DNA of 64,000 nt from Promethearchaeota archaeon (lineage in GTDB: Archaea; Asgardarchaeota; Lokiarchaeia; Sigyniarchaeales; SOKP01). The notes below the pieces were generated by a model that had not been told where the DNA came from, searched no databases, and saw only the letters and a program-made list of their open reading frames with translations. The position numbers were made by a program, and so were the translations under genes. Shown here piece by piece: positions 1 through 64,000 of this stretch (within the stretch, counting starts at the first letter, position 1; every line of letters begins with the position of its first letter). The DNA lies in contig JBHLON010000005.1 of the NCBI GenBank assembly GCA_048940445.1, positions 1 to 64,000 on the forward strand, in the 5' to 3' direction.

Positions 1-3
1 AGT

Positions 4-720
4 GTGAAAAATATAAATCCAAAAATTCATATACATGCATTTTCACCTCAGGAAATATATTACATCTCAAAATTATCTGGGAATTCAATTGAATATACTT
101 TAAGAACTTTAAAAGATCATGGTTTAGGTTCTATCCCTGGTACAGCAGCGGAGATTTTAGTAGACAAAATAAGAAGAATTATATGTCCAAACAAACTGAA
201 CACCTCTAAATGGATTGAGGTAATATCTATTGCTCACAAATTGGGTATTCCAACAACTTCGACAATGATGTACGGACATATTGAGGATTTAGAAGACAGG
301 ATCACTCATTTAGAAATAATAAGAAATATACAGAAAGAAACCCATGGTTTTACTGAATTCGTTCCCTTACCTTTTGTCAAAGAAAAACCATTGTTGTCGA
401 GATTAAAAGATTTTCCATTGAAGCCTAGTTATGGAATGGCAGACTTGAAGTTATTCAGTGTAGCACGGATATTTTTTAATAATTATATTGATAATATTCA
501 ATGTTCGTGGGTAAAATTAGGACCTAAATTTGCGCAAGTATCTTTGAATTATGGAGTTAACGATTTTTCAGGAACCTTAATGGAAGAAAATATTTCGAAA
601 AGTGCTGGCTCTGAATTTGGAGAATATTTATCTCCTGAAGAAATTATTAAAATTATAAAAGCTGCTGGCAAAAAACCAGCTCAAAGAGACACGTTATATA
701 ACATTATAAAATATTTCTAA
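4..720 (+). CDS. cofH: FO synthase subunit 2 (CofH/MqnC-like radical SAM), 5'-partial
   Basis: Motifs HIHAFSPQEI, SIPGTAAEIL, TMMYGHIE, NIQCSWVKLG, GTLMEENIS; the gene probably begins before the window. Confidence 0.85.
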   Translation: MKNINPKIHIHAFSPQEIYYISKLSGNSIEYTLRTLKDHGLGSIPGTAAEILVDKIRRIICPNKLNTSKWIEVISIAHKLGIPTTSTMMYGHIEDLEDRITHLEIIRNIQKETHGFTEFVPLPFVKEKPLLSRLKDFPLKPSYGMADLKLFSVARIFFNNYIDNIQCSWVKLGPKFAQVSLNYGVNDFSGTLMEENISKSAGSEFGEYLSPEEIIKIIKAAGKKPAQRDTLYNIIKYF

Positions 721-2579
721 GTTTTGCGATCTTGTAAGAAATTTAGAACATAACGTTGCGCTATTAAATCCGAACTAACTTTTCCCAAAACCTCACCATC
801 TTTAACAACGGGCATTGCTGATATTTGATATTGTTCTAGTTCTCGAATAATATCTAGAATTGTGAATTCCGGAGAGGTACTGATAACATCTTTAGTCATT
901 ATTTTCTCAAGTGATATATTCCGTACTCCTTCTGCAGTAGATTTGGTTATATCCCAATCCGTCACAACCCCAACAAGTTTATTGTTAGAGATTACAGCAA
1001 CAATTCCACTGTTTTTTTCAATCATTAAAGCTGCTGCTTCTTGAATACTACATCCCACCTCTATTGTTGGTATCGGTACCATTATATCTTTAGCTTTTCG
1101 TTCTCTTTCTTTCGCTGTTAATCTTTGAATACTAATTCTTTCTGCAGCAACACAGGGGAGAATATCTGGATTATTAGATAATATATCTACTAATTCAATC
1201 ATATTATGGCTAATCACATCCTTTCTATAGCCTTCACCAGCAATTAGACGACTCTTAGATAATTCTTCAAACTCTTTAGCATGTTCAAATAACCATTGAT
1301 CCACAGCTTTACGGTTTCCAAGAAATTTATCAGGTATTTGAAGATGATCGGGAGTTCTTATTAAATGTTCTTGAGCAGCGAAGATAACTCCGCCAGAGTT
1401 TACTAAATAATCATTTGCTATCATAACTCCTTTCTCTCGATATACAATTTGTTCCATACGTATCCGGGCGGCTTTTCTATTTGGATCTGGAGAATACGTA
1501 TTCGCACCCTCTACTATTACCGCCCAATTTCCCATTCTCTCTACTAACATTGAAGGATTCTCTGATTGCCAAACACCTAGATAATTGAATATGGGGGCCG
1601 CTGGTATCAAACAAAAAGCATTTTCAAGCAATAAATTGTTAGGATTTGTAGAAAATTTAGTTGGATGTTTATATCCTTCTGGAAGGATCTTTCTTTTAAA
1701 ATATATATTGGTAACGAGCCCTTTTTCTTTCCATAAATCAAATAGATTTTTAACTGGCAACCCTAATTCATTATAGAGATATCCTTCAAGATCGCTAATT
1801 CCTGTAATCTTGACTAAAGGCATTCTTTCTTTTAATATGCGTGAAGTATGAGCACCAACAGCTCCAAACCCTTGAATCAAAACTGTGAGTTGTTCTAATT
1901 TAGGAATTTCTAAATTCGCGAAATGAGGAAGCATACGTAACCTAGGCATAATTTCTAATAATGTTTGTAATGCTGTCACTACTCCTCCAGCAGCAGCTCC
2001 AAGTTCGTCTATGCGATTCCCTCCCATATCTGCGGGTTTTGATACAGCACTATCTAACCCGTTTTCAATAGCTATAGTCTTCATATCAGAATCATTAGTA
2101 CCTACATCAGGACCTGGAACGTAAATGCTTTTATAACGTCGAATTAGGTGAGCAAATCCTTTGATTATTTGATCGTGTATTTCTGGAGTTATATCTCTTT
2201 CAGCTACTATACCAGATTTACCACCCCCATATGGAAGGTTAGCAGCTGCATTTTTAAGAGTCATTCCTCGAGCTAAATTATAGATATCTGAAGGTATTAT
2301 ATCTGGAAGCATACGTATCCCTCCCATCGAGGGGGTACCCATTGAAAGAGAATCAACTACTAAATAACCACCAATTTCCAACTGGGATTTTTCATCCCAC
2401 ATGCAACTTACAAGTTTAGGACCAACTTTATCTGCAATAATTCCTAAACGTGATAAAAGGTGGACATCAAGAGTACTGAATTCAAGATAACACATTCCAT
2501 CCTCTTTCTTAAGTCGAGTTTTAAGGGTTGCTTCAGGTAAATTTTCCTTTAAAAACACATTCATTCTTTTTGGAATCAT
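717..2579 (-). CDS. Glu/Leu/Phe/Val dehydrogenase fused to a C-terminal CBS pair
   Basis: GGIRM, MTLKNAAANLPYGGGKSGI, PGPDVGT, IQGFGAVG, EGAN, NSGGV; the last ~120 aa form tandem CBS domains. Confidence 0.85.
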   Translation of the reverse strand: MIPKRMNVFLKENLPEATLKTRLKKEDGMCYLEFSTLDVHLLSRLGIIADKVGPKLVSCMWDEKSQLEIGGYLVVDSLSMGTPSMGGIRMLPDIIPSDIYNLARGMTLKNAAANLPYGGGKSGIVAERDITPEIHDQIIKGFAHLIRRYKSIYVPGPDVGTNDSDMKTIAIENGLDSAVSKPADMGGNRIDELGAAAGGVVTALQTLLEIMPRLRMLPHFANLEIPKLEQLTVLIQGFGAVGAHTSRILKERMPLVKITGISDLEGYLYNELGLPVKNLFDLWKEKGLVTNIYFKRKILPEGYKHPTKFSTNPNNLLLENAFCLIPAAPIFNYLGVWQSENPSMLVERMGNWAVIVEGANTYSPDPNRKAARIRMEQIVYREKGVMIANDYLVNSGGVIFAAQEHLIRTPDHLQIPDKFLGNRKAVDQWLFEHAKEFEELSKSRLIAGEGYRKDVISHNMIELVDILSNNPDILPCVAAERISIQRLTAKERERKAKDIMVPIPTIEVGCSIQEAAALMIEKNSGIVAVISNNKLVGVVTDWDITKSTAEGVRNISLEKIMTKDVISTSPEFTILDIIRELEQYQISAMPVVKDGEVLGKVSSDLIAQRYVLNFLQDRKT

Positions 2580-2775
2580 ATTTATATCAATTCAAAATGA
2601 AGAATATTAATCGTTGGGTATGTTTAGTAATATGAGTCTTTCTAATTTAAAAGTGTCTGGTTTAATTTGTTTCACATTCAAAACTCATAAGTTAATAAAT
2701 ATCAATTAAAGCCGTATTTAATAGAACTAAATTATTGGAATTTTAGCAAAAAAAGATGATGGAGCAGTTATTTGT

Positions 2776-4356
2776 TTAATCATCTTGAATATAAGCTTTT
2801 CCAGAGTTTAAGCATAATTCTGCTTTAGTTAGTTCTCTTCCAAGATAGTTTATATGATATAAATTATTCGTCAAATTAGACTCAATTACTTTTTTGCTAA
2901 TACTTTCTGCATCCTCCCCCAGTAAAGTATAAAGTAGTTTATCTTCGTTTGTATAGAATTGTAGATAAATTTTCCTAGAATAATGGTTAATATAAATTCT
3001 AAAATATCCCTTTTCATCCGGGTTATATTCTTGATTTATGCCCTCTAAAATGATTGCTTTCTCTTGATCAATAACAGGAGCTTTTTGAGATGTTTTCTTT
3101 TTTGCTTTGAAGATTTCTATACCTAAATTTATAGGTGGTGATTTTCTAAATTTTGCAAGGTAGTTTAATTTAATACTATCTTTTAATTCTCTAACTCCTC
3201 CCATTAATTTAGTACTATGTTCAACTGTGAAAACGATTCCTACATCTAATTCAATCGCAATGCTGGCTAAGAGTCCATTAATCCCCACAGAATCAATATC
3301 CATCAATTCTACAACGTTTGATACTCCAAAGAACATTGGAGCTTCAAATTTTTTATAATTATCTTCAGTAACTTTCTTTTTATAGATAAAGTAGGTTTCT
3401 AAAGATGGACAAATTCCGGGAGAAATGGGTGTTTCTAGTAGAGGATCCGCAATAATCTTACTAAACCCATAAGTTTGAAGTTCATGAGTTAATTTGAATA
3501 AGTTATTGACTCTTGTGGCTGGGTCTTTTGGAAAGTAAGCAGTTTTAATATTTGTTGGTAAGATCACTATCGGTATATCTTTTGGCAAATCAAGACAATC
3601 CTTATAATTCCCAGCATCAAGACTAAGAATCATATCCACCCCTTCCTCAACTGCTGCAAAAATCTCATTCTTTACCATTGAATCTACACTTAATAAAATA
3701 TCAAACTTTTTTCTGATAAGTCTAATGGCTTGTTTTATTCTGTTCGGATTTGGTTTATTTGCAACACATCCAATATCTACTATATCAGCACCAGACTCAA
3801 TATAATATTTTACTTTTTTAAGTATGTTCTTATCACTTTTTTCAGTACAATTGACGATTTCAGCAATCACAGGAGGGGGCAGATTACGACCTAATATAAG
3901 ATCTGATTTATCTTCATTAATATAAAAGGTGTGATTAGAAATATTATTTCTAGCAATTTTATATTGCTCTTTTACATATTCTCTAAACTCTTTCTCACCA
4001 GAGGCTTCAATTAGTCTATTAGCTGGAACCGTATTTGATAAATTAACAGTTTCTAAACTTTTCAATATTAAAGGTAAATCTGAAGCGAATTCGGGCCCTT
4101 TTCGTATTTTTATTCTGTACTTTTCTTCTAAGGGAGTAGTATCCCATTGTACAAATCCAGGAAGTAGAATTAAATCAAAATTAGTAATACTGATTTTATT
4201 AATAATTTCATGAACTAATTCTTCTGATATAAATGCTGAAACTGAAATTTGGGCTTTTAAAACTTCAATTTCATAATTTTTTATTGATTGGACAATTTTT
4301 TTGATGATTTGATAACTGTTTAAACCAGTAATTATTAATATTTTAATGTTTATCAC
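2776..4356 (-). CDS. Dihydropteroate synthase-like protein (archaeal methanopterin pathway) with C-terminal DUF4346-like domain
   Basis: Pterin-binding barrel (GADIVDIG, LSVDS, IIADPLL, FFGVSNVVELMDIDSVGIN); C-terminal DEKGYFRI...HINYLGREL. Confidence 0.8.
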   Translation of the reverse strand: MINIKILIITGLNSYQIIKKIVQSIKNYEIEVLKAQISVSAFISEELVHEIINKISITNFDLILLPGFVQWDTTPLEEKYRIKIRKGPEFASDLPLILKSLETVNLSNTVPANRLIEASGEKEFREYVKEQYKIARNNISNHTFYINEDKSDLILGRNLPPPVIAEIVNCTEKSDKNILKKVKYYIESGADIVDIGCVANKPNPNRIKQAIRLIRKKFDILLSVDSMVKNEIFAAVEEGVDMILSLDAGNYKDCLDLPKDIPIVILPTNIKTAYFPKDPATRVNNLFKLTHELQTYGFSKIIADPLLETPISPGICPSLETYFIYKKKVTEDNYKKFEAPMFFGVSNVVELMDIDSVGINGLLASIAIELDVGIVFTVEHSTKLMGGVRELKDSIKLNYLAKFRKSPPINLGIEIFKAKKKTSQKAPVIDQEKAIILEGINQEYNPDEKGYFRIYINHYSRKIYLQFYTNEDKLLYTLLGEDAESISKKVIESNLTNNLYHINYLGRELTKAELCLNSGKAYIQDD

Positions 4357-5465
4357 TCAATGAATTTCTTTTTATCAAATGGAATGTATATATCATCTAA
4401 TATTGATCCTGATGCCTCTTCTATCCTTAAATTATCTATTATCGGTTTAAATTTTCCTCCTAATAATCCATTAGCTATGAAAGCTGCACCTTGTGCTGCC
4501 TGTTTTGATAAGTGGCTATAGGATTTCATTAGTTTTACTGGAGCGACATCATTAAGATTTCGTATTATCTTATCTTTTAGATATTTTAAATCTGTGCCAC
4601 GACCAGCGATAAGAACTTCTTTTATCTTAGATTTTCTAGAGAAAGATGAAGATATTGCATAAACAGATTTCTTTACACTAGATAGATATGCATTAAGTGC
4701 AACATTAGTTTGCTCATCTCTTTCAGCTAACAACGAGATTTCTTTTAAACTTAAATCTTTATATCCCGCGATATAGGATACTCCACCCTTATAGATATTT
4801 TTTTTCTTAATATTTTTAATTAAATATGCCAATTCTCCATCAAGACTCCCGCATGCTCTGAATCCCATAATATTAGAACCTCCAATTCCATCAATAATTT
4901 GACCATTTTCTATGGCTAAAACAGCAGTAAATCCGTAACCAATTTCAACCATAATAAAGTTAGTACTTTCAGGGGGTACTTCAAATCGTTCCATCTGATC
5001 TCTAATCCCTGTAACTGCTGTACATAATTTATCTGCTGTACCCATATCAATTTTATTTATTTTCCTATACCGTGGAATAGTCGGTAGATGTTTGACTCCT
5101 GGAACGATTACTCCAGGAATTTTCTCAATTTTTATTAAACGTAATACCTCTCCTAATCCTATCAACTTATTTTTTTCTTCTTTATCAAATTTTAAAAGGG
5201 TAAAAAAAAGGTCTTTTTCAGTTAAGTCAGATACTTTTTTTAGAGGGAGCCCAAAACCACTCGGAGCAACCATTAAATCTATATTTTCTACAGATTTTAC
5301 CAATGATATTACTTTTTGAGGTTCTTTAATCAATTCCTTTGTGGGAATTGATGAGTCTAATATAATATCGTTACCTTCTAAACCAAAGAAATCCCAACTA
5401 AGTGTTCCTGGATCTACTCCTAAAGTTATAAGATTATTCTCATTTCTCATTCTATCAAAAATCAT
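4353..5465 (-). CDS. DUF1464 family protein (ASKHA/acetate-kinase-like fold)
   Basis: GVDPGTLSWD, APSGFGLP, NKIDMGTADK, GSLDGELAY, AAQGAAFIANGLLGG. Confidence 0.8.
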   Translation of the reverse strand: MIFDRMRNENNLITLGVDPGTLSWDFFGLEGNDIILDSSIPTKELIKEPQKVISLVKSVENIDLMVAPSGFGLPLKKVSDLTEKDLFFTLLKFDKEEKNKLIGLGEVLRLIKIEKIPGVIVPGVKHLPTIPRYRKINKIDMGTADKLCTAVTGIRDQMERFEVPPESTNFIMVEIGYGFTAVLAIENGQIIDGIGGSNIMGFRACGSLDGELAYLIKNIKKKNIYKGGVSYIAGYKDLSLKEISLLAERDEQTNVALNAYLSSVKKSVYAISSSFSRKSKIKEVLIAGRGTDLKYLKDKIIRNLNDVAPVKLMKSYSHLSKQAAQGAAFIANGLLGGKFKPIIDNLRIEEASGSILDDIYIPFDKKKFIE

Positions 5466-5612
5466 TTATTTTTGACATTAACTATATATGAATGTACAAT
5501 AATTCTTTTTATATTTACTAGTTTACAACTATAAATTAATAGGAGTACATCTATATTTTTAGAAATATAAAAGATTTGATTCTCAAAATTTAAATCAAAT
5601 GTAATTAAATTA

Positions 5613-6335
5613 ATGTCGAATCTCATGACAACAAATTTTCAAAAGTTAGGAATTAAAGGAGGTTGCTTATATGAAATATTAGCGACAACTTTTTCTAAAA
5701 AAAATGAGGAGATAATACCAAATGCATCATGTATGGGAATTAGAATAAAGGACAACAACACTATACATATTATTCCCTATCCTGACACAAATACTTATAA
5801 AAATTTAAAAGAAAATGGTCTGATTTGTATCAATTTTGTGGAGAATGTCTATATATATGCGTTAGCAGCATTAAAGGGACCTTATCTTTCTGAGAAGTAT
5901 ATAGTTTTTCCAATGAAATATTACAATTACTATAATTTAAATTACAATTATGAATTAACTAGAAGAACAATCAAAATTCCATTTATCAAATCTGCTTGGG
6001 CAATATTAATTGGTGAAGTAATTAATGAAATGCATTTTACTAAACAAGATGATTTTGGAGAAATTAAACTAACCAATTTTATCTTAAACAACATTCTAAT
6101 TAATAAGTTTAAAGAATCACACAAATTATTTAATAGAGCTGAAAATTTAGTGTTAGAAACTATTATTATGGTTACCAGATTGAAAACAGCTTTTGAAACA
6201 AAAAAAGAGAATTTAGTGATGAAATACCAAAGAAAAATTGAAGAAACTATTAAGAGTATAAAAAGATTTGGAAAAAATCCAGATAACCTTAAGAGTGTGT
6301 ATCTTATAGAGGATTATCTCCAAAATTTAAAGTAA
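5613..6335 (+). CDS. DUF447 family protein
   Basis: YEILATT, PNASCMGI, TNTYKN, FNRAENLVLE; lies within the methanopterin gene cluster. Confidence 0.7.
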   Translation: MSNLMTTNFQKLGIKGGCLYEILATTFSKKNEEIIPNASCMGIRIKDNNTIHIIPYPDTNTYKNLKENGLICINFVENVYIYALAALKGPYLSEKYIVFPMKYYNYYNLNYNYELTRRTIKIPFIKSAWAILIGEVINEMHFTKQDDFGEIKLTNFILNNILINKFKESHKLFNRAENLVLETIIMVTRLKTAFETKKENLVMKYQRKIEETIKSIKRFGKNPDNLKSVYLIEDYLQNLK

Positions 6336-6340
6336 ATATT

Positions 6341-6727
6341 TTATTCTATTTTCTCAATGTACATAAGGGGATATTTTAAATCTTCAATCCATTCTACTTT
6401 TGCTAATATATTTACTGATTCATATTGAACCTCAATTTGAGCCTTAATTACTTTACCCGATATTTCATCATAGGCAAATTCATTTGATTTATCTCCAATG
6501 ATTTTATCTTTATCAAGATTTATTTTTACTCTTTTAACAAAAGGTTGACATGATATAGAAGCTTCTATCCCTCTTTCAATAGAATTGATTGTATCTTCAT
6601 TTGAAGATATAGGAATTCCACATAGAATATGATAGAGTGCTCCAAGCTTTATTCCTATTTCAAAACAAGCCCTCTCTCTTTCAGAAAGATCTATAGGAAA
6701 AAATTTATTATAATTATTTGTTGACAT
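6341..6727 (-). CDS. mptD: Archaeal dihydroneopterin aldolase
   Basis: ERACFEIGIKLGALYH, SISCQPFV, YPLMYI. Confidence 0.85.
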   Translation of the reverse strand: MSTNNYNKFFPIDLSERERACFEIGIKLGALYHILCGIPISSNEDTINSIERGIEASISCQPFVKRVKINLDKDKIIGDKSNEFAYDEISGKVIKAQIEVQYESVNILAKVEWIEDLKYPLMYIEKIE

Positions 6728-7740
6728 TAAATATCACTTAAATATTCAATTTTAGCTCCACAATTATTAGGTTTACAGATATAGATATGACCTCCAATAT
6801 CTTTTAAATACATCTGTATCTCTTTTAACAAATCATTAGCTTCAGGTTCAGATTCGGTTATTCCAATGACACTGGGTCCAAAAGATGACATTCCATAGGC
6901 TTTCAAGCCATAATTTTCAAAAAACTTTAAAAGATATTTTACAATATCATTTTGAAGGCTTATTTCAATTTTCTTAAAACCTATGCTCTGGATTCTTTTT
7001 AGACCTTCTCCAAAACACTTTAAATCTCGCTTTATTATACCAGGAATAACTTTCATTAATACTTGGTGTGAAACTTCATTAACTTCTTCTTTTGGTATAG
7101 GAGCATAATTTTGAAAAATGCTAACTTCATCATCTCCATATGCGCCTTTACCCACATTTGGAATTACGAGAACAAATCTCCAATTCGTTGGAATATCATG
7201 TCTAAAAAGAGTTAGGGCTGGTTCAGCATTTTTTGAAGCAGAAGAGGGTAAAAAAGTTTCCTTTTCTTTTCCTTGACCGAAATCATGTCCAGCATCTAAA
7301 ATAAAACCACCTCTTTCAAATCCTCGCCACCCAATACCTGATGTTCCGCCTCTTTCTACAATCTTGGTCAAGTCTTCTAACTTGATATTCTTAATATTCT
7401 TTAGAAGAGTGATAGCACGGGCAATTGCTAAGGATAGTTGGGTTTTTGAACCTAAACCTACATGACTAGGATAATATCTTTTAAGGTGGAAATGAAAGTT
7501 TTTATTACTAATATTAAATACTTTAAAAACTTTTGAAGCTTTTTCATTTATAACTTCTATAGATTCACGATAATATTTATGAGCTTCAATCTTAAATTCC
7601 TGTGCATTATTAGATGCCTCAAAAATAACATTAGGTCTATCTAACATTAAACCAATACCCCCATCCACCCTACCAGTGTATCCATTTTCATCTATTAGTG
7701 AAAGATGTATCCTACACGGGGCTGTAATTCTAATTTTCAT
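6727..7740 (-). CDS. mptG: beta-ribofuranosylaminobenzene 5'-phosphate (RFAP) synthase, GHMP family
   Basis: PCRIHLSLID, GRVDGGIG, HVGLGSKTQ, RGGTSGIG, GGFILDAGH, GMSSFGP. Confidence 0.9.
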   Translation of the reverse strand: MKIRITAPCRIHLSLIDENGYTGRVDGGIGLMLDRPNVIFEASNNAQEFKIEAHKYYRESIEVINEKASKVFKVFNISNKNFHFHLKRYYPSHVGLGSKTQLSLAIARAITLLKNIKNIKLEDLTKIVERGGTSGIGWRGFERGGFILDAGHDFGQGKEKETFLPSSASKNAEPALTLFRHDIPTNWRFVLVIPNVGKGAYGDDEVSIFQNYAPIPKEEVNEVSHQVLMKVIPGIIKRDLKCFGEGLKRIQSIGFKKIEISLQNDIVKYLLKFFENYGLKAYGMSSFGPSVIGITESEPEANDLLKEIQMYLKDIGGHIYICKPNNCGAKIEYLSDI

Positions 7741-7909
7741 GTTCAGTTAATTAAGATTAAGAGCTATTAAGTAGAATTTTCAAAATAATTTAAATATAAT
7801 ATATATATTTAAAGCAAGATTATTCTCTAAAATTTCAGTTAAACAAATTATTATAAAATAAAGAAGCATATATCATTATTTGTAATCTTTAGATTGGTTT
7901 TTTTTAACA

Positions 7910-8329
7910 TTGTTGTCAAGACTAGATAAATTCATAGCGTACGAGAATAAAAGGTGTCTAAATATCGTTAAAGTCTTTATTGTAGAGGATGACTCATCCT
8001 TGAGAGTTCTTTATGAAAAGGTGTTGAGTTTGAGTGGATATGAGGTAATTGGATTAGCTAAAGATGGGGAAGAAGCAGTCAATATGTATAAAGATTTTTT
8101 AGAAAAACCCGATGTAATTATTATGGACCACAGAATGCCAATTAAAAATGGAATTGAAGCAACCAAGGAAATATTCGATAATTCAAGTAAAGAGAAACCA
8201 AAAATTATTTTTGCTAGTGCAGATCAGACAATTAAGGATTTAGCTCTCACTATTGGAGTGACAAGCTTTAAAAGTAAACCATTTACTCTTGAAAACCTTT
8301 TTAATAATATTGAAAAGGCTATAAGCTAA
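7910..8329 (+). CDS. Single-domain response regulator (receiver); true start probably later
   Basis: VFIVEDD, DVIIMDHRMPIKNG, FASAD, KPF. Confidence 0.85.
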   Translation: MLSRLDKFIAYENKRCLNIVKVFIVEDDSSLRVLYEKVLSLSGYEVIGLAKDGEEAVNMYKDFLEKPDVIIMDHRMPIKNGIEATKEIFDNSSKEKPKIIFASADQTIKDLALTIGVTSFKSKPFTLENLFNNIEKAIS

Positions 8330-8429
8330 TTTTTCAGTTTGAAAATTTTTGAATTTGGAATACTCATAACATTATTATAATATAAAGATTTTTTAAGATT
8401 GAAATTTTGTTTAATCGATTATAATAAGA

Positions 8430-9845
8430 GTGAAAAATTTGAGTGACCTAGAGGGTTTAACAAGGAATTTAATAAAAAAAGGAGATTCAGATGGAAAAAT
8501 TCTTCAACGTTTAGTCCAAGAATATTTTGATTTTAAAGAAATAGAGAAAGAATCTGCACTAAGGAATGCAAAAGCGATCCTAGAAGAATGCAAAAAAAGT
8601 GATTTAAAATCTGTATCTAATAGATTCATAAAAAATTTATTGAAAGTAAATAATTCAGGAGTTACCGTTGGTACTCAAGGTGTTGGTTGTCGAGGAGCAG
8701 GAGATTTTTTTGTTCATAAATTGATTGCAGAATTATCAGAAACAAAAGCTAAAGCATATTTATCTCCTAAATCTCTAGATGACGCTGGAGCAGTAAGGAT
8801 TTCTGATGTTGAAGATTTAAAAACCAATGAAGATCTCATAATCGTATCTAAGATGGAAGGTATTCATAGCCGCTTGAGTGATTTTCCATTTTTGTGTGGC
8901 TTTCATGTAATTTTATGCAGTAGGTTTGCATAAAGCGTATCGAGGGCTGCACTTAGGGATTTATACGTTAAGGGTTCTATTCCTATTTCTATAATGGTTG
9001 ATGCTCACCTAGGAGATGATGCTGATGTTGGAAAACTATTCGATTTTATGGCAGGTGTGTCAGCAATCTCAGAGTTAGCTCAAGTTCCTATAACGGCGGG
9101 GTCAACCTTAAGAATTGGAGGAGATATGGTTATCGGAGAGAGGTTCGTTGGAGGTCTTGCCGCAATTGGGATAGCATCGAAAAAACTCCTTGCTAGAAGG
9201 CAAATTCAACCTGGTGATAAAATTCTCATGACTGAAGGAGCAGGAGGTGGTACTATCACTACTACAGCAATTTATTCGGGAAATCATGAGATAATAAAAG
9301 AAACTTTAAACATTAAGTTTTTAGAAGCTTCAAAAATCATTTTAAATTCGCCCTATCTTTCTAAAATTCGAGCGATGTGTGATGTCACTAACGGGGGTTT
9401 AAGAGGAGATCTTTACGAAATAAATTACGAAGCTGGATGCGGAGTAACGATCTATGAAGAAAAAGTAAGAAGTTTAGTAAACAAAAATGTATTATCCTTA
9501 TTAGACTCAGTACATGTTGATTATTTAGGAGTATCATTAGATGCATTATTGATATATTGTTCCCAGGAAGTCGTTGGTGATATCATTCTAGATCTCGAAA
9601 AAAATCACATTAAATGTGCCGAGATTGGATACGTGGATGATTCAAAAACAGTTTCAATGATTTCTCAAGATGAAAAACAAAACATTTTACCACGTTTTAG
9701 GGAATCAGCTTATACAAAAATAAAGCAAGAAGTAGGTGAAGAAACTCCTAAGAATATAGAACAAATGGAAATAAGATTGAAAGAAGCAGCAAATGAAGCT
9801 TTTGAAAAGCGAAACAAAATAATTGAATATTTGTCTCATAATTAG
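8430..9845 (+). CDS. AIR synthase-related protein (PurM/HypE/SelD superfamily), spliced as join(8430..8910,8941..9845), ~461 aa
   Basis: The two ORF-track pieces are the N- and C-halves of one family (GVGCRGAGDF, LDDAG, GIHSRLSDFPFL; DAHLGDDADV, GSTLRIGGD, DVTNGG). Removing 8911-8940 gives GFHVTRAALRDLYVKG. Confidence 0.88.
8911..8940 (+). other. 30-nt BHB intron in an mRNA (AIR synthase-related gene)
   Basis: Outer stem GGCUUUC/GAGGGCU, central helix AUGU/GCGU, bulges AA|U and AU|C, inner stem UUUAUGCA/UGCAUAAA; contains an in-frame TAA. Confidence 0.88.
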
Positions 9846-9848
9846 CAA

Positions 9849-10667
9849 TCATGTAAGTACTTCATTAAGGGAACCAGACCGAAATCCTTCTAGATCAATT
9901 GTAATATAACAAAAACCTAATTCTCTAAATTTAGTTTTAATTTTATTTATATTTTTTTTATTTAAGATTTGTATTAGGTCTTCTTGTAAAAGCTCAATAC
10001 GTGCAAGTTTCTCTTCATGATATCTGACTCGTAACTGCTTCAAATTAAAATTACTTCTTAAAAATCTTTCACCTTCTCTTATCATGGTCAGTTTTTTTTC
10101 GTCTATTGGTTGATTATAAGGAATACGTGATGAAAAGCACGCCATAGAAGGTTTTCCTTTAACTTCTAAGTTATAAAATTCTGCAATTTTTCTTATATCT
10201 TTTTTTGTTAGATTAAAATCAATATAAGGTGTAGCGATATCTAATTCATTTAAAGCTTGCATTCCTGGTCTATAATCAGAGAGATCATCTTGATTTGATC
10301 CATCAAGAATTACATCAAAATTCTTTTCATTTTTAATTTTGATAATGTCCCTATATAAGCCGGTTTTACAGATATAGCATCTATTATGAGGATTTTTCTT
10401 AAATTCTTCATTTTCAAGTGGATTTCTTTTAATTATGAGGTGAGGTATATCATATGTTTTTGCAAATTTACTTGCATCTTGAATCTCTTCATCAGGATAA
10501 AGGATTGATTTTTCTGTGACAAGAAGTGTATCCTTTGCATGTTTTTTTGATAGAAATGCAAGAAGACTACTATCAACTCCACCAGAAAACGCAACAATTA
10601 CTTTTTTATCAGTTAAATATGATATAAGTTTTTCTGCTTTAGATTGTAGATTAAATGATAATTTCAT
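9849..10667 (-). CDS. larE: ATP-dependent sacrificial sulfur transferase LarE family (PP-loop)
   Basis: AFSGGVDS, RCYICK, DYRPG, ACFSSRIPY, LRVRYH, GFRSGSLN. Confidence 0.88.
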   Translation of the reverse strand: MKLSFNLQSKAEKLISYLTDKKVIVAFSGGVDSSLLAFLSKKHAKDTLLVTEKSILYPDEEIQDASKFAKTYDIPHLIIKRNPLENEEFKKNPHNRCYICKTGLYRDIIKIKNEKNFDVILDGSNQDDLSDYRPGMQALNELDIATPYIDFNLTKKDIRKIAEFYNLEVKGKPSMACFSSRIPYNQPIDEKKLTMIREGERFLRSNFNLKQLRVRYHEEKLARIELLQEDLIQILNKKNINKIKTKFRELGFCYITIDLEGFRSGSLNEVLT

Positions 10668-10706
10668 TCTATTTAAAAAAGTAATAGTAATTAAATTAAT
10701 TTTCTG

Positions 10707-11429
10707 TTATAAATTCTTTAATATAAGGAAAGCTATAGGAATAAGCCATAAGAAAGAAGCAAATAACATAATCCATTCAAGAAATTGTAGAGTAACTGAA
10801 TAAGGAGGGAAAATAAATAAAATGCTGGCAGTAAAAGGACCAATCATCATATATAATCCAAGAATCCTTGGAAAAATCGTTTTTTTTAATAAAATTGCAA
10901 TACCATTGAATAACGCTCCAAATGCTAAGCTTACAAATACTAAAATTGAAAAAGTGAAGTGTAATCCTAAAGCAGTTGTTCTATCTTCGCTAAATAATCC
11001 AATACCAAATAATCCAACAGATGCTGATATAAGAGACATTAATCCTAATAAAGCATGAATATCTACATATACGTAAAAAAATCTCTTTAAAAATGATTGA
11101 TTTGAGTCATAAATAATATTTCTAGTATTAACAACAATACTTTTTGTAATATAAAAATGAACTGGAATTAAAAAGAACGCAGTGGCCATAGCTATTGCAT
11201 CTAAGATGAAAGGTGTTGGCGTATAATGCATTGAACCTAAGTCGCTTATATAATTATTAATTATATTATAGCCTTCTGGGCCAAAAAAATATGCTATTAG
11301 TACTGCAATGAGTAATCCGGGCAAAAATGTTATTAAACTTGCATAGATGCCGAACCTTACAACCCTTTGACTTGTTAATTTATTATAAATATTTTTTAAT
11401 TTTTTTGGAAATTGATCTACTCTTATCAT
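10707..11429 (-). CDS. Multi-pass membrane protein, DUF998-like
   Basis: YNIINNYISDLG, GIGLFSED, LHF, LEW; about 6 hydrophobic segments. Confidence 0.6.
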   Translation of the reverse strand: MIRVDQFPKKLKNIYNKLTSQRVVRFGIYASLITFLPGLLIAVLIAYFFGPEGYNIINNYISDLGSMHYTPTPFILDAIAMATAFFLIPVHFYITKSIVVNTRNIIYDSNQSFLKRFFYVYVDIHALLGLMSLISASVGLFGIGLFSEDRTTALGLHFTFSILVFVSLAFGALFNGIAILLKKTIFPRILGLYMMIGPFTASILFIFPPYSVTLQFLEWIMLFASFLWLIPIAFLILKNL

Positions 11430-11493
11430 TTACAATTATAATCTAAATTTAGCTTTAAAATTAATTGAAAATTAAAAAAAAAAGAAAAATAGT

Positions 11494-12777
11494 TTAATAT
11501 ACATTTTTTATCTTTTGAATTTTATAGATTTTATAGAAATTACCAATCATTCCTCCAATTATTCCAAGGACTATAATTATTATGACCCAGAAATAAATGA
11601 TATAAGCTATATCAGAAGTATTTAATAGAATTATATGTATAGTGTCACCTGAAAAGAAGGAAATTGGGAAAATTTCTGGTTTATCAATTAGAAATAAAAA
11701 TAAGGGTATATAAATAGCATTATAGCATGTTTTTATTCCTAATACAATTTGTTGGGCTGTATAATTTCTAACACCTGCAATTAATCTAACGAGATCAAAT
11801 AAACCACCTACAAATATTAATAGCCCAAAAAGTTTTAACCAATCTAAAAATTCAACAGCAAATCCACTAATTCCTGCGAAGGGTTGTACTATTAAAAATA
11901 ATCCAAAAATTATTCCTGCAATAGCTCCAAAGATAAGTTCACCTAAAGAAACAGGTTGCATCTTTTTCATTTTTCGTTTTTGCTCTGCTATTGCTTTCTT
12001 TTCCTCGCGAAGCCGCTTACTTCTTTCCAATTTTTCTTCCCTACGTATTCTTGCCTCTAATAATCTTTGTTCTCGTCTTAATTCAGTTGCTGCTAATCTT
12101 TCTTCTCTTAAAGCTTTAACTTCAGCTAATTTATCTTCAACCCTAGCTTGAGATTGAGCAATTACCTCTCTAACTTTTGCTTTTGCTTGCATAAGTCTTT
12201 CTTTTGTGTATTCTTTAGTCTCTTGTAAATCTTGCTGTGTAAGATGAAAAGGGAAAATTAGTGCTAATCGGGAGGGTATTACCCCAAAATCTTCTGGTAA
12301 AAAGCCCTGCATTGAGAAAAATACGAATATTCCAGTGATGACTATAGCTGTGATTAAACATCCAATCCATATTCCTGTAATCATACCGCCTATTGCTTCC
12401 CAAGGTGAAAAAAACAATCTAAAGATTCCAATTATAATGTTTAGAACGATAACAACAATAAAAAAGAAAAACATTGTTCTTAAGTAAAATTCAAAAAGTT
12501 CCTCAGTTATATATAACTTGGGAGTACCACGCTTTTTATAAAACCTTGCGATACTTTCTGGAGATCCAATTTGTATTAATGCTTGTTGGATATCAGCTGG
12601 TGAAGGATCTCCTCCACCAGCGATTTTTTTCGCTTCTTCTAAGATCTGTATATTAAGATCATTTAATATCGTATTAACTTCCTCTTTTTTGGGTTTTAAC
12701 CATTCAGGTAATTTCTTTCGTACTTGTTCTAAATAATTATTAACCGTTTCGTTTTCAGAATAACTCAAATTAAACAA
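11494..12777 (-). CDS. Membrane protein with N-terminal HAAS-like domain and a central charged helical insert
   Basis: VNNYLEQVRKKLP...IGSPESIARFY; TM segments flank an E/R/K-rich stretch. Confidence 0.55.
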   Translation of the reverse strand: MFNLSYSENETVNNYLEQVRKKLPEWLKPKKEEVNTILNDLNIQILEEAKKIAGGGDPSPADIQQALIQIGSPESIARFYKKRGTPKLYITEELFEFYLRTMFFFFIVVIVLNIIIGIFRLFFSPWEAIGGMITGIWIGCLITAIVITGIFVFFSMQGFLPEDFGVIPSRLALIFPFHLTQQDLQETKEYTKERLMQAKAKVREVIAQSQARVEDKLAEVKALREERLAATELRREQRLLEARIRREEKLERSKRLREEKKAIAEQKRKMKKMQPVSLGELIFGAIAGIIFGLFLIVQPFAGISGFAVEFLDWLKLFGLLIFVGGLFDLVRLIAGVRNYTAQQIVLGIKTCYNAIYIPLFLFLIDKPEIFPISFFSGDTIHIILLNTSDIAYIIYFWVIIIIVLGIIGGMIGNFYKIYKIQKIKNVY

Positions 12778-12934
12778 CCTTACGATTTTTATAGCAATTT
12801 AATTTTGATAAATAAAGATAAGATTTGGATTTTATTAAAAAATTTGGAGACCAGTTTTCAATAATATCTTTTAAATGATAGTAGAGCTAATTTATTTATA
12901 ATAAGCTAACTAATAATTAAAATCAAAAACAGGT

Positions 12935-14362
12935 ATGAAAAATAATCCCAATAAAGCTCAAGAAATTAAGAAACGGAGAAAATTTGGAATACATCTAACC
13001 TCAAAAGAAATTTTTCATAAATATATTTATCCAGAAATAAAATTAGATCTAAATGATTATATCTGGCTTGACTCTTACGCTGGGGAAGGTAATTTGATTT
13101 TACCAATCTTGGAATACATAGATCCGAGTAAACGGGAAGAATTCTTTTTAAATCATCTATTTCTTTTTGATGTTCAAGAGGATATGGTTGAAAAAAGTAT
13201 AAAAAATGCTCAATTGTATGGAATATCAGAAGAAGTTGCGAAATCTAATATATTTATTCGAGACAATTTAGAGAGCTTTCCTCAATTTCTTAAAGAAAAG
13301 GAGTTTCCAATTTATCATATCACTAATCCCCCCTACTTATATTTAGGATATATTAAAAAGCACCTTGAAACGCAACAATATCTTAAATACTTTAAAGATA
13401 AAAATAACGGTTATCAAGATTTATATCAAATTGCTATGATAAATGATTTAAGAAATGGAATTGAAAATTTAATTTATATTATCCCTTCAAATTTTCTATT
13501 CGGAGCCTCAGTATCCAACAAATTTCGATTAGATTTCTTAAAAAACTATAAAATAAATAAAATGATTATTTTTGAGATTAAAATCTTTGAATTTACAGGA
13601 TCTCATATATGTATTGGCTTTTTTAAGAAAAAAATTGAATCTAAAATAGAAAATGTAAAATTTTCAGGTATCAAGATCAAGAAAGGAAATCAAATTATTC
13701 AAAAAAATTACATGTTAAAGGCTAATCATAAATTTAGAGCAGGATATGAATTCGATGAATTTTTAAAAAAGTATTGTGCCATTTATCCCTTAAAAGTAGA
13801 GTATTATTTATCACAAAAGATGGTTTCTCAAAATTTAGGAAATTATAAAGTTAAAGTAATTGATGCTAATCAATATAAAAATAATGAATATAAAAAACAA
13901 TATTTAGAAATTAACGAAAAATTGAAACATAAATTAGAATCAAATATATTGTATGTAAGAACTGTCGATACTGGTTCTCAAAACGGAAGAGCCGGATTAG
14001 AAATTATTTATGATGACTTTCATGTTCAGGGAATATATGTCTCTAAAAAGCCTTATCGAACTCATCCAATCCAAATATTCTTCGATCCACAACTACCAAA
14101 AGATGATCTAATTTTACTAAAAGACTATTTCAATTATATATTAGAACATTATAGAAACTTTTTAGATAGTGAATTTCTAACAACTTATAAATATTCAAAT
14201 GCGGATTATACTAGAAAATACTTAGGTTTAAATCAAACAAGAAGACTAATTGAAACCTTTCCTTTTAAAAAATTAACTGAATCTGATAAGCAGAATCTTA
14301 ACAAGTTAATAAAAGCAGACTTATTTGAAGACATTGTGCAATTATTAGATGATTTTAAATAA
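12935..14362 (+). CDS. Putative N6-adenine DNA methyltransferase
   Basis: DSYAGEGNL (motif I), ITNPPY (motif IV), YIIPSNFL. Confidence 0.7.
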   Translation: MKNNPNKAQEIKKRRKFGIHLTSKEIFHKYIYPEIKLDLNDYIWLDSYAGEGNLILPILEYIDPSKREEFFLNHLFLFDVQEDMVEKSIKNAQLYGISEEVAKSNIFIRDNLESFPQFLKEKEFPIYHITNPPYLYLGYIKKHLETQQYLKYFKDKNNGYQDLYQIAMINDLRNGIENLIYIIPSNFLFGASVSNKFRLDFLKNYKINKMIIFEIKIFEFTGSHICIGFFKKKIESKIENVKFSGIKIKKGNQIIQKNYMLKANHKFRAGYEFDEFLKKYCAIYPLKVEYYLSQKMVSQNLGNYKVKVIDANQYKNNEYKKQYLEINEKLKHKLESNILYVRTVDTGSQNGRAGLEIIYDDFHVQGIYVSKKPYRTHPIQIFFDPQLPKDDLILLKDYFNYILEHYRNFLDSEFLTTYKYSNADYTRKYLGLNQTRRLIETFPFKKLTESDKQNLNKLIKADLFEDIVQLLDDFK

Positions 14363-14366
14363 CTTT

Positions 14367-15239
14367 TTAAATACTTGCAAGTAAGAATGCTACTAAACCT
14401 AAAAAGGCTCCTACCTTCAAAAATAAACTGATCTTCTTAAAGTCTCCGTATGCCGACTTGACAAAAAACATTAATATTATAGCATATCCTACAGCTACTA
14501 ATCCAAAAATCATAGAGACTAAAAACAATGGATGGTTAAGAATAGGAGTAAAATAGGGCAGGATAAAGAAAATTATCGCTGTAAACGAAAATATGATAGC
14601 CAATTTTGTAGATTTTTCTATACCAATCATAATTGCTAATGTTTTTACATGTAATTCACGATCTCCCTCAACATCTTCACATCCCTTTATCACTTCACGC
14701 GAGAGTAATAGAAAGAATGATGTTAAAAAAAAGAAATAAATATATAACGGAATAGTAGCACTATTTAATACTGCTCCATAAATTAATCCTATTGAAAAAG
14801 ATACACTAACAGTCAAATTTCCAAAAAATCCACTCTTTTTACCCCATTTAGCATATACCCATCCCATAATTCCAAAAAATACAGCGAGAATAATATTTAA
14901 AAATCCGATTTTAAAATAAAGACTTTGAAAAATAGAAATTGCCACTCCAATTCCAAATGTAGTAAAAAATATAATTTTGGCTTGCTTTAAGCTCACTCTA
15001 CCACTTGGTATTGGTCTTTTTGGACGGTTTATTTTGTCTATTTCAAGGTCATAAATGTCATTAATAACCATACCAGATCCAGCAATAAAGAAATAAGTTA
15101 GAGCCCCTAAAATTATATTTATTATAATAAGATTAAATAATACATTAGTTCTTGTATTTAAAATACCAATTATCACTGTTAAACTTCCCATTAAATCATT
15201 TATGGGACGAATTATTTCAATCGAATCTTTTAATTTCAT
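14367..15239 (-). CDS. Digeranylgeranylglyceryl phosphate synthase (UbiA family)
   Basis: NDIYDLEIDKINRPKRPIPSG, REVIKGCEDVEGD; lipid operon context. Confidence 0.88.
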   Translation of the reverse strand: MKLKDSIEIIRPINDLMGSLTVIIGILNTRTNVLFNLIIINIILGALTYFFIAGSGMVINDIYDLEIDKINRPKRPIPSGRVSLKQAKIIFFTTFGIGVAISIFQSLYFKIGFLNIILAVFFGIMGWVYAKWGKKSGFFGNLTVSVSFSIGLIYGAVLNSATIPLYIYFFFLTSFFLLLSREVIKGCEDVEGDRELHVKTLAIMIGIEKSTKLAIIFSFTAIIFFILPYFTPILNHPLFLVSMIFGLVAVGYAIILMFFVKSAYGDFKKISLFLKVGAFLGLVAFLLASI

Positions 15240-15250
15240 AAGATGGAACC

Positions 15251-16078
15251 TTATTTCAATGGAAAGGTTTTTTTACAATCGATACCAGCTTGCTTTATTT
15301 CATCAATTATAGATTTTAAAGATGTCCCATTATCATGTAAGATGTTATTTTCTAAATAAGTCCCCATTACAATAATATTTGCTCCTGCTTCAACGAATTC
15401 TCTAGCAGTATCTTTGTTTTTTACCCCACCGCCAGCTATGATCGGAATATTTAACAAGCTAGAACAAAGTTGGATGGTTTCTGAAGGTATTCTTTCACTT
15501 CCCGAACCTGCTTCTAAATATAATAGCTTATAACCAATCATTTCAGCTGCAAGAGAGTAAGCTGCTGTCAGTTTTGGTTTATTTCTTGGAAGTAATTTAG
15601 CTCTTCCGATCCAACCAGCTGTACCTCCAGGCTCAATTATTAAATAAGCTGTTGAAATTGGTTCAATATTCAAAACTTTAATTGTATATGAAGCAAGTGC
15701 TTGATCACCAATAATGTTTCTTGGATCCTCGGAATTTAAAAGAGACATAAATAGTATAGCATCTGCTTCTTTAGAAATATTAGTAATCCCCCCTGGAAAA
15801 ATTATTACTGGCAAGTCGATTTTTTCCTTTATGGCTAAAATCGTCTCATCGACAAAACGTTGATCAAAAACAGTACTCCCTCCAATTAAAATGGCATCAG
15901 TTCCTGCTTCATGAGCACATTCTGCTATTTTAGCAGCTTTTTTGGGACTTTGTTTTACAGGATCTGGATCAATTAAAGAAAAATGTAAAGCACCTTGACT
16001 ATTGATTCTATTTATGATATACTTATAAGTGCTTATCTTCATAGATTTACTTGTCAAAATATCTTCCATAAAATTCAC
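15251..16078 (-). CDS. Geranylgeranylglyceryl phosphate synthase (PcrB family)
   Basis: LIDPD, DAILIGGS, FMSLLNS, YLEAGSG, AGGGV. Confidence 0.92.
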   Translation of the reverse strand: MNFMEDILTSKSMKISTYKYIINRINSQGALHFSLIDPDPVKQSPKKAAKIAECAHEAGTDAILIGGSTVFDQRFVDETILAIKEKIDLPVIIFPGGITNISKEADAILFMSLLNSEDPRNIIGDQALASYTIKVLNIEPISTAYLIIEPGGTAGWIGRAKLLPRNKPKLTAAYSLAAEMIGYKLLYLEAGSGSERIPSETIQLCSSLLNIPIIAGGGVKNKDTAREFVEAGANIIVMGTYLENNILHDNGTSLKSIIDEIKQAGIDCKKTFPLK

Positions 16079-16087
16079 TATTAATAA

Positions 16088-17482
16088 TTAATTAACTTTT
16101 TTAGTATTTATTAACATTTTTCTAATTTTGTCGTAAACTTGATTTACTTTATTTTTCCATTCTTCAAAATCATTTATGCTCTTTGGAAAACTTTTGTATA
16201 AATTCGAAATTTCTTTCATTCTAATCCTTAAGTAATTCAAATCTAGTAATAAATTAGGTTGCGTAATCCCTTTTAGAGCTTTATTGACCATGCTTAAAAG
16301 ATTCAAATTCAAACCTCCAGTTGATGAGATCTCTAATATTTCCTCACCTGTGAGTAAATCCTTTTCGAGTCCAAAATTTATTTCAGCGTTATTTAGCACT
16401 TGTAAGGTCATTCTTAGTAAATCTAAAGCAGCAAATTCAGCCCCAAAACTTGTCATGACTTTAGAATTATATTCCCATAAGGTATTAATTGAATAATCTT
16501 CCTTTTGAATCGCCTCTAAAGCCGTTTCTGCAGCAAAAAATCCACCTCTCATCGAAGGATCAATACCCCCACCATGCAAGGGGTTAACTTGAGAAGCGGC
16601 ATCTCCTACTAGCATTATTCCATCATCCGCGCATGACCAAAGAGGTCTTCTTACAGGAACAACACCTCCACCTGAAGAAACTATTTCATAATGTGTTGTT
16701 TTTATGAATTCTTCAAAAACATTCTTTTGATAGTAATCCTTTACTTTGCCTTTTAAATCAGGGAAAGCGCCTATCCCTATATTTATAGAATATTCATTTT
16801 TAGGAAAATACCAGATATATCCACCTGGTGCTTTTTTTTGATCTAAGAAAATTGATATATATTCTGGATCTTTCACCTTAAGGTCTTTGTTTGGAAATTT
16901 AACAATTTCTCTATAACATAAAATTATATCCTTCTGAGAGATATTATTTTCAATTATTTCACTCTTGATATTTTTCCTTAAAGGTGAATGAAAACCAGAA
17001 GCATCAATTACGATTTTAGATTTCAATTCCTTCTTCTCACCTCTTTTTAATTTAACTTTTACACCAGAAACAGATTTTTGTTTATAAATCAAATCTAAAA
17101 CCATTGTATTATCCAAAAATTGCGAAATTCCGTTATCTAAGGCCTCATTTAAGAGTCTTTGTCCAAATTCTTGCCTATTTACTATATATCCTGCCTGTTT
17201 TGGATCCTTAAGGTCAATGCATTTTTTTAAATTTGGTGAATATAATTTAGCACCTTTTATATGGCAAGATAACTCATTTCCCCTTGGATGATTGATTTTT
17301 AGAAATTCAAATATTTCAGTACCAACAGCATCCCCACATATCTTATCTCCAATTTTATTTTTTTCTTTTCTATCAATAAGACACACTTCTAATCCACTTT
17401 TGGCAGCAAAACGAGCTGCTGTAGTTCCGCCTGTGCCTGAACCAACAACAATTACATCAAAAGAATTTTTAATTGTCTCCAT
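16088..17482 (-). CDS. Digeranylgeranylglycerophospholipid (geranylgeranyl) reductase
   Basis: VGSGTGG, KICGDA, PGGYIWYFPK, VGDAASQVNPLHGGGI. Confidence 0.88.
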   Translation of the reverse strand: METIKNSFDVIVVGSGTGGTTAARFAAKSGLEVCLIDRKEKNKIGDKICGDAVGTEIFEFLKINHPRGNELSCHIKGAKLYSPNLKKCIDLKDPKQAGYIVNRQEFGQRLLNEALDNGISQFLDNTMVLDLIYKQKSVSGVKVKLKRGEKKELKSKIVIDASGFHSPLRKNIKSEIIENNISQKDIILCYREIVKFPNKDLKVKDPEYISIFLDQKKAPGGYIWYFPKNEYSINIGIGAFPDLKGKVKDYYQKNVFEEFIKTTHYEIVSSGGGVVPVRRPLWSCADDGIMLVGDAASQVNPLHGGGIDPSMRGGFFAAETALEAIQKEDYSINTLWEYNSKVMTSFGAEFAALDLLRMTLQVLNNAEINFGLEKDLLTGEEILEISSTGGLNLNLLSMVNKALKGITQPNLLLDLNYLRIRMKEISNLYKSFPKSINDFEEWKNKVNQVYDKIRKMLINTKKVN

Positions 17483-17489
17483 TTTGCCA

Positions 17490-18239
17490 TCATTTAATAT
17501 AATAAGTTAATAGAAATATGATTAAAGTTGTTAAAATTGGCACGGTTAAATCATCCCATGTGCTTGGAGAAATCAATTCCACAACAGTAGCTAATGCACT
17601 GGTAATTAGTGATATCATTAAAGCAAATCCGATTGAAATTTGGATTTGAGTCAATGGATTTGTAACTCCCAAAAATGTAAAAACAATAAAGCAAAGAATA
17701 AATCCGCTCCCAAAAAATGATAAAGACCCTTCTAACGTTCTGGTTGATTTTATCCAAGGAATTCTTATATTTATTCGTCCATATCTTTTTCCAATGATCG
17801 ATGCGATTGTATCAGAAACTATCATAAGTAATATCCCTGCAATAGGAAAATATAACTGATTAGGAGCAACGATCACAAAAAATGTTATCAATCCTGCAAG
17901 AGATAGGCAATAATGAAATGGTCCTTGGAGATAACCCACCTTTTCCTCTGCTTCTTCTCCAATTGAATCATAAATTTCTTTCAATTGCTTAACTTTCGAT
18001 TTTTTGGAGCTAAGTAATACTAAAATTGTAAGAGTGCCAGCGATTATAACTGGCCACCATTTCCAAGCATAAAATGGACTTGAAAATACAGACAATCCAG
18101 CAAACAAATGGACTATTTTTCTTGCTTGAAATTTTGAAATTTTCTCCCTTTTTTTTAGCTGAACAGGTATAAGAATAGTAATAAATATGTACAGATATGT
18201 TAGCAATACGATTATTAAGTCAAACAAATAGGGGTTCAT
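17490..18239 (-). CDS. CTP-dependent polyprenol kinase (phytol/dolichol kinase-like), membrane
   Basis: ARKIVH, DTIASIIGKRYG, RTLEGSL, ELISP..DDLTVP. Confidence 0.8.
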   Translation of the reverse strand: MNPYLFDLIIVLLTYLYIFITILIPVQLKKREKISKFQARKIVHLFAGLSVFSSPFYAWKWWPVIIAGTLTILVLLSSKKSKVKQLKEIYDSIGEEAEEKVGYLQGPFHYCLSLAGLITFFVIVAPNQLYFPIAGILLMIVSDTIASIIGKRYGRINIRIPWIKSTRTLEGSLSFFGSGFILCFIVFTFLGVTNPLTQIQISIGFALMISLITSALATVVELISPSTWDDLTVPILTTLIIFLLTYYIK

Positions 18240-18437
18240 TGAAATCTATTACATTTAACATTTTGATTTTAATTATCCCAAGAAAAATTTTATTTATTAA
18301 AAACAAAATGACACTATTCTGAGTATTAAATGTAATAAAGAGAGAGAAGGCTTTTTTTAAATGAATCATTATAACTCTATTGATGCTATAAAGACTCATA
18401 ACCTAAAGAAAATTAACTAAACTAAAAAGGACATAAT

Positions 18438-19643
18438 ATGACTCCCTTTTCGTTATTAATAAAGCCAACCTCTGCAGACTGTAATTTAAGATGTGACTAT
18501 TGTTTTTATATTAACCATTTGAGTGTTGTAGAACCAAAACCTAGAATGTCGGATGAAATTCTTGATCATTTAATTGCTAGCTATATGAAAACTGATCAAA
18601 ATAATCACTATGTTTTTGGTTGGCAAGGGGGCGAACCTATACTAATGGGGCTGAAGTTTTTCAAAAAAGTTGTTGATCTTCAAATAAAATATGCACCTCG
18701 AGGAAGTATAATAGCCAATGGCCTTCAAACCAATGGAACTCTCATTACAGACGAATTAGCACGATTTTTTAGGAATTATAAATTTCTGCTTGGAGTCAGT
18801 TTAGATGGTCCAGAATATTTGCATGATTATTATAGAAAGTCAATACAACAAAAACCAACCCATTCATTAGTGATGCGCGGAATAAGTAAGTTAAGACAAA
18901 ATGATGTTGAATTCAATATTTTAACCTTAATTAATGACCTCACGGTGAAAAAGGGTAAAGAGATATATCATTATTTACGAGAAAACGGTTTTTTTTATCA
19001 TCAATATATTCCTTGTGTTGAATTTGACGATAACAATAATTTGATGCCCTATTCAATATCTGGTGAAGAGTGGGGGAAGTTCTTATGTGAAATATTTGAT
19101 GAATGGGTTAAAGTAGACATTAATAGAGTTTCTATTCGTTTATTCGATTCGATTTTAGATTTCTTAGTAAATAAAAGTTATAATATCTGTCATATGGGAA
19201 ATTCTTGTTGTCAATATTTTCTTATTGAATACGATGGGAGTGTCTATCCTTGCGATTTTTTTGTAAGAGCTAATCTATATCTTGGAAATATATTAAGTAA
19301 GACATGGGAAGATTTGTTAAATTCTCCCCTATACAATCATTTTGGAAGTCAAAAATGTAATTGGAATATTAATTGTCAATCGTGTAATTATCTGCTTTAT
19401 TGTCATGGAGATTGTCAAAAGTTTCGAACTGGAATTGCTCAAAGTAGTAGCGCATTGAGCTCGCTATGTAAAGGCTGGAAAATTTTCTATAATCATTCAT
19501 TACCATATTTTAAAAAAATTGCCGAGCAAATAAAGAAAGGGGATACTAAAAATATTTCAATTAAAAAGGAGAAAAAGATAAGCAGGAATGAGCCTTGTCC
19601 TTGTGGAAGCGGTAAAAAATATAAGAATTGTTGTTTAAAATAA
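18438..19643 (+). CDS. Anaerobic sulfatase maturase (radical SAM/SPASM) with C-terminal SEC-C motif
   Basis: [50 protein letters not shown]. Confidence 0.9.
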
Positions 19644-19712
19644 TTGATTTATAAAAATTTATAATTTAAATAGAATATGATAAAGTAGACATAATAATTC
19701 TATGAAAACATT

Positions 19713-20969
19713 ATGCTCAGAGTGGGAATAATTGGATGTGGAGATATTGCTAATCTTAATGTATTAGGATACTTAACTTCCTATGATACAGAACTTGTCG
19801 CAGTTTGTGATAGTGATATTAAAAGAGCTGGAGAGAAGGTTGAACGATGGGGATTAAGAACTCTTAATATCTATGAAGATTATAAGAAGATGGTAGATCG
19901 CGAAAATCTTGATATTGTTGAAATCTTAACTCCACATAATCTTCATGCTCCAATTGCAGAATATTGTGCAAAAGCAAGGATTTCAGGAATTTCAGTACAG
20001 AAGCCATTAGCTCATACAATTAAAGATTGCGATAAAATTATTCAAGTTTGTAATAAATATAAGGTAAAATTGAAACTTTATGAGAATTTTCGATTCTATC
20101 CTGTATTTTTAAAAGCAAAAGAATTGTTGAATCAAGGTATAATTGGAGAACTCTTAAATTTTCGTATAAACACTATTGCGCTTGGTGGTCCTAGTATGGA
20201 TGTGGATGTTAAATCTCTCGTTTGGCGTCGAAAGATTGAAACATGTGGGGGTGGTCCATGGATATATGACGATGGAATTCATAAATTTTCCATGGCTTTA
20301 TGGTTGATGGAGCAGGATAGAGTTGAGGAAGTTTACGCTTGGATAGATTATTTTTCTACACTTATGGATAACCCTGGTTACATTTTCTGGAAATATCCTA
20401 AAAAGAATCCGGATGATCTTCCCCGATATGGTTCAATGCAATTTACATTAGCTCCTAATGTTTATTATCCTAATAATTATTATCATTGTGATGAATTTAT
20501 TGAAATTTCTGGTACAAAGGGAATAATGTGGCTTAATCAATGTACGGGAGGGGGAAATTTCTTATCAAAGTCCTCTCAATATCCCCCCATTGTAGTATAT
20601 AGTAATGGAACAGTAAAGTCTTTTGGTAAGGACCTACCAAGAGATTGGAGATATTCTTTTATTAAATCTACTGAACATTTTATCAAAGTAATAAAAAATG
20701 GAGGGATTCCTATTTATACTGGAGATCAAGGAAAAAATTTGTGTATTTTCGCCAAAATGCCCTATATTTCATATCAACAAAATAAAATTATTTCATGGGA
20801 TGAAATCAATGCAAAAAATGAGGATGAGAATAAATGTATAGTAGAGGAACCTTCAAATCTTGATTCAAGTGGATATGTAAAATTTTTAAAGAGAAGCAAG
20901 AATGACTTGAAAAAAGGTGTAAATCAGGGATTAAAAAACAGTGAATTTAAGTACCAATTTGAGCTTTGA
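19713..20969 (+). CDS. Gfo/Idh/MocA oxidoreductase
   Basis: VGIIGCG, ILTPHNLH, VQKP, DDGIH. Confidence 0.85.
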   Translation: MLRVGIIGCGDIANLNVLGYLTSYDTELVAVCDSDIKRAGEKVERWGLRTLNIYEDYKKMVDRENLDIVEILTPHNLHAPIAEYCAKARISGISVQKPLAHTIKDCDKIIQVCNKYKVKLKLYENFRFYPVFLKAKELLNQGIIGELLNFRINTIALGGPSMDVDVKSLVWRRKIETCGGGPWIYDDGIHKFSMALWLMEQDRVEEVYAWIDYFSTLMDNPGYIFWKYPKKNPDDLPRYGSMQFTLAPNVYYPNNYYHCDEFIEISGTKGIMWLNQCTGGGNFLSKSSQYPPIVVYSNGTVKSFGKDLPRDWRYSFIKSTEHFIKVIKNGGIPIYTGDQGKNLCIFAKMPYISYQQNKIISWDEINAKNEDENKCIVEEPSNLDSSGYVKFLKRSKNDLKKGVNQGLKNSEFKYQFEL

Positions 20970-20983
20970 TTACCTTTAAACTG

Positions 20984-22090
20984 TTATTCAATCCCATCTA
21001 AATAAATCTCTTTACCTGATTCCGCTGAATTTATAGCAGCTAAGTTAAATTTCAAAGTTCTTCTTGCATCCTCTCCAGATAAGATCGGTTCTTTTTCACC
21101 TTTCACAGCTTTAATAAAGTGCTTAGTAGCATTTATAAAACTATATTTCCAATCATTTTCGAAATTATAATAAGACTCTACTTCTCCATCTCTTATTATT
21201 CCAATTGGTGGAAAAATTTCTGATTCAGTCATGATATTTCCTATCGAAGTTCCTTGATTAATTCTCATTATGCCCCTTGTAGCAATTATTTCAATAAATT
21301 CATCAGTAGGATAATATTTTGAAGGGATGATTGCTTCTGGCATTAATGAGAATTCCATATGGCCATATTGTGGAACAACATGTTCTTTACTTTGTTTATA
21401 TTTGAACATCACATAAGAAGGGGCATCTATACCTTCAAATTTGTCAGTCCAAGCGAAAACTTTTTCAATTTCTTCACCAAACATCCATTGAGCAAGAACA
21501 AACATATGCCATCCATTATCTAGTAACACTGGAGAACCTTCTTGCCCACCTCCTATTCTTTTTGGATCTTTCCTCCAAGTTCTAGTGCTTTCTGGAATTC
21601 TCCAGCCCCCTTTCGCACCCAGGGCTACTTTAAGCCGGATAGATGTAGGATCGCCGATATAATCTTCATTTATTAATTCCATTGCTTTCTTAATATGCGG
21701 AGCAAAAAGAAAATTCTCGTAAACAGATAACACAGAATCTGATTCTTTACAAGCTAGAATCATAGAATCTGCTTCCTTTAAAGTCAAAGCAATAGGTTTC
21801 TGAACTGAGATTCCCTTAACACCGCTATTTGCAGCCGCTAATGTAGTTTCAGCATGTAGATGGTGAGGTAGAAGTATCTCAACAATATCTAAATCTTCCT
21901 TATTTAACATATCTTTATAATTAGAATATATTGAAATGTTATTACTTAAATTAAATTTTTCAATTTTATTATTAGCCTTTTGAATGGTTCTATTACATAA
22001 TGCAACAATTTTAACCTCATCATTATTTAGATATCCAAGAACATTTAAATCAAAAATTACACCTGTACCTATAAAGCCTACCTTATACAT
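20984..22090 (-). CDS. Gfo/Idh/MocA oxidoreductase (paralog of the convergent neighbour)
   Basis: VGFIGTG, LLPHHLH, VQKP, LDNGWH. Confidence 0.85.
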   Translation of the reverse strand: MYKVGFIGTGVIFDLNVLGYLNNDEVKIVALCNRTIQKANNKIEKFNLSNNISIYSNYKDMLNKEDLDIVEILLPHHLHAETTLAAANSGVKGISVQKPIALTLKEADSMILACKESDSVLSVYENFLFAPHIKKAMELINEDYIGDPTSIRLKVALGAKGGWRIPESTRTWRKDPKRIGGGQEGSPVLLDNGWHMFVLAQWMFGEEIEKVFAWTDKFEGIDAPSYVMFKYKQSKEHVVPQYGHMEFSLMPEAIIPSKYYPTDEFIEIIATRGIMRINQGTSIGNIMTESEIFPPIGIIRDGEVESYYNFENDWKYSFINATKHFIKAVKGEKEPILSGEDARRTLKFNLAAINSAESGKEIYLDGIE

Positions 22091-22251
22091 AACGATTATT
22101 TAAGTGTTTGATTAAATTTATATCAACCTATGATTATGATTATTTATAAAGCTATTATTAAAAAACAAATTTGAATTATTATAGAGGGTGAAAAAAGCCC
22201 GAAATAAGAATTTAAAGAAAATGAATCTTCTCTTTAGAGGGAGATGTAGTA

Positions 22252-23916
22252 TTGAAATTGAATAAAGGTTTAAATCCAAAAAAAGCTTATGAGCGAGCTT
22301 TATATTTAGGTTGTGGTTATTCATATGAAGATTTAGCAAAACCAAGAATAGCAATTGTTAATTCTTGGAATGAGTTAATTCCAGGTCATGTTCATTTGAG
22401 AAAACTAGCTGAAATAGCCAAAATAGGAGTTAAAGAAAAAGGTGGGACTCCTATGGAGTTCAATACGATAGCGATCTGTGATGGGATTGCTAACTCAGGA
22501 AATTTTTCAAAGTATGTTTTACCCACCAGAGACATAATTGCAGCTTCAATTGAATGTACTATAAAAGCATACAGATTTGATGGAATGTTAATGTTATGCT
22601 CCTGTGATAAGATTATTCCAGGAATGCTATTGGCTGCTGCTAGATGCAATATTCCTACAATATTTTTAACTGGAGGAATAATGAAACCAAAATATTTTAG
22701 AAATGGCCCTTTAAGAGGTAGAACTTATGTAACATCTGATATAAAAGAATCTATAGGAAAATTTAGAGTAGGAGATCTTACCGAAGAGCAATTTTATCTT
22801 ATAGAGTCTCAGACTTGTTGTTCACCAGGAGCATGTAATATGATGGGTACAGCAAATACAATGGCCTGTATAGTTGAGGCTATGGGACTTTCATTACCCG
22901 GTTGCGCTACCTTAAGTGCAATTGGAGAAGAACGTGAATTGTTAAGCAAAGAAACTGGTAAAGTAATAATGCAATTAGTTGAAAAAGGGATTCGAGCATT
23001 AGATTTAATAACTGAAACTTCAATAAAAAACGCCTGTAAAGTAGCACTTTCATTTGGAGGTTCTACTAATATGGTATTACATATGTGTGCATTGTCTCAA
23101 GAAATTGGAGGCAATTTGAATCATTGTGATTTTGATGATTTAAGTAAATCTGTTCCATTACTTGCAAAATTTAAACCCTCTTCTGAATATACTCTTTCAG
23201 AATTCCATGAGGTAGGTGGTATAAAAGTTTTGATGAAAAAATTATCAAGATATTTAGAATTATCAGTTAAAAATGTGTTAGGATTAACTTTAGAGAAATA
23301 TCTTAATGGTGTTGTATATGAAGATTATCAAGTTATTAGAAATCCAGAGGATCCAATTGAAGTTGAAGGTGGAATTGTTACCTTAACAGGAAATTTAGCA
23401 CCTGAGGGAGCTGTAATAAAACGTAGTGCAGTGGATCCTAAAATGTATTATCATAAAGGTACTGCGAAGGTTTTCGAAAATGAAGAAGAAATAAGAGAAG
23501 CTTTCTCAAATGATAGAATTGAACATGGTGATGTTTTAGTAATAAGATATGAAGGACCTAAAGGTTCACCGGGTATGAGAGAATTATCATTACCAGCAGC
23601 AATGTTAATCGGTATGGGGTATGCTGATTCAGTTGCTATGATCACCGATGGCCGTTTCTCAGGAGCTACAAGAGGGCCTTGTATAGGTCATGTTTGCCCT
23701 GAAGCTTTCGAAGGTGGTCCAATTGCAATTGTTAATGATGGAGATTTAATCGAAATTGATATTAAAAATCGAAAATTGAGTCTAATGATTTCGAATGAAG
23801 AACTTACAAATAGATTAAAAAGTTGGAAAGTCCCATTGTCAAATATTCAAAAGGGCTTCTTAAATACCTATAGAAACATTGTTAGCTCTGCCAAATATGG
23901 AGCATATTTGAAATAA
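22252..23916 (+). CDS. ilvD: Dihydroxy-acid dehydratase (IlvD/Edd family)
   Basis: [54 protein letters not shown]. Confidence 0.88.
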
Positions 23917-24020
23917 GGGTTTCGTGAACTTAAAATCGAAATATTAAGAGAATATGACATAAATTTTAATAAAATTTAAGCCTTAGTGAATTCAAAAGTA
24001 ATACAATTTTAAATCGAAAT

Positions 24021-25556
24021 TTGCTGGATTTAAACAAAAAGGAATTAGGAGCAGTAGTAACCCCTCAAGAGACTGCAAAATATATCATATCAAAGTTAGG
24101 TAAAATTCAGTCAAATGAGAAGATTTTGGATCCATGCGTAGGTCCTGGAGTCTTCATCAAAATGCTTCTAAATGCAGGGGTAAATAAAAATCAAATATAT
24201 GCTTATGATATTAACCCCAATTATAAAGAACGCATTAATAATTTAGGAATAAGATTTGAATTAGGAGATACACTCCTGAATTTTAATAATAAATCATTAA
24301 ATGCGTTTGATTTTATAATAGGGAATCCTCCTTACCTTAATAAATCGAGTTCCTATGTGAAAAAGAATAAATCGAAATTAAAAAAAGTCTATGGTCATAT
24401 TAGTGCCCATGAAACTTATTCAATGTTTATAATAAATAGTATATGGAGATTAAAAGAAGGTGGTAAATTGAGCTTTATAACTAGCGATACTTTCTTAACT
24501 CTAATAACTCATAAGAAACTTAGAAGGTTTTTACTTGAAAATACTAAACTTAATGAAATATTATTAGCTCCCAAAGATTTATTTTCTAACCAAGGAGTTA
24601 GCACTAACCCTGTTATAATCACTCTAATTAAATGTACAGGAGAAGTTAATAAAATAGAAAGAGACAATAATATAATTAATGTAATACCTCGCCTTAGACA
24701 CGAATCTGAATATTGGAATCCTCCACTTAATTATTATATAAAGCAAAAAAAATATCACATATTACCTTTCAATATATTTTTCATTGATATAGAACAACAA
24801 ATAATCGAATTATTTGAAAAATCACCTAAATTAAGAGAGTTTATTCGAGGTTATATAGGAATGCATACTCATGATAACAAAAAATTTATTGCTGCGATAG
24901 AAAAAACAGATTTAGCAAATATTTTTAATAAAAGGAATGAAAAAATTATGGAATCAGATAAAAAACATAAAATAATTTCCAGAGATGATCTAAATTCAGA
25001 GAATTGGAAACCTTATTTAAAGCGAGGAGGGTCTGACCAATATTACAGACCAATCATGGAAGCTCTTAAATGGAATAAAGAAGCTATTGCAGTATATGAT
25101 ATCCCTAAGAATGTACCTTTTGAACAAGAAGGAATAGTAGTGAGTGGAATAAGCTCCAAATTATCCGCACGCTATATGCCTAAGGGATGTTATTGGGATT
25201 CAAATAAAGCTATTGGTTTTATCGTTCAGGATAAATCTTTTTCTGTATTATATGCTTTGGGTTTATTGAATAGCTCACTGTATAATTATCTCGCAAAGGG
25301 TATTATAAATAATACCAATAGTATTCAAATTTCTGGAATTCATGCATTACCAATCATAAAACCGAATAAAGAAGTAAAATCAAATGTTGAATTATTAGTA
25401 AGTAAAATAATTGAGGAGAAAAAAAATAATTTAAATTATAATTTTAGATCTATTCAAAAAGAAATTGATAATCTTATATATAATTTCTACAATGTTAGAT
25501 TTAATTTCCCTAAAACTCTAAAAAAGAAATTAGATGAGAATTTTTCAATTTATTAA
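24021..25556 (+). CDS. N6-adenine DNA methyltransferase (Eco57I/TaqI-like, with C-terminal specificity region)
   Basis: ILDPCVGPGVF, IIGNPPY, LKEGGKLSFIT, LGLLNSSLYNY. Confidence 0.8.
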   Translation: MLDLNKKELGAVVTPQETAKYIISKLGKIQSNEKILDPCVGPGVFIKMLLNAGVNKNQIYAYDINPNYKERINNLGIRFELGDTLLNFNNKSLNAFDFIIGNPPYLNKSSSYVKKNKSKLKKVYGHISAHETYSMFIINSIWRLKEGGKLSFITSDTFLTLITHKKLRRFLLENTKLNEILLAPKDLFSNQGVSTNPVIITLIKCTGEVNKIERDNNIINVIPRLRHESEYWNPPLNYYIKQKKYHILPFNIFFIDIEQQIIELFEKSPKLREFIRGYIGMHTHDNKKFIAAIEKTDLANIFNKRNEKIMESDKKHKIISRDDLNSENWKPYLKRGGSDQYYRPIMEALKWNKEAIAVYDIPKNVPFEQEGIVVSGISSKLSARYMPKGCYWDSNKAIGFIVQDKSFSVLYALGLLNSSLYNYLAKGIINNTNSIQISGIHALPIIKPNKEVKSNVELLVSKIIEEKKNNLNYNFRSIQKEIDNLIYNFYNVRFNFPKTLKKKLDENFSIY

Positions 25557-25569
25557 TGAAATAAGTATT

Positions 25570-26856
25570 TTAACAAAAAATATATTTCTTTAGCTCCCAA
25601 TCTGTCTCATTTCCAGCATCGGTTGCTTTTTTATACTCTATGAGTTCTTTCTCTTTTAATTCTATGAATTTTTTTACTACATCCTTTCCGAGTACATCCT
25701 TAATTAATTGACTGTTCTTAAATGCATTTAAAGCCTGGTCTAAACTCCGCGGCAGTGTTTTAATTCCTAAATCTTCTCGTCGTCCATCATTTAAATTATC
25801 AATATTTTCTTTTAGAGGCTTATTTGGTTCGACCTTATTTTTAATTCCGTCTAGACCAGAAGCAAGTAAGAGAGCTGTACCAAGATAAATGTTCATTGCG
25901 GCATCTCCTGCCCGATATTCAACTCTTGCTGACTTTTCATAACCAGGAACGCGGATTAGTGCTGCTCTATTACCTATTCCCCATATGTTATATACTGGAG
26001 CCTCATGATTAGGAATGAGCCTTTTATATGAATTTATAATAGGATTTAGAATAGCTGTTATAGCATCTGCATGTCTTTGTATTCCTCCAATGTAATATCT
26101 TAGCTGATCACTAATTCCTTGCTCTTTATTAGCAAAAATATTTTTTCCTTCTTGACTAAGATATTGATGAATGTGTAGTCCATTCCCTGCTTCTGCAGAA
26201 AATGGTTTTGGAATAAAAGTAGCAATTAGATCATTATAGTAGGATTCTGTTTTAATGATTAATTTTGCAGTTTGAACATTATCTGCTTGATATAAAGCAT
26301 TATATGATAAGAACTCTATTTCATGTTGTCCAGAAGAATTTTCGTGGTGAATAGTTTTAACTCTAATTCCCATTTCAAGCATATCGTCAGTTATTTGACG
26401 TCTTAATTCATCTAAGTGATCTTTGGGAGGCATATCCATATATGTTCCATGATCTGCGGGTTTTAATTCATTAGTCAGAAATGACCACTCTAATTCAGGT
26501 CTTGTCAAAAAGTCATATCCTAAAGAAGAAGCTAAATTTATTTGTTTTTTTAATATACCTCTGGGACACATGGGATAAATATTCCCCTTATTATCAGTAA
26601 TGTCACAAATAAATCGACCTATTCTAGTATTCCAAGGAATTATAGCAAACGTATTTAAGTCCGGAACTATTTGTATATCACTTTGCTCAGTTTTTAGAAA
26701 CCCTATGCTTGACCCATCAATACCTGTTCCTTGTTTCATCTCCTCCCATATTTTGGAGGAAAATTCAACCTCTTTAAATTCTCCTATTAAAGTTGTAAAA
26801 TGAAATTGAATATAATCTATGCCTTTTTCTTCAAAAATCTTAGAAAAATCTTTCAT
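25570..26856 (-). CDS. glnA: Glutamine synthetase family protein
   Basis: DGSSI, RPELEW, HHE..GQHEI, GNGLHIH, NSYKRL, RAALIRVP, RVEYR. Confidence 0.8.
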   Translation of the reverse strand: MKDFSKIFEEKGIDYIQFHFTTLIGEFKEVEFSSKIWEEMKQGTGIDGSSIGFLKTEQSDIQIVPDLNTFAIIPWNTRIGRFICDITDNKGNIYPMCPRGILKKQINLASSLGYDFLTRPELEWSFLTNELKPADHGTYMDMPPKDHLDELRRQITDDMLEMGIRVKTIHHENSSGQHEIEFLSYNALYQADNVQTAKLIIKTESYYNDLIATFIPKPFSAEAGNGLHIHQYLSQEGKNIFANKEQGISDQLRYYIGGIQRHADAITAILNPIINSYKRLIPNHEAPVYNIWGIGNRAALIRVPGYEKSARVEYRAGDAAMNIYLGTALLLASGLDGIKNKVEPNKPLKENIDNLNDGRREDLGIKTLPRSLDQALNAFKNSQLIKDVLGKDVVKKFIELKEKELIEYKKATDAGNETDWELKKYIFC

Positions 26857-26905
26857 AATGTTAAATTAAGTATGATAAATGTATGAATTAAAAGGAAATG
26901 TAAGA

Positions 26906-28723
26906 TTAAAGTTTTTCTCCTTTAATTTCCTCATTATATTTTTTTCTGCGATCTTTTAAATAAGAAGGAATCGCTACATCCCACCAACCTACTGCTGGGG
27001 ATCCTGTGAAAGGAAACTCTCTTTGTACTTCTATTTCTATTACAGCTGGTTTAGCTGATTTTGAAGCTTTTTCTAAAGCAGTTATAATCTCTTCTTTCTT
27101 AGAAATCTTTATGGCATAGCAACCAAAAGCCTCTCCAATTTTAGCAAAATCTGGAGAGTATGTTTTACCTTCCTTATCTTTGAATGCTGTACCATAACCA
27201 CGATCTTCACCAAAAGCTGTCTGTTGCAAATCTTTTATCGCTATCCAGCCATGATTATTTATGACTATAAAAAAAATGTTTGTTAATCCCAATTGCACAG
27301 CAACTGATAATTCAGAGATTGTCATCATAAAGTCGCCGTCTCCTACTAATGCAACGACTTGTCTATCTGGTTTTCCGATATCTATTGACCCTAATTTTGC
27401 TCCAATCGCAGCTGGAACACTATAACCCATGGTTGAGAATCCACCTGTTGTCAAGCAAGTTCTTTGTTCATAAAACTCTAATTCCTGAAGCATCTGGGCT
27501 TGAACGTTACCAGAACTAGTAACAATAACAGCATCTCTATCGAAGAACTTCCTAACTTCTCTTAAAACTGTAGATATCATTACTGGAACTTTTGAATCAT
27601 CTCGATGTTGATTTAAAAATTCAAACCACCTTTTTTTCTCCTCTTGTATTTCTTTATAATAGAAAGTAGATTTGTAATCTTTTTGAAAATCTTTCAATTC
27701 GTTAATGATTTGTTTTAAACAGGATTTCGCATCACCAACTATCCCTACAGTAACAGGGTAATTCTTGCCAATTTCATGTGGGTCTAAATCAATTTGAATT
27801 AATTTAGTGGGAGGAATTGAAAAACTCACACCTTGTTTATAAGAACTGGCTGTTTCATCTGCAAATCTACATCCTATTGCAAGGATGACATCAGCAGTGG
27901 AAGTCATCTTCAAGCCAACAGTGGTTCCTTTCGAACCAGCTGACCAACAATAAAGTGGATGAGTATTATCGATTATATCTTTCCCCATCATAGTGACTAC
28001 AACAGCCGCTCCTAATTTTTCTGCTAAAATTTTAATCTCCCCACTTGCATTTGAATCGACAGCACCTCCTCCTACAAATAATACAGGCCTTTTAGCAAAT
28101 TTAAGTAATATGGAAGCCTCACTAATTAACTCAGGATCAGCCATAAAACGTCCTTGATATCTTCTCTCTAGCGGATCTGGGATTTCTACATCTATACCAT
28201 TAGCTTGAACATCCATAGGAAGATCAATATGAACAGGTCCTTTTCTACCGCTTAACATTATATTGAAAGCTCTTTGCATTATTGTAGGTAACTGACTGAC
28301 GACATCAACTTCAAAGCTACGCTTCACTATTGGTTCAAGGATTCTAGGCATACCAGAATCTTTTTTGCGTTCTATCTCTTGTAAAACGCCCTTACCTCTC
28401 ATATGTACATGTGTATCACCTGTGATTATAAGACAGGGAAAGGAATCAACAAAAGCATCAGCAACACCAATTGCAGTATTAATAGCGCCTGGACCTATTG
28501 ATGTAAATACGGTTAAAGGTTTTCTTGTTATTCTGTAATATCCAACAGCCATATGTACACCAGACATTTCCTGTTTAGGTTGTATTAATCTCAAGCGCTC
28601 TTTATCCTTAAAAAAAGCATCAACCAATGCTAAACATCCATGACCGGGAATCCCTATAACATATTTAACTCCTTCTTTTATTAAATATTTAGTTATAATT
28701 TCTCCTCCAGTATATTCAGGCAT
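26906..28723 (-). CDS. Thiamine-diphosphate-dependent enzyme (acetolactate synthase large subunit / IolD-like)
   Basis: GIPGHG, TSIGPGAIN, GPVHIDLP, STMGY, GDGDFMM..EL, NNHGW. Confidence 0.85.
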   Translation of the reverse strand: MPEYTGGEIITKYLIKEGVKYVIGIPGHGCLALVDAFFKDKERLRLIQPKQEMSGVHMAVGYYRITRKPLTVFTSIGPGAINTAIGVADAFVDSFPCLIITGDTHVHMRGKGVLQEIERKKDSGMPRILEPIVKRSFEVDVVSQLPTIMQRAFNIMLSGRKGPVHIDLPMDVQANGIDVEIPDPLERRYQGRFMADPELISEASILLKFAKRPVLFVGGGAVDSNASGEIKILAEKLGAAVVVTMMGKDIIDNTHPLYCWSAGSKGTTVGLKMTSTADVILAIGCRFADETASSYKQGVSFSIPPTKLIQIDLDPHEIGKNYPVTVGIVGDAKSCLKQIINELKDFQKDYKSTFYYKEIQEEKKRWFEFLNQHRDDSKVPVMISTVLREVRKFFDRDAVIVTSSGNVQAQMLQELEFYEQRTCLTTGGFSTMGYSVPAAIGAKLGSIDIGKPDRQVVALVGDGDFMMTISELSVAVQLGLTNIFFIVINNHGWIAIKDLQQTAFGEDRGYGTAFKDKEGKTYSPDFAKIGEAFGCYAIKISKKEEIITALEKASKSAKPAVIEIEVQREFPFTGSPAVGWWDVAIPSYLKDRRKKYNEEIKGEKL

Positions 28724-28890
28724 GTTTCTTTCTAATATTTATTAATTTTTGAATCAATAATTTTATGAATATAAAACTAAAATTAAGTTTTTTTTATCAA
28801 TAAGTTTTAAAATTCATTAATCCCCTCCAGTTTATAAGTTAACAGTCAAAACTTTATTGCATATATCTTACATTTTTGTTGAGTTAGAAT

Positions 28891-30180
28891 TTGCCATCTA
28901 TTTTAGAAAAAATTCAAGTACTAGGAGAAAATTCAAAATATGACATATGTGCTAGTACGGCTTCCAGTCGCACAAAAAAGTATCCAAAATTATTCGGAGA
29001 TTCAAAAAATTGGATAGGTGCTACTGCAAATGCTGGGATTTGCCATAGCTATACTCCTGATGGTAGATGCATGAGTCTTTTTAAAACATTATATAGTAAT
29101 AAATGTATTTTCAATTGCAAATATTGTTTTTCTCATAGTTGTACGCGAAAAATGAGTTTTACTCCAGAAGAATATGCTCGAAGCTTCATGAAACTATATT
29201 CTATGAATGTAGTAGAAGGAGTGTTTATCTCATCAGCAGTATGTAAGAGCGCTGATAGTACAACCGAGGAAATGCTAGATGTAATAAAACTTCTAAGATT
29301 TAAGTACAGATTTCAAGGATATATTCATTTTAAATGTTTACCGGGGGTGAGTCAATATCTACTTAAAGAAGCAATATCTTTAGCTGATCGAATATCAATT
29401 AATTCGGAGGCATCTACTAAGGAATATCTTGCGGAAATTGCCGAACAAAAAGATTTAAATAATGATATTTTAACTCGTCAAAAATGGATTAAAGATCTAC
29501 GTATAAAGCATAATAAAGAAGCTCTAAAAATTCTAAAAGATCTAAAAGAAGATTGTCAATTAGATTTTCAAGAAAAAATGATTGGGAATCATCGAAAGAA
29601 TGGCTATAAAAGTTTTCGCTGGGATGGTGCACCTATTTTAAACAGTGGACAAACTACTCAATTTGTAGTAGGTGCTAATGAGAATGAAACAGATCTTGAT
29701 TTGCTCAGGAGGATCGATTGGGGCTATAAAAAGGTTGATCTTAGAAGAGCTTATTTTTCCTCATTTATACCCATAAGAGGTAGCCCGTTAGAAGATAAAC
29801 AAGGCGCCTCCGTAACTAGAGAACATAGGTTATACCAATGTGATTGGTTACTAAGAATTTATCATTACACATTGAAAGACTTAGAAGAAATTTTAACGGA
29901 TGAAGGAAATTTACCTGAAGGAGATCCTAAAGTCCATTTAGCACGACAATATATCGAGAGGGTTGGACCAATTGATCCGAATAAGGCATCATATAATGAA
30001 TTGTTACGTATACCAGGGATAGGACCAGTTTCAGCTAAAAGAATTATTAATCTAAGGTCTCAAAAGTTCATAATCAAACGTCGTTCTGAATTAAAGTCTG
30101 TTGGCGTTGTGCTTAAAAGAGCTGATCCTTTTATTTTGTTAAATGGACAACATCAGAGTATATTATCCAACTATGTTTAG
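28891..30180 (+). CDS. Putative DNA modification/repair radical SAM protein with HhH motif
   Basis: KYDICAS, GICHSYTPDGRC, CIFNCKYC, REHRLYQCDWLLR, LLRIPGIGP. Confidence 0.85.
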   Translation: MPSILEKIQVLGENSKYDICASTASSRTKKYPKLFGDSKNWIGATANAGICHSYTPDGRCMSLFKTLYSNKCIFNCKYCFSHSCTRKMSFTPEEYARSFMKLYSMNVVEGVFISSAVCKSADSTTEEMLDVIKLLRFKYRFQGYIHFKCLPGVSQYLLKEAISLADRISINSEASTKEYLAEIAEQKDLNNDILTRQKWIKDLRIKHNKEALKILKDLKEDCQLDFQEKMIGNHRKNGYKSFRWDGAPILNSGQTTQFVVGANENETDLDLLRRIDWGYKKVDLRRAYFSSFIPIRGSPLEDKQGASVTREHRLYQCDWLLRIYHYTLKDLEEILTDEGNLPEGDPKVHLARQYIERVGPIDPNKASYNELLRIPGIGPVSAKRIINLRSQKFIIKRRSELKSVGVVLKRADPFILLNGQHQSILSNYV

Positions 30181-30192
30181 AGGAAGAAAAGA

Positions 30193-30864
30193 TTGAGTGA
30201 AAAAAGAGAATATAAAGATCCATTAGAGGTAATAGGATGTGCTAAAGGGTATTCTCGTGAAGATTTAATTAAAAATCTTAAAAGACATGCGCTATTTACT
30301 CCAAGCTTAATAAATCAGATTAAAAAGATACCTAATGTTGTTTTACGCAATTTAGGAACACAGAAAGCGAAAAAACTTAATATAATGATGCGAGAAATAT
30401 TTAAGGAAGCTTATAGAGCAAAACAATTTACTCGAACAGAAATAAATAATCGTGGTGTATTATATGGAGTGGTATGTCTAAAACACCAAGTTATTGATCT
30501 TGTTTTACAATATTTTCATGAACGATGGCCGGAGTGTGTCATTTGTCTTTATAACGAATATAATAAAAAAACAAGTATTATCAATGAAAGTGGAAATATA
30601 CATGATACTTACTTTTCTCTGAAATACGTAGTAGAAAAAGTTAGCAAAAAACGCCCAATAATCCCTTATTTTGATGATATTCAATTTACTGGTAGAGAAA
30701 TATTTGAAACTTTATACAAGTCTCAGTACATTCCAGAACGAGACAATCAACCATTTTTCAAAAAAATGATTCCGAAGCAATGTTTTGAATTACCTGGTAT
30801 GCGAAATGGAATAGAAAAAAAGTTTCGTTATCGTCATAAAAAACTAGATTATTTTCTTAAATAA
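30193..30864 (+). CDS. DUF4130-like partner of the DNA-repair radical SAM protein
   Basis: EAYRAKQFTR, YFHERWP, LYKSQYIPERDN..KKMIPK; directly downstream of the radical SAM gene. Confidence 0.6.
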   Translation: MSEKREYKDPLEVIGCAKGYSREDLIKNLKRHALFTPSLINQIKKIPNVVLRNLGTQKAKKLNIMMREIFKEAYRAKQFTRTEINNRGVLYGVVCLKHQVIDLVLQYFHERWPECVICLYNEYNKKTSIINESGNIHDTYFSLKYVVEKVSKKRPIIPYFDDIQFTGREIFETLYKSQYIPERDNQPFFKKMIPKQCFELPGMRNGIEKKFRYRHKKLDYFLK

Positions 30865-30990
30865 AATTAGCTTACAATTTTTTTTATAAAGTTGGTAGTA
30901 GGTTTTTTCAATAAAAGATAAAATCAAACCTTATATGATCTCTCTCTTTATTTTTCATTAGTAATTAAGAATACAGAATTAAGACTCATC

Positions 30991-31770
30991 ATGGCCCCAA
31001 AAATAATATCTTTTAGCGGAAAAGGTGGTGTGGGAAAATCAACATTGTTAATTTTAATGCTCAAATTCATCTTGGAAACTAAAAAGTATAAAAATATACT
31101 AATAATTGATGCTGATCCTGATGCAAACATTGGTGATATTATTGGAAAAGAAATAACTTTTAGAGAAACAGTTGGGGGTAAAATGGCATCATTGAAAGAG
31201 CAAATACAAAAAAGGCAAATACCACTTGAAGTTTCAAAGGATCAAATTATAGAATCCGAGGTGTTTGATGCATTGCTTGAAATGGATGATTTTGATATTC
31301 TGGAAATGGGCAGAGGGGAGGGCTCGGGATGCTATTGTAGTGTTAATAATGCGCTCAAACGTATTATTGATGTATTAGCAAAAAATTATGACATTGTCCT
31401 TATTGATGCTCCTGCCGGATTAGAATATTTTTCTCGAAAGACAGGACAGGATGTTACAGACCTTATAATTGTGACAGACCCAAGTAAAATGGGATTTCAT
31501 ACTATGGAGCGAATCATTGAAGTAAGTAAAGACGTAGAACTAGATTTTGAAAATATTTTAATTATCGGAAACAGATTTCCAAAGGATTTAGAGAACCTTA
31601 TAATAGAACGTGTAGAAAAATTACACGAAAATAATGTAAGATTTCTGGGATCGCTGCCAAACGACGAAGAAATCAGTAAAATGAATTTAGTTGGAGAAAA
31701 TCTATTGACAATTTCTAGTAATAGTAGGGCATACATTAATGCCAAAGAATTGTTTGCGAAAGTCGTTTAA
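30991..31770 (+). CDS. cooC: CooC/AcsF-type nickel-insertion ATPase
   Basis: SGKGGVGKS, IDADPDAN, GSGCYC, DAPAGLEYFSR. Confidence 0.8.
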   Translation: MAPKIISFSGKGGVGKSTLLILMLKFILETKKYKNILIIDADPDANIGDIIGKEITFRETVGGKMASLKEQIQKRQIPLEVSKDQIIESEVFDALLEMDDFDILEMGRGEGSGCYCSVNNALKRIIDVLAKNYDIVLIDAPAGLEYFSRKTGQDVTDLIIVTDPSKMGFHTMERIIEVSKDVELDFENILIIGNRFPKDLENLIIERVEKLHENNVRFLGSLPNDEEISKMNLVGENLLTISSNSRAYINAKELFAKVV

Positions 31771-31783
31771 ATTTAATTTAAGT

Positions 31784-32596
31784 CTACTCCTGTCTGTATA
31801 CAGGCACAATTTTTGAAGTAAACTCTTCAAGAGAATAAGGAAATTCGTCCTCACTAGATATCTTACCCAATTCTAGCAAAATTTGTCTTGCTAATAACCA
31901 GAATGATAATCCTAAGGCTTTTTTACCACGATTATTTGCAGGAATCGCAAGATCTATTCCATTAAGAATATCATCAGTATCAAATAATGCTACAACAGGA
32001 ATACGGGCTAATTTTGCTTCTCTAAGGATTACCTTATCTGCATGAGGATCAACAATGACAACCACAGAAGCGTCTTTGATATAATCATCAATCTGAGGAT
32101 TAGTAAGTGAGCCCGGTATAAATCTATCCACAATAGCTTTACACCCTAGAGCGTCGCAGAATTTACGAACGGGTTCTTTTCCATATCTTCTAACAGATGT
32201 TACGATTACTCGATCACTTCCTTCTTCGATATATTTACTTAAAAATTTTGCTGCGATTTTTAATCGCTCATCCGTTTTAGTTAAGTCGATAACATAAAGG
32301 CCATAATTAGTCTGTCTATAAATAAACCTTCTTGCATCTCCAGAGAGTAATTTTGTCCCGATATGTATTCCACAACTTAAATAAAGTTGTTTTTGTTCTT
32401 CATCTTTATCGATTATTTTTTGAGCTGCTACAGCATCCTCTTCAATACTTTCTGTGTCAAGTAGATCGAGTTCTTCAACTAAATCAAGATCTTCCTCGAA
32501 ATCCTCAACGAAATCTTCTTCAAATTCAAAATCTTCTGTCTTTTCCTTTTCTTCGGTTTTTTTAGCATCTTCAGCCTTTTTCTTCTTTTTAGCCAA
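31784..32596 (-). CDS. rps2: 30S ribosomal protein uS2 with N-terminal basic/acidic extension
   Basis: YLSCGIHIGT, RFIPGSLTNP, DLAIPANNRG, WLLARQIL. Confidence 0.95.
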   Translation of the reverse strand: MAKKKKKAEDAKKTEEKEKTEDFEFEEDFVEDFEEDLDLVEELDLLDTESIEEDAVAAQKIIDKDEEQKQLYLSCGIHIGTKLLSGDARRFIYRQTNYGLYVIDLTKTDERLKIAAKFLSKYIEEGSDRVIVTSVRRYGKEPVRKFCDALGCKAIVDRFIPGSLTNPQIDDYIKDASVVVIVDPHADKVILREAKLARIPVVALFDTDDILNGIDLAIPANNRGKKALGLSFWLLARQILLELGKISSEDEFPYSLEEFTSKIVPVYRQE

Positions 32597-32794
32597 GGTA
32601 AGACCCTAAGAGTTAGTTAATTATTAAATTAATAAAATTGTCTCAAATATATTAATTAAAATAGCATAATTTTAATATTTTATTAAAAGAAGTCAACTAT
32701 GTGCTTTAGAACTAAAGAATTAAAATATTGTATTAATTCCTATTTATAATAAATTTATTAATTATAAAAGAAGCTCGAAAAGATGGTTTAAACT

Positions 32795-33283
32795 ATGGTA
32801 TCATACCGATTGGTAATAGGAATCATTGTAGGGGTAACATTTGGCTTTTTCACAAGTTTATTCTTTGATTTGGGTGGTACTCTTCCAATTATCCAAGTCA
32901 CGGCAGGTTCCGATTTTTTAAAAATAGTCACTATACTAATTGGTTGGAATTTTAAATATGATATCATTTCTTTTTTTACTGAGAACCCTTCCATTGTCAG
33001 CTTTTTTGCTCCCCAACTTTTAGCTTGCATCTTTGTAGGCTATTTAAGCGGATCTATTTCAAAAGGATTTAAAAGAGGATTAGTGGCTAGCACAGTAGTC
33101 ATTGTCGTAGATTTATTAATTTGGATGCTATTGAGCGTAATTGGTGGTGAAGATCTCATGGCTTTGTTTCAACCACCACAACTTTTCTCAACCGTTGGAG
33201 GAATTATTAGTGCTTTAATTGGAGCAATTCTAGGAGGGATAATTGGTGGCTCAATTAGTGGCCCATATGAGGAAGTTTATTAA
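32795..33283 (+). CDS. Small multi-pass membrane protein, Gly-rich TM helices
   Basis: About 4 hydrophobic segments with GxxxG repeats. Confidence 0.6.
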   Translation: MVSYRLVIGIIVGVTFGFFTSLFFDLGGTLPIIQVTAGSDFLKIVTILIGWNFKYDIISFFTENPSIVSFFAPQLLACIFVGYLSGSISKGFKRGLVASTVVIVVDLLIWMLLSVIGGEDLMALFQPPQLFSTVGGIISALIGAILGGIIGGSISGPYEEVY

Positions 33284-33378
33284 CTCTCTTTTTTATTTAT
33301 CAGTAAATAAAAAGCTTTCCATCTTACTTATGAAAATATAACTAAACCTTAAAGCTAATTCTTAATATATAAAAAATA

Positions 33379-33912
33379 ATGGATGATAATCAGATATTAC
33401 CATCTAGGGAATTTGCATTTGACTTTTTAAAAAAAATGAAAGTTCCATATCATGTTAGACGTCATTCTCTTAAAGTAACTGATAAAGCCTTAGAAATAGC
33501 AGAAAAGATAGTAAAAATTGAAGTCGATATTGATTTAATTGAAATTGGAGCCTTATTACATGACATTGGTCGAGCAAAGACACATGGATTTAGACATGCT
33601 CTAATAGGAGCACATCTATTAAGAGAACATGGGTTTTCTGAAAAACTAGCGAGAATTTGTGAAACCCATATTTTAGGAGGATTAGATAAGGTTGATGCTG
33701 TTGGTGTTAATCTTCCTGAAAGAGACTTTTTGCCCCAAACTATTGAAGAGAAGATAATTTGCTTAGCTGATAAACATATGGCTGGGACTCGGGAGGTGTC
33801 AATTGAAGAAAGATTTAATAGGTGGTTCTTGAAGTATGGAAAAACCCAGATACTTATAAAAGCGAAAAAAAGAATTGAGGATATTCAAGAAGAAATAAAA
33901 AATTTAATGTAA
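33379..33912 (+). CDS. HD (HDIG) domain phosphohydrolase
   Basis: RRHS, GALLHDIGR, ETHILGG, EEKIICLAD. Confidence 0.85.
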   Translation: MDDNQILPSREFAFDFLKKMKVPYHVRRHSLKVTDKALEIAEKIVKIEVDIDLIEIGALLHDIGRAKTHGFRHALIGAHLLREHGFSEKLARICETHILGGLDKVDAVGVNLPERDFLPQTIEEKIICLADKHMAGTREVSIEERFNRWFLKYGKTQILIKAKKRIEDIQEEIKNLM

Positions 33913-34031
33913 TTTTGAAAATTTTCTCCTTATTTGATTGAATTAAGTTTTCCAATTTCTAAGAAGGTTTTTTTAACTTTTAAGAATGAACTTTAATATT
34001 TTAAAGAATTAAATAATTTTTGTTTTCTATA

Positions 34032-34664
34032 TTAAATTTTAATTCCCTTCTCTTTTAGTTTCTTTAAAACTATTTCTTGTATCTTTTGCTGAGCAAACTC
34101 TATAATTTCATTTGTATTAATAATAAAGTAGCCCTCTTCCTTTGCTCTCACAAGATAAAGTTCTCTAACTTTATTCAAAAAAGAATCATTCTCAAATTTT
34201 TCAATGGTAGTTGATTTTCTTGCTAAGGAGATTTTTGGATCAATATCTAATATAATAGTTAAATCTGCTTTTCCTGCAAATTTATTTATCAATTTCAGCC
34301 ATTCAATTGAGATTTCTTCTGATTGAATAGATTGGTATACTATTGATGATTCGACGTATCTATCAGAAATAACAATAAATTCTTTTGATAAGTAATCTTT
34401 AATTTCCATCTGATAATGGAAGTCTCTGTCAGCTGCAAACATCAAAGCATCCGTAGTCGGAGGGATGTCTTGATTTTGAAGATTTTTCCTTATTAATTGG
34501 CCTATTTCACTATTTGAAGGTTCTTTTGTTAAATGAACTTTAAAACCCTTTGATTCTAAAAAGCCATAGAGAAGTTTACTATGAGTTGTAGTACCAGAGC
34601 CATCGATCCCATCTAATACAATAAATAAGGAATTGATGCTATTGAACTTATTAACAGAATTCAT
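34032..34664 (-). CDS. tmk: Thymidylate kinase
   Basis: DGIDGSGTTT, TKEPS, FAADR, ISDRY. Confidence 0.92.
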   Translation of the reverse strand: MNSVNKFNSINSLFIVLDGIDGSGTTTHSKLLYGFLESKGFKVHLTKEPSNSEIGQLIRKNLQNQDIPPTTDALMFAADRDFHYQMEIKDYLSKEFIVISDRYVESSIVYQSIQSEEISIEWLKLINKFAGKADLTIILDIDPKISLARKSTTIEKFENDSFLNKVRELYLVRAKEEGYFIINTNEIIEFAQQKIQEIVLKKLKEKGIKI

Positions 34665-34833
34665 TTTTTACACTTTTCTTATTATGGATTAACTTAATTT
34701 CTTCACATCTAAAAAAAATTCATTTTATAAAATGCAACTTAAATTATTAATTTATTTTCTCCTCATAAAAGTAGATGATCCTTAATTTAAATAGTACTTA
34801 AAAACTTACGAGATTTGCGCTTGATTCTTACAC

Positions 34834-35736
34834 CTATTCATCTTTTAATATATTCATGAATTCATAGAAATTTTTATATGAATCTTTAAAGTCATTATCA
34901 GGTTTTGAATAATCTAAAGCATCGTAGAACATATCAATAAAACTTTGCTTATCTTCATTTTGTATTATTTTTTTGTACTCTCTTAACAATTTTTCGAATT
35001 CGTCTAAAACTTCTTGAAATTCCTTGTTTCTTATTTGAATATCCCCAAACATATCCATTTCTCTTTGAATAATACTTTCAGCAAAAATTTTTTGGAGCAG
35101 AAAAGTTGTACCTGCATATTTTGTCAATTCATTTAACGGCATTTTCATTCTTCTCAATAGGTTTAAAAATATGATATTAAGCATATGTGGTATTCCTAGG
35201 GTCATTGATATGTATTTATCATGTAATTTGGGAGATGTTTCAGTAATTAATAGACCATCAGATTTGAATAATCTTATTAAATCATCCACGATATACATAT
35301 AGTTTTTAGTACCGCCAATTCTTAATACAAGCATGATATAGTTCTTCATATTTTTAATACCAGGACCAAACATTGGATGAAGTGAAAGACAATTAATAGG
35401 ATATTTTCTTTTAAGTTCATCAAAAATTCTCACCACATCAGTTTTTAATGAAGTGATATCAAAAATTAAAGAATCCGGTTTTAAATAGGGAGCTACTTTT
35501 CTTATTGTTTCTATTGTAACAGTAATAGGGACAGAGATCATGACTAAATCTGCATCTTTGACACTCTTTTCAAGGGATGGTGCATAACTTACATTTAATT
35601 CATTAGCAACTCGCTTCAAATTTTCTTTATTCCGAGCATTTAAAATTATATTAAATCCATGTTTTTTGAAGTATCTAGCAAAAATTTTTCCCATCCCTCC
35701 TGAGCCTCCTACTATAGTTAAATTCTTTCCTAACAT
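34834..35736 (-). CDS. tyrA: Prephenate dehydrogenase
   Basis: VGGSGGMG, DITSLK, HPMFGP, HDKYI. Confidence 0.88.
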   Translation of the reverse strand: MLGKNLTIVGGSGGMGKIFARYFKKHGFNIILNARNKENLKRVANELNVSYAPSLEKSVKDADLVMISVPITVTIETIRKVAPYLKPDSLIFDITSLKTDVVRIFDELKRKYPINCLSLHPMFGPGIKNMKNYIMLVLRIGGTKNYMYIVDDLIRLFKSDGLLITETSPKLHDKYISMTLGIPHMLNIIFLNLLRRMKMPLNELTKYAGTTFLLQKIFAESIIQREMDMFGDIQIRNKEFQEVLDEFEKLLREYKKIIQNEDKQSFIDMFYDALDYSKPDNDFKDSYKNFYEFMNILKDE

Positions 35737-36605
35737 TATTTCACTCCTAAATATTCAATTATTTTTGATTTCATCAATTCAATATTTGGCTTTTTGTTTG
35801 TCCACCATTCAAATGCTAAAGCTCCCTGGTATACCAACATATCTAGACCACTTAGTGTCCTACAACCAATCTCTTTTGAATCTTTAAGTAATTGGGTTTC
35901 TAAAGGATTATAAATTAGATCAAAAACAAATAATTTATTGTGCAATAAAGTTTTTGAAAGTGGTGATATTTCAGTTTTAGGAAACATACCAACCGAAGTT
36001 GCATTTATTAAAATATCAGCATTATCTATTTCCTTTTTAATAGTTGTTTTGGTATTTTTCTTGCTTTCGATATTGTATCCTATTTTAGTTTTTAGTTCGC
36101 TGACTAATCTTTTAGCTCGCTCTTCCGTTCGGTTAATGATTAAAATTTTCTCTACTTCTGAAGCTAGTGAGTAAGAAATAGCTTTTGCAGCCCCTCCTGC
36201 GCCTAATAGAATAACTTTTTTCCCTGAAAGTTTACACCCCGCCTCTATTAATGCTTTTTTGGCTCCTTCTGCATCTGTATTTGTACCTTTCAAAAAACCA
36301 TCTACATTTTTTATTGTGTTTATGCTATTGATTTTTTGAGCAATAAGATCAATTTCATCTAAAAATGGTATCACACGTTCTTTATGAGGAATTGTCACGC
36401 TAATTCCCTTTATATTAAAAGCCTTTATTCCCTTTATAGCATCCTGTAATTTATTTGGGGGAACATTCAAAGCTAAATATATATAATTTAAATGAAGATC
36501 TTGAATAGCTGCATTATGCATAATAGGACTCATGCTATGTTCAATTGGGTGCCCAATTACACCAAGTATTTTTGTTTGGGAGTTAATATAATTCCTAACT
36601 GACAT
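35736..36605 (-). CDS. aroE: Shikimate dehydrogenase
   Basis: HSMSPIMHN, VTIPHK, NTD, GAGGAA, DLIYNP, MLVYQG. Confidence 0.95.
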   Translation of the reverse strand: MSVRNYINSQTKILGVIGHPIEHSMSPIMHNAAIQDLHLNYIYLALNVPPNKLQDAIKGIKAFNIKGISVTIPHKERVIPFLDEIDLIAQKINSINTIKNVDGFLKGTNTDAEGAKKALIEAGCKLSGKKVILLGAGGAAKAISYSLASEVEKILIINRTEERAKRLVSELKTKIGYNIESKKNTKTTIKKEIDNADILINATSVGMFPKTEISPLSKTLLHNKLFVFDLIYNPLETQLLKDSKEIGCRTLSGLDMLVYQGALAFEWWTNKKPNIELMKSKIIEYLGVK

Positions 36606-36695
36606 TTATCAATTAATCAACAAATTAATAATTATTAATATGTTTAAGGATAAAATTAATTTATAATTATTTAGCTAATATTTAAAACAAGAAAG

Positions 36696-37262
36696 GTGAA
36701 TTCTAATATGAGAAAAGTAATTCTTAAACCTGGAATAAGCGTATTTCCTATGCCTACGGCTGTTATTTCGGTAGGAAAGGGAGATGAAGCAAATTTAATA
36801 ACACTTGCTTATGTTGGTAAAGTTTGTCTAAAGCCTCCAATAGTGGTAATCTCAATACAGCCCAAACGCCATTCCTATTTATTAATCGAAAAACATGGCG
36901 AATTTGTAATTAATTATCCAACTATCAAGCAGTTAAAAGAGGTTGATTATTGTGGTACACGTTCGGGAAGAAATATTGATAAATGGGAAAATCTTAATTT
37001 AACTAAAGAACCAGCATCAATCGTTCAAGTACCAATGGTAAAAGAATTTCCATGGAATATGGAATGTAAAGTAATCAACAGTATTAAATTGGGTTCACAC
37101 GTTTGTTATTTCGGAGAAGTATTAGCTACGCATTCAGATCCTAAATATGTAAGGGATAATGATTTGAATCTTGATGAATTCAATTCATATACATACATAT
37201 CTGGAAATTATCTTGAAATTAAGGGAGGAGTAATAGCAAGACATGGATTTTCTATAAATTAA
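36696..37262 (+). CDS. Flavin reductase-like (flavoredoxin) protein
   Basis: FPMP, GEFVINYP, CGTRSGR, MECKV, GSHVCYFGEV. Confidence 0.85.
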   Translation: MNSNMRKVILKPGISVFPMPTAVISVGKGDEANLITLAYVGKVCLKPPIVVISIQPKRHSYLLIEKHGEFVINYPTIKQLKEVDYCGTRSGRNIDKWENLNLTKEPASIVQVPMVKEFPWNMECKVINSIKLGSHVCYFGEVLATHSDPKYVRDNDLNLDEFNSYTYISGNYLEIKGGVIARHGFSIN

Positions 37263-37287
37263 AGATTTTAATTATAAAGAAACTGAA

Positions 37288-37824
37288 TTGATTATGTTTA
37301 AAGATTCTATTGCTCTTATTGGATTTATGGCTACTGGAAAAACATTGATTGGTAAGAAACTCGCAAGTTGTTTAAATAATGAGTACCGATTTTTAGAAAC
37401 TGATCAGATCGTTGTAGAAATGGTTGGAAAGTCAATAAATGAAATCTTTGAAGAAGATGGAGAACAAAAATTCAGAGAATATGAAATTAAAGCTTGTAAA
37501 AAAGTTTCTAAGTTAAAGAAAGTAATTATTTCTTGTGGAGGGGGCATAGTCTTAAATAAAAAAAATGTTAGGCGTTTAAGAAAAAATTGTGTTCTAATAC
37601 TCCTAACTGCAAGTATTGATGAACTTTCTTATAGAATAATTAAGAATGGGAAAGAAAAGAGACCATTAATAGATAAAAAAAATCCTAAAAGAGAGATAGA
37701 AGTAATTTTACACAATAGAGAACCCATTTATAATGCAGTAGCAGATATCGTTATAGATACTACAAATAGAGAAGTAAATGATATTGTTAATGAAATTATC
37801 TCCAAAACCGATATCAGAATATAA
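37288..37824 (+). CDS. aroK: Shikimate kinase, bacterial (NMP-kinase) type
   Basis: IGFMATGKT, GEQKFREYE, SCGGG, RPL. Confidence 0.9.
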   Translation: MIMFKDSIALIGFMATGKTLIGKKLASCLNNEYRFLETDQIVVEMVGKSINEIFEEDGEQKFREYEIKACKKVSKLKKVIISCGGGIVLNKKNVRRLRKNCVLILLTASIDELSYRIIKNGKEKRPLIDKKNPKREIEVILHNREPIYNAVADIVIDTTNREVNDIVNEIISKTDIRI

Positions 37825-37909
37825 TAATCAAATTTTTATTTTTTGTTTAAAAAACTAAATTTAAATTCAAAAAGTCTTACTATTTTATATAAAATAAGAG
37901 TTTAATAAA

Positions 37910-38083
37910 ATGACTGAATACAAAAGATTTAAGTGCGGTCAATGTGGAGAAGAAAACCCTAGAAAGCTTCATGAAGAGCCAGATAAAACCCAAGTACTTT
38001 ACTTTTCCATGCAAGGTACCCCCGTTTACAAAAAAAGGATTAAATGTGGAAGTTGTGGGAATATTTTTGATAAATCGCAGTAA
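37910..38083 (+). CDS. Small zinc-ribbon protein, 57 aa (absent from the ORF track)
   Basis: Manual translation MTEYKRFKCGQCGEENPRKLHEEPDKTQVLYFSMQGTPVYKKRIKCGSCGNIFDKSQ, with two CxxC pairs. Confidence 0.8.
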   Translation: MTEYKRFKCGQCGEENPRKLHEEPDKTQVLYFSMQGTPVYKKRIKCGSCGNIFDKSQ

Positions 38084-38152
38084 TACCGGACATCTGGCCA
38101 CCAAAAATAAAAAGAAAGCTTGTTAATTTTATTTATTGTTCATCTTTTTTTA

Positions 38153-39355
38153 TTATAAAGTTAAGATAATTTTATCATGAGCTTGTAACATATCTCTCAT
38201 GATTAACTCCATAGCTTCTTTGATTTCCGGATTATTATCGGGAATACTTCTTTTTGCGTTAACACTAGCTATTAAAACCTCATTCAATCCACGTAATATC
38301 ATATCAGGATTATACCATGGCTTTTGTGATGCCCACCACTGTTGGCAACTGTAAATACCTCTATCAAGCAAATTTCGGGCATTTTCAAAAATTTTTTTTT
38401 TCTCTTCGTCCATACTGTCTCTATATTTTGTAGATAAGTTAATTAAGGTAAGAGCATACATGAAAAAACGATGTTGTTCTCTATGTATCTCATTATTGGG
38501 GTCAAACCATAGGGGAAATGGTACATCATGTGCTAAATCATAGGGCATTGTCGACCAACTAGATACGCGAGGGACTTGTTTAGTTCTTTTTGGAAATCTA
38601 TCAACAATTTCAGAAACAGTACAAATTTTTATATCTTGTCTTTGAGGTAGTGTTTCGAATAATGGGATTAAGAAATCATCAATCGCACCTTTAACATGAT
38701 GCCCAAGGGTCTCCCCATCAAATGCCAAGATTATATACATATCTTCGTTTGAATTTTTATATTTTAGACGATTGATAAATGTATCTACATTATTTATTTT
38801 ATTAAATGCACAATCTATTGAGATATAATCGTCTCTAAATATTAATTTTAGACCGTTTTTGTGTAAAGAGATATAATTAGTTGGAAAATCTGGAAGTATA
38901 TTTGCTATTCCGCTAAGAATGACCCAATCAAATCCTAATTTTTTTACAACCTTAAAAACTTCTTCAGAAATAGCCATTTCAGGCGGGAAAAAACCACGAG
39001 GAGTATACAGTTTTCCAAAGAAATAGCGATTAGTTTCATTATTCAGCTTAATTTGACGTCTAATTTCTTGCTCTGGGATAAGAGGTAAAATTGGATGGAA
39101 TTTTGCTGAGCCTGTGAATTCGATCTGTCCTCTATTGGCACCCATAATGATAGATTGAATCAAATCGTCATATCCAAAGTCATGGAGTTGCTCTGTCAAA
39201 GTACCATTGATGTTTAGCGTAATCTTGGCATATGTGTGATTTTCTAGTGCCTTAATTATAGGTTTATATGATTCATTGACAATTTGCTTTATTACTTGTG
39301 GTATTTGTACTGGTGGTTGATATATATGAAATAAAAATGCGAAATAAACAACCAT
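38153..39355 (-). CDS. Glycoside hydrolase family 57
   Basis: HIYQP, HPILPL, FFPPEMA, AFDGETLGHH, SSWS, SCQQWW. Confidence 0.88.
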   Translation of the reverse strand: MVVYFAFLFHIYQPPVQIPQVIKQIVNESYKPIIKALENHTYAKITLNINGTLTEQLHDFGYDDLIQSIIMGANRGQIEFTGSAKFHPILPLIPEQEIRRQIKLNNETNRYFFGKLYTPRGFFPPEMAISEEVFKVVKKLGFDWVILSGIANILPDFPTNYISLHKNGLKLIFRDDYISIDCAFNKINNVDTFINRLKYKNSNEDMYIILAFDGETLGHHVKGAIDDFLIPLFETLPQRQDIKICTVSEIVDRFPKRTKQVPRVSSWSTMPYDLAHDVPFPLWFDPNNEIHREQHRFFMYALTLINLSTKYRDSMDEEKKKIFENARNLLDRGIYSCQQWWASQKPWYNPDMILRGLNEVLIASVNAKRSIPDNNPEIKEAMELIMRDMLQAHDKIILTL

Positions 39356-39409
39356 ATAAATCTATATTCATTATTTATATTTTAACTTTAAGCATATTCG
39401 TTATTCATT

Positions 39410-40150
39410 TTAGAATAATTCATAGAATTGTTGCATTATCTTCACATAAATTTGTCCAGGTGCTGTTTGTTCTTCAAGAGCCGCATAAGTCAGAAAAGAA
39501 CCTAATTTTACACACATTATTCTTGAAATTATTCCTAATTTATCCATGCAAAAAGATATAATTCTTTTTTTATTTCTTGAAAATTCTTGGCAAAGTTTTA
39601 AAGGCACTAGGTTATCTTCAATATTTTGAGCTGTAAATATTAGTTTATAGATACTTTTACTCAATATGTCAAATTCGTTTAATTTATTCTTTATAATTTT
39701 CTCTTCAAAGTTTAATATAATATTTTTTAAGGTTTCATAATTTAACGTTTCTTTAAGGTTGTGATAAGAAAAGATTAAATTGACTTTTTCCATAAAAGAT
39801 AAAGAAATTACATTATTTAGTGTTTCCAGATCTGTGTTCAGTTCAACATCGAAGAAGTCTGGTCGGGCTTGAATTAGCATTTTTATTAACTCTATTCTTT
39901 CCAATTTTTGAATTTTAAGTTTTCCTCCCTCTAACTTATCTCTTAGAGTAAAAATCGAGATACACTTATTTTCAAGTAGATCTTTTAATTTTATCGCATA
40001 ACCTTTTGTTATATAATCTTTTTTTTTTATATAGTCAAATCTAAATTCTATTGCTAAAGGATTGAATGTTAATGCCTTGTTGACTAAAATTTGGGCTTCT
40101 CTTAAGTCGTTTGACTTAATTGGAATTGAAATGCAAATACTAGATTTCAT
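39410..40150 (-). CDS. aroD: 3-dehydroquinate dehydratase type I
   Basis: IEFRFD, IFTLR..EGG, DVEL, SYHN, ISR, TAPGQ. Confidence 0.88.
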   Translation of the reverse strand: MKSSICISIPIKSNDLREAQILVNKALTFNPLAIEFRFDYIKKKDYITKGYAIKLKDLLENKCISIFTLRDKLEGGKLKIQKLERIELIKMLIQARPDFFDVELNTDLETLNNVISLSFMEKVNLIFSYHNLKETLNYETLKNIILNFEEKIIKNKLNEFDILSKSIYKLIFTAQNIEDNLVPLKLCQEFSRNKKRIISFCMDKLGIISRIMCVKLGSFLTYAALEEQTAPGQIYVKIMQQFYELF

Positions 40151-40179
40151 AATGTTAAAAAAATAATAACTAAATGTAA

Positions 40180-40818
40180 TTAAAGCTCTAATACATTTCT
40201 AACTTCTTTCTCAGTTAATTTATGTTCATAATTGATCTTTTTTACCTTTCCTTTATTTCTATAATAATCAAGGAGAGGCTTAGCATTTTCTTTGTAAATG
40301 TCAAGTCGATTTCTCAATATTTCTTCATTATCATCAGTTCGTTGTTCAAATTTTATCGATGCTCCACATTTATTACATATCCCTTCTTTTTTTGGTTTCA
40401 TAAAATATTTATTATATAGTTCACCACAATTTGGGCATGAAAATCTACCGAGGATTCTTTTAATTATAATTTCCTCATCAACTTCTAATAATATAACAAA
40501 ATCTATGTCAGTTATATTTGATAAAGCCTCTGCTTGAGATAAAGTACGTGGAAAACCATCTAGCACAAAACCATTACTTTTAACATCTCTTTTGCTCATT
40601 CGATCCTTTATCATTTCAATTACGATATTATCTGGTACCAATTCTCCCTTTTCCATAAAAGCCTTAGCTTTCAAGCCTAAAGTAGTCTCATTTTTGAGAT
40701 TCTCTCGAAAAATATCACCTGTGCTGATATGCACTATTTTTGGTGAAACTTGTTTAATTTGGGACGAAAAAGTTCCTTTTCCAGCTCCAGGTGGTCCAAA
40801 AAGTACTATTTTTTTCAA
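40180..40818 (-). CDS. adk: Adenylate kinase, bacterial type with Zn-binding LID
   Basis: GPPGAGKGT, HISTGDIFR, LDGFPRT, CPNC..CNKC. Confidence 0.92.
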   Translation of the reverse strand: MKKIVLFGPPGAGKGTFSSQIKQVSPKIVHISTGDIFRENLKNETTLGLKAKAFMEKGELVPDNIVIEMIKDRMSKRDVKSNGFVLDGFPRTLSQAEALSNITDIDFVILLEVDEEIIIKRILGRFSCPNCGELYNKYFMKPKKEGICNKCGASIKFEQRTDDNEEILRNRLDIYKENAKPLLDYYRNKGKVKKINYEHKLTEKEVRNVLEL

Positions 40819-40880
40819 ATTATACTCACTTAATTAGTAATATTAGTTACAGTTAATTATTTCTAAATGTATAACTATTA

Positions 40881-41741
40881 TTAAGTTTGACCGCCCCCAT
40901 AAAGAAAGAAATCTGGAATAAGCTTAGAACCAGGAACTACTGAATACTTTTCTAAATTTGTAATACCATGTTCCATTAAAACTTCGTCATCTATAAAAAA
41001 ATTTCCTGTGCATTCTTCGCTAGATCTTGTTAAAATTAAGTAAGCCGCATCTGCAACAATCTCTGGTTTACGCGAATGCTTGATTGTTGCATCACCTCCT
41101 AATAAATTTCTAACAGCTGCTGTAGCAATTGCTGTACGAGGCCATAGTGCATTAACTGCAATTCTATCCTTCTTGAATTCTTCAGCCATACCTAACACAC
41201 ACATACTCATTCCATATTTCGACATACTATAAGCAACATGATGAGTAAACCATTTGGGATCCAAATTTAATGGTGGAGATAGATTCAGAATATGTGGATT
41301 TTCGGATTTTTTTAAATAAGGAACACATAACTTTGAACATAAAAATGTTCCGCGTACATTAACTGAAAACATAAGATCAAATTTTTTCATAGTAGTATCC
41401 AAGGTTGATGTTAAACTTATAGCACTTGCATCATTAACTAATATATCAATTCCCCCAAATTCTTTAATAGTAGTATCAACAGCTGATTTAACTTGAGCTT
41501 CGAATCTAATATCTGCTATGCATGCAAGACCTTTTCCACCAGCATTATTGATATCCTCCACTGCACTATATACTGTACCAGGTAATTTAGGGTGTGGTTC
41601 TGCAGTTTTAGCCACTACAGCGATTTTTGCACCATCTTCAGCAGCTTTTATAGCAATTGCTTTTCCTATACCTCTACTTGCCCCAGTGATGAATACTATT
41701 TTATCTTTTAAACTTGCCATACTAAACCCTTCGATTTTCAT
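40881..41741 (-). CDS. Short-chain dehydrogenase, HSDL2-like
   Basis: ITGASRGIG, KTAEPHPKLPGT, YSMSKYGMS, NALWPRT. Confidence 0.88.
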   Translation of the reverse strand: MKIEGFSMASLKDKIVFITGASRGIGKAIAIKAAEDGAKIAVVAKTAEPHPKLPGTVYSAVEDINNAGGKGLACIADIRFEAQVKSAVDTTIKEFGGIDILVNDASAISLTSTLDTTMKKFDLMFSVNVRGTFLCSKLCVPYLKKSENPHILNLSPPLNLDPKWFTHHVAYSMSKYGMSMCVLGMAEEFKKDRIAVNALWPRTAIATAAVRNLLGGDATIKHSRKPEIVADAAYLILTRSSEECTGNFFIDDEVLMEHGITNLEKYSVVPGSKLIPDFFLYGGGQT

Positions 41742-41934
41742 AATTATAATATTTATAATTTAATCCATCCTTCATTAAAGAAAAAACGGTTGTTCCATTC
41801 ATTCTTTATCGCAGACCTGTTCAATTTAACATTTTATAAGATTTATGTTAAAAATTTAAGTTTATCCTTAATTTTTTATAAAAAGAATACAACCTTATGA
41901 AATTACAGCAAGAGGTCGAAGATGTTTATTTTTA

Positions 41935-42519
41935 TTAAGTTTGTATTGTATTTTTTAAGTATTTAATTAAAAACTCAACTTTTTTCCGTTCTTTAATAGT
42001 TAATAAATTTGCAAAATCTTTCTTTATAGAATATCCGTAATAAGAATTACCAAAAAACGTATTAGATTTTAAAATGGCTTCCAATATATCATATTTACTC
42101 CCTAAATGCAGATAAATTGAGATATCGTTAGCTATTAGGATGGAGGTTGGATTTTCATTAAATTTTTTTAAAATAATTGACACTATTGTATAATTATGAC
42201 ATAAGTTTTTATATAAATCCTCTTTATTAATTGCCTTTAATCGAGGAGGAATTATCTCTCCTTTGAGCTTTATGTAATTGCATTTTATACTATCCTTGAA
42301 ATAATCTTTAATTCTACCTCCTATTTTTAAATTGTCAAAATAAATTAATTTTGGGGCAAAATCTAATATAGATATTTCTTTAGGCTTAAATCTTTCTGAA
42401 TTCATTAAAAATTCTACAAATTTTGCTGTTAGAGACGTTTTTTGAGTGTTTGTTTCTCCATAGATAAACGTGTGTTGCCCAAGAAATTTCTGAAAATCCA
42501 AATGATTTAAATTTGTCAT
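41935..42519 (-). CDS. Hypothetical protein with degenerate P-loop (HerA-like)
   Basis: HTFIYGETNTQKT, ILDFAP, NDISIYLH. Confidence 0.55.
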   Translation of the reverse strand: MTNLNHLDFQKFLGQHTFIYGETNTQKTSLTAKFVEFLMNSERFKPKEISILDFAPKLIYFDNLKIGGRIKDYFKDSIKCNYIKLKGEIIPPRLKAINKEDLYKNLCHNYTIVSIILKKFNENPTSILIANDISIYLHLGSKYDILEAILKSNTFFGNSYYGYSIKKDFANLLTIKERKKVEFLIKYLKNTIQT

Positions 42520-42543
42520 AATTAATACGGAATTATAAATTGA

Positions 42544-43128
42544 TTACTCGAAATAATCTTTTCTTGATATTCCTGCCCTTCTTAAAATTTTCAAAGTTAA
42601 ATACCCTAATATACACCCAGGTACACTACTCGCCCCAAATAAACCCCAGAAAAAAAATAAACCTATAAAAAAAGCCTCTCCTGAAACTGGAGTTATTAAT
42701 TGTGCTATAGTTCCTGCAATAAATATTGTTCCTAAAGGTTCAGTTAAAGCTGCCAAATCCACATGTTTTGGTTTATATTTCCATAATAAATACGCAAATA
42801 TAGAGACTACAATGGCTCCTGAAATGTGTCCATGGAACGCATTAATAGTTCCAAGGCCAGTGAAGTATCGTACTATTGCAATTCCCAAAGCAGTAGTTGT
42901 GGAAAATGCTAAACCTATTAGAACTCCTGTTATAGCATTAATAAAATGAGCAAAAGGAAAAATTTTTGATCCTATAATTGGTATAAAGGCAAAAGGATTA
43001 ATATTACTTAGAGCTATGCCGATTCCTACGAAAATTGCTGCGGTAGCAATTTTTTTTGTTGTATTCTTTTTAAAGATTTTATTTTTTTCAATATCTCCCT
43101 TATAATTATTCGAATCCTTTTCTATCAT
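42544..43128 (-). CDS. thiW: ECF transporter S component, ThiW-like
   Basis: FPFAHFINAITGVLIG, GTINAF, EPLGT; downstream of thi4. Confidence 0.8.
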   Translation of the reverse strand: MIEKDSNNYKGDIEKNKIFKKNTTKKIATAAIFVGIGIALSNINPFAFIPIIGSKIFPFAHFINAITGVLIGLAFSTTTALGIAIVRYFTGLGTINAFHGHISGAIVVSIFAYLLWKYKPKHVDLAALTEPLGTIFIAGTIAQLITPVSGEAFFIGLFFFWGLFGASSVPGCILGYLTLKILRRAGISRKDYFE

Positions 43129-43186
43129 AAATTTTATGAATATTTTAAGTAAATTTTAAATGAATGTATTTCCTTAAAAAATTATT

Positions 43187-43972
43187 TTAAGCCTTCTTCT
43201 GTTTATCAATAATTAATTGAGCTACTTTTTCTCCGGAAAGGAGCATCCCTCCAAAAATTGGGCCCATCCGGGGTCCACCTGAGCAAGCACTCGCAGTCAT
43301 TCCCGTTACATATAAACCCGGATAGATCTCTTTAGTCATATCTAACAACATGTGTTCTCCCTTTTCTGCATTCATTGGAAGTTCTCCTATTTTTTTACCA
43401 GTGAGAGTCTTTAGTTTTGCATCTGGAATTTTTCTTAAAATTATATTAACTATTTCGCTATCATGTCCAGTGGCATCTATAACGTATTTACTTTCTATTG
43501 TCATCGGATCTACATGCAATTTTGCTAATTCCACAGCGCTCCAATTAATTACTACTCCCGTTACTTTATTGCTATCATTAATTTTTACATCTTCTACTGA
43601 GATTAAATTGAAAATTTTGACTCCTACATCAATAGCATATGCGGTTAATTTTACAACAGATTCAATAGCACCAGCGATATAATAATTAGGTTCATATTCT
43701 TCAGTTTTAATGTTGTATAAATCTAAGATTCTTTTTGCTTCTTTCTGAACTACAATTTTATTAAACATCATCCCCCCTCCTAACATCCCACCCCCTATTG
43801 ATAATTTTCTCTCAAAAATAATCGTTTTTAAACCTTTTTCCGCTAAAAATCTCGAAGCTGTTAAACCTGAAGGCCCGGCGCCTACTATTATTACATCCAC
43901 TTTTAAGTTATCTATTAAATCTTTAGTATAAGACTCAATTATCGCCTTGGTAATTATTGTTTCATCTAACAT
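43187..43972 (-). CDS. thi4: Sulfide-dependent thiazole synthase
   Basis: GAGPSGL, GGGM, HVDP, DATGHD, PRMGPIFGGMLLSG. Confidence 0.93.
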   Translation of the reverse strand: MLDETIITKAIIESYTKDLIDNLKVDVIIVGAGPSGLTASRFLAEKGLKTIIFERKLSIGGGMLGGGMMFNKIVVQKEAKRILDLYNIKTEEYEPNYYIAGAIESVVKLTAYAIDVGVKIFNLISVEDVKINDSNKVTGVVINWSAVELAKLHVDPMTIESKYVIDATGHDSEIVNIILRKIPDAKLKTLTGKKIGELPMNAEKGEHMLLDMTKEIYPGLYVTGMTASACSGGPRMGPIFGGMLLSGEKVAQLIIDKQKKA

Positions 43973-44077
43973 ATTATCTCATCAGAGTAGATTAGTATAT
44001 AATAATATTCATTGATGTAATTTTATAAATTATAGAATTTTAAATAAGATAAGATTTTTATTAATTTTTTATAAATT

Positions 44078-44764
44078 GTGGAGTATATGGTCAAGATTGG
44101 AGATTACGTTATAAATCCAACCAAAATTATATGTATTGGTACAAATTACATGGATCATATTGAAGAAACCAAATTGGATATACCTGAAGAACCTGTATTG
44201 TTTCCAAAGACTCCAAATTGTTTGATATTAAATGGAGATCCAATCGTATATCCCAAATGGTTATATAATAATAGTAAATATAACCGAGTTGACTATGAAG
44301 TTGAATTAGCTTTCATTGTAAAGGATAAATGCAAATACGTAAGTGAAGACAATGCATATGAACATATCCTTGGTTATACTGTTTTTAATGATATCACTGC
44401 ACGTAAGATGCAAGCTAAAGATATTGTATCTAAGTTTCCCTGGTTTCGATCAAAATCTTTTGACACATTTGGACCAATAGGTCCTATTATTAAAAATGTT
44501 GAAAGTATAGAAGACCCCCATAATTTAGACATTGAATTAAAGGTAAATGGAGTAATTAAGCAATCATCAAACACAAAATTTTTACTATTTAAAATCCCAG
44601 AATTATTAGAATATATAACAAAATTTTTTACAATGCAAAGAGGAGATATTATTGCTACGGGAACTCCTGGAGGCATAGGTCCTATCAATCCGGGTGATTT
44701 AATTGAAGCAAAAATTGAAGATATCGGAATACTTACAAATAAAGTAGTTTTAGAAGGAGAGTGA
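44078..44764 (+). CDS. Fumarylacetoacetate hydrolase family protein
   Basis: CIGTNY, DYEVEL, NDITAR, KSFDTF, ATGTPGG. Confidence 0.9.
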   Translation: MEYMVKIGDYVINPTKIICIGTNYMDHIEETKLDIPEEPVLFPKTPNCLILNGDPIVYPKWLYNNSKYNRVDYEVELAFIVKDKCKYVSEDNAYEHILGYTVFNDITARKMQAKDIVSKFPWFRSKSFDTFGPIGPIIKNVESIEDPHNLDIELKVNGVIKQSSNTKFLLFKIPELLEYITKFFTMQRGDIIATGTPGGIGPINPGDLIEAKIEDIGILTNKVVLEGE

Positions 44765-44773
44765 ATATCTAAA

Positions 44774-45448
44774 ATGAAAATTGGGGATGATTCAATTAAT
44801 CCTACCAAAATATTGTGTCTAGGGAGGAATTATTTAGAACATATTAAAGAAACAAAAGCACCAATACCTAAAGAACCAGTGTTTTTTGTTAAGACAATAA
44901 ATACGTTAATCACGGATAATAAGCCGATTATTTACCCGAAAATATTGTATCAAAATAACGAGTTTAACAGAGTAGATCATGAAGTCGAACTTGCATTTGT
45001 TATTAAGAAGAAATGTAAACACATTCCAGCGCAATATGCATATGATTATATAAAAGGTTATACCATACTTCTTGATCTAACTGCTCGAAATATGCAAGTA
45101 GCTGATAGAAACATTAATCTTCCTTGGTATAGGAGCAAGAATTTTGATACATTCGCTCCAATAGGACCTGTAATAAAAGAAGTTAATGAAATAAAAGCTC
45201 CTCATAATCTTAATATTGAGTTAAAGGTGAATGGAGAAACCAAACAGTCCTCTAACACTAAATATATGATTTTTAAGATTCCTGTAATTTTGGAATATCT
45301 TTCAAAGTTTGTCACTTTAGAAAAAGATGATATTGTTGCTACAGGGACTCCAAGTGGAATATCACCAATTTATCCTGGAGATACCATTGAAGCTTCGATT
45401 GAAAATATAGGAACCATTACCCACACGGTGATTTTAGAAGAAATATAG
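44774..45448 (+). CDS. Fumarylacetoacetate hydrolase family protein (tandem paralog)
   Basis: CLGRNY, DHEVEL, DLTAR, KNFDTF, ATGTPSG. Confidence 0.9.
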   Translation: MKIGDDSINPTKILCLGRNYLEHIKETKAPIPKEPVFFVKTINTLITDNKPIIYPKILYQNNEFNRVDHEVELAFVIKKKCKHIPAQYAYDYIKGYTILLDLTARNMQVADRNINLPWYRSKNFDTFAPIGPVIKEVNEIKAPHNLNIELKVNGETKQSSNTKYMIFKIPVILEYLSKFVTLEKDDIVATGTPSGISPIYPGDTIEASIENIGTITHTVILEEI

Positions 45449-45518
45449 ACAATTTTCACCTTGGAATTTCTAAAAATAAGGCTTACATTTATTTATGTAA
45501 ATAAATAACAATTTCATA

Positions 45519-45719
45519 ATGGAAGAAATAACTGAAGAGATTAAAAAGGAGATTTTTAGATTAATCGCCATTCCTGGGCTCGAAGTTAGGGACATTCCCA
45601 AACAGATAAATGCATCATTTAATACTCATTTTAATTATGACCAAATTATGGAGTTTTTATCTGATGAGTTTTTCAAAAAAAACCTAGATTATGGGCGAAG
45701 ATTATGTTGTAGATTTTAA
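45519..45719 (+). CDS. Small hypothetical protein
   Basis: 66-aa ATG-started ORF filling the gap; no family recognised. Confidence 0.5.
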   Translation: MEEITEEIKKEIFRLIAIPGLEVRDIPKQINASFNTHFNYDQIMEFLSDEFFKKNLDYGRRLCCRF

Positions 45720-45977
45720 CCTCTAAAAATTTATGTCCCTTAATTAATAAAAATTCTGAATAAAGAAAAGAATCGTAATAAAATTTTTTAATATTGCTAT
45801 ATTTTTAATCATACTAAGTACAAAATATACTTCTAAAGGACTTAGGACGCAAATTAAAGCGGTTTCGATATAAAATATATATCGGGATGAAAAAGATCGA
45901 TAAAGAATTTAATTGAACGTTCTTAATCTTTTGAGTATATTTTAACATAAAATTATTTAGCAAAACGGTGAAATTAA

Positions 45978-46542
45978 TTGAGTACTAAAGGAAGATTGGT
46001 TGTAAAGGCTCTTGTGACTGGTGGGAGAGTTATAATTTAACATTCGTTTAGAATAAAACCCCGAATGCGTCAGGAGGGCCACCCATAGGTCCAGCTGTAG
46101 GTCCAACAGGCATAAAATTAAAATCTTTTCGATTTTTTGTGCAAATATAAAAGATGTCGTTGATGCGGTCAATGAAAAAACGATGATCTTCAAGGGCCTA
46201 ACAGTTCCGGTTAGGATTGAATGTGATCCTGAGACTAAACAATTTGAAATTTTTGTTGAAACTCCAAGTACTGCCTCTCTTCTCCTGAAGGAACTGGGCG
46301 TTGAGAAAGGGATTACTTCAGCTTCAGAATCAAAGATTGGTAATCTAACATTGGAACAGGTAATGGCTGTTGCAACCGCTAAGAAAGAGAAATTTTTGGA
46401 CAAAACTTATAGAACTGCTGTGAAAACTGTATTAGGTACAGCGTTATCAATAGGAGCTACCGTTGAAGGAGAAGATCCACGAGTAATTCAAAAAAAAATT
46501 GAAAATGGGGAATTTGATGATAGAATTAAGGGTGAGATGTAA
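45978..46542 (+). CDS. rpl11: 50S ribosomal protein uL11, spliced as join(45978..46027,46066..46115,46145..46542), 165 aa
   Basis: GGTGA SD then TTG. Spliced product [56 protein letters not shown]... has the uL11 N-terminus; first gene of the L11-L1-L10-L12 cluster. Confidence 0.93.
46028..46065 (+). other. rpl11 intron 1 (38 nt, BHB/BHL-like)
   Basis: Helix UGGG/CCCG, cuts AG|A and AA|U, inner stem GUUAUAAUUUAA/UUAGAAUAAAAC, outer UGAC/GUCA; in-frame TAA at 46038-46040. Confidence 0.88.
46116..46144 (+). other. rpl11 intron 2 (29 nt, BHB-like)
   Basis: Helix GCAU/GUGC, cuts AA|A and AA|A, inner stem AAAAUC/GAUUUU; removal gives GINIKDVV. Confidence 0.88.
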
Positions 46543-46545
46543 GAC

Positions 46546-47274
46546 ATGAAGTTAGATGATAAAATGTTAAGAAAATCAGTTAGCGCTGCTATTAAATTTT
46601 CAGTAAAGCAAAAAAAAGGGTCTAAAGATAAAGTTAGAAACTTTGATGAGAGTATAGATTTCATAGTAAATCTTAAAGATCTAAATTTAAATGACCCAAA
46701 ACAAAGAATTGATAAAGAAATCCTTTTACCCAACAATGTTCTAATCTCTGAAAAGCCAAATGTATGTGTGGTTGCTTCAGATGAAATTCTCTTGGAGGCA
46801 AAAAATTTAGGATTAGATACTTTGGATGAGGAGGGTCTTGTAAGATTAAATAATGAAGAGAAAAAGTATAAAAAAAAATTTGTTAAAAAGTATGATTTTT
46901 TTATCGTTGAAGACAAAATGATGCCAAATCTAGCTCGATATCTTGCTAGGTTTTTAGGACCAGTTGGTAAAATGCCAAAACCTTTCCCTAGTGGATATGG
47001 AATAATATCAAGTCCAGAAGATTTAAAAGTTGCAGTAGATCGGTATTTAAAAGCAATTCGAATTCAACTAAAGAAACAACCTCAGATACAAGTTAAAATC
47101 GGAAAGAAATCAATGGAAAAGAAAGAGGTTATTGAGAATTTAAAAACTGTTGTTGATTATATTGCAGAACAAATGCCCCATAAATATAACAACATTAAAT
47201 CCATGTATCTTAAAACAACAATGGGCCATCCTGTTAAAATTGATGAACAGCATTTAAAATCAATAGAGGTGTAA
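46546..47274 (+). CDS. rpl1: 50S ribosomal protein uL1
   Basis: RNFDESIDFIVNLK, LGPVGKMPKP, YLKTTMGHP. Confidence 0.96.
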   Translation: MKLDDKMLRKSVSAAIKFSVKQKKGSKDKVRNFDESIDFIVNLKDLNLNDPKQRIDKEILLPNNVLISEKPNVCVVASDEILLEAKNLGLDTLDEEGLVRLNNEEKKYKKKFVKKYDFFIVEDKMMPNLARYLARFLGPVGKMPKPFPSGYGIISSPEDLKVAVDRYLKAIRIQLKKQPQIQVKIGKKSMEKKEVIENLKTVVDYIAEQMPHKYNNIKSMYLKTTMGHPVKIDEQHLKSIEV

Positions 47275-47278
47275 ATAA

Positions 47279-48166
47279 TTGATTGGAAAAAAAGCTATTC
47301 CACAATGGAAGAAAAAAGAAGTTAATAGTTTAATAGATTTGTTTAAAAATAATAAAAATATCGCGGTAATTGAAGTTGCTAATTTAAATGATAGACAAAT
47401 TCAAGAAACAAGAAAACTTTTAAGAGGAAAAGCGATTATTAGAATGTCTAAAAAGAATCTACAGTTAAGGGCCATTGAAGAATTTAAAAAAGAATCAAAA
47501 AATTCAAATTTAGAAGAATTTGCGGAGAATATTCCTGGACAATCAGCCTTATGTTTTACAAATATGGATATTTTCGAATTAAAGAAGATTTTTAATGAGA
47601 ATGAGTGGATGGTTCCCGCGAAACCGGAGGAAGTAACTCCAGTAGATATTTGGGTTCCAGCCGGAGATACGGGATTACCTACTGGTCAGGTAATATCTGA
47701 GTTAAATATGACCTTGAAATTGCCAACAAGAATACAAAATGATACTATTTGGATAAGAGATGATACCAGAACACATAAAGCAGGAGATGTTGTTGATGTT
47801 AAACAAGCTGCAGTTTTGAAAAAGTTAGGAATTAAACCTATTGAATCATTAATTAGGATACATTCTGCTTGGAGCGATGGCGAGATTATACCCGAAGATA
47901 TTCTATATATGAATTTAGATCAGTTTAAGCAAGATCTTACAAAAGCTCATAGAGAAGCTCTCGGAATACTATTTGAAATCCCTGTTTTATTTGAAGATAT
48001 GACAAAAGAATATCTCCAAAAAGCAGTTGCAAGTGCTAATTTATTAAGTGCGATTATCTTTGGAGAAGGTTTGCAAGAAACTCCCAAGGTAGAACCTAAA
48101 GTTGAAGAAAAAGAATCTGAAGAAGAAGAAGAAGAACAAGTTGGTATAGGAGGTTTATTCGGCTAA
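47279..48166 (+). CDS. rpl10: 50S ribosomal protein uL10 (P0)
   Basis: IPQWKK, IRMSKKNL, VPAGDTG, LKKLGIKP, acidic tail ending GIGGLFG. Confidence 0.95.
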   Translation: MIGKKAIPQWKKKEVNSLIDLFKNNKNIAVIEVANLNDRQIQETRKLLRGKAIIRMSKKNLQLRAIEEFKKESKNSNLEEFAENIPGQSALCFTNMDIFELKKIFNENEWMVPAKPEEVTPVDIWVPAGDTGLPTGQVISELNMTLKLPTRIQNDTIWIRDDTRTHKAGDVVDVKQAAVLKKLGIKPIESLIRIHSAWSDGEIIPEDILYMNLDQFKQDLTKAHREALGILFEIPVLFEDMTKEYLQKAVASANLLSAIIFGEGLQETPKVEPKVEEKESEEEEEEQVGIGGLFG

Positions 48167-48232
48167 ATTTTTCAACTGAAAATAAATTAAGAATTAAAAA
48201 TTATTGAAATTAAGAATTGGAGGTTATAAAAT

Positions 48233-48526
48233 ATGGAATCAATTTACGCTGCTTTATTGCTACATAAAGCCAATAAAAAGATTACAGAATCAAACTTAGA
48301 AAAGGTTTTAGAGGCGGCTGGTTCTAAAATCGACAAAGCAGAACTCACTAAGCTTATAGCAGGTTTAAAGGAGGTCAAACTTGAGGATATCATTAAATCC
48401 GCTGGCTCTGCTCCTGTTATGACAGCCCCAAGTGCAGCACCTAAAGTAGAAAAGAAAGAAAAAAAGAAGAAAAAAGAAGAAGAAGAAGAGGAAGAAGAAC
48501 CAACTGGTATTGGGTCACTTTTCTAG
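48233..48526 (+). CDS. rpl12: 50S ribosomal stalk protein P1 (aL12)
   Basis: MESIYAALLLH, Ala/Lys/Glu hinge, GIGSLF. Confidence 0.95.
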   Translation: MESIYAALLLHKANKKITESNLEKVLEAAGSKIDKAELTKLIAGLKEVKLEDIIKSAGSAPVMTAPSAAPKVEKKEKKKKKEEEEEEEEPTGIGSLF

Positions 48527-48719
48527 AAAAACTTGAATTAAATAAATTTTTTTTAACCTATTTTTTATTTATTATCTACAAAATTTTTTAAAAATTTAAA
48601 GTTCGATCAAAAACTTTTTTTTAAAGTTAATTTTTTATTAGTTACATTTATCAACCACTAAAGTGAAATTTATCTATAAATTAGACTTCCTAACAAAAAA
48701 ATGAAGGTATTGATACAAG

Positions 48720-50174
48720 ATGGGAGGTAAATTTCTTAAATTTTTCTCTCCATTTGTACGGGTAATGCCGGAGATAAAACAGCCCCAAAGAGAGGTAAGT
48801 TTTAAAGAAAAGCTCATTTGGACATCTCTTGTTTTGGTCATTTATATAATTATGTCCAGTATTCCTATGTACGGAGTAAATCTGGCAAATACCACAGATT
48901 ATTATTATTGGTTAAGGGTAATTTTAGCTAGCAAAAGAGGAACTCTAACCGAACTGGGTATCGGTCCTATAGTAACTGCTGGTTTAGTAATGCAATTATT
49001 ACTTGGTTCAAAAATTATTAAGGTAGATATGAGTGATCCATACGATAGAGCGATGTTTAGTGGCTCCCAAAAAGTAATGGCTTTGTTTTTAACCATATTT
49101 AATGCAGTTGCATACATTCTTGGTGGAGCCTTTGGTTCAGGTTTAGGTATTGCAACACAAACGTTCATATTTCTGCAACTATTGTTTGCTGGGATTATTA
49201 TAATACTTTTAGATGAACTATTACAAAAAGGATGGGGTCTGGGAAGTGGGGTTTCATTATTCATCGCTGCTGGAGTTGCAGGACAAATCTTTCTAAATTG
49301 CTTCAGTTTTTATGGGATCAATTCTCCACAGGGAGCAAGAGGTATAGTTGTTGCTTTTTTTGAATCCTTTACCAATCCTAATGTAGATATAGCATCACTA
49401 TTTCAAAGAGGACAATTACCTTCAATTTTAGGTGGATTAACTACATTACTTATTTTTGTAATTGTTGTTTGGCTTGAATCGACCAGAGTAGAAATACCTC
49501 TTACATACAGAGGATATCGAGGATTCAGAGGAAAATATCCAATGAAACTACTATATGTCTCTAATATTCCCGTGATATTAGTAAATGCCTTATATGCAAA
49601 TCTATTATTCTTCGGTCAGTTAATTGCAGGTCCAGATTCCGCCCTGCGGAACCCAGATACTGACTTCTGGTTAAACATTATAGGAAAATTTACTAAGGAG
49701 GCGTCGGCAACCCAACAAGGACAATATTTATTACCTACAGGAGGAATATTATATTTCTTATCAGCACCCCAAGGTATTAATGCCCTTCTTCAAGACCCCT
49801 TAAGAGCTGTTATTTATTTAGTCATATTCATATTTCTTTGTGTGATGCTCGGCCGTCTATGGGTTGAAGTCTCTGGATTAGCACCACGCGATATCGCACA
49901 ACAAATTCTCGATTCAGGTATGAGTGTGCCAGGATTTAGAAGCTCAGAACGTATAATTGAAAGAATTTTGAAGAGATATATTCCAACTTTAGTAATCATT
50001 AATGGAATGATAATTGCTTGTATGAGCTTCACCGCGGATTCATTGGGTGCATTGACTTCAGGTACGGGACTTTTGATCGCTATCGGCATCGTGCATCAAT
50101 ATTCAGAAACTATCGCAAAAGAGGTAGCGGCATCTCAATACCCAGGCATGCGGAGCTTCCTTGGCTTGGATTAG
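48720..50174 (+). CDS. secY: Preprotein translocase SecY (Sec61alpha)
   Basis: GTLTELGIGPIVTAG, GLGSGVSLFI, YVSNIPVIL, PGFR, GTGLLIAIGI. Confidence 0.97.
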   Translation: MGGKFLKFFSPFVRVMPEIKQPQREVSFKEKLIWTSLVLVIYIIMSSIPMYGVNLANTTDYYYWLRVILASKRGTLTELGIGPIVTAGLVMQLLLGSKIIKVDMSDPYDRAMFSGSQKVMALFLTIFNAVAYILGGAFGSGLGIATQTFIFLQLLFAGIIIILLDELLQKGWGLGSGVSLFIAAGVAGQIFLNCFSFYGINSPQGARGIVVAFFESFTNPNVDIASLFQRGQLPSILGGLTTLLIFVIVVWLESTRVEIPLTYRGYRGFRGKYPMKLLYVSNIPVILVNALYANLLFFGQLIAGPDSALRNPDTDFWLNIIGKFTKEASATQQGQYLLPTGGILYFLSAPQGINALLQDPLRAVIYLVIFIFLCVMLGRLWVEVSGLAPRDIAQQILDSGMSVPGFRSSERIIERILKRYIPTLVIINGMIIACMSFTADSLGALTSGTGLLIAIGIVHQYSETIAKEVAASQYPGMRSFLGLD

Positions 50175-50270
50175 GCAATTCTATTTCTTTTCTATTATTT
50201 CTGAATAATTATAAAGATATTTAATATACAAAAAAATTTAAAATAATAGAGCGTATTTAGTACACTATCT

Positions 50271-50951
50271 ATGTTATTAATAATTTTTCAAGGGCTAGGT
50301 TGGTTTAGTTATCCACCCGGATCGATGTTATTTGTGTTGTTATTGGCTACAGCAACAGCATTGTTAAGCACAGGATTGACTAAATGGTTGACTGATATTG
50401 ATGAGATGAATAGGAAACAAAAGGCTTTAAAGGCGCATAATGAAGAAAAAGCCAAGATTATTGAATTAGCAGAAATTGATGTTGAGCGTTATAGAAAGCT
50501 TCGTAAAAGATGGGAACGAAAAGATAGTATGTTTAAACAGACTCAGCAAAGAATGTCACTCCAGCGTCTTAAACCTACATGTATTACCTTTTTACCAATG
50601 ATAATTATATTTACGCTTGTAAATTTTGTATTTAGACCTAATAATATACCTGTACCAGTTGCATTGTCCCCCATGAATGCAAATGACATTCCTTTTATTG
50701 GAGGGATAATAGCAGGTTTTACTGGTGGGCCATCAAATCCAGAATGGCCATACATATTTTATCACACATTTTATAAAGTTATCCAACCTTACCACGGATG
50801 GATTAATTTTACGGCATGGTATTTTCTGTGTAGTTTTGGAATAAATACTCTTATTCAAAGAATTTTTAAGTTACAGACTCAAGCTTCCGGTGGATTTGAA
50901 CAAATGATGGGTGGTGGTAGATCAAAAGCTATGGAATTTCCAGATGTCTGA
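50271..50951 (+). CDS. DUF106 / EMC3-TMCO1 (Oxa1 superfamily) membrane insertase
   Basis: TM, coiled coil, LKPTCITFLPMIIIF, WYFLCSF; downstream of secY. Confidence 0.85.
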   Translation: MLLIIFQGLGWFSYPPGSMLFVLLLATATALLSTGLTKWLTDIDEMNRKQKALKAHNEEKAKIIELAEIDVERYRKLRKRWERKDSMFKQTQQRMSLQRLKPTCITFLPMIIIFTLVNFVFRPNNIPVPVALSPMNANDIPFIGGIIAGFTGGPSNPEWPYIFYHTFYKVIQPYHGWINFTAWYFLCSFGINTLIQRIFKLQTQASGGFEQMMGGGRSKAMEFPDV

Positions 50952-50985
50952 AAATTATTCAAATTTATTATTAAAAAAGAAAGTA

Positions 50986-51087
50986 CGCAGACAGAGGGAT
51001 TTGAACCCTCGAGTGCTTTCACACACCAGCTTATTAGGTAAGTGCTTCTCTCCAAGCTGGCGCCGTACCAGGCTAGGCTATGTCTGC
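50986..51087 (-). tRNA. tRNA-Ser(GGA) with an 18-nt intron at 37/38 (51032-51049)
   Basis: Acceptor GCAGACA/TGTCTGC plus G, anticodon stem CCAGC/GCTGG, long variable arm, GGTTCAAATCC; BHB helix TTGG/CTAA. Confidence 0.93.
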
Positions 51088-51162
51088 AAAAAATTTAAAT
51101 AAAATAACGCACACGAGCGTCATTTATCATATTTAAATTAGGGAATTTAAGGTCTTAATTTA

Positions 51163-51447
51163 TTATTTAGGGATTTCTACAGTCTCCTTCATCCTCTTAT
51201 CTAATTTAGCTTTCTTAATCGCTGTTTCTACATCTTCATGTTTAGCGCCCTTTTTAATCTCGATTATGTCAGCTAGAGGTTCAATATGGTTATAATTGAC
51301 TCTTCTCCTTCGAACTTTTAAACCATCGATTATAACAAAGTTCTTATCAATGATATCTACTATAACACAGTAATTTCCTGCTTCTCTTCCCATTGTTTTT
51401 ACACAAACTCTTCCTATATCATAAATACTCATATAATTCGTCACCAA
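51163..51447 (-). CDS. rpl14e: 50S ribosomal protein eL14 (probable start MSIYDIG)
   Basis: IGRVCVKTMGREAG, RRRRVN..HIEP. Confidence 0.93.
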   Translation of the reverse strand: MVTNYMSIYDIGRVCVKTMGREAGNYCVIVDIIDKNFVIIDGLKVRRRRVNYNHIEPLADIIEIKKGAKHEDVETAIKKAKLDKRMKETVEIPK

Positions 51448-51564
51448 ATTACTTTAAGTTCATTTATCATTACTGAATCTTAGTTTCAGTAAGGATAAAT
51501 ATTTATTTGTAAATTAAGAAATTATACAAAAAATAAATCTTTTATGGTTTGTGAAGTAGAAGGT

Positions 51565-52101
51565 TTAGGCCCTTTTATTCAATTTTTTAATGATAATATC
51601 CACTATTTCTCCAATCGTTAAATTCTCAGTATTAATTGTTAAATCGAAATTTTCATTTATTTCATTCAGATTGGTTATGTCAATTTGGTATAATCTCTGG
51701 AAACGCGTGGCTTCTGATCGTTCTCTCAAAATTGTTTCTTTTAATTTTTCTTCATATGGAGTCTTATCTCTAGAACACATCCTTTTAACTCTGATATCAA
51801 TTGGACATGCTAAATAGATTCTAAAGTCTGCTATTTCTTTAAGAAGAAATCCACTTAATTGACTTTCTATTATGATATCTCCTTTTTTAGCGATTTGAAT
51901 GATTTTTTCATCCAAGTTAAGATCTATATCTGGATTGTTTTCAACATATTCTGTAAATTCTTTTAGGCTCATATTTTTTTCACGTGCTAATTCTCTGAAA
52001 GCTTCGCCTGTAGAATAATATCTATGATCAAGAGCATTAGCAATTAATTTACCAATTGTTGATTTTCCAGTTCCATGAAGGCCTGAAATTGTAATAATCA
52101 C
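51565..52101 (-). CDS. cmk: Cytidylate kinase, archaeal type
   Basis: ITISGLHGTGKST, STGEAFR, LYQID; lies between rpl34e and rpl14e. Confidence 0.92.
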   Translation of the reverse strand: MIITISGLHGTGKSTIGKLIANALDHRYYSTGEAFRELAREKNMSLKEFTEYVENNPDIDLNLDEKIIQIAKKGDIIIESQLSGFLLKEIADFRIYLACPIDIRVKRMCSRDKTPYEEKLKETILRERSEATRFQRLYQIDITNLNEINENFDLTINTENLTIGEIVDIIIKKLNKRA

Positions 52102-52163
52102 ATCTATTAACCTTGTGGAATGTGATTGAAAAATAAAAATTAAACAAGGATATTAAAAGACGC

Positions 52164-52433
52164 TTATAACTGCCATACAGTTTCTTTAAGAATACTTTGT
52201 AAGCATTTAGCACAGTATTGTCCACTCGCAATTCTATTTGCTCTTCTAGATGTCTTATCTGTTTTTTTCATTTTAGAAGGTCGTAGTCGCGAGATTGATT
52301 GAAGTGGTTTTTTACATACGATACATCGGACTTTACTTGGCTTTCTTCTCCAATAGTGAGTTGTTGTACGGTTTCCTGGAGTTTTTAGCTTTTTTCTTGC
52401 TTGTGTCTTTGATCTTAATCCTGGTCTTGGCAA
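52164..52433 (-). CDS. rpl34e: 50S ribosomal protein eL34
   Basis: MPRPGLRS, KTPG, CIVC, YCAKC. Confidence 0.93.
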   Translation of the reverse strand: MPRPGLRSKTQARKKLKTPGNRTTTHYWRRKPSKVRCIVCKKPLQSISRLRPSKMKKTDKTSRRANRIASGQYCAKCLQSILKETVWQL

Positions 52434-52515
52434 GTTGGTTCCCTTTAGAATCTTTAATTAAAATTTGCCACTTAAATTGATATATTATAAAGTTGAAACA
52501 AGTTAATTAATTTTA

Positions 52516-53178
52516 TTATTTTGAATAATCTCTCAAATTCAATTTCTCTTGAAATTCTTGATACAATTTGTATAAATCATCTTCAATTGACTCTCTAAAA
52601 TTCTTGTTTTTAGTAAACTTTGAGTAGTTGTTTATAACGTTTTTATAAATACTTTCAAAGTTTAATCGTATCAATTCTAAACCCGGAAATTTTTCTAGAT
52701 TTTCTTTTATATCCTCGAATAGTTGTGATGTAATACTTTTATTGTCTAATGCATTTAATCTAAACGCATCTATTAGAGTGATAAACGAAGAAGTAATTTG
52801 AGAAGTAACCCCAGGAAGTTCAAGCATAGATGAGCTAATTGATTTCCTCTGCAAATATGATTTATCAATACTTTCTCGGTCCTGATTTTTTGAAAAATCA
52901 AGCTCGGATACGGTGTTTATTATATCAATAGCTTTAAAATAATTTTCATTAAATTTCATATAATCCAAAAATTCAGTAAGATCAATTTTTTGTTCTTTTA
53001 ATTGGAAATTGATTTTTAAAAGATCATTCATACAACTTTTAATAGATTTTTGGAAAAAATTGTGGTTTAAATTACCATTTTGATACTTTTTATACAATGT
53101 AAGTATTGTATTAACAACTGAATAGAGATCTGATTCAATATCGGCTATTTTTTTTTTCTTTTTTCCTTCTTCAGACAT
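52516..53178 (-). CDS. Vps28-like (ESCRT-I) protein
   Basis: N-terminal SDLYSVVNTILTLYKKY and C-terminal ITSSFITLIDAFRL ... DDLYKLYQEF resemble recalled Vps28 motifs (AELFAII..LEKAY; FITVMDKLRL; FDLESAYNAF); length 220 aa fits. Confidence 0.7.
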   Translation of the reverse strand: MSEEGKKKKKIADIESDLYSVVNTILTLYKKYQNGNLNHNFFQKSIKSCMNDLLKINFQLKEQKIDLTEFLDYMKFNENYFKAIDIINTVSELDFSKNQDRESIDKSYLQRKSISSSMLELPGVTSQITSSFITLIDAFRLNALDNKSITSQLFEDIKENLEKFPGLELIRLNFESIYKNVINNYSKFTKNKNFRESIEDDLYKLYQEFQEKLNLRDYSK

Positions 53179-53246
53179 TTATTACTTTAATAGATTAATA
53201 TATAATGATTATATAAAATGAAGATTTAGGATTAATAAATTTATCT

Positions 53247-54155
53247 TCAAAATGTTGAGCCTAAAAAGAAGAAAAGTCCTGCTACTAGTATACCAATTAT
53301 TAAAGACGATATTAAAACTCTTGTTGTGGAGGAGTTTGACAATTCTCTTATCGAAAGCGTAACTAAAATTGGAACCCATATTCCAATCGTTATTGCATCA
53401 ATAGAATGTAATATAATCCATGTAGAAGAAGTAAATATATTATTAAATACTGATGGATCAAACAAGCCCAAGATATTAATAGGAACGGAGCTAAATCCAA
53501 CTAGTGTAATAATAATTTCAATTAGGTTGATTAAAATAAAAGGAGAGAATGAGCAAAACATCATTCTATACTTAAAGGCTTGTTGTTGATGCAAAGTTCC
53601 TCCTTTATAAATGCTAAAAGGGCTCATTTCTGCTTCACGATATTTTTCTTTTGCATCTTTTCCTAAATACAATTCTAATTTTTCTGAAAATCCAACTGTA
53701 TAATTGGCTCCTTTGGTAAATAGCCAAATCACTATGAAACCAAAAATAAAATAGTATGCTAATCCAAATAGAAAAAATGCAGTAAAAATAGTTAAATTAT
53801 AGAAAAAGATTCTAAAGTCAAGGGGAGGGACGTCTTGTATATTAAAATGTGAAAAGAAAGCCAATCCTAAAAATCCATAGAGTAGCGCATTAAAGATTAA
53901 TATTAAATAACCTGGAGCTGACTTTCTACGATGATTAATGCTCCAAAATGCCTTATTGGGTTTAGTAAATAACCACAATATGATCTTATACCAAGGATCC
54001 GGAGTAGTCCAATCTAATTCAATACGTTTAAAAATTGAAAACTTTTCAATTTTTTCAAATCTTAACCTTTTACCACAGAAAGTACAGACGAAGAAATCTG
54101 CACGAACTTCATTACCGCATCTAGGGCATCGTAATTGAGTTATTATGGTTGCCAT
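53247..54155 (-). CDS. Zn-ribbon plus Yip1-like multi-pass membrane protein
   Basis: CPRC..CTFC; LFTKPNKAFWSI precedes about 5 TM helices. Confidence 0.6.
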   Translation of the reverse strand: MATIITQLRCPRCGNEVRADFFVCTFCGKRLRFEKIEKFSIFKRIELDWTTPDPWYKIILWLFTKPNKAFWSINHRRKSAPGYLILIFNALLYGFLGLAFFSHFNIQDVPPLDFRIFFYNLTIFTAFFLFGLAYYFIFGFIVIWLFTKGANYTVGFSEKLELYLGKDAKEKYREAEMSPFSIYKGGTLHQQQAFKYRMMFCSFSPFILINLIEIIITLVGFSSVPINILGLFDPSVFNNIFTSSTWIILHSIDAITIGIWVPILVTLSIRELSNSSTTRVLISSLIIGILVAGLFFFLGSTF

Positions 54156-54281
54156 ATTGACTTCTAACTATTTAATTTTTTATATAATTCATATAATTAT
54201 AATCATTTATATGTTTTTATGAAAAAATTTTACTTTTCGCAATTTGAACTCTTAAAATATGATTTTAAAAGGAAATAAAAT

Positions 54282-55352
54282 TTAAAAATATTTAATTATC
54301 AAAGATTTCTTATCTTGAATAATTTCATAATCTCTATTAGTAAAAAGTTTCACTAACTCTAAATTGGTTTTAGTATGACTAGTAATTTCAAGCACTTTAA
54401 TAGATGAAGATTCTTTAACAAAGGCCATGAGTGGGATTAACTGATCACTTAGGTAATTATCGACAGGAATTTGATTGAAAACGTACTTTAAAATTTCCCT
54501 TGACGCCACTTTTCCTAATCTTTCTGAACTTAAATTTCTCTCACCAAGTATGGTCCCCGATGAAATGATTGCTCCTGAATCAGAGTGTGCCCAAAGACAG
54601 ACTCCTACTCCTGGACTGATAGATTTAACCCTAGAACAACTTATATCCATTTCGAAATTTGTATTTCGTTTTATTTCTCGTCTTATTGAATTTTTAATTC
54701 TCTCTCCAATATCCTTCTGTATTAGATTTGAAACAATTATTTCACCCTCAATTAGGTCAATATTTCCTAGTTCGGTAAGGTTGAGTGGCTTTAATTTCAT
54801 TTTAGGTGGTAAGATTTTACATTTAGTCAAGGCTCCTCCTTTCGGGTAAAATCCGAATTCTTCTATTTTAATTACAAGTTCAAGACCACTCATTTTGAAG
54901 AATGGATATGTTACGTTCATTAAGTAATTTAAGCTTGGAGCCCATTTACCAAAAGTACCTCCTCCTTTAATAGAAATCATGATCTGATCATTATGAGAAA
55001 ATCTAAGACTAGAAATCTGAATTGGTTGAATTAATAAGCCAATACTAGCTGCAGTGTCAACATTGACGTTTAAATGATCTTTAATTCTCAGATTTGGGTT
55101 AAAAGTTATTTCCTCTGTACCAATTTTGCATTCTCCATTTATGGCATTAAGTTGACTGCCAGTTAATTTAGCTAAAGTTTGCAATCCTAGAAGATGTTGA
55201 AGGCGTAAACCTCTTTGAGGACGATTAGCCCGAATATTAAATATTCTTATTGGTTGATCAAATAGAAGTGAAAATCCAGCCGCTATACGTAAAATAGAAC
55301 CCCCGCCTTCCCCAAAAGCACCATTAATTTCTAAGTATTTTTTCTTACTCAT
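54282..55352 (-). CDS. rtcA: RNA 3'-terminal phosphate cyclase
   Basis: GEGGGSILR, NIRANRP..GL..QH, GFYPKGG, DQLIP, TSHTKTN. Confidence 0.92.
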   Translation of the reverse strand: MSKKKYLEINGAFGEGGGSILRIAAGFSLLFDQPIRIFNIRANRPQRGLRLQHLLGLQTLAKLTGSQLNAINGECKIGTEEITFNPNLRIKDHLNVNVDTAASIGLLIQPIQISSLRFSHNDQIMISIKGGGTFGKWAPSLNYLMNVTYPFFKMSGLELVIKIEEFGFYPKGGALTKCKILPPKMKLKPLNLTELGNIDLIEGEIIVSNLIQKDIGERIKNSIRREIKRNTNFEMDISCSRVKSISPGVGVCLWAHSDSGAIISSGTILGERNLSSERLGKVASREILKYVFNQIPVDNYLSDQLIPLMAFVKESSSIKVLEITSHTKTNLELVKLFTNRDYEIIQDKKSLIIKYF

Positions 55353-55354
55353 AA

Positions 55355-56506
55355 CTAATTTGTTTCAATATATAGCTGTTTGATTCTTTCTATTCCATTC
55401 TTTTGAATTATTAAATTAGCTACTTCTTTGGGTACTAAACTCTTCCACTCTTGATTGTTTTTATTAATCAATTCTCTAACATTAGAGCCATTATACTTTT
55501 TCTTAAAGATTGTTATTTTCTTCCCCAATTTATATCCCTTGGCCTTAAACAGTTGCCTTACCCATTCACTATTAGAATATATTATATCAAATTCCCCTAC
55601 AATAGATTTAACATGGTTAACCCATTCTTTAGCATTAAATATGTCTGGAATTTCATAAATCTTATATTTCGAGGAACTTATACTTCTTTTTTCTAGAGCG
55701 GTTCTAAGAAATTGGACTCTTTCTTTGCTAGAAAAAGGATTAGTCTTAGTATCAGAGAGTTGAGAGCTACCAATCCCTATTTTAACGAAGTTATGATTTT
55801 TATAAAGTTGATTAAGCACATATAAATGTCCATGATGCAGTGGTTGAAATCTTCCAATAAATAGAGCAATGTCTTTTTTTATAGGATTATTTTTTTGATT
55901 ATCTAACTGGAAATATTTAGTAGGGTCCAATTCAGAAATCTCTTTCCAAATTCTTTTTGAATAATCAATGTATTTTTCATTTTCTAATATATTTTTTAAT
56001 TCTGATTTATTATAAAATCTGCTTTCCTTAACGTCTAATTCTTCTGGATTAGGTTTTAATTCAATATCACATTCTACCAAGCCTAAAAAGATATACGCAA
56101 TTTCCAAGGTTTTTTCATTCGTCTCAGCATTTAGATCATAAAATTTAATTTGAATAAGCGTATTTGGGGATATTCCAAATTCTTCTTGTAATTCTCTTTT
56201 TGCATTATATGTAATATCGTTTATATCGAGATTTTTTTTGTAGATTACATGCCCTGAAGCAGAATCTGTAAAGTATTCTGGAAACTCTTTCTTTTTTTTA
56301 CTTCTTTTTTGGACAAGAAAATGAATGTCATTTGCTGGTGAAATAGCGATTATAAAGACTCGAATAATTAAGTGACTGACTTTTTTTCTGTGAGCCTCTT
56401 GTCTTTCCATAGGATAAACAAATTTTGAAATTTGACCCGAATGTAGATATTTTATATTTTTTTCATCAATGCAAGCTAAGATTTCTTTTTCCATGAGTCT
56501 AGCCAA
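55355..56506 (-). CDS. Nudix (IDI1-like) plus NMN adenylyltransferase (NadM) fusion
   Basis: N-terminal VQKRS..K...SASGHV..AKRELQEEFGI; C-terminal FIGRFQPLHHGH, GIGSSQ, NPFS..ER, NGSNVR. Confidence 0.85.
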   Translation of the reverse strand: MARLMEKEILACIDEKNIKYLHSGQISKFVYPMERQEAHRKKVSHLIIRVFIIAISPANDIHFLVQKRSKKKKEFPEYFTDSASGHVIYKKNLDINDITYNAKRELQEEFGISPNTLIQIKFYDLNAETNEKTLEIAYIFLGLVECDIELKPNPEELDVKESRFYNKSELKNILENEKYIDYSKRIWKEISELDPTKYFQLDNQKNNPIKKDIALFIGRFQPLHHGHLYVLNQLYKNHNFVKIGIGSSQLSDTKTNPFSSKERVQFLRTALEKRSISSSKYKIYEIPDIFNAKEWVNHVKSIVGEFDIIYSNSEWVRQLFKAKGYKLGKKITIFKKKYNGSNVRELINKNNQEWKSLVPKEVANLIIQKNGIERIKQLYIETN

Positions 56507-56507
56507 G

Positions 56508-57344
56508 TTAATTAATTCTAATTATGATAGTATCACCAACTTTAAATCCCATTCTTTCTGCAGCATTTCCTTGATTAAGAGAAATTTCTAATAATCCAGA
56601 GGACCCTTCTAAAAATAAAATTGAGTTCTTTTCTACATTATTGTAATAAGTTGTAAAAGGTCCAATATACTCTTTATCATTTATAAATAAGTGAATCTTA
56701 TCACCCTCTTTCAACGTTAAAAGAGAATTTCCTATCTTTTCTTGGTTTAATGGAACATTTGTAATACTATTTCCAAATTCATCGATATAAATGATCATAG
56801 CTTCTATTTTCCTGTCTGATAGAGAAATTTTATACTTATAGGGGATTTCTACTAAATCTTTAGGATTAAATGGTGGCCCAAATTCTTTTAAATCATGATT
56901 TTTAGAAATATAGGCAGCAACAGGTGCCATTATATCTCTCCCATGAAAAGTATTAGAAACTGGTTTCAAAAAGTATTTTTCGTTTTTTATGTTTACGCAT
57001 TCAACTATATCATTTAATGTAAAAAGATTTGTAAAGATTCCATTGTTAGGTCCAATGAAGTAGTAGTTAGATGTTATTTTGATTGCCACAATCTCTCTTA
57101 GAGAGCCCACTCCAGGATCTACAACTATAACAAAAATTGAATCATTAGGGAAGTAATTATAACACGCTTTTATTAAGAAGGAAGCTTCATACAAATTGTG
57201 GCGACTAACGTTATGATTTATATCTATTATATGAACATTAGGATTAATGTTTAATATTACAGCTTTTATGGTCGCAACATAATGTAAACCCCGTGTTCCA
57301 AAATCTGTAATTAAACCGATAATTCTTTTGTTCAAATTGCCCAT
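56508..57344 (-). CDS. SAM hydroxide adenosyltransferase (DUF62, chlorinase/fluorinase family)
   Basis: LITDFG, VVDPGVGS, GPNNG, TFHGRDIMAP, DEFGN, LEISLNQGNAA. Confidence 0.9.
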   Translation of the reverse strand: MGNLNKRIIGLITDFGTRGLHYVATIKAVILNINPNVHIIDINHNVSRHNLYEASFLIKACYNYFPNDSIFVIVVDPGVGSLREIVAIKITSNYYFIGPNNGIFTNLFTLNDIVECVNIKNEKYFLKPVSNTFHGRDIMAPVAAYISKNHDLKEFGPPFNPKDLVEIPYKYKISLSDRKIEAMIIYIDEFGNSITNVPLNQEKIGNSLLTLKEGDKIHLFINDKEYIGPFTTYYNNVEKNSILFLEGSSGLLEISLNQGNAAERMGFKVGDTIIIRIN

Positions 57345-57350
57345 TTTTCA

Positions 57351-58250
57351 TTAATCTTTATATTTTTCGTCTACTTTGTAGAACTCTTCCAATGCTTTAG
57401 ACTTTAATCTGTATTCTTCCTCTTTTTCAAACTCTACTAGCTTTTTCGATAATTCACTTGCTTCTTTGTATGACAAATAAGCTGAATGAAAATCATCATT
57501 TCTCAAAGAATTTTTAGCATCTTGTACCAATTTATCTCTCTCCTTAGATATTTCTGGAACTTTTTCTGAAAAGTTAGCCTTCTCATTCAAGGATTCAGCA
57601 ATATCTATTAAATACAAAGAATTTGCCATATCTGCAGCTCTTTTATAAAACTTTGCTGCTTTCTCATAATCAAGTGATTTCAAAGCATTCTCAGCGATAT
57701 CATATTGTTCTGAAACTTTTTCATGTTCGCCATTTTCTACCTTTTTCAGAAGATCCTGAGCAATTTTTCTTTCATTCTTTCCTCCACTTAACATAAATTT
57801 CGTAATAGAGATAATGCTTGATTTCAAGGCATCTGGCTTTAAAATATCAATAAAGGGTTCTAGATGTTCATAGTAAATATCTTTTAAAATTGGTTTAAAT
57901 TCGTCTTTAGACAAAGTTAATAAATTTAAACCAATAACTTCAATTGCTTCTGCACCCAATTTAAGAGAAGAACGAAATTTTTCAGGTTTATCATTCTCAT
58001 TCAGTAATAAGCCTATAATTGTTCCCGATGCTTTTCGAGACAATTTTCCTTTGAATTTATATATATAAGAGAAAATTTGGAAATCTTTTATTTTTAAGAG
58101 ATTATATTCATTTTTCCCATGATCAAGATTCAATCTTAGAAAAAGATCATTCGAAACTTCAAAATTTGACTTACCTTCTTTAAAGTAATAGCCCAAAATT
58201 CTATAATCGGCTTCTAAAGGTAATAAAATTACAAAACTTCCTATTGGCAT
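57351..58250 (-). CDS. Hypothetical protein: longin/uDENN-like N-terminal domain plus helical repeats
   Basis: Beta-rich N-terminal ~130 aa, then TPR/SNAP-like helices (YEKAAKFYKRAA, FHSAYLSYKEA); fold inferred by eye. Confidence 0.45.
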   Translation of the reverse strand: MPIGSFVILLPLEADYRILGYYFKEGKSNFEVSNDLFLRLNLDHGKNEYNLLKIKDFQIFSYIYKFKGKLSRKASGTIIGLLLNENDKPEKFRSSLKLGAEAIEVIGLNLLTLSKDEFKPILKDIYYEHLEPFIDILKPDALKSSIISITKFMLSGGKNERKIAQDLLKKVENGEHEKVSEQYDIAENALKSLDYEKAAKFYKRAADMANSLYLIDIAESLNEKANFSEKVPEISKERDKLVQDAKNSLRNDDFHSAYLSYKEASELSKKLVEFEKEEEYRLKSKALEEFYKVDEKYKD

Positions 58251-58324
58251 CGTTATTAAGTCTCCATTAAATTAATTAATACTAAAATATAATAAATGTT
58301 AATCATCCAAATTTAAAGAGTTTA

Positions 58325-58744
58325 CTATTCCTTACAACTCATTATTCTGTTTGTTTCTTCTCTGATTGATTGGATTATGTTTAATAGTTGCGCGTAATAA
58401 AGGTTATTGGATACATTCTTAGCCGCCTGTCTAATTATTTCTATTGCCTTTTTTTCTTCTTCTGTTATACTTTCTAATGATTTTTTTTCATACAACTCTT
58501 TAACCTTTGCATTAAAATCATCTGCAATTTCTTGAATACTCTCACTCGATTTCATTCTAAACTGTTTAAGCACTTCTACAATGAGGCGGATATTTTCATT
58601 GACAGATATAGTTTCTTCAGAAAATTTCTGTGACATAGCTTGAATTGATGTACTCATATGATTAATCTGGGCAATTGTTCCATCTAATGAAGATGTTATT
58701 TGATTAATTTTATTTATCATCTCATTTAATAAATTTTCTGCCAT
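58325..58744 (-). CDS. Helical coiled-coil hypothetical protein
   Basis: Heptad pattern over most of 139 aa; AGGTGA SD. Confidence 0.6.
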   Translation of the reverse strand: MAENLLNEMINKINQITSSLDGTIAQINHMSTSIQAMSQKFSEETISVNENIRLIVEVLKQFRMKSSESIQEIADDFNAKVKELYEKKSLESITEEEKKAIEIIRQAAKNVSNNLYYAQLLNIIQSIREETNRIMSCKE

Positions 58745-58756
58745 GAGTTCACCTTT

Positions 58757-59161
58757 TTATAATTTTGTGGAGGAATATTGTTTTAAATTTTTTACAGAAC
58801 TTATAGCCTCAGATAATAATAAATTCACAGTATCTTGATTTAAGACTTCTCCTGATAGTTTTTGAAATTCATCAAGTTTTTTTATTAAAGTGTTTAAAGC
58901 ATCCAACCCCAATCCTTCTTTAATGCTTTTTAATTCCAATTTAGTGCTTTCACCAATATCTCTTAGAACTTCAATGTGTTTCGTTTGAGTAATTTCTATT
59001 TCCTCTGAAAATGATTTTAACTTTTCGTTTAGATTGGTAATTTTTTCCTCGATATTTTTATTTAAGCCATCCAAGGAAGTGTTTAGCGCTTGGATTGCTT
59101 GACCTAATTGAGCTATTCTTTTATAAATAGAATTTAATAAATCTGTTAGCATTTCAGCCAT
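58757..59161 (-). CDS. Helical coiled-coil hypothetical protein (probable paralog of the neighbouring gene)
   Basis: MAEMLTDLLNSIYKRIAQL vs MAENLLNEMINKINQI; similar length and heptads. Confidence 0.6.
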   Translation of the reverse strand: MAEMLTDLLNSIYKRIAQLGQAIQALNTSLDGLNKNIEEKITNLNEKLKSFSEEIEITQTKHIEVLRDIGESTKLELKSIKEGLGLDALNTLIKKLDEFQKLSGEVLNQDTVNLLLSEAISSVKNLKQYSSTKL

Positions 59162-59341
59162 GATCTTCTCGCTCTTAAATATAAATAATTAAATTCTTAA
59201 TAAATTCATTTTGTAGCTTTAATTATAAATATAACAGAGTACAACAATAAAAAAATTTTTATGTTTTTGAAACTTTTGAATTTTTAAGGAAAATATTTTT
59301 TTAAATGTACAGAAGACTTTAGATAAAATTATCATTCTCTT

Positions 59342-59520
59342 GGGCCATTAGCTCAGACTGGTTAACAAGGTTTTAAAAGCTTGGTCAAAAAGCGCAGGTC
59401 TTATAAATGACCGACGGACATACATCAAATTAAATTGTCTGTTATTAGTAAAAACCTGAGTCTCATTGTGTTTCCATCAATGAGTGAAGGAAATCCGGGG
59501 TTCAAATCCCCGATGGCCCA
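59342..59520 (+). tRNA. tRNA-Ile(UAU) with three introns: 59365-59389 (D arm), 59407-59453 (38/39), 59461-59492 (45/46)
   Basis: Acceptor GGGCCAT/ATGGCCC plus A; spliced 75-nt cloverleaf with anticodon arm CAGGT-CTTATAA-ACCTG and T arm CGGGG-TTCAAAT-CCCCG; intron helices TGGT/GTCA, TTAT/GTAA, CCTG/AAGG. Confidence 0.88.
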
Positions 59521-59531
59521 TTTTTAAAATA

Positions 59532-60212
59532 TTATTTATCTAAATTTGTTGAAATTAAGTTTAAAGTCCACTTCTTTATCTGCATAAGATTTTTTAACAA
59601 TCCTGCTACAAGATTTTCAGGAAACGGTTTTTCTTGGTCAAGATTTTGGACTATGGTCATCCACTTATTTAGGGCTAATTGTACTAGACTCGCACCATCG
59701 GCTTCCATAAATATAGGTATTACCGCAGCACTCTCTCTAGCATCCCCAATAGAGAAATAAATCTTTCTATTCATATCTTTTAACATTACTAAATTTGCGC
59801 ATTCATCCAATTTACGTTCTACTAAAATCATTTTAAGTATTTGAGTTTGAATATCTTTATTCTTTTTTATGAATTGTTCTTTTCTGTTGATTATAAGAGG
59901 TTGTATTTCCGTTACAAGTTTATCTCCAGTGGAATCCTTTGGAAAAAATTTAGTCAATTTGATTACATCGTCTAAGACTTCAATATTAATGAATTTTTTA
60001 GTGTTAGAATAAAAAATTGTTTGAAATCCTCCTTTATCTTCACTAGGAGAGAGTTTAATGAAAATATTTCTCATTGTGATTGAATTACAACAATGATATG
60101 CTAATTCGAATAATTCTTTTGAAGTTAATGGGTTATATGGTATTTGAATATCTTTGAAGAGCCATTGTGAAGATATAACATTATTAAACTGATTTAAAAG
60201 TCGATTCTCCAT
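59532..60212 (-). CDS. Hypothetical protein
   Basis: 226-aa ATG-started ORF; no family recognised. Confidence 0.6.
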   Translation of the reverse strand: MENRLLNQFNNVISSQWLFKDIQIPYNPLTSKELFELAYHCCNSITMRNIFIKLSPSEDKGGFQTIFYSNTKKFINIEVLDDVIKLTKFFPKDSTGDKLVTEIQPLIINRKEQFIKKNKDIQTQILKMILVERKLDECANLVMLKDMNRKIYFSIGDARESAAVIPIFMEADGASLVQLALNKWMTIVQNLDQEKPFPENLVAGLLKNLMQIKKWTLNLISTNLDK

Positions 60213-60308
60213 AATTAGATAACATAATAGTATTTATTATTATATAGTTCTATTCATTTTTATTTATTTTTATTATTTATGTAGAAGAATTAAATAATTT
60301 GATTGATT

Positions 60309-61694
60309 TTACTTCTGTACAATTTGATTATAGGCTTTTTCGAATCTATTAACAGCAAGAATTATATCCCTTGAAGTGGTACCTATAGCAGCATTCATTA
60401 TAATATAGGGAATTGTATAGTTTGAACAACAAGTTCCAAATGCACTTTTTTTAGGATTATATACTCTTGGACCAGTAACCCTTAAGTTATATAAAGCTCC
60501 TCCTAATTCTGATAACTGATCTTCTCTTAAATTTTTTAATGTCATTGCTACTGCAACTGGATTAAATACATCTAAAATTCTCTCATTTATCTTTTTAGCG
60601 ACATTCTCAATTTTTTGTTGTAATAATTTTCGATTTTTCTGTTGAGTAGTTATTAATTTCTGATATCCTTTCAGCCCCAAAGAAAGAATTGAAATCAAAA
60701 TGTTAACAATTGGAGTTGCTGAAGCGCGTCCAGCATAAGCTTGACTTATTTTGATAATCTTTTCTTTATGTGGTGAAGCAATTATCGCCCCACCAATAGG
60801 AGTAAGTACATTTTTATCAGTTGATTGAATTATCGCATCTATTCTTCCCGCATCTATTCCTGAGCGAATCAATTTCATCCATTCTGGGCTCTGAACTCCA
60901 TATGCGTTTATTACAATATGAACAAGATCATTTTCCTTGGCAAATTTACTGATTTCTTTAATATCATCATTTTCACGAGGAGGAAAGAAACTTGTAGAAG
61001 AAATAATCGCAAAGCAATCTTTATCTAATTTTAATTTAAGATTTTCAATTGGAATTCGAACAGCATCTCCAAAAATTTTACCCTCAACAATTTTTGGCTT
61101 CACACCTACTAAATCGATGCCCTTTAAAAGAGATTTATGGTCAATTTGGGGTACTAAGACTGTTCTTTTAGATATTAATGCCTTATTATTCCAATTAGGC
61201 CTTAGAGCGCTAAGACACAAAGCTAATGACATTCCAGTACATAATGGTACCACAATTGCACTTTCAATATTTGGTATACCAAATTTCCTCATAAAGTCTC
61301 GTGTTAAATAATTTGTTAATTCATACATAATAGATCCACCAGGGGCTTTTGGTTGAGGAGCTGTTAAAAACCCACTTCTACCTACACCATGACAAAAGCC
61401 TTGTGAAGTTTTAATATGTAATTTAGACGCTATCCTAGCTTCTCGTTCTCCTACTCGTGCTGCTTTAATGTCCTTATCTGTATCCATATTTGAAAGTGTT
61501 TGTAAGAGATATGCGATTTGTTCATCTGTCCAATGTTCTTTTGGAACACTTTTCTGTTCAAATAGAATTTTAATCGGTTTAAGAAATTCTTTTAATACTA
61601 ATTGTCCTCTATTCAATATATTTTCAGGAATAGATGCAGTTTTAAAATATTCAATAATTTTATTAAACTCAATCAATTTAAACACTTTTATCAT
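60309..61694 (-). CDS. spcS: O-phosphoseryl-tRNA(Sec) selenium transferase (SepSecS)
   Basis: RVGEREAR, HGVGRSG..APQPKAPG, CTGMS, DHKS, NAYG, QSTDKN, YAGRAS; adjacent to tRNA-Sec. Confidence 0.95.
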   Translation of the reverse strand: MIKVFKLIEFNKIIEYFKTASIPENILNRGQLVLKEFLKPIKILFEQKSVPKEHWTDEQIAYLLQTLSNMDTDKDIKAARVGEREARIASKLHIKTSQGFCHGVGRSGFLTAPQPKAPGGSIMYELTNYLTRDFMRKFGIPNIESAIVVPLCTGMSLALCLSALRPNWNNKALISKRTVLVPQIDHKSLLKGIDLVGVKPKIVEGKIFGDAVRIPIENLKLKLDKDCFAIISSTSFFPPRENDDIKEISKFAKENDLVHIVINAYGVQSPEWMKLIRSGIDAGRIDAIIQSTDKNVLTPIGGAIIASPHKEKIIKISQAYAGRASATPIVNILISILSLGLKGYQKLITTQQKNRKLLQQKIENVAKKINERILDVFNPVAVAMTLKNLREDQLSELGGALYNLRVTGPRVYNPKKSAFGTCCSNYTIPYIIMNAAIGTTSRDIILAVNRFEKAYNQIVQK

Positions 61695-61701
61695 AAAGAT
61701 A

Positions 61702-61858
61702 TGGCGGCCCTTGAGGAGATTTTCTAAGATTGGTTAATTTCCAACCATTATCGAACTCCTATCCCTCCGCAGGATAACTAGGTTTGAAGCCTAGCGTCAG
61801 AGACCACTTATCGTTGGAGATCGATATGATCTCAAAACAATTCCGACCGTCAAGGGCC
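61702..61858 (-). tRNA. selC: tRNA-Sec(UCA) with two introns: 61808-61841 (D arm) and 61720-61749 (T loop)
   Basis: 9-bp acceptor GGCCCTTGA/TCAAGGGCC plus GCCA, 7-bp D stem GTCGGAG-TGGT-CTCTGAC after splicing, anticodon arm CTAGG-CTTCAAA-CCTAG, long variable arm, 4-bp T stem GGAG/CTCC (9/4 fold). Confidence 0.93.
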
Positions 61859-62063
61859 ATTGAAAATTAATATGATAATTAGTTGATTTAAATTGAATTT
61901 TATTATTATACTTTATTCTTTATTTAAACTAAATTATTTACGGCAGAAATTCTATACCTCTGAAATTAACTTCGGATTTATATAATATTAATCCAATGAT
62001 TAAGTTTTTAAGTTTACTTCTTTGAGTAGTAATTATAAAAAATTAGATCAAAATCAAAATTGA

Positions 62064-63104
62064 ATGAGTTTAATCAAATATATCGCTCGTAGATTAATAT
62101 TTTTAATCCCAATTTTGTTCGGGACATTAACATTAACATTTGTATTATCAAGATTTATGCCCGGTGATCCCGTTTTAGGATATGTTGCAAATCTGGGGCA
62201 GAACGGATTCGAACGGGGTTTATCTCCAGGTGAATATGAACGAGCTCTAAAGTTGCTTGGACTTGATAAACCAGTATTAGAACAGTATGCTATATATTTG
62301 AAAGATTTATTTACGGGTAACTGGGGATATTCAGTTTCAATTGTAAGAGGTGAAGCTGTTTGGGATTTAATAAGCCAAAGAATTCCTCGAACAGTAGATT
62401 TAGCCCTTTTTTCAATATTAATAGCAGTACCGCTTGGAATTAAAACAGGAATGATTTCAGCAAAACATAGAAATAAAGCTCAAGATACTTTTACAAGAGG
62501 ATTCTCCTTAATTGGAGTTTCTATTCCCGTTTTTTTCTTAGGATTAATGTTCCAATATGTTTTTGGCTATACTTTAGGACTTTTCCCTATAAGTGGATAT
62601 AAGAATTATGCTTATTCTGATCCTCCTTATGTTACTGGTTTCCGAATAATTGACGCTCTAATTTCAGGACAACTCTATATTATCTCAGATTATTTATATC
62701 ATTTAATTTTACCCGTAACAGTTTTATCTTTCACAATTTTAGGGAATATTACAAGACAAACGCGTTCAAGTATGTTAGAGGTATTAGAAGAAGATTATAT
62801 AAGAACTGCTCGAGTAAAGGGATGTGATGAAAAAAATGTATTATATATACATGCTAGAAAAAATGCCTTAATCCCTACAGTAACAGTTGTAGGATTAAAT
62901 CTTGGAGGTTTTTTGGCAGGTGCAGTTCTAACAGAAGTCACCTTTAATTTTCTTGGAATAGGGGATTTATTGATTGCTGCGATTGCATTGAACGATTACT
63001 GGGTGTTAAACGGTATTGTATTTTTCATCACAATTTGTTATGTTCTTATTAATTTGGTTATAGATATAATATACAGTATGTTAGATCCACGAATAAGTTA
63101 TTAA
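62064..63104 (+). CDS. Peptide/nickel ABC transporter permease (DppB/OppB)
   Basis: MPGDP, GLDKP, RIPRT, TRSSMLEVL.EDYIRTAR.KG, DPRI. Confidence 0.9.
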   Translation: MSLIKYIARRLIFLIPILFGTLTLTFVLSRFMPGDPVLGYVANLGQNGFERGLSPGEYERALKLLGLDKPVLEQYAIYLKDLFTGNWGYSVSIVRGEAVWDLISQRIPRTVDLALFSILIAVPLGIKTGMISAKHRNKAQDTFTRGFSLIGVSIPVFFLGLMFQYVFGYTLGLFPISGYKNYAYSDPPYVTGFRIIDALISGQLYIISDYLYHLILPVTVLSFTILGNITRQTRSSMLEVLEEDYIRTARVKGCDEKNVLYIHARKNALIPTVTVVGLNLGGFLAGAVLTEVTFNFLGIGDLLIAAIALNDYWVLNGIVFFITICYVLINLVIDIIYSMLDPRISY

Positions 63105-63135
63105 GATATCTCCTATATTCTAAATAGACATAGGT

Positions 63136-63816
63136 TCAGTTTTTAATTATTTTATCTTCAATATCGCTACATTTTATTCTTCTTGTCCCAGGAGTCATCA
63201 AGCCTATATTGTATACTGTATCTATAAATTTTACAATAATGTGAGAGGAAGCCCCAAAAATTACATATAATTTGCCATTAGAGGTTCTGTATTTAAATTT
63301 CCCGACCGCAATTCGATCTCCCTTTAAAAAATAAGTCTTTTCCTTATAATTAAGTTTATTTGCGAAAAAGTTAATAGGGATTCTTACAATCTCTTTGACT
63401 TCTTCTTCTTGCTTAATTAATTTAACTTTTTTTACCATAAATCCTACGAAAGGAGTTATGATATATCCTTTAGGTGTGAGATGATCATCTATACTCCCTA
63501 AGATACTTATAGTTAGTCGAGAGACCCCAATTTCTTCTTCAACTTCCCTTAGAGCTGTGTCTAATAGACTTTGATCAAATTTAGGATCGAACTTTCCCCC
63601 TGGAAATGACATTTCACCTGAATGCTTATCGTTTATTCTTTTTGTACGACGTATCATAAGCAGATCATAAGGAGTTTCTTCCCGTGGTTGAATTAAAAGA
63701 ATTACAGCCGAATTGACAAATGGTGCTTGTTGCATTTTAAGTCTGATTGGAGAATTGAAATCATTTAATTTACTTCTAATTGAAGTCTCGTGAAATATAA
63801 AATCTTTAGTATTCAC
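63136..63816 (-). CDS. Nudix hydrolase, CoA pyrophosphatase-like
   Basis: SAVILL, HSGEMSFPGG, TALREVEEEIG, IFGAS. Confidence 0.88.
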   Translation of the reverse strand: MNTKDFIFHETSIRSKLNDFNSPIRLKMQQAPFVNSAVILLIQPREETPYDLLMIRRTKRINDKHSGEMSFPGGKFDPKFDQSLLDTALREVEEEIGVSRLTISILGSIDDHLTPKGYIITPFVGFMVKKVKLIKQEEEVKEIVRIPINFFANKLNYKEKTYFLKGDRIAVGKFKYRTSNGKLYVIFGASSHIIVKFIDTVYNIGLMTPGTRRIKCSDIEDKIIKN

Positions 63817-63819
63817 TGT

Positions 63820-63999
63820 TTAATTATCATCATCCAAAATTTCAAATTTATTTACAATTTGGTTCCTATACTTAATATACTCTTTCAATTGCTTAATTTT
63901 TTCGAGTTTGAATCGATTTAATCCCATTTCTGACATATTATAATCATATATCTTTTCAATGAACGCTGAAATCATATAGGCGGTAGCACCCCAAATTGT
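63820..63999 (-). CDS. C-terminal fragment of a second Nudix CoA pyrophosphatase-like protein (continues past the window end)
   Basis: Manual translation TIWGATAYMISAFIEKIY...; IWGAT motif. Confidence 0.7.
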   Translation of the reverse strand, partial: TIWGATAYMISAFIEKIYDYNMSEMGLNRFKLEKIKQLKEYIKYRNQIVNKFEILDDDN

Positions 64000-64000
64000 A

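What the first reader, a model, noticed from the sequence alone, without database searches (positions are those of the whole stretch)
8891..8950. Canonical BHB intron in the mRNA of an AIR-synthase-related gene
Seen: what looks like two genes is one gene with a 30-nt insert (8911-8940) forming a complete BHB: 7-bp exon-exon stem GGCUUUC/GAGGGCU, helix AUGU/GCGU, two 3-nt bulges and an 8-bp perfect inner stem. The insert carries an in-frame TAA. EndA-rule splicing builds an ACG codon from both exons and gives GFHVTRAALRD, the motif I recall for this family. A codon-aligned deletion would give GFHVSR instead, so the predicted cut position is independently supported. Inference: mRNA splicing here extends beyond translation genes.
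Basis: partly seen in the sequence, partly recalled or inferred. Interest (0 to 1): 0.93.

Follow-up and report, generated by a model that had tools for sequence, protein, structure and literature searches.

The report
Mobile tRNA-type intron in Asgard gene
A 30-base insert that breaks an enzyme gene of a Lokiarchaeon (Asgard archaeon) has the exact RNA shape cut by the tRNA-splicing enzymes, so the message is very probably spliced, and related genomes show the insert spreading between species beside a probable DNA-cutting enzyme gene.

Summary
Observation confirmed. Window 8911-8940 is a 30-nt canonical bulge-helix-bulge (BHB) insert with an in-frame TAA in a PurM/AIR-synthase-family gene of a Promethearchaeota (Loki) genome; it is the strongest such site genome-wide. 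Only the EndA-rule cut restores the family motif HVTRA. The insert sits at the identical site in 28 of 117 family genomes; 46 distinct versions (29-30 nt) keep the 4-bp helix and a compensated inner stem. Both exons are under purifying selection; EndA (two subunits) and RtcB are present. Splicing itself is inferred: no RNA evidence was found. New here: the intron is mobile. Intron alleles group together near the site but not in exon 2 (AU p=1e-4); this genome's gene is a mosaic; relatives show the arriving cassette: host 5' remnant, Zn-finger/PD-(D/E)xK-like nuclease gene, replacement promoter+exon 1+intron. The nuclease lies upstream of 13 intron alleles and 0 of 72 intronless ones; this genome lacks it. 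Papers I could search report a coding-sequence BHB intron only for cbf5. The scan found this intron and similar nuclease-intron cassettes before on other DNA.

The parts
8430..8910 (+). Exon 1 of a PurM/AIR-synthase-related gene (GTG start at 8430; many relatives start at the TTG/ATG three codons later)
   Evidence: AIRS N-domain spans the junction in intronless homologue P0024
8894..8904 (+). 5' arm of the exon-exon stem (core 8898-8904)
   Evidence: 96.8% of cells paired in 14 species
8905..8908 (+). 5' strand of the 4-bp central helix
   Evidence: paired in nearly all 46 distinct introns
8909..8911 (+). 5' 3-nt bulge; predicted cut between 8910 and 8911
   Evidence: EndA rule (established knowledge)
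8911..8940 (+). 30-nt BHB intron: inner stem 8912-8920/8926-8934, loop 8921-8925, in-frame TAA 8931-8933, 3' helix strand 8935-8938
8939..8941 (+). 3' 3-nt bulge; predicted cut between 8940 and 8941
   Evidence: EndA rule
8941..9845 (+). Exon 2 (3' arm of exon stem 8942-8952; AIRS_C domain). The first ATG in it (8994) lies past the family signature, so it is not a separate gene
8958..8984 (+). D-x4-G-x-x-P ATP-binding signature of the PurM superfamily; also the zone (+17 to +43 from the insertion point) where host remnants end and donor tracts switch to host sequence in relatives: predicted nuclease cut zone
   Evidence: alignment to HypE; signature from established knowledge; cut site is inference
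8865..9720 (+). Approximate imported tract (intron plus most of exon 2) that matches the G023 lineage (mostly 83-89%) while flanks and far exon 1 match G017/G019
   Evidence: limits good to about 25 codons
6727..7740 (-). beta-RFAP synthase (mptG), upstream neighbour; with DHNA 6341-6727, DUF447 5613-6335, DUF1464 4353-5465 and DHPS-like 2776-4356 a methanopterin cluster
9849..10667 (-). larE-like sulfur transferase, convergent downstream neighbour

Best explanation
A genuine pre-mRNA intron of the archaeal BHB class. The transcript folds exon stem / 4-bp helix / two 3-nt bulges / inner hairpin; the two-subunit EndA cuts after the second base of each bulge, RtcB joins the exons and builds the Thr codon, giving the 461-aa PurM-fold enzyme; unspliced RNA stops at the TAA and lacks the ATP-binding signature. 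Shown: structure, conservation, compensation, reading frame, selection, presence of enzymes. Inferred: the splicing reaction. Second layer (about 0.65): the ORF-less intron spreads by collaborative homing. A free-standing Zn-finger/PD-(D/E)xK-like nuclease encoded just upstream of the donor allele cuts intronless alleles near the D-L-Y codons about 20 nt downstream of the insertion point; the intron and changed flanking codons protect the donor. Repair from the donor usually pairs in exon 1 and copies only intron plus flanks (the state of this genome, which has no close nuclease gene); less often the left arm is joined non-homologously, bringing nuclease, cargo genes and a new promoter+exon 1 and leaving the host's 5' half stranded upstream.
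For: Same-site insert in 28 of 117 family genomes with the gene, 6 of 13 genera. 14-species alignment: 95% of cells paired, 5 of 9 inner pairs with double changes, helix 100%, slid controls 30-53%; 46 distinct introns keep the pairing while the loop varies freely, 45 of 46 carry an in-frame stop, 8 are 29 nt and shift the frame, all splice to HVTRA. pN 0.17 versus pS 0.59-0.71 in both exons; this genome versus G023 in exon 2 pN 0.07, pS 0.50. EndA catalytic and structural paralogues and RtcB in the genome. Mobility: label needs 2 changes on the tree of the segment around the site, 12 on exon 2; one clade rejected for exon 2 (p-AU 1e-4), not for the near segment (0.79); introns 29/30 identical in genes only 71% identical; donor-to-host switch at +22 to +43 in about seven independent alleles. 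Cassette seen whole in L204 and L165, decayed in L119, L069, L198, L201, L263; five remnants that reach the site end at 0 to +22. Nuclease gene upstream of 13 distinct intron alleles, 0 of 72 intronless; every nuclease-selected contig that reaches the junction has the intron (L204, L217, L250, L251/252, L255). Its C-domain has conserved E, D, D-F-T, K, Y-Q residues and best matches restriction-type nucleases (VIA Z 5-6.6: AF1548, Can2, R.BspD6I, EcoO109I).
Against: No junction read, spliced contig or peptide was found. The central helix has two G-U pairs. Nuclease activity and target are untested; its fold match is modest (Z below 8) with no Pfam or Foldseek hit. Intron and intronless sets were sampled differently (metagenome contigs versus genome representatives) and kin are not independent. 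More distant paralogues of the nuclease sit beside genes with no visible intron, including one intronless thiolase allele. The RNA stem itself constrains about 11 nt each side, which inflates similarity near the site.
Confidence: 0.9

Rival explanations
1. Pseudogene: an insertion with a stop has inactivated the gene.
For: Most relatives are intronless, and the insert carries a stop.
Against: Single copy in the genome; no other lesion in carriers; purifying selection in both exons; compensated RNA structure in 46 versions.
Confidence: 0.02
2. Stop read-through or selenocysteine recoding gives a protein with a 10-aa insertion.
For: Most carriers have TGA; the family is related to SelD; the 30-nt form keeps the frame.
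Against: This genome has TAA; one allele has its stop elsewhere and one has two stops; 8 of 46 versions are 29 nt and shift the frame; the inserted residues are not conserved while base pairs are.
Confidence: 0.02
3. Naturally split gene making two subunits.
For: Gene callers report two ORFs (167 and 283 aa).
Against: The second ORF starts at 8994, past the D-x4-G-x-x-P signature, which would go untranslated yet stays conserved; the break falls inside the AIRS N-domain.
Confidence: 0.02
4. The intron is real and spliced, but moves without a dedicated nuclease: it is old and repeatedly lost, or rides on an integrative element or ordinary homologous gene transfer, with the nuclease as mere cargo.
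For: Most carriers lack the nuclease; other cargo (CBASS, ParE, glmS-like, TBP) occurs in the same slot; a 60% homologue lies elsewhere beside an integrase-like ORF (my reading of the ORF).
Against: Vertical descent with loss cannot give segment-specific trees or stranded host 5' halves; remnant ends vary (0 to +22) and no integrase or att repeat was found, unlike site-specific integration; close nuclease homologues nearly always abut the intron allele.
Confidence: 0.3

Closest known systems
cbf5 pre-mRNA BHB intron of Desulfurococcales and Sulfolobales (PMC2738675; stated as the only additional BHB intron in an mRNA in PMC7714728)
   Same: Short BHB insert in a coding sequence, EndA-type cut, patchy presence at one conserved site
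   Different: Different gene (metabolic PurM-fold enzyme), different phylum (Asgard); cbf5 here is intact without intron; cbf5 intron was read as one gain plus losses, this one shows repeated lateral gain; cbf5 splicing is shown by experiment, this is not
Collaborative homing in phages: free-standing endonuclease beside an ORF-less group I intron (T3/T7-like phages, a cyanophage, ICP1 terminase; PMC2988022, PMC10448857)
   Same: Nuclease gene outside and next to an ORF-less intron, target in the most conserved codons, co-conversion of flanking exon
   Different: Host is a cellular archaeal chromosome; intron is a 30-nt protein-spliced BHB, not a ribozyme; the cassette carries a replacement promoter and 5' half and can leave a stranded host 5' half; nuclease is a new Zn-finger-repeat PD-(D/E)xK-like family, untested
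Hairpin introns of Thermoproteales 16S rRNA co-converted by a neighbouring LAGLIDADG intron (Pog.S1205/S1213; PMC4496867)
   Same: Short ORF-less BHB hairpin intron moved by a nearby nuclease
   Different: rRNA, and the nuclease is encoded inside another intron
Asgard tRNA introns (bioRxiv 10.64898/2026.10.13.758758)
   Same: Same BHB chemistry, repeated gains, two-subunit EndA in Asgard
   Different: That study covers tRNA genes only and found no general route of intron arrival; here a route is visible for an mRNA intron

Membership tests
Archaeal BHB intron (EndA/RtcB) | 4-bp central helix flanked by two 3-nt bulges on opposite strands | tested here: met
Archaeal BHB intron (EndA/RtcB) | Flanking exon helix and intron helix | tested here: met
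   11 bp and 9 bp; compensatory changes in 5 of 9 inner pairs
Archaeal BHB intron (EndA/RtcB) | Cut after the second base of each bulge restores the uninterrupted host sequence | tested here: met
Archaeal BHB intron (EndA/RtcB) | Host encodes EndA and RtcB | tested here: met
Archaeal BHB intron (EndA/RtcB) | Spliced RNA or excised circle detected | not testable with these tools
   no reads available; search for a spliced-allele protein found none
Collaborative homing (free-standing endonuclease plus ORF-less intron) | Free-standing nuclease gene adjacent to the intron allele and absent from intronless alleles | tested here: met
   in relatives: 13 intron alleles versus 0 of 72 intronless; absent from this genome
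Collaborative homing (free-standing endonuclease plus ORF-less intron) | Lateral spread with co-conversion of flanking exon | tested here: met
Collaborative homing (free-standing endonuclease plus ORF-less intron) | The protein has a nuclease fold and active site | tested here: inconclusive
   motif conservation and VIA Z 5-6.6 to PD-(D/E)xK enzymes; no Pfam or Foldseek hit
Collaborative homing (free-standing endonuclease plus ORF-less intron) | Cleaves the intronless site, not the intron-bearing site | not testable with these tools
   needs an in vitro assay
Group I / group II introns | Ribozyme core of hundreds of bases | tested here: not met
   30 nt; no Rfam match
PurM/AIR-synthase superfamily (host gene) | AIRS and AIRS_C domains with D-x4-G-x-x-P signature | tested here: met
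   below the cut-off of every named equivalog (ThiL, HypE, SelD, PurL), so function unassigned

The most novel reading that the evidence does not exclude
Lokiarchaeia carry a class of selfish cassettes in which a free-standing Zn-finger PD-(D/E)xK nuclease and a 29-30-nt BHB micro-intron cooperate to seed tRNA-type introns into ordinary protein genes, making EndA/RtcB a routine mRNA-splicing system in the closest prokaryotic relatives of eukaryotes; this window shows the end state, an orphaned intron.
Probability: 0.6. Interest if true: 0.88.

Novelty: new variant of a known kind. Interest (0 to 1): 0.78.

Why it matters
Archaeal mRNA splicing is documented for essentially one coding gene. A conserved, compensated intron in a metabolic gene of an Asgard lineage says the tRNA-splicing machinery also processes mRNA there, that Asgard gene annotation misses full-length proteins, and that introns in protein genes existed in the eukaryote sister group by a route other than group II introns. 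The cassette offers a testable answer to a question a 2026 preprint left open for Asgard tRNA introns, namely how intron DNA enters a gene, and a candidate new site-specific nuclease family with a predicted target.

Tried and rejected
Structure-only genome census of further mRNA introns: too noisy, no length excess, only this site and fwdA stand out. Spliced-transcript search through full-length proteins: none matches an intron allele in both exons; apparent 10-aa insertion proteins P0017/P0124, the first checked and due to TGA read as Trp. Viral contigs: three pattern matches are unrelated sequence, no cassette. A longer, nuclease-encoding version of the intron: not seen among 36 metagenome matches, all 29-30 nt. 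Integrase or att repeat beside the cassette: not found in the regions fetched. Foldseek on the whole nuclease model, PDB sequence search, Atlas (best 0.80, lead only) and a single-sequence fold of the domain (pLDDT 39) were uninformative. Sigma-70 promoter/terminator scan: chance level. Literature searches found no report of coding-sequence introns in Asgard archaea; the library is incomplete.

Full report
Observation. The minimum-energy fold is the full BHB: 11-bp exon stem, 4-bp helix, two 3-nt bulges, 9-bp inner stem (z -4.1). Removing 8911-8940 joins two ORFs into one 461-aa frame; among all frame-keeping deletions of 27-33 nt only the EndA-rule cut yields HVTRA. A shuffled insert gives an equal structure in 8.5e-5 of trials and the site ranks first in a genome-wide scan.

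Host and gene. Relatives are Promethearchaeota (Lokiarchaeia) MAGs. The gene is single copy, of the PurM/AIR-synthase superfamily, below the cut-off of any named member, between a methanopterin cluster and larE. The insert lies six codons before the D-x4-G-x-x-P ATP-binding signature (alignment to HypE; signature from my own knowledge). The downstream ORF starts past that signature, so a split-gene reading fails.

Comparative test. Of 117 family genomes with the gene, 28 in 6 genera carry an insert at exactly this site; the others are contiguous (76 distinct contexts, Thr 69, Ala 6, Ser 1). In 14 species the structure is 95% paired with double changes in 5 of 9 inner pairs, against 30-53% for slid controls. 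Adding metagenome contigs gives 46 distinct introns, 38 of 30 nt and 8 of 29 nt; helix and inner stem are kept, loop and first base vary, 45 have an in-frame stop, all splice to HVTRA. The frame-shifting 29-nt forms and the TAA/TGA variation exclude read-through or selenocysteine. Both exons are under purifying selection, which excludes a pseudogene. Junction codons are frozen in carriers and free in intronless alleles (Thr codon identity 1.0 versus 0.31). The genome encodes two EndA paralogues, one with the Tyr/His/Lys residues and one lacking the His (my reading of the sequences), and RtcB; cbf5 is intact. No RNA evidence was obtainable, so splicing stays an inference, at about 0.92.

Mobility. 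On the protein tree carriers are scattered (at least 7 changes forced). By segment, the label needs 2 changes around the site and 12 in exon 2; a carrier clade is rejected for exon 2 (p-AU 1e-4) but not near the site (0.79). Nine alleles share promoter, exon 1 and intron yet have exon 2 from different hosts; the switch from donor to host sequence falls at +22 to +43. This genome is itself a mosaic: mptG, larE and far exon 1 are nearest G017/G019 (82-87%), the intron region and most of exon 2 nearest G023 (83%, ten points above others).

The cassette. L204 (JAHLWH010000070.1) reads mptG, host 5' half ending 17 nt past the intronless site, a 581-aa ORF, new promoter + exon 1 + intron, exon 2. 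L165 is alike; L119, L069, L198, L178, L201, L263 show decayed or cargo-laden forms, one with a CBASS system. Remnants that reach the site end at 0, +17, +17, about +21 and +22. The ORF has N-terminal Zn-finger-like repeats and a C-terminal domain with conserved acidic, Lys and Tyr-Gln residues whose model aligns best, though modestly, to PD-(D/E)xK nucleases. It lies upstream of 13 distinct intron alleles (10 found by the intron pattern, blind to the nuclease) and none of 72 intronless alleles; nuclease-selected contigs that reach the junction all have the intron. This genome has no close copy, as expected if most homing events pair in exon 1 and copy only the intron. A 36-38% paralogue sits directly upstream of a thiolase gene that has one 30-nt insert in G016, three inserts in G051 and none in G130, so the link recurs but is not absolute. 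I put nuclease-driven homing at about 0.65; sampling is uneven and no cleavage is tested.

Comparison. It works like the cbf5 intron (PMC2738675; the only coding-sequence case per PMC7714728) and moves like phage collaborative homing (PMC2988022, PMC10448857) or co-converted 16S hairpin introns (PMC4496867). A recent preprint on Asgard tRNA introns treats no mRNA and leaves the route of arrival open. I found no paper on coding-sequence introns in Asgard. Earlier notes of this scan report the same intron in other genomes and nuclease-intron cassettes at other genes; I reached the cassette reading, before seeing them, and they are not counted as support.

Verdict. Real feature; new variant of a known kind; interest 0.78.

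Noticed in passing
window 45978-46542: rpl11 is broken by two short inserts; removing about 38 nt and 29 nt gives one open frame with the normal uL11 N-terminus (exact cut sites not fixed here).
   Followed up: partly
G000 C47:64002-64031 (+): fwdA-like gene with a 30-nt canonical BHB insert carrying an in-frame TGA; second-ranked site genome-wide.
   Followed up: partly
L237 (G016) and L238 (G051), thiolase gene downstream of a nuclease paralogue: Thiolase with one (G016) or three (G051) short hairpin inserts; intronless in G130 and in this genome (C36).
   Followed up: partly
G000 C94:57156-59447 (+): 763-aa ORF with a weak match (E 2e-4) to the nuclease-domain profile, two genes upstream of rtcB.
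   Followed up: no
L201:4615-15971: CBASS-like genes (SAVED, nucleotidyltransferase-like, ThiF, JAB) and the nuclease lie between a 5' remnant and a second 5' half of the same gene: the site acts as a defence-island slot.
   Followed up: no
whole genome: ARAGORN finds only 13 tRNA genes in a 93% complete genome, many with introns, which suggests further multi-intron tRNAs are missed.
   Followed up: no
window 12935-14362 (+): N-6 DNA methylase-like gene downstream of the locus.
   Followed up: no
public protein collection, P0017 and P0124: Gene callers switch to TGA=Trp to read through this intron, creating false 10-aa insertion proteins (for P0017).
   Followed up: partly

Follow-up and report, generated by a model that had tools for sequence, protein, structure and literature searches.

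The window, by which we mean the whole stretch of 64,000 nucleotides analysed, belongs to a Lokiarchaeia/Promethearchaeota MAG (3.64 Mb in 139 contigs) and contains two protein genes and three tRNA genes that are interrupted by short inserts (Table 1). The original prediction of nine introns of 18–47 nt, three in mRNAs and six in tRNAs, is borne out, and their removal restores clean tRNA-Ser, tRNA-Ile and tRNA-Sec together with complete uL11 and AIR-synthase-like proteins. ARAGORN with default settings detects no tRNA on the raw window, and finds the three intron-free tRNAs after removal. As had also been predicted, seven of the nine introns end in AA (the exceptions being AT in the AIR intron and TA in the Ser intron) and some motifs are relaxed, as is seen in the variable-loop intron of tRNA-Ile and the T-loop intron of tRNA-Sec. 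All four pairs of the central helix form in seven introns and three of four in the remainder. The 47-nt intron of tRNA-Ile has a complete helix only in the 38/39 register, and a shift by one base results in the same mature tRNA. In addition, SepSecS (60309-61694, minus strand) lies directly downstream of tRNA-Sec(UCA).

Table 1. Interrupted genes of the window and the introns that they contain
Feature	Position	Strand	Remarks
AIR-synthase-related gene, AIRS_C domain	8430..9845	+	461 aa once spliced
AIR mRNA intron, 30 nt, in-frame TAA	8911..8940	+	helix ATGT/GCGT; full BHB
rpl11 (uL11), sole copy found	45978..46542	+	165 aa without two introns; putative TTG start
rpl11 intron A, 38 nt, breaks frame	46028..46065	+	helix TGGG/CCCG; 16/74 genomes
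rpl11 intron D, 29 nt, breaks frame	46116..46144	+	helix GCAT/GTGC; 21/74 genomes
tRNA-Ser(GGA), one intron	50985..51088	-	ARAGORN after removal
tRNA-Ser(GGA) intron, 18 nt, canonical 37/38	51032..51049	-	weak inner stem; ends TA
tRNA-Ile(UAU), three introns	59342..59520	+	ARAGORN after removal
tRNA-Ile(UAU) D-loop intron, 25 nt, 21/22	59365..59389	+	
tRNA-Ile(UAU) anticodon intron, 47 nt, 38/39	59407..59453	+	
tRNA-Ile(UAU) variable-loop intron, 32 nt, 45/46	59461..59492	+	central-helix G.A pair
tRNA-Sec(UCA), two introns	61702..61858	-	ARAGORN after removal
tRNA-Sec T-loop intron, 30 nt	61720..61749	-	G.A pair; G-C in relative G017
tRNA-Sec D-arm intron, 34 nt	61808..61841	-	helix GTCG/CGAT

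The AIR-synthase-related gene is annotated as two ORFs (8430-8933 and 8994-9845), and most relatives have intact open frames of 456–508 aa. Its intron, the top-scoring match of the window scan, has an 8-bp inner stem and an outer stem of 7 bp or more, and splicing creates an ACG codon (Thr), the residue present in most intron-free homologues. The intron is found in 7 of 30 genomes of the genus and contains the stop codon every time, and T-A/C-G swaps in the covarying inner stem represent compensatory changes.

The shape of the bulge-helix-bulge (BHB) alone is unspecific, because two intact genes of the window yield false matches, one in a NadM-like ORF (55777-55731) and one inside uL10 (47656-47691), both of which were rejected. 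The rpl11 inserts were defined by alignment alone, with no motif used, and amount to 53 in 74 related genes, at five sites that all lie within nucleotides 49–100 of the gene. The full 4-bp helix is found in 48 of the 53 inserts on the sense strand versus 9 of 53 on the antisense strand, in genomes that are related and not independent draws, so that the BHB fit of the rpl11 inserts exceeds chance. Each site has a single register, and insert lengths at one site span all three phases, the 4-bp helix nonetheless being kept. The first helix pair of intron A is T-A or A-T among relatives (a compensatory swap), and the close relative G017 has no intron at the D site, whereas the closed chromosome of the relative bin108 (CP070831) does carry intron D.

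Across the 3.64 Mb genome, homology verifies 19 mRNA introns, which are distributed over 16 genes, among them metG, dnaG, purA, fwdA and an Lsm gene, several of which are single-copy housekeeping genes, with a maximum of three introns per gene. Their median length (30 nt, n=19) equals that of the tRNA introns, consistent with the single geometry and size class expected for both kinds of RNA. The central helix is complete in 17 of 19 and has three of four pairs in the others, the inner hairpins reach -4.3 kcal/mol as compared to -1.0 in shuffles (SD 0.3), and excision at the cuts set by the BHB rule yields precisely the homologous sequence. One fwdA insert is in frame and lacks a stop. The tRNA intron census of the genome is partial (26 tRNAs, doubtful calls dropped), and the bulge composition derived from it is partly circular because the census rewarded BHB features.

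Scans by motif only, or by motif plus ORF joining, are too noisy for a full census, and the count of 19 introns therefore represents a minimum. Motif-only scans return nearly as many antisense as sense matches except among the top scores, mostly because of operon junctions, so that individual intron calls rest on homology. Several junction matches were rejected as false positives, as was a match at C104:46839 in an intact acyl-CoA synthetase gene, and a BHB fit was sought and not found for a 32-nt disruption at C65:2936. In a pairwise census against G017, which covered 2.64 Mb of G017 and 2.07 Mb of aligned G000, the BHB motif fits 6 of 10 frame-breaking coding inserts, the other four not fitting, versus 1 of 15 frame-neutral ones. 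Intron density is about 5 per Mb genome-wide (a lower bound) versus 47 per Mb in the window, which thus exceeds the verified average of the genome about ninefold, and the claim that many genes of this kind exist, as implied by the window, was overstated.

The apparently split genes had been proposed to be intact, and purifying selection on the spliced ORFs agrees with this. These ORFs have their full length, with more synonymous than replacement changes in, for example, uL11 (42/21), metG (206/110), fwdA (216/44) and dnaG (108/38). The fragmented state of the MAG and the stops or frameshifts in the inserts could suggest pseudogenes or assembly errors; however, many independent assemblies show interruptions at identical sites, the inserts are diverged and covarying, the flanks are under purifying selection without a second lesion, and metG, dnaG, purA, MVK, fwdA and rpl11 are each present only once in the assembly. 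This explanation is thus largely refuted and its probability is negligible.

Another possibility is that the RNA is never cut and the ribosome skips the inserts, either by translational bypass of the T4 gene 60 type or by read-through plus frameshift. The AIR insert lends itself to this, as it combines a 30-nt length with a stop, a hairpin and a GTA codon repeated 30 nt apart, and the residue that a hop would insert, Ser, occurs at this place in one intron-free homologue; the in-frame, stop-free fwdA insert also counts in favour. However, no triplet at all recurs at the junction offset in 10 of the 19 mRNA inserts, and matched take-off and landing codons are possible for the AIR insert alone. 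Moreover, the occurrence of all three length phases at one site with a preserved helix, and of identical structures in tRNAs, which are untranslated, speaks against skipping, which is very improbable.

We are highly confident that the inserts are archaeal BHB introns, those in coding genes being predicted to leave the pre-mRNA through the enzymes that process tRNA introns. The helix-bulge fold is a potential of the sequence, seen together with covariation, and the central helix is absent from the local-window minimum-energy fold in 7 of 19 mRNA introns. An outer stem of at least 4 bp is present in only 5 of 19, which falls short of the canonical hBHBh' form; the mRNA sites are otherwise relaxed, as reported for cbf5, and therefore only the strict hBHBh' subclass is barred. 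Spliceosomal introns, with their GT-AG ends, and group I or group II introns, with a ribozyme core of hundreds of bases, do not match these inserts of 18–47 nt, with no intron family among the Rfam matches, AG ends in only 2 of 19 mRNA introns and a GT start only in the 21-nt one.

The genome encodes two EndA paralogues (C3 and C62), the only EndA-family genes found, one with the catalytic residues and a second without the catalytic His motif, as well as one RtcB gene. The best PDB match of the catalytic paralogue is 3p1z (E 3e-38), and its K-P-R is aligned to K44–R46 of A. pernix, where K44 and R46 are the Crenarchaea-specific loop residues that confer broad specificity on the A. pernix enzyme. 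The proposed check of the splicing machinery thus finds a two-subunit EndA with the Aeropyrum broad-specificity loop, and RtcB is present. A separate nuclease or dedicated factor that splices the mRNA introns in place of EndA might be suspected from the many mRNA sites without an outer helix, and from one study, cited in PMC3241643, in which the His-tagged A. pernix enzyme had very little activity on the cbf5 substrate. It is nevertheless a most doubtful assumption, as a single catalytic EndA was found, the mRNA introns agree with the genome's own tRNA introns in size and cut geometry, and many non-canonical tRNA introns are relaxed too.

In the mechanism that we propose for EndA and RtcB, the last six nucleotides of the upstream exon and of the intron would pair in a 4-bp helix followed by a 3-nt bulge on each strand, with the AT-rich intron hairpin holding the helix and bulges in place. 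The two-subunit EndA, probably an (alpha-beta)2 enzyme, would, judging from homology, cut both strands after the second bulge base, and RtcB would presumably rejoin the exons and restore the reading frame. Most mRNA sites lack an outer exon-exon helix and would therefore need relaxed recognition by the CSL-type loop. Unspliced metG, dnaG, purA and rpl11 messages would meet stops or frameshifts, and there are no second copies. Both tRNAs and protein genes, at least 16 of the latter, contain hairpin introns about 30 bases long, so that the mRNAs of these protein genes very probably need to be cut and rejoined by tRNA-splicing enzymes. On the evidence of sequence comparison, it is likely that a prokaryote routinely subjects about 20 or more coding genes, some of them with roles in replication, translation and carbon fixation, to obligatory pre-mRNA splicing by tRNA endonuclease and ligase, and that conserved codons gain and lose uniform introns of about 30 nt within short times.

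The XBP1 and HAC1 introns are short, frame-shifting mRNA introns that are removed by a protein nuclease and a tRNA ligase (RtcB in animals); Ire1 cuts them at two stem-loops, and they are conserved and regulated. The mini-introns resemble them in being short and frame-shifting, but the XBP1/HAC1 introns are substrates of Ire1 and not BHB substrates of the tRNA endonuclease. One intron-bearing gene of this genome adjoins rtcB. This adjacency, and the position of most introns, which disrupt the frame in the early part of the gene and often within catalytic motifs, could speak for regulatory switches that tie expression to splicing capacity, a proposal that concerns function and is compatible with the BHB/EndA mechanism. 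Such a role is nonetheless unlikely, since intron presence is patchy, with each site changing state 10–19 times across a tree of 74 genomes, differences even between near-identical genomes, and a metG intron in only 3 of 53 genomes; dispensable passengers therefore fit better than conserved regulation. In the favoured explanation the introns behave as slightly burdensome passengers, with a minimum of 19 per genome, and a few conserved motifs rich in G/C are the places where they are gained and lost, or exchanged between alleles. An origin by duplication of a palindromic 4-mer was considered and fits a few sites only.

Three further claims of the original prediction fared less well. Spread from tRNAs to mRNAs by copying is not supported, as the two kinds of intron share no sequence, no intron pair being more alike than shuffled controls (best pair score 22 versus a median shuffle maximum of 23). 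Broad EndA specificity as the cause of the spread, an idea already proposed for cbf5 (PMC2738675), is not supported, and an Asgard tRNA preprint found EndA permissive but not explanatory (bioRxiv 10.64898/2026.10.13.758758). Regarding presence across Asgard genomes, the introns are patchy among close relatives, and in complete genomes of other families the four genes examined are free of them. The suggested relevance to spliceosomal splicing is not supported, given the different chemistry, the patchy gain and loss and these intron-free families, and the mini-introns do not reveal a route to spliceosomal introns.

The closest known system is the cbf5 pre-mRNA intron of Desulfurococcales and Sulfolobales (Watanabe 2002; Yokobori 2009, PMC2738675), which likewise is a short BHB or relaxed-BHB intron located within a conserved motif of the coding sequence; a hetero-oligomeric EndA cleaves it behind the second bulge base, and it is gained and lost among relatives. 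In contrast, cbf5 is one gene with one site and a demonstrated spliced cDNA, whereas here at least 16 unrelated genes in one genome of an Asgard lineage carry predicted introns, as many as three in a single gene, and rpl11 alone has five sites. Haloferax volcanii HVO_1309 also has an mRNA BHB intron, of 46 nt and cut by EndA in vitro, but it is a single case in a 5'-UTR that leaves the reading frame unaffected (PMC7714728). The six tRNA introns of the window belong to a known Asgard phenomenon (bioRxiv 10.64898/2026.10.13.758758, PMC11291895 and PMC4989117), with which they share the D-arm, variable-loop and T-loop positions, BHB boundaries, an EndA of the probable (alpha-beta)2 type and no copying between introns; a Loki tRNA-Sec T-loop intron is published in PMC4989117. 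As far as the passages found show, PMC11291895 and PMC4989117 treat tRNA introns only, and the preprint, which centres on Jordi-, Freyr- and Atabeyarchaeia, gives no hit in a text search for mRNA. Multi-intron Asgard tRNAs are already published, and mRNA introns in coding sequences beyond cbf5 are absent from the literature searched: cbf5 is the only archaeal coding-sequence splicing found there, and no report of Asgard mRNA introns was found within its coverage, outside which most subscription journals lie.

To conclude, in these genomes uL11, MetRS, DnaG, PurA, EF-1alpha, FwdA, Lsm proteins and small GTPases are truncated or lost under standard annotation, with consequences for marker-gene phylogenies, for metabolic predictions and for inventories of eukaryote-like proteins. 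Comparison of close relatives with and without a given intron offers a direct handle on BHB intron gain, and short junction substrates make the specificity of EndA on mRNA testable in vitro. If confirmed, interrupted genes would be routine in a Lokiarchaeia family and would be handled without a spliceosome.

All nine introns of the original prediction, three in mRNAs and six in tRNAs, are found again in the window, which comes from a Loki-type Asgard archaeon (assembly G000, window at C61:1-64000; 3.64 Mb, GC 30%, completeness 93%) that has Loki_b32 and bin108 among its uL11 relatives. The introns are real as originally described: their sizes agree, seven of the nine end in AA, and two have a G·A pair in the central helix. 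With the introns removed from tRNA-Ser, tRNA-Ile and tRNA-Sec, ARAGORN reports three normal tRNAs. The tRNA-Ile has the anticodon UAU, which is rare among prokaryotes, and the SepSecS gene follows directly downstream of tRNA-Sec in the same orientation (60309-61858). The window also contains an intact gene for the RNA 3'-terminal phosphate cyclase RtcA (54282-55352) and two DNA methyltransferase-like ORFs (12935-14362 and 24021-25556).

The bulge-helix-bulge (BHB) shape alone is insufficient to identify an intron because false matches arise in intact genes in the window scan and antisense matches are numerous in genome-wide scans; it is the comparison among relatives that settles the question of chance. 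In a survey of 74 rpl11 (uL11) genes, in which inserts were called from the alignment only and no motif was used, 53 inserts were found in 39 genomes, at five sites that all lie within nt 49-100. The full central helix forms on the sense strand in 48 of these 53 inserts, in a single register per site, compared to 9 of 53 in an antisense control with equal sliding freedom. Among relatives the helix undergoes T-A/A-T and wobble changes, while the insert lengths span all phases. Furthermore, the exon hexamer 5' of rpl11 intron D is identical in 21/21 carriers and present in 9/53 non-carriers, as expected if the exon forms half of the motif, and shared ancestry contributes as well. In a genome from a different order, the uL11 match (G056:C128:36979-37326) has one internal TAA, which is possibly another intron.

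The insert of the AIR-synthase-related (AIR) gene occurs in 7 of 30 genus genomes, brings a stop in every carrier and displays compensatory stem changes among them, and cutting at the BHB leaves Thr at the junction, the residue of most intron-free homologues. Bypass of the inserts by the ribosome, instead of splicing, could fit this AIR insert but does not fit most of the others. An intron-free AIR allele in genome G032 (L199) combines Ser with the exon 2 codons of intron carriers, as though loss had come about by recombination between short GTA repeats and not by precise removal.

When G000 is compared with 2.64 Mb of its close relative G017, a BHB can be fitted to 6 of 10 coding inserts that break the frame versus 1 of 15 frame-neutral ones; a 32-nt frame-breaking insert in a deacetylase-like gene (G000:C65:2936) has no BHB fit. 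G017 has BHB introns of its own, one of them in the EF-1alpha P-loop. This census, together with shared-intron scans, a profile scan and re-derived candidates, yields 19 mRNA introns, distributed over 16 genes of G000, a density of at least about 5 per Mb, relative to which the window is unusually rich (three in 64 kb). Splicing restores full ORFs in all 16 genes. The first fwdA intron is in frame and without a stop, so such introns are missed by searches for broken genes. The longin-like gene sits directly upstream of rtcB, and the interrupted Lsm/Sm-like gene is one among several, with intact Lsm domains in relatives. That the interrupted genes are pseudogenes is excluded, as their flanks are under selection and the same interruptions recur. 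Synonymous changes exceed replacement changes where G017 aligned, with the exceptions of PTP and rubredoxin, where the aligned G017 sequence fits poorly, and second copies of metG, dnaG, purA, MVK, fwdA and rpl11 are absent from the G000 assembly.

Introns of the window and of protein-coding genes in G000
Gene	Introns	Position	Remarks
AIR-synthase-like	1 mRNA, 30 nt	window 8911-8940	in-frame stop inside; top-scoring BHB of window
rpl11	2 mRNA, 38 nt and 29 nt		two inserts in one gene
tRNA-Ser	1		
tRNA-Ile	3	window 59342-59520 (tRNA)	
tRNA-Sec	2		
metG	1 mRNA		
uvrA-like	1 mRNA		
Rab-like GTPase	1 mRNA		
RHH regulator	1 mRNA		
rubredoxin	1 mRNA		
fwdA	2 mRNA, 30 nt each	G000:C47:63579 and C47:64002	
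longin-like	2 mRNA (BHB)	G000:C94:59617-60400	in L033
mevalonate kinase (MVK)	1 mRNA		
purA	1 mRNA		
LMW-PTP	1 mRNA		
GH38 mannosidase	1 mRNA		
Lsm/Sm-like	1 mRNA (BHB), 31 nt	G000:C26:3343, minus strand	within Sm1 motif
dnaG	1 mRNA		
Zn-ribbon	1 mRNA		

The proposal that mRNA and tRNA introns share one geometry is supported by the G000 introns compared. Both have a median of 30 nt (range 21-38, n=19, for mRNA; 18-47, n=26, for tRNA in a partial census of G000), with no difference in length distribution (p 0.31), and both are about 72% A+T and form hairpins. The first base of the 3' bulge is A in 18/19 mRNA and 21/26 tRNA introns, the latter figure being partly circular. No pair of G000 mRNA or tRNA introns is closer than shuffled sequences, so what they have in common is shape and not sequence. 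The genes present agree with the broad-specificity endonuclease that had been postulated: G000 encodes one RtcB and two EndA paralogues, and the catalytic one, whose nearest solved structure is A. pernix EndA, retains K44 and R46 of the loop demonstrated to confer broad specificity (PMC3241643). This loop matters because only 5/19 mRNA intron sites have an outer stem of at least 4 bp. The inserts, their fold potential, the covariation, the restored frames and the enzyme genes are direct observations; it is very probable that EndA cuts the mRNA introns in the cell and that RtcB ligates the exons.

Parts of the published record already describe Asgard tRNAs with several BHB-bounded introns and an (alpha-beta)2 EndA (PMC11291895; bioRxiv 10.64898/2026.10.13.758758; PMC4989117), so that two thirds of what the window shows was known before. 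In the literature searched, archaeal mRNA BHB introns are limited to cbf5 and the Haloferax HVO_1309 5' UTR, and introns in other protein genes had, according to PMC2738675, been predicted without confirmation. Against these isolated cases, the new element is how many coding genes are affected and how varied they are. For the proposed connection with spliceosomal splicing, the G000 analysis offers no support.

The introns are patchily distributed, which does not favour a regulatory role, possible though it is. The metG intron occurs in 3/53 genomes, near-identical genomes differ in rpl11 intron content, and rpl11, AIR, metG and purA are intact in three complete sister-family genomes. On a tree of the sequence downstream of the rpl11 introns, which is unrooted and so does not separate gain from loss, 13, 10 and 19 changes are needed at the three common sites, which have 16, 13 and 21 carriers, respectively. 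The rpl11 loci L006, L007, L009 and L010 lie within ~0.03 changes per site of one another downstream, yet their 5' ends and intron sets differ widely, which suggests allele exchange through recombination. The location of introns in conserved motifs may in part be a detection bias. Overall, the pattern fits tolerated passengers that would have been recently gained, lost or exchanged between alleles.

Follow-up and report, generated by a model that had tools for sequence, protein, structure and literature searches.

With the exception of cbf5, protein-coding genes of archaea are regarded as free of introns. The cbf5 pre-mRNA contains a bulge-helix-bulge (BHB) intron in Desulfurococcales and Sulfolobales, with cDNA support (PMC2738675; Yokobori 2009; Watanabe 2002; Yoshinari 2006). 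HVO_1309 of Haloferax volcanii has another BHB intron in its 5' UTR (Schwarz 2020, PMC7714728), and the same study gives cbf5 as the sole other archaeal mRNA case. Non-canonical and multiple introns have been described in tRNA genes of Asgard archaea and Thermoproteales (bioRxiv 10.64898/2026.10.13.758758; PMC5829648). The first of these reports is devoted to tRNA genes only and mentions neither “mRNA” nor “cbf5”. A Crenarchaea-specific loop and its lysine allow the splicing endonuclease EndA to cleave relaxed motifs, and Asgard EndAs are (alpha-beta)2 enzymes with the CSL/L1 loop (PMC5829648). In eukaryotes, the XBP1 and HAC1 mRNAs are spliced by IRE1 and RtcB (or Trl1) (in part from PMC13149111). 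In the searchable literature, to which most subscription journals do not belong, we found no description of a BHB intron within an Asgard coding sequence.

The window analysed here comprises 64,000 nts of a Promethearchaeota archaeon (contig JBHLON010000005.1, positions 1 to 64,000). In this window the ribosomal protein gene rpl11, on the forward strand at 45978-46542, is interrupted twice. Gene callers and the ORF track only deliver a 119-aa uL11 (46183-46542) that lacks the N-terminus, and an identity look-up in the protein collection gave no identical record for this product. The missing part lies upstream, as an earlier note on this DNA had proposed, in two 50-nt pieces separated by inserts of 38 and 29 nts. 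Exon 1 (45978-46027) has a TTG start, comprises codons 1-16 and two bases of Ser17, and its product agrees with the N-terminus of intact relatives. The TTG is preceded by an SD-like GGTGA, read from the sequence at 45967-45971; the nearest relative (L002) has the same motif and an ATG at the equivalent position. Intron 1 (site 1, 46028-46065) interrupts the Ser17 codon, and its retention leads to a frameshift and a stop. Exon 2 (46066-46115) encodes a conserved stretch of 16 residues and in relatives contains two further intron sites, after CDS nts 71 and 83. It is followed by intron 2 (site 4, 46116-46144), which interrupts the Asn34 codon and shifts the frame if retained, and by exon 3 (46145-46542) with codons 34-165. 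Neither of the intron lengths nor their sum is divisible by three. Joining the three exons generates a CDS of 498 nts, i.e., 165 aa and a stop; this is the protein, peptide included, that the note had derived by cutting past the second bulge nucleotide. Alignment to an intron-less relative, one of the checks it had suggested, gives 84 % identity over 165 residues with zero gaps. A tblastn search for an intact rpl11 elsewhere found no second copy in the genome, which is 93 % complete with 2.8 % contamination. Downstream on the same strand follow the operon genes for uL1 (46546-47274), uL10/P0 (47279-48166) and P1/L12 (48233-48526), all uninterrupted; their identities come from sequence reading and the standard archaeal gene order rather than from a family search.

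At each insert, the exon bases -6 to -3 pair with four bases near the insert 3' end, and this central helix is flanked by bulges of 3 nts that are cut after their second base. In motif 1 (46022-46066) the central helix is made up of UGGG (46022-46025) and CCCG (46060-46063), with bulges at 46026-46028 and 46064-46066, an inner helix of 3 bp and a weak outer helix. In motif 2 (46110-46145) GCAU (46110-46113) pairs with GUGC (46139-46142); the bulges lie at 46114-46116 and 46143-46145, and both the inner and the outer helix are imperfect. These are the two helices that had been named beforehand, and all four central pairs form in both introns. For intron 1 the BHB register alone yields a Ser as in most intact relatives, while neighbouring registers give Asn or Arg; for intron 2 the same peptide is obtained from four registers. 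A canonical BHB has both flanking helices stacked on the bulges, which is the case for neither of the two introns. The outer (exon-exon) helix at these sites has a mean of only 1.7 out of 3 pairs in homologues. Introns 1 and 2 are relaxed HBh'-type motifs. The predicted minimum-energy fold of intron 1 keeps the central helix and leaves the bulges open. That of intron 2 pairs the 5' bulge, the BHB-compatible fold being 2.8 kcal/mol less stable; among the homologues of intron 2, the BHB-compatible fold is the energy minimum in 11 of 20.

The nearest rpl11 loci belong to Promethearchaeota/Promethearchaeia (Lokiarchaeia) MAGs, which confirms the Asgard host that had been suspected. A spliced alignment guided by protein sequence, in which RNA shape played no part, was applied to 76 usable related rpl11 genes: 37 are intact and 39 hold 52 inserts, counts that overstate the number of independent events as the genomes are kin. 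The 38 other insert-bearing genomes come from a one-per-species collection, and their inserts are homologous but diverged. Up to three inserts occur per gene, at four sites with cuts after CDS nts 50, 71, 83 and 100. All 52 break the frame, including 14 in-frame ones that do so via stop codons, and the spliced peptides agree with those of intact genes. A complete central helix forms, at a single register for each site, in 14 of 14, 5 of 12, 6 of 6 and 20 of 20 inserts (sites 1-4, respectively), and far fewer central-helix pairs form in other registers. Site 2 has on average 3.4 of 4 central pairs and a near-perfect outer helix, and in relatives the motif at site 3 is a canonical BHB. In total, 45 of the 52 inserts contain a complete 4-bp helix, compared to a mean of 1.5 and a maximum of 8 for shuffled introns; BHB pairing at the rpl11 inserts is therefore not due to chance. 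Moreover, at site 1 a synonymous Gly wobble base, T (n=10) or A (n=4), covaries with its partner base in the intron. The exon context WGGGAG/TG of site 1 (the slash marks the cut) is present in 14/14 carriers versus 3/62 non-carriers, and GCATAA/A of site 4 in 20/20 carriers versus 9/56 non-carriers. Thus wobble bases of the exon helix are frozen or covary only where the intron is present.

The genome encodes two EndA paralogues and one intact RtcB, and an ORF adjoining rtcB looks archease-like from sequence reading. The 201-aa EndA paralogue finds its best match in the alpha subunit of Aeropyrum pernix (E 3e-38) and keeps the equivalents of K44 (the loop Lys), Y125 and H133 as well as the SVRKK Lys, with the catalytic Tyr/His/Lys triad retained. 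The 205-aa paralogue is devoid of the catalytic His, as expected of a beta subunit. These features support a predicted alpha/beta pair with the (alpha-beta)2 architecture, equipped with a broad-specificity loop.

Several tRNA genes of the window are likewise interrupted. The tRNA-Sec gene (TCA; 61702-61858, reverse strand) was missed by ARAGORN. It contains inserts of 34 nts (61841-61808) and 30 nts (61749-61720), the latter with 3 of 4 central pairs; once both are removed the gene obtains an ARAGORN score of 120, and its presence suggests that selenocysteine is used in this genome. The tRNA-Ile gene (TAT; 59342-59520, forward strand) has a 47-nt anticodon-loop intron (59407-59453), an insert of about 18 nts near 59472-59489 and probably a third insert in the D-arm. 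A tRNA-Ser-like gene with a short anticodon-loop intron (50986-51087, reverse strand) was revealed by an Rfam match and missed by ARAGORN on the window. Genome-wide, ARAGORN detects just 13 tRNAs. Together with the intron-bearing tRNAs this implies that EndA must process many relaxed substrates.

Comparable introns exist in other protein genes of this organism. A motif-blind spliced alignment of all ORFs of a related reference genome (G061; CP070805.1, 2.27 Mb) to the host genome uncovered 12 frame-breaking inserts with well-conserved flanks. They measure 21-38 nts, all end in AA or AT, and 11 of the 12 have the full central helix where 1.7 would be expected. Two are those of rpl11 and two are in the gene directly upstream of rtcB. 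The remaining ones are in the genes for DnaG, MetRS (inside the HIGH-motif region), a GHMP/mevalonate kinase, Lsm, a Ras-like GTPase, a low-molecular-weight phosphatase and a GH38 mannosidase, and in an AIR-synthase-related gene. The latter lies in the window on the forward strand: ORFs 8430-8933 and 8994-9845 are one gene, and the G061 orthologue is uninterrupted exactly at the intron position (8911-8940). This 30-nt intron contains an in-frame stop and is canonical, with 4/4 central, 3/3 inner and 3/3 outer pairs. The gene upstream of rtcB encodes 256 aa and has BHB introns of 34 and 30 nts (G000 C94:59617-62450, L083, rtcB strand). At this locus the archease-like gene converges on rtcB, and the gene order is kept, intron-free, in G061. 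A thirteenth intron, 30 nts long, is located in purA; it is common to G061, where it has the same site and a different interior, and it passes the control scan too. A de novo genome scan for BHB motifs combined with ORF joining gave 3807 cases versus 3797 and 4026 in controls, about equal after filters, and homology filtering left only the known cases and purA. A 30-nt intron with a strong hairpin in a small Zn-ribbon gene (G000 C134 109550-109579, forward strand) is probable. This brings the total to at least 13 BHB-type introns in 11 genes, i.e., at least 10 protein genes besides rpl11, a lower bound obtained with G061 as the single reference. When G061 served as the query target in the reverse comparison, three more introns appeared that are absent from the host genome. 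The earlier note had inferred a multi-exon, EndA-spliced mRNA; geometry, covariation and the enzyme genes now speak for it, but the note understated its scope. None of the 13 introns is located beyond the first 40 % of its gene, and 12 are within the first 71 codons, a 5' bias to be read knowing that short first exons are harder to detect.

How else could the rpl11 sequence be explained? The 5' part of the gene might be dead, with a 119-aa uL11 made from the internal ATG at 46183 and neutral inserts in a decaying region. This ORF indeed begins with ATG and contains the whole rRNA-binding domain, and many forms of 118-128 aa are present in databases. Moreover, uL11 is dispensable in several bacteria, so that essentiality of rpl11 alone would be a weak argument. 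However, of the codons that differ within positions 9-33, 9 % are non-synonymous among site-4 carriers versus 8 % among intact genes; the 5' exons of carriers thus do not decay, and purifying selection acts on them as it does on intact genes. The SD-like motif precedes the upstream TTG and inspection of the sequence gave none before 46183, residue 47 is other than Met in 18 of 63 full-length relatives, and BHB pairing is kept and covaries in the inserts. Inserts of the same shape also split the single-copy genes dnaG, metG and mevalonate kinase. A truncated uL11 is accordingly very unlikely, and the many Lokiarchaeia uL11 entries of 118-146 aa in the protein collection, with an N-terminal domain absent or corrupted, are consistent with gene callers missing 5' exons. 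Equally improbable is translational bypassing of the T4 gene 60 type, in which the mRNA would stay unspliced and the ribosome would hop across each of its hairpins. Hairpins with early stop codons, as this recoding would have it, are indeed formed by the inserts, and one terminator-like stem was seen, on the opposite strand and at about chance level. Both BHB junctions nevertheless fall within codons, and take-off and landing codons that match each other are missing: hops at codon boundaries of intron 1 give Asn or Arg/Val instead of the conserved Ser, and neither Ser17 nor the Gly-Ile-Asn-Ile stretch is recovered with any matched codon pair. What is conserved is the pairing of the intron 3' end with the upstream exon and the unpaired 3-nt bulges, i.e., the geometry of EndA, and the same elements are found in tRNAs, which cannot be bypassed.

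A nuclease or ligase other than the tRNA enzymes EndA and RtcB could be invoked for splicing, given that the two motifs are of the relaxed kind and that intron 2 has a marginal fold. Yet the host EndA has the loop that permits relaxed substrates and the EndA cut rule is obeyed at all four sites, which leaves little room for another enzyme. Group I or II introns, self-splicing or homing, are recognised by a large catalytic RNA core and/or an encoded endonuclease or reverse transcriptase, and they were rejected: with 21-38 nts and no ORF, the inserts are too short and too AU-rich for self-splicing, and no Rfam match over rpl11 was obtained at E<=1. An assembly or binning artefact, finally, has a negligible probability. 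Every sequence used is a metagenome assembly and mosaic tracts could in principle be chimeras. Still, a Logan contig of run SRR34261206, identical at 1065 of 1071 positions (99.4 %) and with one substitution in intron 1, carries both inserts; this second, independent assembly implies that they exist in DNA and answers the artefact check that had been proposed. Diverged homologues of the inserts in the 38 other genomes, and mosaic tracts that in several cases are internal with 92-99 % identity on either side, argue in the same direction. Spliced copies of rpl11 were sought by exact-pattern scans of metagenome contigs, for spliced and unspliced exon 2 and for the spliced site-1 signature, and none was found. 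Short contigs with a full-length uL11 close to intron-bearing alleles do exist; they were rejected as spliced copies, being intron-less genomic alleles with different synonymous codons, and none among them is a spliced copy of an intron-bearing allele. Taken together, it is highly likely that both rpl11 inserts are mRNA introns spliced by EndA and RtcB/archease, with EndA cleavage, RtcB ligation and expression of the spliced protein being what we infer from the DNA.

In such a process, the rpl11-rpl1-rplP0-rpl12 transcript would fold locally at each insert into a relaxed BHB, the (alpha-beta)2 EndA would cut each 3-nt bulge behind its second base, and the exons would be joined by RtcB together with archease. 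Two rounds of splicing should give the message for the full 165-aa uL11. Translation from the true start of an rpl11 mRNA that retains an intron would meet a stop or a frameshift, and splicing would presumably have to outrun or precede ribosome loading.

Where do these introns occur? Among 151 Asgard genomes, a split L11 N-terminal domain is found only in the host's family, two other genera of which have rpl11 inserts that contain stops. Outside this family, 115 of 116 matches show an undivided domain. The lone exception is a partial L11_N match in another family (G087 C39:19510-19599), due to a contig end or an intron. On an rpl11 tree made from the sequence downstream of the introns, sites 1-4 need 10, 10, 3 and 16 changes for 13, 11, 6 and 17 carriers, respectively; with so many changes per carrier the introns are patchily distributed. 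NCBI titles that assign some of the loci to Hod-, Thor-, Odin- or Hermodarchaeota were not trusted, as these loci interleave with Promethearchaeota at 75-82 % identity. Records such as L008, L015, L023, L033 and L065 bear titles of other Asgard phyla or even of an actinobacterium while their rpl11-rpl1 nests among Promethearchaeota, and they are probably mislabelled or misbinned.

The introns sit in very conserved motifs near 5' ends and turn over fast. Where the intron sets of two close genomes are different, divergence is 19.5 % over the 5' exon tract and 6.2 % downstream; where the sets are the same, the values are 8.2 % and 6.5 %. Several pairs show a divergent patch of a few hundred bases between flanks of 92-99 % identity, and a patch of this type also distinguishes two genomes that are both without introns. 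This is most simply read as an exchange of the rpl11 5' end, together with flanking exon and promoter DNA, by homologous recombination that would carry the introns along. Copying of introns from site to site is unsupported: introns within a site have local similarity scores of 14-17 versus 6-7 after shuffling, and across sites barely any similarity exists (6-8 versus 6-7). Precise loss via reverse-transcribed mRNA is disfavoured as the main turnover route, since changes in presence or absence come with many nearby synonymous changes. Some precise loss is possible; the carrier exon signature is kept by 3 of 62 and 9 of 56 intact genes at sites 1 and 4. Rather than conserved regulators, the introns seem to be near-neutral passengers that are tolerated. 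In a close relative with 92 % uL11 identity (L235), rpl11 introns are present at sites 1 and 2 and absent from site 4. In this relative (408-9700) about 9 kb of extra genes are located between an FAA-hydrolase/small ORF pair and rpl11, compared to window positions 45448-45978, and the upstream region of rpl11 has the look of a variable locus.

That splicing by EndA and RtcB is both a routine, genome-wide step of mRNA maturation in the host's Lokiarchaeia family and a control point is, as a whole, rather doubtful. The routine half, with core genes such as those for uL11, DnaG, MetRS, mevalonate kinase, PurA, Lsm and a Ras-like GTPase being concerned, is likely on its own. Since the sets of introns change fast, the regulatory half is speculative. 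Weak hints toward the combined reading are the two-intron gene directly upstream of rtcB, the position of rpl11 as the first gene of its operon and the 5' bias of the 13 introns. If true, the activity of EndA or RtcB would gate the synthesis of ribosomal and replication proteins, translation would have to wait for splicing, and an archaeal counterpart of IRE1/RtcB mRNA splicing would exist.

A close relative of eukaryotes thus very probably splices mRNAs with tRNA-splicing enzymes, as judged from genomic data. In the lineage nearest to eukaryotes, a family whose genomes each contain twelve or more introns removed by enzymes, and whose core genes give multi-exon mRNAs, would then show that intron-containing protein genes can spread in the absence of a spliceosome or a nucleus. 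Since the phenomenon is seen in one family only, it points to a late, lineage-specific spread, and no link to the origin of spliceosomal introns is claimed. It becomes testable how splicing proceeds while translation is coupled, for what reason 5' ends and conserved motifs are crowded with introns, and by which routes these are gained and lost. In practical terms, gene callers shorten intron-bearing genes, which affects marker sets, completeness estimates, metabolic reconstructions and phylogenomics.

How, then, do the rpl11 introns relate to the described systems? Like the cbf5 intron, they are short inserts in a coding sequence with an unconventional BHB cut between the second and third bulge base, and they share with it a hetero-oligomeric (alpha-beta)2 EndA, a variable intron interior and lineage-specific absence. 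However, the cbf5 system amounts to a single intron at a single site of a single gene; this intron is old, mostly vertically inherited and proven by cDNA. Here, the rpl11 mRNA has two introns, or as many as three in relatives, 50 nts of the gene contain four sites, and at least 13 introns are distributed over 11 genes of one genome, with fast turnover and recombination tracts; the host is an Asgard archaeon and the introns are predicted from DNA. The host gene and lineage also led us to reject the rpl11 intron as an orthologue of the cbf5 intron; both belong to the same mechanism class. HVO_1309 provides another mRNA substrate of the tRNA splicing endonuclease, but its intron lies outside the coding sequence, leaves the frame unbroken and is associated with a different EndA type. 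The introns in tRNA genes of Asgard archaea and Thermoproteales resemble those of rpl11 in size, AU-rich hairpin, relaxed BHB, repeated gains and enzyme, the rpl11 introns lying in contrast in a protein-coding gene. XBP1 and HAC1 offer a spliceosome-independent parallel, i.e., a short frame-shifting mRNA intron removed by protein enzymes and a tRNA ligase. In their case, however, the nuclease is IRE1 rather than EndA, stem-loops replace the BHB and splicing is a regulated single-target switch; no homology between the introns is claimed. In structure and enzymes the rpl11 introns are those of the relaxed archaeal BHB class, and their novelty is one of scale: the number of introns per mRNA, the number of genes and the speed of turnover.

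What the first reader, a model, noticed from the sequence alone, without database searches (positions are those of the whole stretch)
59342..59520. tRNA-Ile with a UAU anticodon hidden by three non-canonical introns
Seen: after removing three introns the anticodon loop is CU-UAU-AA (anticodon 59402-59404); none of the introns is at the usual 37/38 site. Known: most archaea read AUA with tRNA-Ile(CAU) modified to agmatidine by TiaS, whereas tRNA-Ile(UAU) is the eukaryotic solution and is rare in prokaryotes. ATA codons are common in this window. Standard tRNA finders could miss or miscall this gene.
Basis: partly seen in the sequence, partly recalled or inferred. Interest (0 to 1): 0.78.

Follow-up and report, generated by a model that had tools for sequence, protein, structure and literature searches.

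The report
tRNA intron with built-in ACA box
This Asgard archaeon reads the isoleucine codon AUA with a eukaryote-style tRNA. The tRNA's middle intron carries a conserved hairpin and ACA motif that probably docks a standard modifying enzyme onto the tRNA's own anticodon before splicing, which would explain how these cells avoid confusing isoleucine with methionine.

Summary
Confirmed: 59342-59520 is a Lokiarchaeia tRNA-Ile(UAU) with introns at 21/22, 38/39 and 45/46. Intron-less alleles fix two junctions; only register 38/39 gives a splice helix (18/18 orthologs). TiaS is absent from the family (0/134) and class, including cultured MK-D1 and L. ossiferum, and present in Heimdallarchaeum. Multi-intron Asgard tRNAs and archaeal UAU tRNAs are known, and this scan saw the gene type on other DNA.

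Not found in papers or earlier notes: the anticodon intron holds an ACA 13 nt after a G that pairs with C32, ending a ~12-bp alternative hairpin with U33-U34-A35-U36 in its loop. That is the spacing at which Cbf5 modifies a uridine, here U34. The motif found hidden Ile(UAU) genes in seven other TiaS-less Asgard families and in 27/201 Nanoarchaeota genomes. It was chance-only in 20 TiaS-positive genomes and absent from 32 other tRNA introns. The lower helix is built in three different ways. Cbf5, Nop10 and Gar1 are present; Pus10 is missing in those Nanoarchaeota.

Best reading (about 0.68): a cis, H/ACA-like platform making pseudouridine at 34 (perhaps 36) before splicing, paralleling the eukaryotic route. 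No RNA data: enzyme and product are inferred.

The parts
59342..59520 (+). tRNA-Ile(UAU) gene, four exons, 75-nt mature body, discriminator A73, CCA not encoded
59342..59364 (+). exon 1 (positions 1-21)
   Evidence: intron-less allele L007
59365..59389 (+). intron 1 at 21/22, relaxed BHB (central helix 4/4, 4 intron pairs)
59390..59406 (+). exon 2 (positions 22-38)
59402..59404 (+). anticodon UAU; U34 = 59402 is the predicted modification target, U36 = 59404 a possible second one
   Evidence: target inferred from spacing
59407..59453 (+). intron 2 at 38/39; splice helix 59401-59404 with 59448-59451
   Evidence: 18/18 orthologs
59397..59412 (+). upper helix of the alternative fold: exon GGUC (29-32; 59397-59400) pairs with intron GACC (59409-59412) around an 8-nt loop holding U33-A38; excludes the splice fold
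   Evidence: pair probability 0.86-0.91; alternative fold -37.6 vs splice fold -35.8 kcal/mol; conservation
59413..59443 (+). intron 2 stem (59413-59420 with 59436-59443), the lower helix (P1 equivalent) stacked under the upper helix
59422..59424 (+). ACA box, 13 nt after the G (59409) that pairs with C32
   Evidence: both A invariant in 88/88 distinct introns of this type, middle C in 86/88
59454..59460 (+). exon 3 (positions 39-45), 7 nt
59461..59492 (+). intron 3 at 45/46, imperfect BHB (central helix 3/4) with a 7-bp intron stem
   Evidence: absent from many alleles
59493..59520 (+). exon 4 (positions 46-73)

Best explanation
A functional tRNA-Ile(UAU) has replaced the TiaS / tRNA-Ile2(CAU) system for AUA codons. 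Introns 1 and 3 are passengers removed at relaxed BHB motifs by a two-subunit splicing endonuclease. Intron 2 is functional. Before splicing, the precursor can fold so that the intron's 5' arm pairs with exon 29-32 and stacks on a lower helix, giving about 12 bp followed by two nucleotides and ACA, with U33-U34-A35-U36 in the apical loop. This mimics both an H/ACA P1 plus guide-target stack and the acceptor plus T-arm with CCA that Cbf5 modifies without a guide. Cbf5 (with Nop10 and Gar1) would bind ACA through its PUA domain and convert U34, possibly also U36, to pseudouridine. That would pre-empt Elp3-type C5 modification and keep the tRNA from reading AUG. The RNA then refolds to the BHB and is spliced. 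Shown here: gene, junctions, TiaS loss, conserved ACA and spacing, complementarity, presence of the enzymes. Inferred: the fold in vivo, Cbf5 as reader, pseudouridine as product, the exact target base, the effect on decoding.
For: ACA sits 13 nt (main type, 86/88, the other two ATA and AAA) or 12-14 nt (19/20 of the short type) after the anchor G, while the loop after it is variable. Two invariant A with a free middle base is the H/ACA box signature (PMC7075261). A 14-nt spacer from target U to ACA (PMC2651775) points at U34. Prediction test: the motif derived from Lokiarchaeia rang in TiaS-less families f9 3/3, f19 17/19, f27 4/4, f28 3/5, f26 1/3, f2 9/14, f3 1/1; 28 fetched hits were real tRNA-Ile(UAU) genes and the 3 hits in 20 TiaS-positive genomes were not tRNAs. 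Control introns: 0/32; the one apparent positive was a miscalled Ile(UAU). The lower helix is built three ways: intron with intron (Loki families f1, f2, f3), intron with exon 21-26 (66/66 pairs in 11 representatives of 8 families, two-sided changes at 20-23), and intron with an upstream intron (G168). The 13-nt plus ACA module survives displacement by 24 and 32 nt in f6 and f7. It is present in 27/201 Nanoarchaeota genomes against 0 reversed-pattern controls; all 27 have Cbf5 and none has Pus10. This genome has Cbf5 with a PUA domain, Nop10, Gar1, Elp3 and two EndA subunits. Cbf5 acts guide-free on acceptor plus T hairpins and binds ACA better than CCA (PMC2018633). An unpaired UVUN with an ACA box yields two pseudouridines. 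A U34 tRNA-Ile in Haloferax gains cnm5U and misreads AUG (PMC3895270), so a safeguard is needed. No intron-less allele with the Loki body was found in JGI metagenomes, while the other introns come and go.
Against: No RNA or biochemical data. There is no P2 stem, K-turn or 5' pocket strand, so it is not a full H/ACA RNA. U33 is also unpaired in most alleles, and archaeal H/ACA RNPs can prefer the 5'-most unpaired U, so the target could be U33. The upper helix shrinks to 2-3 pairs in f2 and f19, and local folding favours the splice fold there. Exceptions exist: G030 and G034 lack ANA, G033 has the helix but UCA, G037 has AAA at 14 nt. In Nanoarchaeota many UAU introns have UCA, GCA, CCA or no box, and Cbf5 presence does not separate them (39/42). 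Genomes are kin and the element may have one origin; the anchor G was picked by pattern, so its 108/108 pairing is conservation, not an independent test. Mycoplasma mobile reads AUA with unmodified U34.
Confidence: 0.68

Rival explanations
1. The ACA hairpin is a docking site, but for another enzyme or product: a different PUA- or THUMP-domain protein that reads it as a tRNA 3' end mimic, or Cbf5 modifying U33 or only U36.
For: The geometry equals acceptor plus T-arm plus NCCA. NCA triplets are common in Nanoarchaeota. U33 is unpaired. Cbf5 presence does not track ACA.
Against: In Asgard both A are invariant, and ACA rather than CCA is what raises Cbf5 affinity. Pus10 is absent in 0/69 Nanoarchaeota searched, including all 27 with ACA. 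The module is confined to UAU tRNAs, where position 34 is the problem.
Confidence: 0.15
2. The excised, circularised intron acts in trans as a minimal H/ACA guide on another precursor or on the spliced tRNA, as the archaeal pre-tRNA-Trp intron does for box C/D methylation (recalled, not re-read).
For: In Loki families f1-f3 the intron alone supplies a P1 stem, the ACA and a GRCY strand antisense to 29-32.
Against: No conserved 5' pocket strand complementary to 36-43 was seen. In most other families the lower helix needs exon 21-26 or a neighbouring intron, which fits a cis fold better.
Confidence: 0.08
3. The alternative hairpin is only a folding switch or splicing-order control, or an ancestral remnant; U34 stays unmodified or is handled by Elp3-type chemistry and ribosome discrimination, as in Mycoplasma mobile.
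For: The two folds are within 2 kcal/mol. Some lineages lack the box. Elp3 is present. Unmodified UAU works in some bacteria.
Against: A switch does not explain an unpaired invariant ACA at a fixed 13-nt distance that is kept across otherwise unalignable introns, after displacement, and with three different helix partners.
Confidence: 0.07
4. The gene is a pseudo-tRNA, or splicing in another register gives a Leu anticodon (UAA here, UAG in relatives).
For: The A-run at the 3' junction makes registers ambiguous in this one sequence. The Atabeyarchaeia-2 ortholog was flagged 'possible pseudo'.
Against: Only 38/39 forms the splice helix in 18/18. The variable loop is short. Outgroups have the same anticodon with a canonical 37/38 intron. 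TiaS is absent, so no other AUA reader is evident.
Confidence: 0.02

Closest known systems
Multi-intron tRNA genes of Asgard archaea (PMC11291895; bioRxiv 10.64898/2026.10.13.758758)
   Same: Several short BHB introns at non-canonical sites, missed by annotators. The Atabeyarchaeia-2 Ile-TAT gene is listed in the supplement as 'possible pseudo'.
   Different: The preprint has no mention of UAU, TiaS, ACA, pseudouridine or modification. Here one intron is argued to be functional.
Archaeal tRNA-Ile(UAU) with TiaS loss: ARMAN/Micrarchaeota, Korarchaeum cryptofilum, Nanoarchaeum equitans (PMC3239211, PMC6000648)
   Same: UAU anticodon, intron in the gene; in ARMAN, no TiaS and no tRNA-Ile2(CAU).
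   Different: Reported as sporadic. Here it covers a whole Asgard class and four further groups. No mechanism for avoiding AUG was given for those organisms.
Eukaryotic tRNA-Ile with pseudouridine at 34 and 36 made by Pus1 on the intron-containing precursor (PMC9602550, including the three-intron C. merolae gene)
   Same: UAU anticodon; intron-dependent wobble modification before splicing is the proposed outcome.
   Different: The enzyme there is stand-alone Pus1 with no ACA box. Here the predicted reader is Cbf5. The Heimdallarchaeum family keeps TiaS, so a parallel origin is more likely.
Archaeal box H/ACA guide RNAs, including Sso1 guiding pseudouridine 35 of pre-tRNA-Tyr (PMC2651775, PMC7075261)
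   Same: ACA/ANA box after a stem, 14-nt spacing to a U, 3' pocket strand antisense to the target's 5' side, anticodon target in a pre-tRNA.
   Different: Those are separate trans-acting RNAs with P2, K-turn and a two-sided pocket. This element is inside the substrate and lacks them.
Guide-free Cbf5 activity at tRNA U55 (PMC2018633)
   Same: About 12 stacked pairs ending in a PUA-bound triplet, with the second U of a hairpin loop as target.
   Different: The substrate here is an alternative fold of anticodon exon and intron, and the triplet is an internal ACA, not the 3' CCA.
Box C/D guide in the archaeal pre-tRNA-Trp intron (from memory, not re-read here)
   Same: A tRNA intron that directs modification of its own tRNA's wobble base.
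   Different: C/D boxes, 2'-O-methylation by fibrillarin, reported to act in trans.

Membership tests
Archaeal BHB-intron tRNA gene | Cloverleaf after intron removal | tested here: met
   75 nt, ARAGORN tRNA-Ile(tat)
Archaeal BHB-intron tRNA gene | BHB or relaxed BHB at each junction | tested here: met
   central helix 4/4, 4/4 and 3/4 for introns 1-3; junctions 1 and 3 also fixed by intron-less alleles
Archaeal BHB-intron tRNA gene | Two-subunit endonuclease able to cut relaxed motifs | tested here: met
   two separate PF01974 genes of about 210 aa; activity not tested
Archaeal BHB-intron tRNA gene | Spliced product exists in vivo | not testable with these tools
   needs tRNA-seq
UAU-type AUA decoding system | UAU anticodon | tested here: met
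UAU-type AUA decoding system | tiaS absent | tested here: met
   0/134 family, 0/26 rest of class, four archaeal controls ring
UAU-type AUA decoding system | tRNA-Ile2(CAU) absent | tested here: inconclusive
   only initiator Met found in this genome, but elongator Met and Ile(GAU) were not found either; complete Atabeyarchaeia lists have no Ile2 while TiaS-positive Freyarchaeia has one
UAU-type AUA decoding system | Charged with Ile, reads AUA and not AUG | not testable with these tools
   needs aminoacylation and ribosome binding
Box H/ACA guide RNA | ACA/ANA box just 3' of a P1 stem | tested here: met
Box H/ACA guide RNA | 14-16 nt from box to a target U | tested here: met
   13 nt to the C32 partner, so 14 to U34 (rule)
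Box H/ACA guide RNA | 3' pocket strand antisense to the target's 5' side | tested here: met
   pairs with 31, 30, 29 in 107, 105, 95 of 108 introns; only 2-3 pairs in f2 and f19
Box H/ACA guide RNA | 5' pocket strand antisense to the target's 3' side | tested here: not met
   no conserved complement of 36-43 by inspection
Box H/ACA guide RNA | P2 stem with K-turn or K-loop | tested here: not met
   none visible in the aligned introns; no Rfam H/ACA match in the window
Box H/ACA guide RNA | Cbf5, Nop10, Gar1 encoded | tested here: met
   L7Ae not searched
Box H/ACA guide RNA | Directs pseudouridylation | not testable with these tools
   needs biochemistry. Verdict: works like an H/ACA platform, is not a member of the family
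Eukaryotic Pus1-dependent tRNA-Ile | Intron at 37/38 | tested here: not met
   38/39 here; 37/38 in outgroup families
Eukaryotic Pus1-dependent tRNA-Ile | Pus1/TruA-family enzyme makes the modification | not tested
   TruA and TruD homologs were not searched

The most novel reading that the evidence does not exclude
TiaS-less Asgard archaea and many Nanoarchaeota share an undescribed self-guiding tRNA intron: a cis H/ACA-like module that makes Cbf5 put pseudouridine in the UAU anticodon before splicing. This would be the missing archaeal route to AUA/AUG discrimination without agmatidine, the H/ACA counterpart of the box C/D tRNA-Trp intron, and a parallel to the eukaryotic intron-dependent modification by another enzyme.
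Probability: 0.65. Interest if true: 0.88.

Novelty: new variant of a known kind. Interest (0 to 1): 0.8.

Why it matters
How archaea with tRNA-Ile(UAU) avoid reading AUG has been left open in the literature read here (PMC3895270). This gives a specific mechanism that can be tested in vitro with short transcripts and recombinant Cbf5, and in two cultured Asgard archaea. It assigns a function to an archaeal tRNA intron, adds a structural bridge between Cbf5's guide-free and guide-dependent modes, and shows a split in AUA decoding inside Asgard. The motif also finds genes that annotators miss or miscall (ARAGORN miscalled 7 of 10 Nanoarchaeota examples).

Tried and rejected
Registers 31/32 to 40/41 for intron 2, including Leu-giving ones: rejected. 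A -2 register for intron 1 also has a 4/4 helix but a poor intron stem and disagrees with the intron-less allele. ARAGORN's other 'Ile(tat)' call in this genome (C72) reads as Val(CAC) with introns. Loose patterns for UAU or CAU tRNAs outside the family were mostly noise. The Rfam tRNA genome search scored only 150 candidates per genome and missed multi-intron genes. Pus10 as reader: not supported in Nanoarchaeota. Correlation of ACA with Cbf5 presence: none. The cross-family shuffle of the lower helix was a weak control (5.4 vs 5.8 of 6 pairs) because most sequences are alike. Viral contigs: 5 hits, none a tRNA. Sequencing runs: no RNA holder listed. Ten literature searches found no report of the ACA element; the library lacks most subscription papers, so a prior description cannot be excluded. 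Korarchaeia and Micrarchaeota genes were not examined. No tree was built, so single versus repeated origin is open.

Full report
Observation. The window lies in a 3.64-Mb, 30% GC genome whose relatives are labelled Promethearchaeota. Two complete genomes of the same order match P. syntrophicum MK-D1 (4,324,194 bp) and Ca. L. ossiferum (6,035,313 bp) by exact length, so the host is a Lokiarchaeia member. Positions 59342-59520 hold a tRNA gene that ARAGORN misses or miscalls as Lys and Rfam misses. Same-genus orthologs lacking intron 1 (L007) or intron 3 (L003, L005, L010, L013) fix those junctions at 21/22 (59365-59389) and 45/46 (59461-59492). For the anticodon intron, only register 38/39 (59407-59453) forms a full BHB central helix in all 18 orthologs scored; 37/38 never does. 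The joined 75 nt are called tRNA-Ile(tat). Among 79 distinct family genes, introns in the D-loop, variable loop and T-loop come and go in ten combinations. An intron-less anticodon arm was found only in 11 metagenome contigs with other gene bodies and bacterial-looking or phage-like neighbours (origin inferred).

Decoding context. The TiaS domain PF08489 is not found in this genome, in any of 134 family genomes, or in the other 26 genomes of the class. It is also missing from families f9, f19, f26, f27 and f28, and present in 184 of 400 phylum genomes and four archaeal controls. f9 is Atabeyarchaeia (coordinates match the published table), f27 contains the 1.418-Mb Odinarchaeum genome, and TiaS-positive f13 contains the 3.08- and 3.3-Mb Heimdallarchaeum genomes; other family names are not established. 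A UAU anticodon-arm pattern rings in 126/134 family genomes. Absence of tRNA-Ile2(CAU) could not be shown for this draft, where elongator Met and Ile(GAU) were not found either. The published lists for complete Atabeyarchaeia have no Ile2 while Freyarchaeia has one. ATA is about twice as frequent as ATG. UAU with TiaS loss is known from ARMAN, and UAU from Korarchaeum and Nanoarchaeum; multi-intron Asgard tRNAs are published. Up to here the finding is a new member of known kinds.

What was not expected. In 108 distinct Asgard anticodon introns, an ACA follows the intron stem after two free nucleotides. In the main type it lies exactly 13 nt after a conserved G in 86/88 cases, and the other two read ATA and AAA; the loop beyond is variable. 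That G and the next three bases are complementary to exon C32, U31, G30, G29 (107, 105 and 95 of 108 for 31, 30, 29) and are partly unpaired in the splice fold. In the window's precursor this alternative hairpin is predicted to be slightly more stable than the splice fold (-37.6 vs -35.8 kcal/mol; pair probabilities 0.86-0.91). It gives 4 + 8 stacked pairs, then ACA (59422-59424), with U33-U34-A35-U36 in the apical loop.

Tests. The motif CTTATA-N-G-R-N11-ACA, taken from Lokiarchaeia, was used as a prediction on 60 TiaS-less and 20 TiaS-positive genomes. It rang in f9 3/3, f19 17/19, f27 4/4, f28 3/5, f26 1/3, f2 9/14 and f3 1/1. Of 36 hits fetched, 28 were tRNA-Ile(UAU) genes with a 37/38 intron and 8 were not tRNAs, including all three from TiaS-positive genomes. 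MK-D1 (L302) and L. ossiferum (L122) carry it. Among other anticodon-loop introns the count was 1/33. That one proved to be an Ile(UAU) gene with an extra 30/31 intron that ARAGORN had read as GAU, in which the upstream intron supplies the helix partner. In non-Loki families the lower helix is formed with exon 21-26: 66/66 pairs in 11 representatives of 8 families, with A-U and G-C alternatives at 20-23 (positions 19-21 can belong to a D-loop intron). In f6 and f7 the same 13-nt plus ACA module sits 24 and 32 nt further into a longer intron. The motif also occurs in 27/201 genomes of the phylum of a Woesearchaeota record, against none for the reversed pattern; ten examined were all UAU tRNA genes. 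Limits: genomes are related; G030, G034 and G033 lack the box and G037 has AAA at 14 nt; many Nanoarchaeota introns keep the helix with UCA, GCA, CCA or no box.

Mechanism. Archaeal H/ACA RNPs hold the ACA in Cbf5's PUA domain, recognise its two A residues, and measure about 14 nt along a 10-12-bp stack to the target U. Thirteen nucleotides to the C32 partner place U34 at that distance. The same geometry matches the acceptor plus T-arm on which Cbf5 acts without a guide, and ACA binds better than CCA. An unpaired UVUN with an ACA box can yield two pseudouridines, which would give the eukaryotic pattern at 34 and 36. The genome encodes Cbf5 with TruB, DKCLD and PUA domains, Nop10, Gar1, Elp3 and two EndA subunits. 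A safeguard is needed because a U34 tRNA-Ile in Haloferax becomes cnm5U and binds AUG; pseudouridine uses C5 for its glycosidic bond and so would block that route (established chemistry). Pus10 is absent from all 69 Nanoarchaeota searched while Cbf5 is in 66, which argues against Pus10, though Cbf5 presence does not separate box-bearing from box-less genes. All catalytic steps are inferred. U33 as target, another 3'-end-reading enzyme, a trans-acting excised intron and a purely structural switch remain open.

Membership and novelty. The element meets the ACA, spacing and 3' pocket criteria of H/ACA RNAs but lacks the 5' pocket strand, P2 and K-turn. It works like an H/ACA platform and is not a member of that family. 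The closest concepts are the trans H/ACA guide for pre-tRNA-Tyr, the box C/D tRNA-Trp intron (from memory) and Pus1-dependent eukaryotic tRNA-Ile. Ten literature searches and the recent Asgard intron preprint gave no mention of it. The scan notes returned describe the gene type but not the ACA module. Because the Heimdallarchaeum family keeps TiaS, the likeness to eukaryotes is more probably parallel than inherited; no tree was built.

Verdict. Gene and anticodon real: about 0.97. ACA hairpin under selection: about 0.95. Cbf5-made pseudouridine at the wobble base: about 0.68. New variant of a known kind; interest 0.8.

Noticed in passing
window 50986-51087 (-): tRNA-Ser(GGA) with an 18-nt anticodon-loop intron; no ACA module.
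   Followed up: partly
L142, L166, L193, L213, L229, L238, L246: Woesearchaeota-type tRNA-Ile(UAU) genes share the anticodon arm of this family, but their 37/38 introns carry a different conserved element: an AAC/GTT hairpin, often followed by TACTTC and UGA/CUGA words. Possibly another guide type.
   Followed up: no
L288-L293, L304-L307, L110, L299, L301, L303: T-loops of many Asgard Ile(UAU) tRNAs are atypical: U56 in f19, C55 in Odinarchaeia and G167, A54 in several f2 genes and f26. Unexplained.
   Followed up: no
L118 vs window 59407: The anticodon intron is at 37/38 in outgroup families and in one family member (G173) but at 38/39 in most of this family, with the ACA spacing kept relative to the C32 partner: possible intron sliding.
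   Followed up: partly
L100:1487-2729: Dense array of about nine tRNA genes in G168 that includes the Ile(UAU) gene miscalled as GAU; possibly a mobile element.
   Followed up: partly
L378 (G404:C34:16637 and 17235-17573): tRNA-Ile(UAU) lies next to cbf5 in one Nanoarchaeota genome. cbf5 neighbours other tRNAs elsewhere, so this may be chance.
   Followed up: no
G000 whole genome: Most tRNA genes found carry non-canonical introns (D-loop, T-loop). Pus10, tRNA-Ile(GAU) and elongator tRNA-Met were not found, probably assembly gaps (Pus10 is in close relative G017).
   Followed up: partly
L382-L392: Intron-less tRNA-Ile(UAU) genes in metagenome contigs, several beside genes that look like ftsH, gyrA and ribosomal S1; probably CPR-like bacteria and phages.
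   Followed up: partly
window 59532-60212 (-), 60309-61694 (-), 55355-56506 (-), 54282-55352 (-): Neighbours: a 226-aa ORF without a Pfam hit ending 11 nt from the tRNA, SepSecS, a NUDIX plus cytidylyltransferase-like fusion, and RNA 3'-phosphate cyclase. No link to the tRNA was shown.
   Followed up: no
window 59290-59305 and 59521-59525: TATA-like TTTAAA about 40 nt upstream and a T-run right after the gene: plausible archaeal promoter and terminator, by inspection only.
   Followed up: no
L187, L213, L229, L238: Record titles (a Nanopelagicaceae bacterium, Methanosarcinales) disagree with the sequence type; they look mislabelled.
   Followed up: no

Follow-up and report, generated by a model that had tools for sequence, protein, structure and literature searches.

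How does a tRNA-Sec gene that is interrupted twice still serve selenocysteine (Sec) decoding, and by which route did its two introns arrive? Both questions are raised by a gene in a Lokiarchaeia genome (G000; assembly 93% complete), which we studied in a window, i.e., the whole analysed stretch of 64,000 nucleotides of contig JBHLON010000005.1.

Structure of the gene and its spliced product

The gene lies on the minus strand and directly precedes the gene for SepSecS. The locus comprises the following features:

61886..61901, minus strand: probable BRE/TATA promoter of the tRNA, a function predicted from the motif; the motif TTTAAAT stops 27 nt short of the gene
61858-61702, minus strand: tRNA-Sec gene, three exons and two introns
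61842..61858, minus strand: exon 1, 17 nt, with the 5' half of the acceptor and the first six D-stem bases; same as in the intron-free orthologue L018
61808..61841, minus strand: intron 1, 34 nt, D arm, between mature nucleotides 17 and 18 (about 14/15 in standard numbering)
61750..61807, minus strand: exon 2, 58 nt, D loop UGGU, 3' D strand, anticodon arm, long variable arm and 5' T arm
61787-61785, minus strand: UCA anticodon, in exon 2, with a 7-nt loop and 6-bp stem
61720..61749, minus strand: intron 2, 30 nt, T loop at 59/60; relaxed motif
61702..61719, minus strand: exon 3, 18 nt, U60, 3' T strand and 3' acceptor strand
61705, minus strand: discriminator G (G73)
61704-61702, minus strand: encoded CCA
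60309..61694, minus strand: SepSecS (O-phosphoseryl-tRNA(Sec) selenium transferase); TIGR03531, 481.9 bits (cut-off 224.85)
59532..60212, minus strand: Sel_Asgard, putative protein of the selenocysteine system, follows SepSecS in the same run; NF045535, 225.8 bits (cut-off 132)

The window gene is a real archaeal tRNA-Sec gene split by two short archaeal introns. The first-pass annotation had proposed a 34-nt intron with a helix GUCG/CGAU and cuts GA|A and AA|G, the removal of which restores a 7-bp D stem with a 4-nt loop, and all of this was confirmed in the sequence. It had also proposed that removal of a 30-nt intron gives the loop UUCGAUU and the 9/4 fold with encoded CCA, which is borne out by the fold of the 93-nt product: the 9-bp acceptor and 4-bp T stem are present once intron 2 is removed and the 7-bp D stem (loop UGGU) once intron 1 is removed, together with a 6-bp anticodon stem and a 6-bp variable stem. 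This cloverleaf is the minimum-energy fold of the spliced sequence (-44.9 kcal/mol, 55% of the ensemble), its predicted exon junctions are GGA|GUGG and CGAU|UCUC, and its features are those of archaeal tRNA-Sec described in PMC4989117.

An orthologue of the same genus (L018, genome G007), which is intron-free and also stands before SepSecS, is identical to the spliced window tRNA at 92/93 bases, so the window cloverleaf is not a product of chance; the only exon difference is a G-U in place of an A-U in the acceptor. On the Rfam model RF01852 (cut-off 47), this orthologue scores 57.7 bits. Both introns are exactly absent from 51 orthologues, intron-free and likewise 93 nt long, and all complete tRNA-Sec genes of the family splice to this length.

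Splicing, selenocysteine pathway and detection

Intron 1 can form a bulge-helix-bulge (BHB) with a 4-bp central helix, GUCG/CGAU, between two 3-nt bulges, plus an internal hairpin. The exon half of this helix consists of bases 12-15 (GUCG) of exon 1; an intron start one base earlier fits the sequence too, but only the register given here produces the 4-bp helix. Intron 1 falls short of the strict hBHBh' form: the intron helix forms (3 bp plus the hairpin), the exon helix has at most 2 bp and is missing in the constrained fold, which leads to the relaxed HBh' type. The BHB conformation lies 6.1 kcal/mol above the minimum-energy fold of the precursor (RNAfold), the D stem competing at this place. 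The same site is occupied in 46 genes, 45 of which have the full 4-bp helix, and where the exon C is replaced by U, the intron partner is A (three genomes) or a G wobble (three genomes); because the carriers are kin and thus non-independent, this conservation of pairing is supportive and is not a statistic.

For intron 2, the first-pass annotation had given a helix UUCG/AGAA. The helix is present but has only three standard pairs plus a G-A mismatch, and the motif (T stem, 3-nt bulge, three pairs plus G-A, no full 4-bp central helix) belongs to the relaxed hBH type. Among the 48 genes with an intron at this T-loop site, all four pairs form in 22, and the same pair as in the window is broken in 25. 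The closest allele to that of the window, on metagenome contig L283, has G-C at the position of the G-A.

Enzymes that could process both introns are encoded in the window genome. It has two subunits of the splicing endonuclease EndA, one with the catalytic Tyr, His and Lys, which aligns with the EndA of A. pernix across the specific loop, loop Lys included, and it has the ligase RtcB. Asgard archaea have (alpha-beta)2 EndA with an L1 loop, and such enzymes remove relaxed non-canonical introns (PMC5829648). The tRNA-Sec would be transcribed, probably together with SepSecS; a heterotetrameric (alpha-beta)2 EndA would cut each intron at its two bulges, and RtcB would join the exons. Charging of the mature tRNA would then fall to SerRS, PSTK and SepSecS, and EFSec would bring the charged tRNA to UGA codons. 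Since intron 1 uses the 5' strand of the D stem as a half-helix, the 7-bp D stem that is recognised by PSTK cannot form before excision. Double splicing is well supported by inference from motifs and enzymes, and the window gene very probably encodes a functional Lokiarchaeia tRNA-Sec with two non-canonical introns that are spliced by EndA and RtcB.

No near-identical intron was found in another tRNA of the window genome (best other match 17/18 bases, E 0.24); a transposed intron of the Thermoproteales type, or copying from another tRNA of this genome, was rejected, as no second copy turned up. No box motifs of a Box C/D guide function were seen in the introns by eye. Four other tRNAs of the genome (G000:C67:31472-31609, C2:58255-58390, C94:75476-75581 and C94:11645-11752) have T-loop inserts of 29-31 nt at the same site, and the one on C67 additionally carries an insert in the D arm and a mismatch at the helix end.

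The tRNA-Sec stands next to SepSecS in 37/37 same-genus loci with enough flank, and the promoter motif is common to most same-genus loci. A sigma-70 promoter scan was set aside as unsuited to archaea. The relatives of the window SepSecS are proteins of Promethearchaeota genomes. Its longest ORF begins 7 nt past the CCA; the true start may be a TTG at 61676, 25 nt after the CCA, which fits the start of homologues, and co-transcription with the tRNA is probable. The genome has SelD and PSTK-like and EFSec-like genes, for which the first-pass annotation had suggested a check: SelD scores over its cut-off and has an in-frame TGA in the active-site motif, the best PSTK-like match reaches 146 bits, below the curated cut-off of 290.5, and the best EFSec-like match, whose gene is on the opposite strand at a distance of 4.3 kb from the tRNA-Sec gene, reaches 233.7, below the curated cut-off of 242.25. 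Three HdrA-like genes of the genome also have an in-frame TGA. Pattern and model searches of the 93%-complete genome found a single tRNA-Sec copy. With this copy as the only tRNA-Sec found, the Sec pathway and the UGA-containing genes support the further proposal that Sec decoding here would depend on double splicing. A separate gene of the window (55355-56506, minus strand) encodes a Nudix/IPP-isomerase-like domain fused to an NMN adenylyltransferase domain.

The gene is easily overlooked. ARAGORN in default mode reported nothing over the window, and at a lowered threshold it gave hundreds of false calls. On RF01852, the unspliced gene obtained 23.6 bits (cut-off 47) as a partial, misaligned match; among the scored family genes, 38/38 intron-free genes passed the model, 2/19 with one visible intron and 0/32 with two introns. 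The suspected risk of false "no tRNA-Sec" calls is thus real for Rfam as well as for ARAGORN. Secmarker found the three-intron tRNA-Sec genes of Atabeyarchaeia (PMC11291895) at scores of 46.6 and 36.3 (minimum score 35). Because about half of the family tRNA-Sec genes fall below the Rfam cut-off owing to their introns, calls of Sec absence in Asgard archaea need an intron-aware search.

Intron distribution and origin of the window allele

Among about 120 tRNA-Sec genes of the family, 51 are intron-free, 34 combine D-arm and T-loop introns, 16 have only the D-arm intron, 11 have an anticodon-loop and a T-loop intron, three only the T-loop and two only the anticodon-loop intron, and seven are cut by contig ends (two genes were read by eye, and a few genomes are counted twice in this tally). 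Single introns in relatives include the D intron in G036 and G126 and the T intron in G149. Ten same-genus genomes (L033-L038, L050, L055, L056, L068) carry an anticodon-loop intron of 27-28 nt and a T-loop intron and lack the D intron, which makes the anticodon loop a third intron site in the tRNA-Sec of the family. Six genes (L142, L143, L148, L151, L158, L163; genomes G114, G150, G090, G100, G080) have a D-arm intron of 32 nt that is placed one base upstream of the window site and forms a 4-bp helix of its own; it might be an independent gain or a slid intron. In the single-contig genome G114, the neighbourhood EFSec-tRNA-Sec-SepSecS occurs twice (G114:C1; L268, L269; at about 778 kb and 1145 kb), and one of the SepSecS ORFs stops after 128 aa and is followed by unrelated genes. 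In G118, where the regular SepSecS locus is intron-free, a second tRNA-Sec with two introns and an upstream sequence of the carrier type lies by an hdr/mvh-like cluster at a contig end (L267:9840-9995; G118:C42), and may represent either an ectopic copy or a contamination.

Species relationships were taken from rpoB only; SepSecS was dropped as a species marker, as the SepSecS of G017 groups with another genus. In the rpoB tree, G000 is sister to G019 (support 93/80), then to G017, and the trio is sister to a clade of six genomes. G019, the closest relative of the window genome, is intron-free and shows nine exon differences, and its 50 nt upstream are 94% identical; G017, the third member, has the two-intron allele with an identical D intron. 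The metagenome contig L283 matches the window gene at 153/157 bases, introns included, with flanks at background level, and its SepSecS is 74% identical to that of the window and closest to another genus. At 70-75% SepSecS identity, T introns are typically about 59% identical and reach at least 90% in 2/389 pairs, versus 93% for window and L283.

The cleanest case is G063, which lies inside a group of five intron-free relatives sharing one allele and promoter. It was compared with one intron-free genome, G029 (rpoB 99.4% identical, both flanks 93-96% identical), and between these flanks about 75 nt upstream plus the gene are exchanged, a promoter-plus-gene patch of about 230 bp that contains the two-intron allele and four exon changes. 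The replaced upstream piece is mostly 66-90% identical over 50 nt (range 58-98%; background median 58%) to that of two-intron carriers of other genera. The same arrangement recurs in two JGI assemblies (L284, L286). In three further pairs (G105 vs G101, G148 vs G149, G077 vs G126), the intron state is coupled to neighbouring exon bases. On the rpoB tree, two-intron and intron-free states require seven changes, among genomes picked for contrast; an AU test shows only that G000, G017 and G063 are not one clade, this group having been chosen post hoc from the tree.

This pattern likely reflects repeated lateral replacement, either through recombination with the conserved tRNA as its anchor or through a gene-carrying element that integrated and was then lost imprecisely. 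For the window, we consider it likely that both introns came together, when a foreign tRNA-Sec allele replaced the intron-free resident gene by recombination. We do not put it higher because G017 also has the allele and branch support is moderate. For the family as a whole, the comparisons lead us to favour, with some reserve, a scenario in which intron-bearing alleles pass sideways from one genus to another in tiny cassettes, each made up of the gene and, at times, 50-90 nt of promoter. Such a cassette would take the place of the resident gene and import its own linked exon bases, and the window gene would be one such case. No exact match to the allele was found among the viruses of IMG/VR, although a viral carrier may exist, and no obvious element was seen beside the tRNA at the two-copy or gapped loci (G094, G097, G114, G118, G133, G113, G136, G143), as judged from ORF starts at loci most of which are contig breaks.

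The introns could instead be ancient in the family, inherited vertically by the window genome and repeatedly lost in relatives by a precise mechanism that copies the mature tRNA. At least seven genera of the family do have D and T introns, G017, which adjoins G000 on the rpoB tree, has the identical D intron, and D introns can evolve slowly, being the same in G033 and G062 at 84% rpoB identity. Moreover, losses appear to occur too, since the intron-free G007 agrees in its exons with the two-intron sisters G033 and G062 and looks like a precise double loss. Such a loss, however, would keep the exon bases, whereas at positions 14, 15, 68 and 78 G019, G029, G101 and G126 have other bases than their intron-bearing sisters, and these linked bases match those of other intron-free genes. 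The nested position of G063 and the similarity of the window and L283 T introns, far beyond what is usual at such a distance, also speak against vertical inheritance, which we regard as rather unlikely for the window gene.

The mismatch between allele and flanks might also be a chimera of metagenome assembly, formed at the conserved tRNA exons, and assemblies do break at the tRNA-Sec in G133, G113, G143, G136 and G106. A double switch, however, needs long shared words, and the outer exons are only 17 and 18 nt long and differ between the alleles; furthermore, one of the two JGI recurrences of the G063 arrangement is 98% identical and hence another contig, so that a chimera is quite improbable. 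Even less credible is that the window gene is a pseudogene, or retains inserts that are not removed, with a second tRNA-Sec in the unassembled part of the genome. The incomplete assembly, the imperfect T-loop helix and the example of G118, where the copy beside SepSecS is intron-free and another one, elsewhere, has two introns, would allow for it. Yet the window gene occupies the orthologous position upstream of SepSecS with every stem intact, the broken pair recurs in about half of the T introns, and about half of the family genes carry introns at these sites in the only copy found.

Other loci bear on exchange as well. At L010 (G017:C23), SepSecS goes with another genus and rpoB with the window genome, i.e., a larger swap that includes SepSecS. 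The window further contains a tRNA-Ile (UAU anticodon; 59342-59520, plus strand) that holds about three inserts and was missed by ARAGORN; its body resembles those of G022 and G129, while G063 and G029 have another body and other introns at the same locus, and for this reason it may also have been swapped. A tRNA-Ser with a short insert near the anticodon (50983-51087, minus strand) was seen by whole-genome ARAGORN with introns allowed.

Relation to known tRNA introns and significance

A Lokiarchaeota tRNA-Sec with a 31-nt T-loop intron has been described (Mariotti et al. 2016, PMC4989117; Santesmasses et al. 2017, PMC5330540), and in a 2022 review (PMC9499178) this T-arm case was still the only one for archaea. 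The window gene resembles it in lineage, 9/4 fold, 7-bp D stem with 4-nt loop, G discriminator, a T-loop intron of about 30 nt and an EFSec gene a few kb upstream on the opposite strand, but adds a D-arm intron and directly precedes SepSecS, whereas in that case SecS is on a separate contig. Three-intron tRNA-Sec genes were reported from Atabeyarchaeia-1 and -2 (Valentin-Alvarado et al. 2024, PMC11291895, Supplementary Data 4; positions not given). They are likewise multi-intron tRNA-Sec genes of Asgard archaea, found via Secmarker, with no intron called by tRNAscan-SE; however, they belong to another class, and for the window the two introns have exact positions and intron-free sisters. A two-intron tRNA-Sec alone is therefore a modest variant of known biology, as T-loop and multi-intron tRNA-Sec genes are already published; what appears to be new, judging from the gene and rpoB comparisons, is that the allele does not follow the species tree.

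Hidden D-arm introns with frequent recent gains are widespread in Asgard tRNAs (Goswami et al. 2026, bioRxiv 10.64898/2026.10.13.758758), and, as in the window gene, they are D-arm inserts at BHB motifs that annotators miss; the focal families of that study are different ones (Freyr-, Jordi- and Atabeyarchaeaceae). Its authors tested three routes, namely copying from tRNA to tRNA, mobile elements and reverse transcription, and left open how the introns arrive; its text contains none of the words horizontal, lateral, recombination and gene conversion. For the tRNA-Thr(GGU) of Caldiarchaeum subterraneum, intron gain via an integrating element was proposed (Sugahara et al. 2012, PMC3293823), and there, too, close relatives differ by a tRNA intron from recombination with a foreign intron-bearing tRNA sequence. 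In that case, however, a 1.8-kb insert and a tRNA fragment remain, whereas the swap described here is a clean one that covers both introns, at times with the promoter, and crosses genera, with no element found. A literature search, outside of which most subscription papers lay, retrieved no paper that describes a D-arm intron in the tRNA-Sec of Lokiarchaeia or an exchange of alleles across genera.

Sec decoding in this archaeon would depend on a splicing endonuclease of broad specificity, and intron 1 is predicted to block the D stem that is read by PSTK. Near-identical genome pairs that differ by a whole intron-bearing allele make the arrival of archaeal tRNA introns directly testable; they point to lateral allele replacement and hint at how such introns spread. 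If true, spread by cassettes is a route of tRNA intron gain that was not tested in Goswami et al. 2026, and it may apply to other tRNAs.
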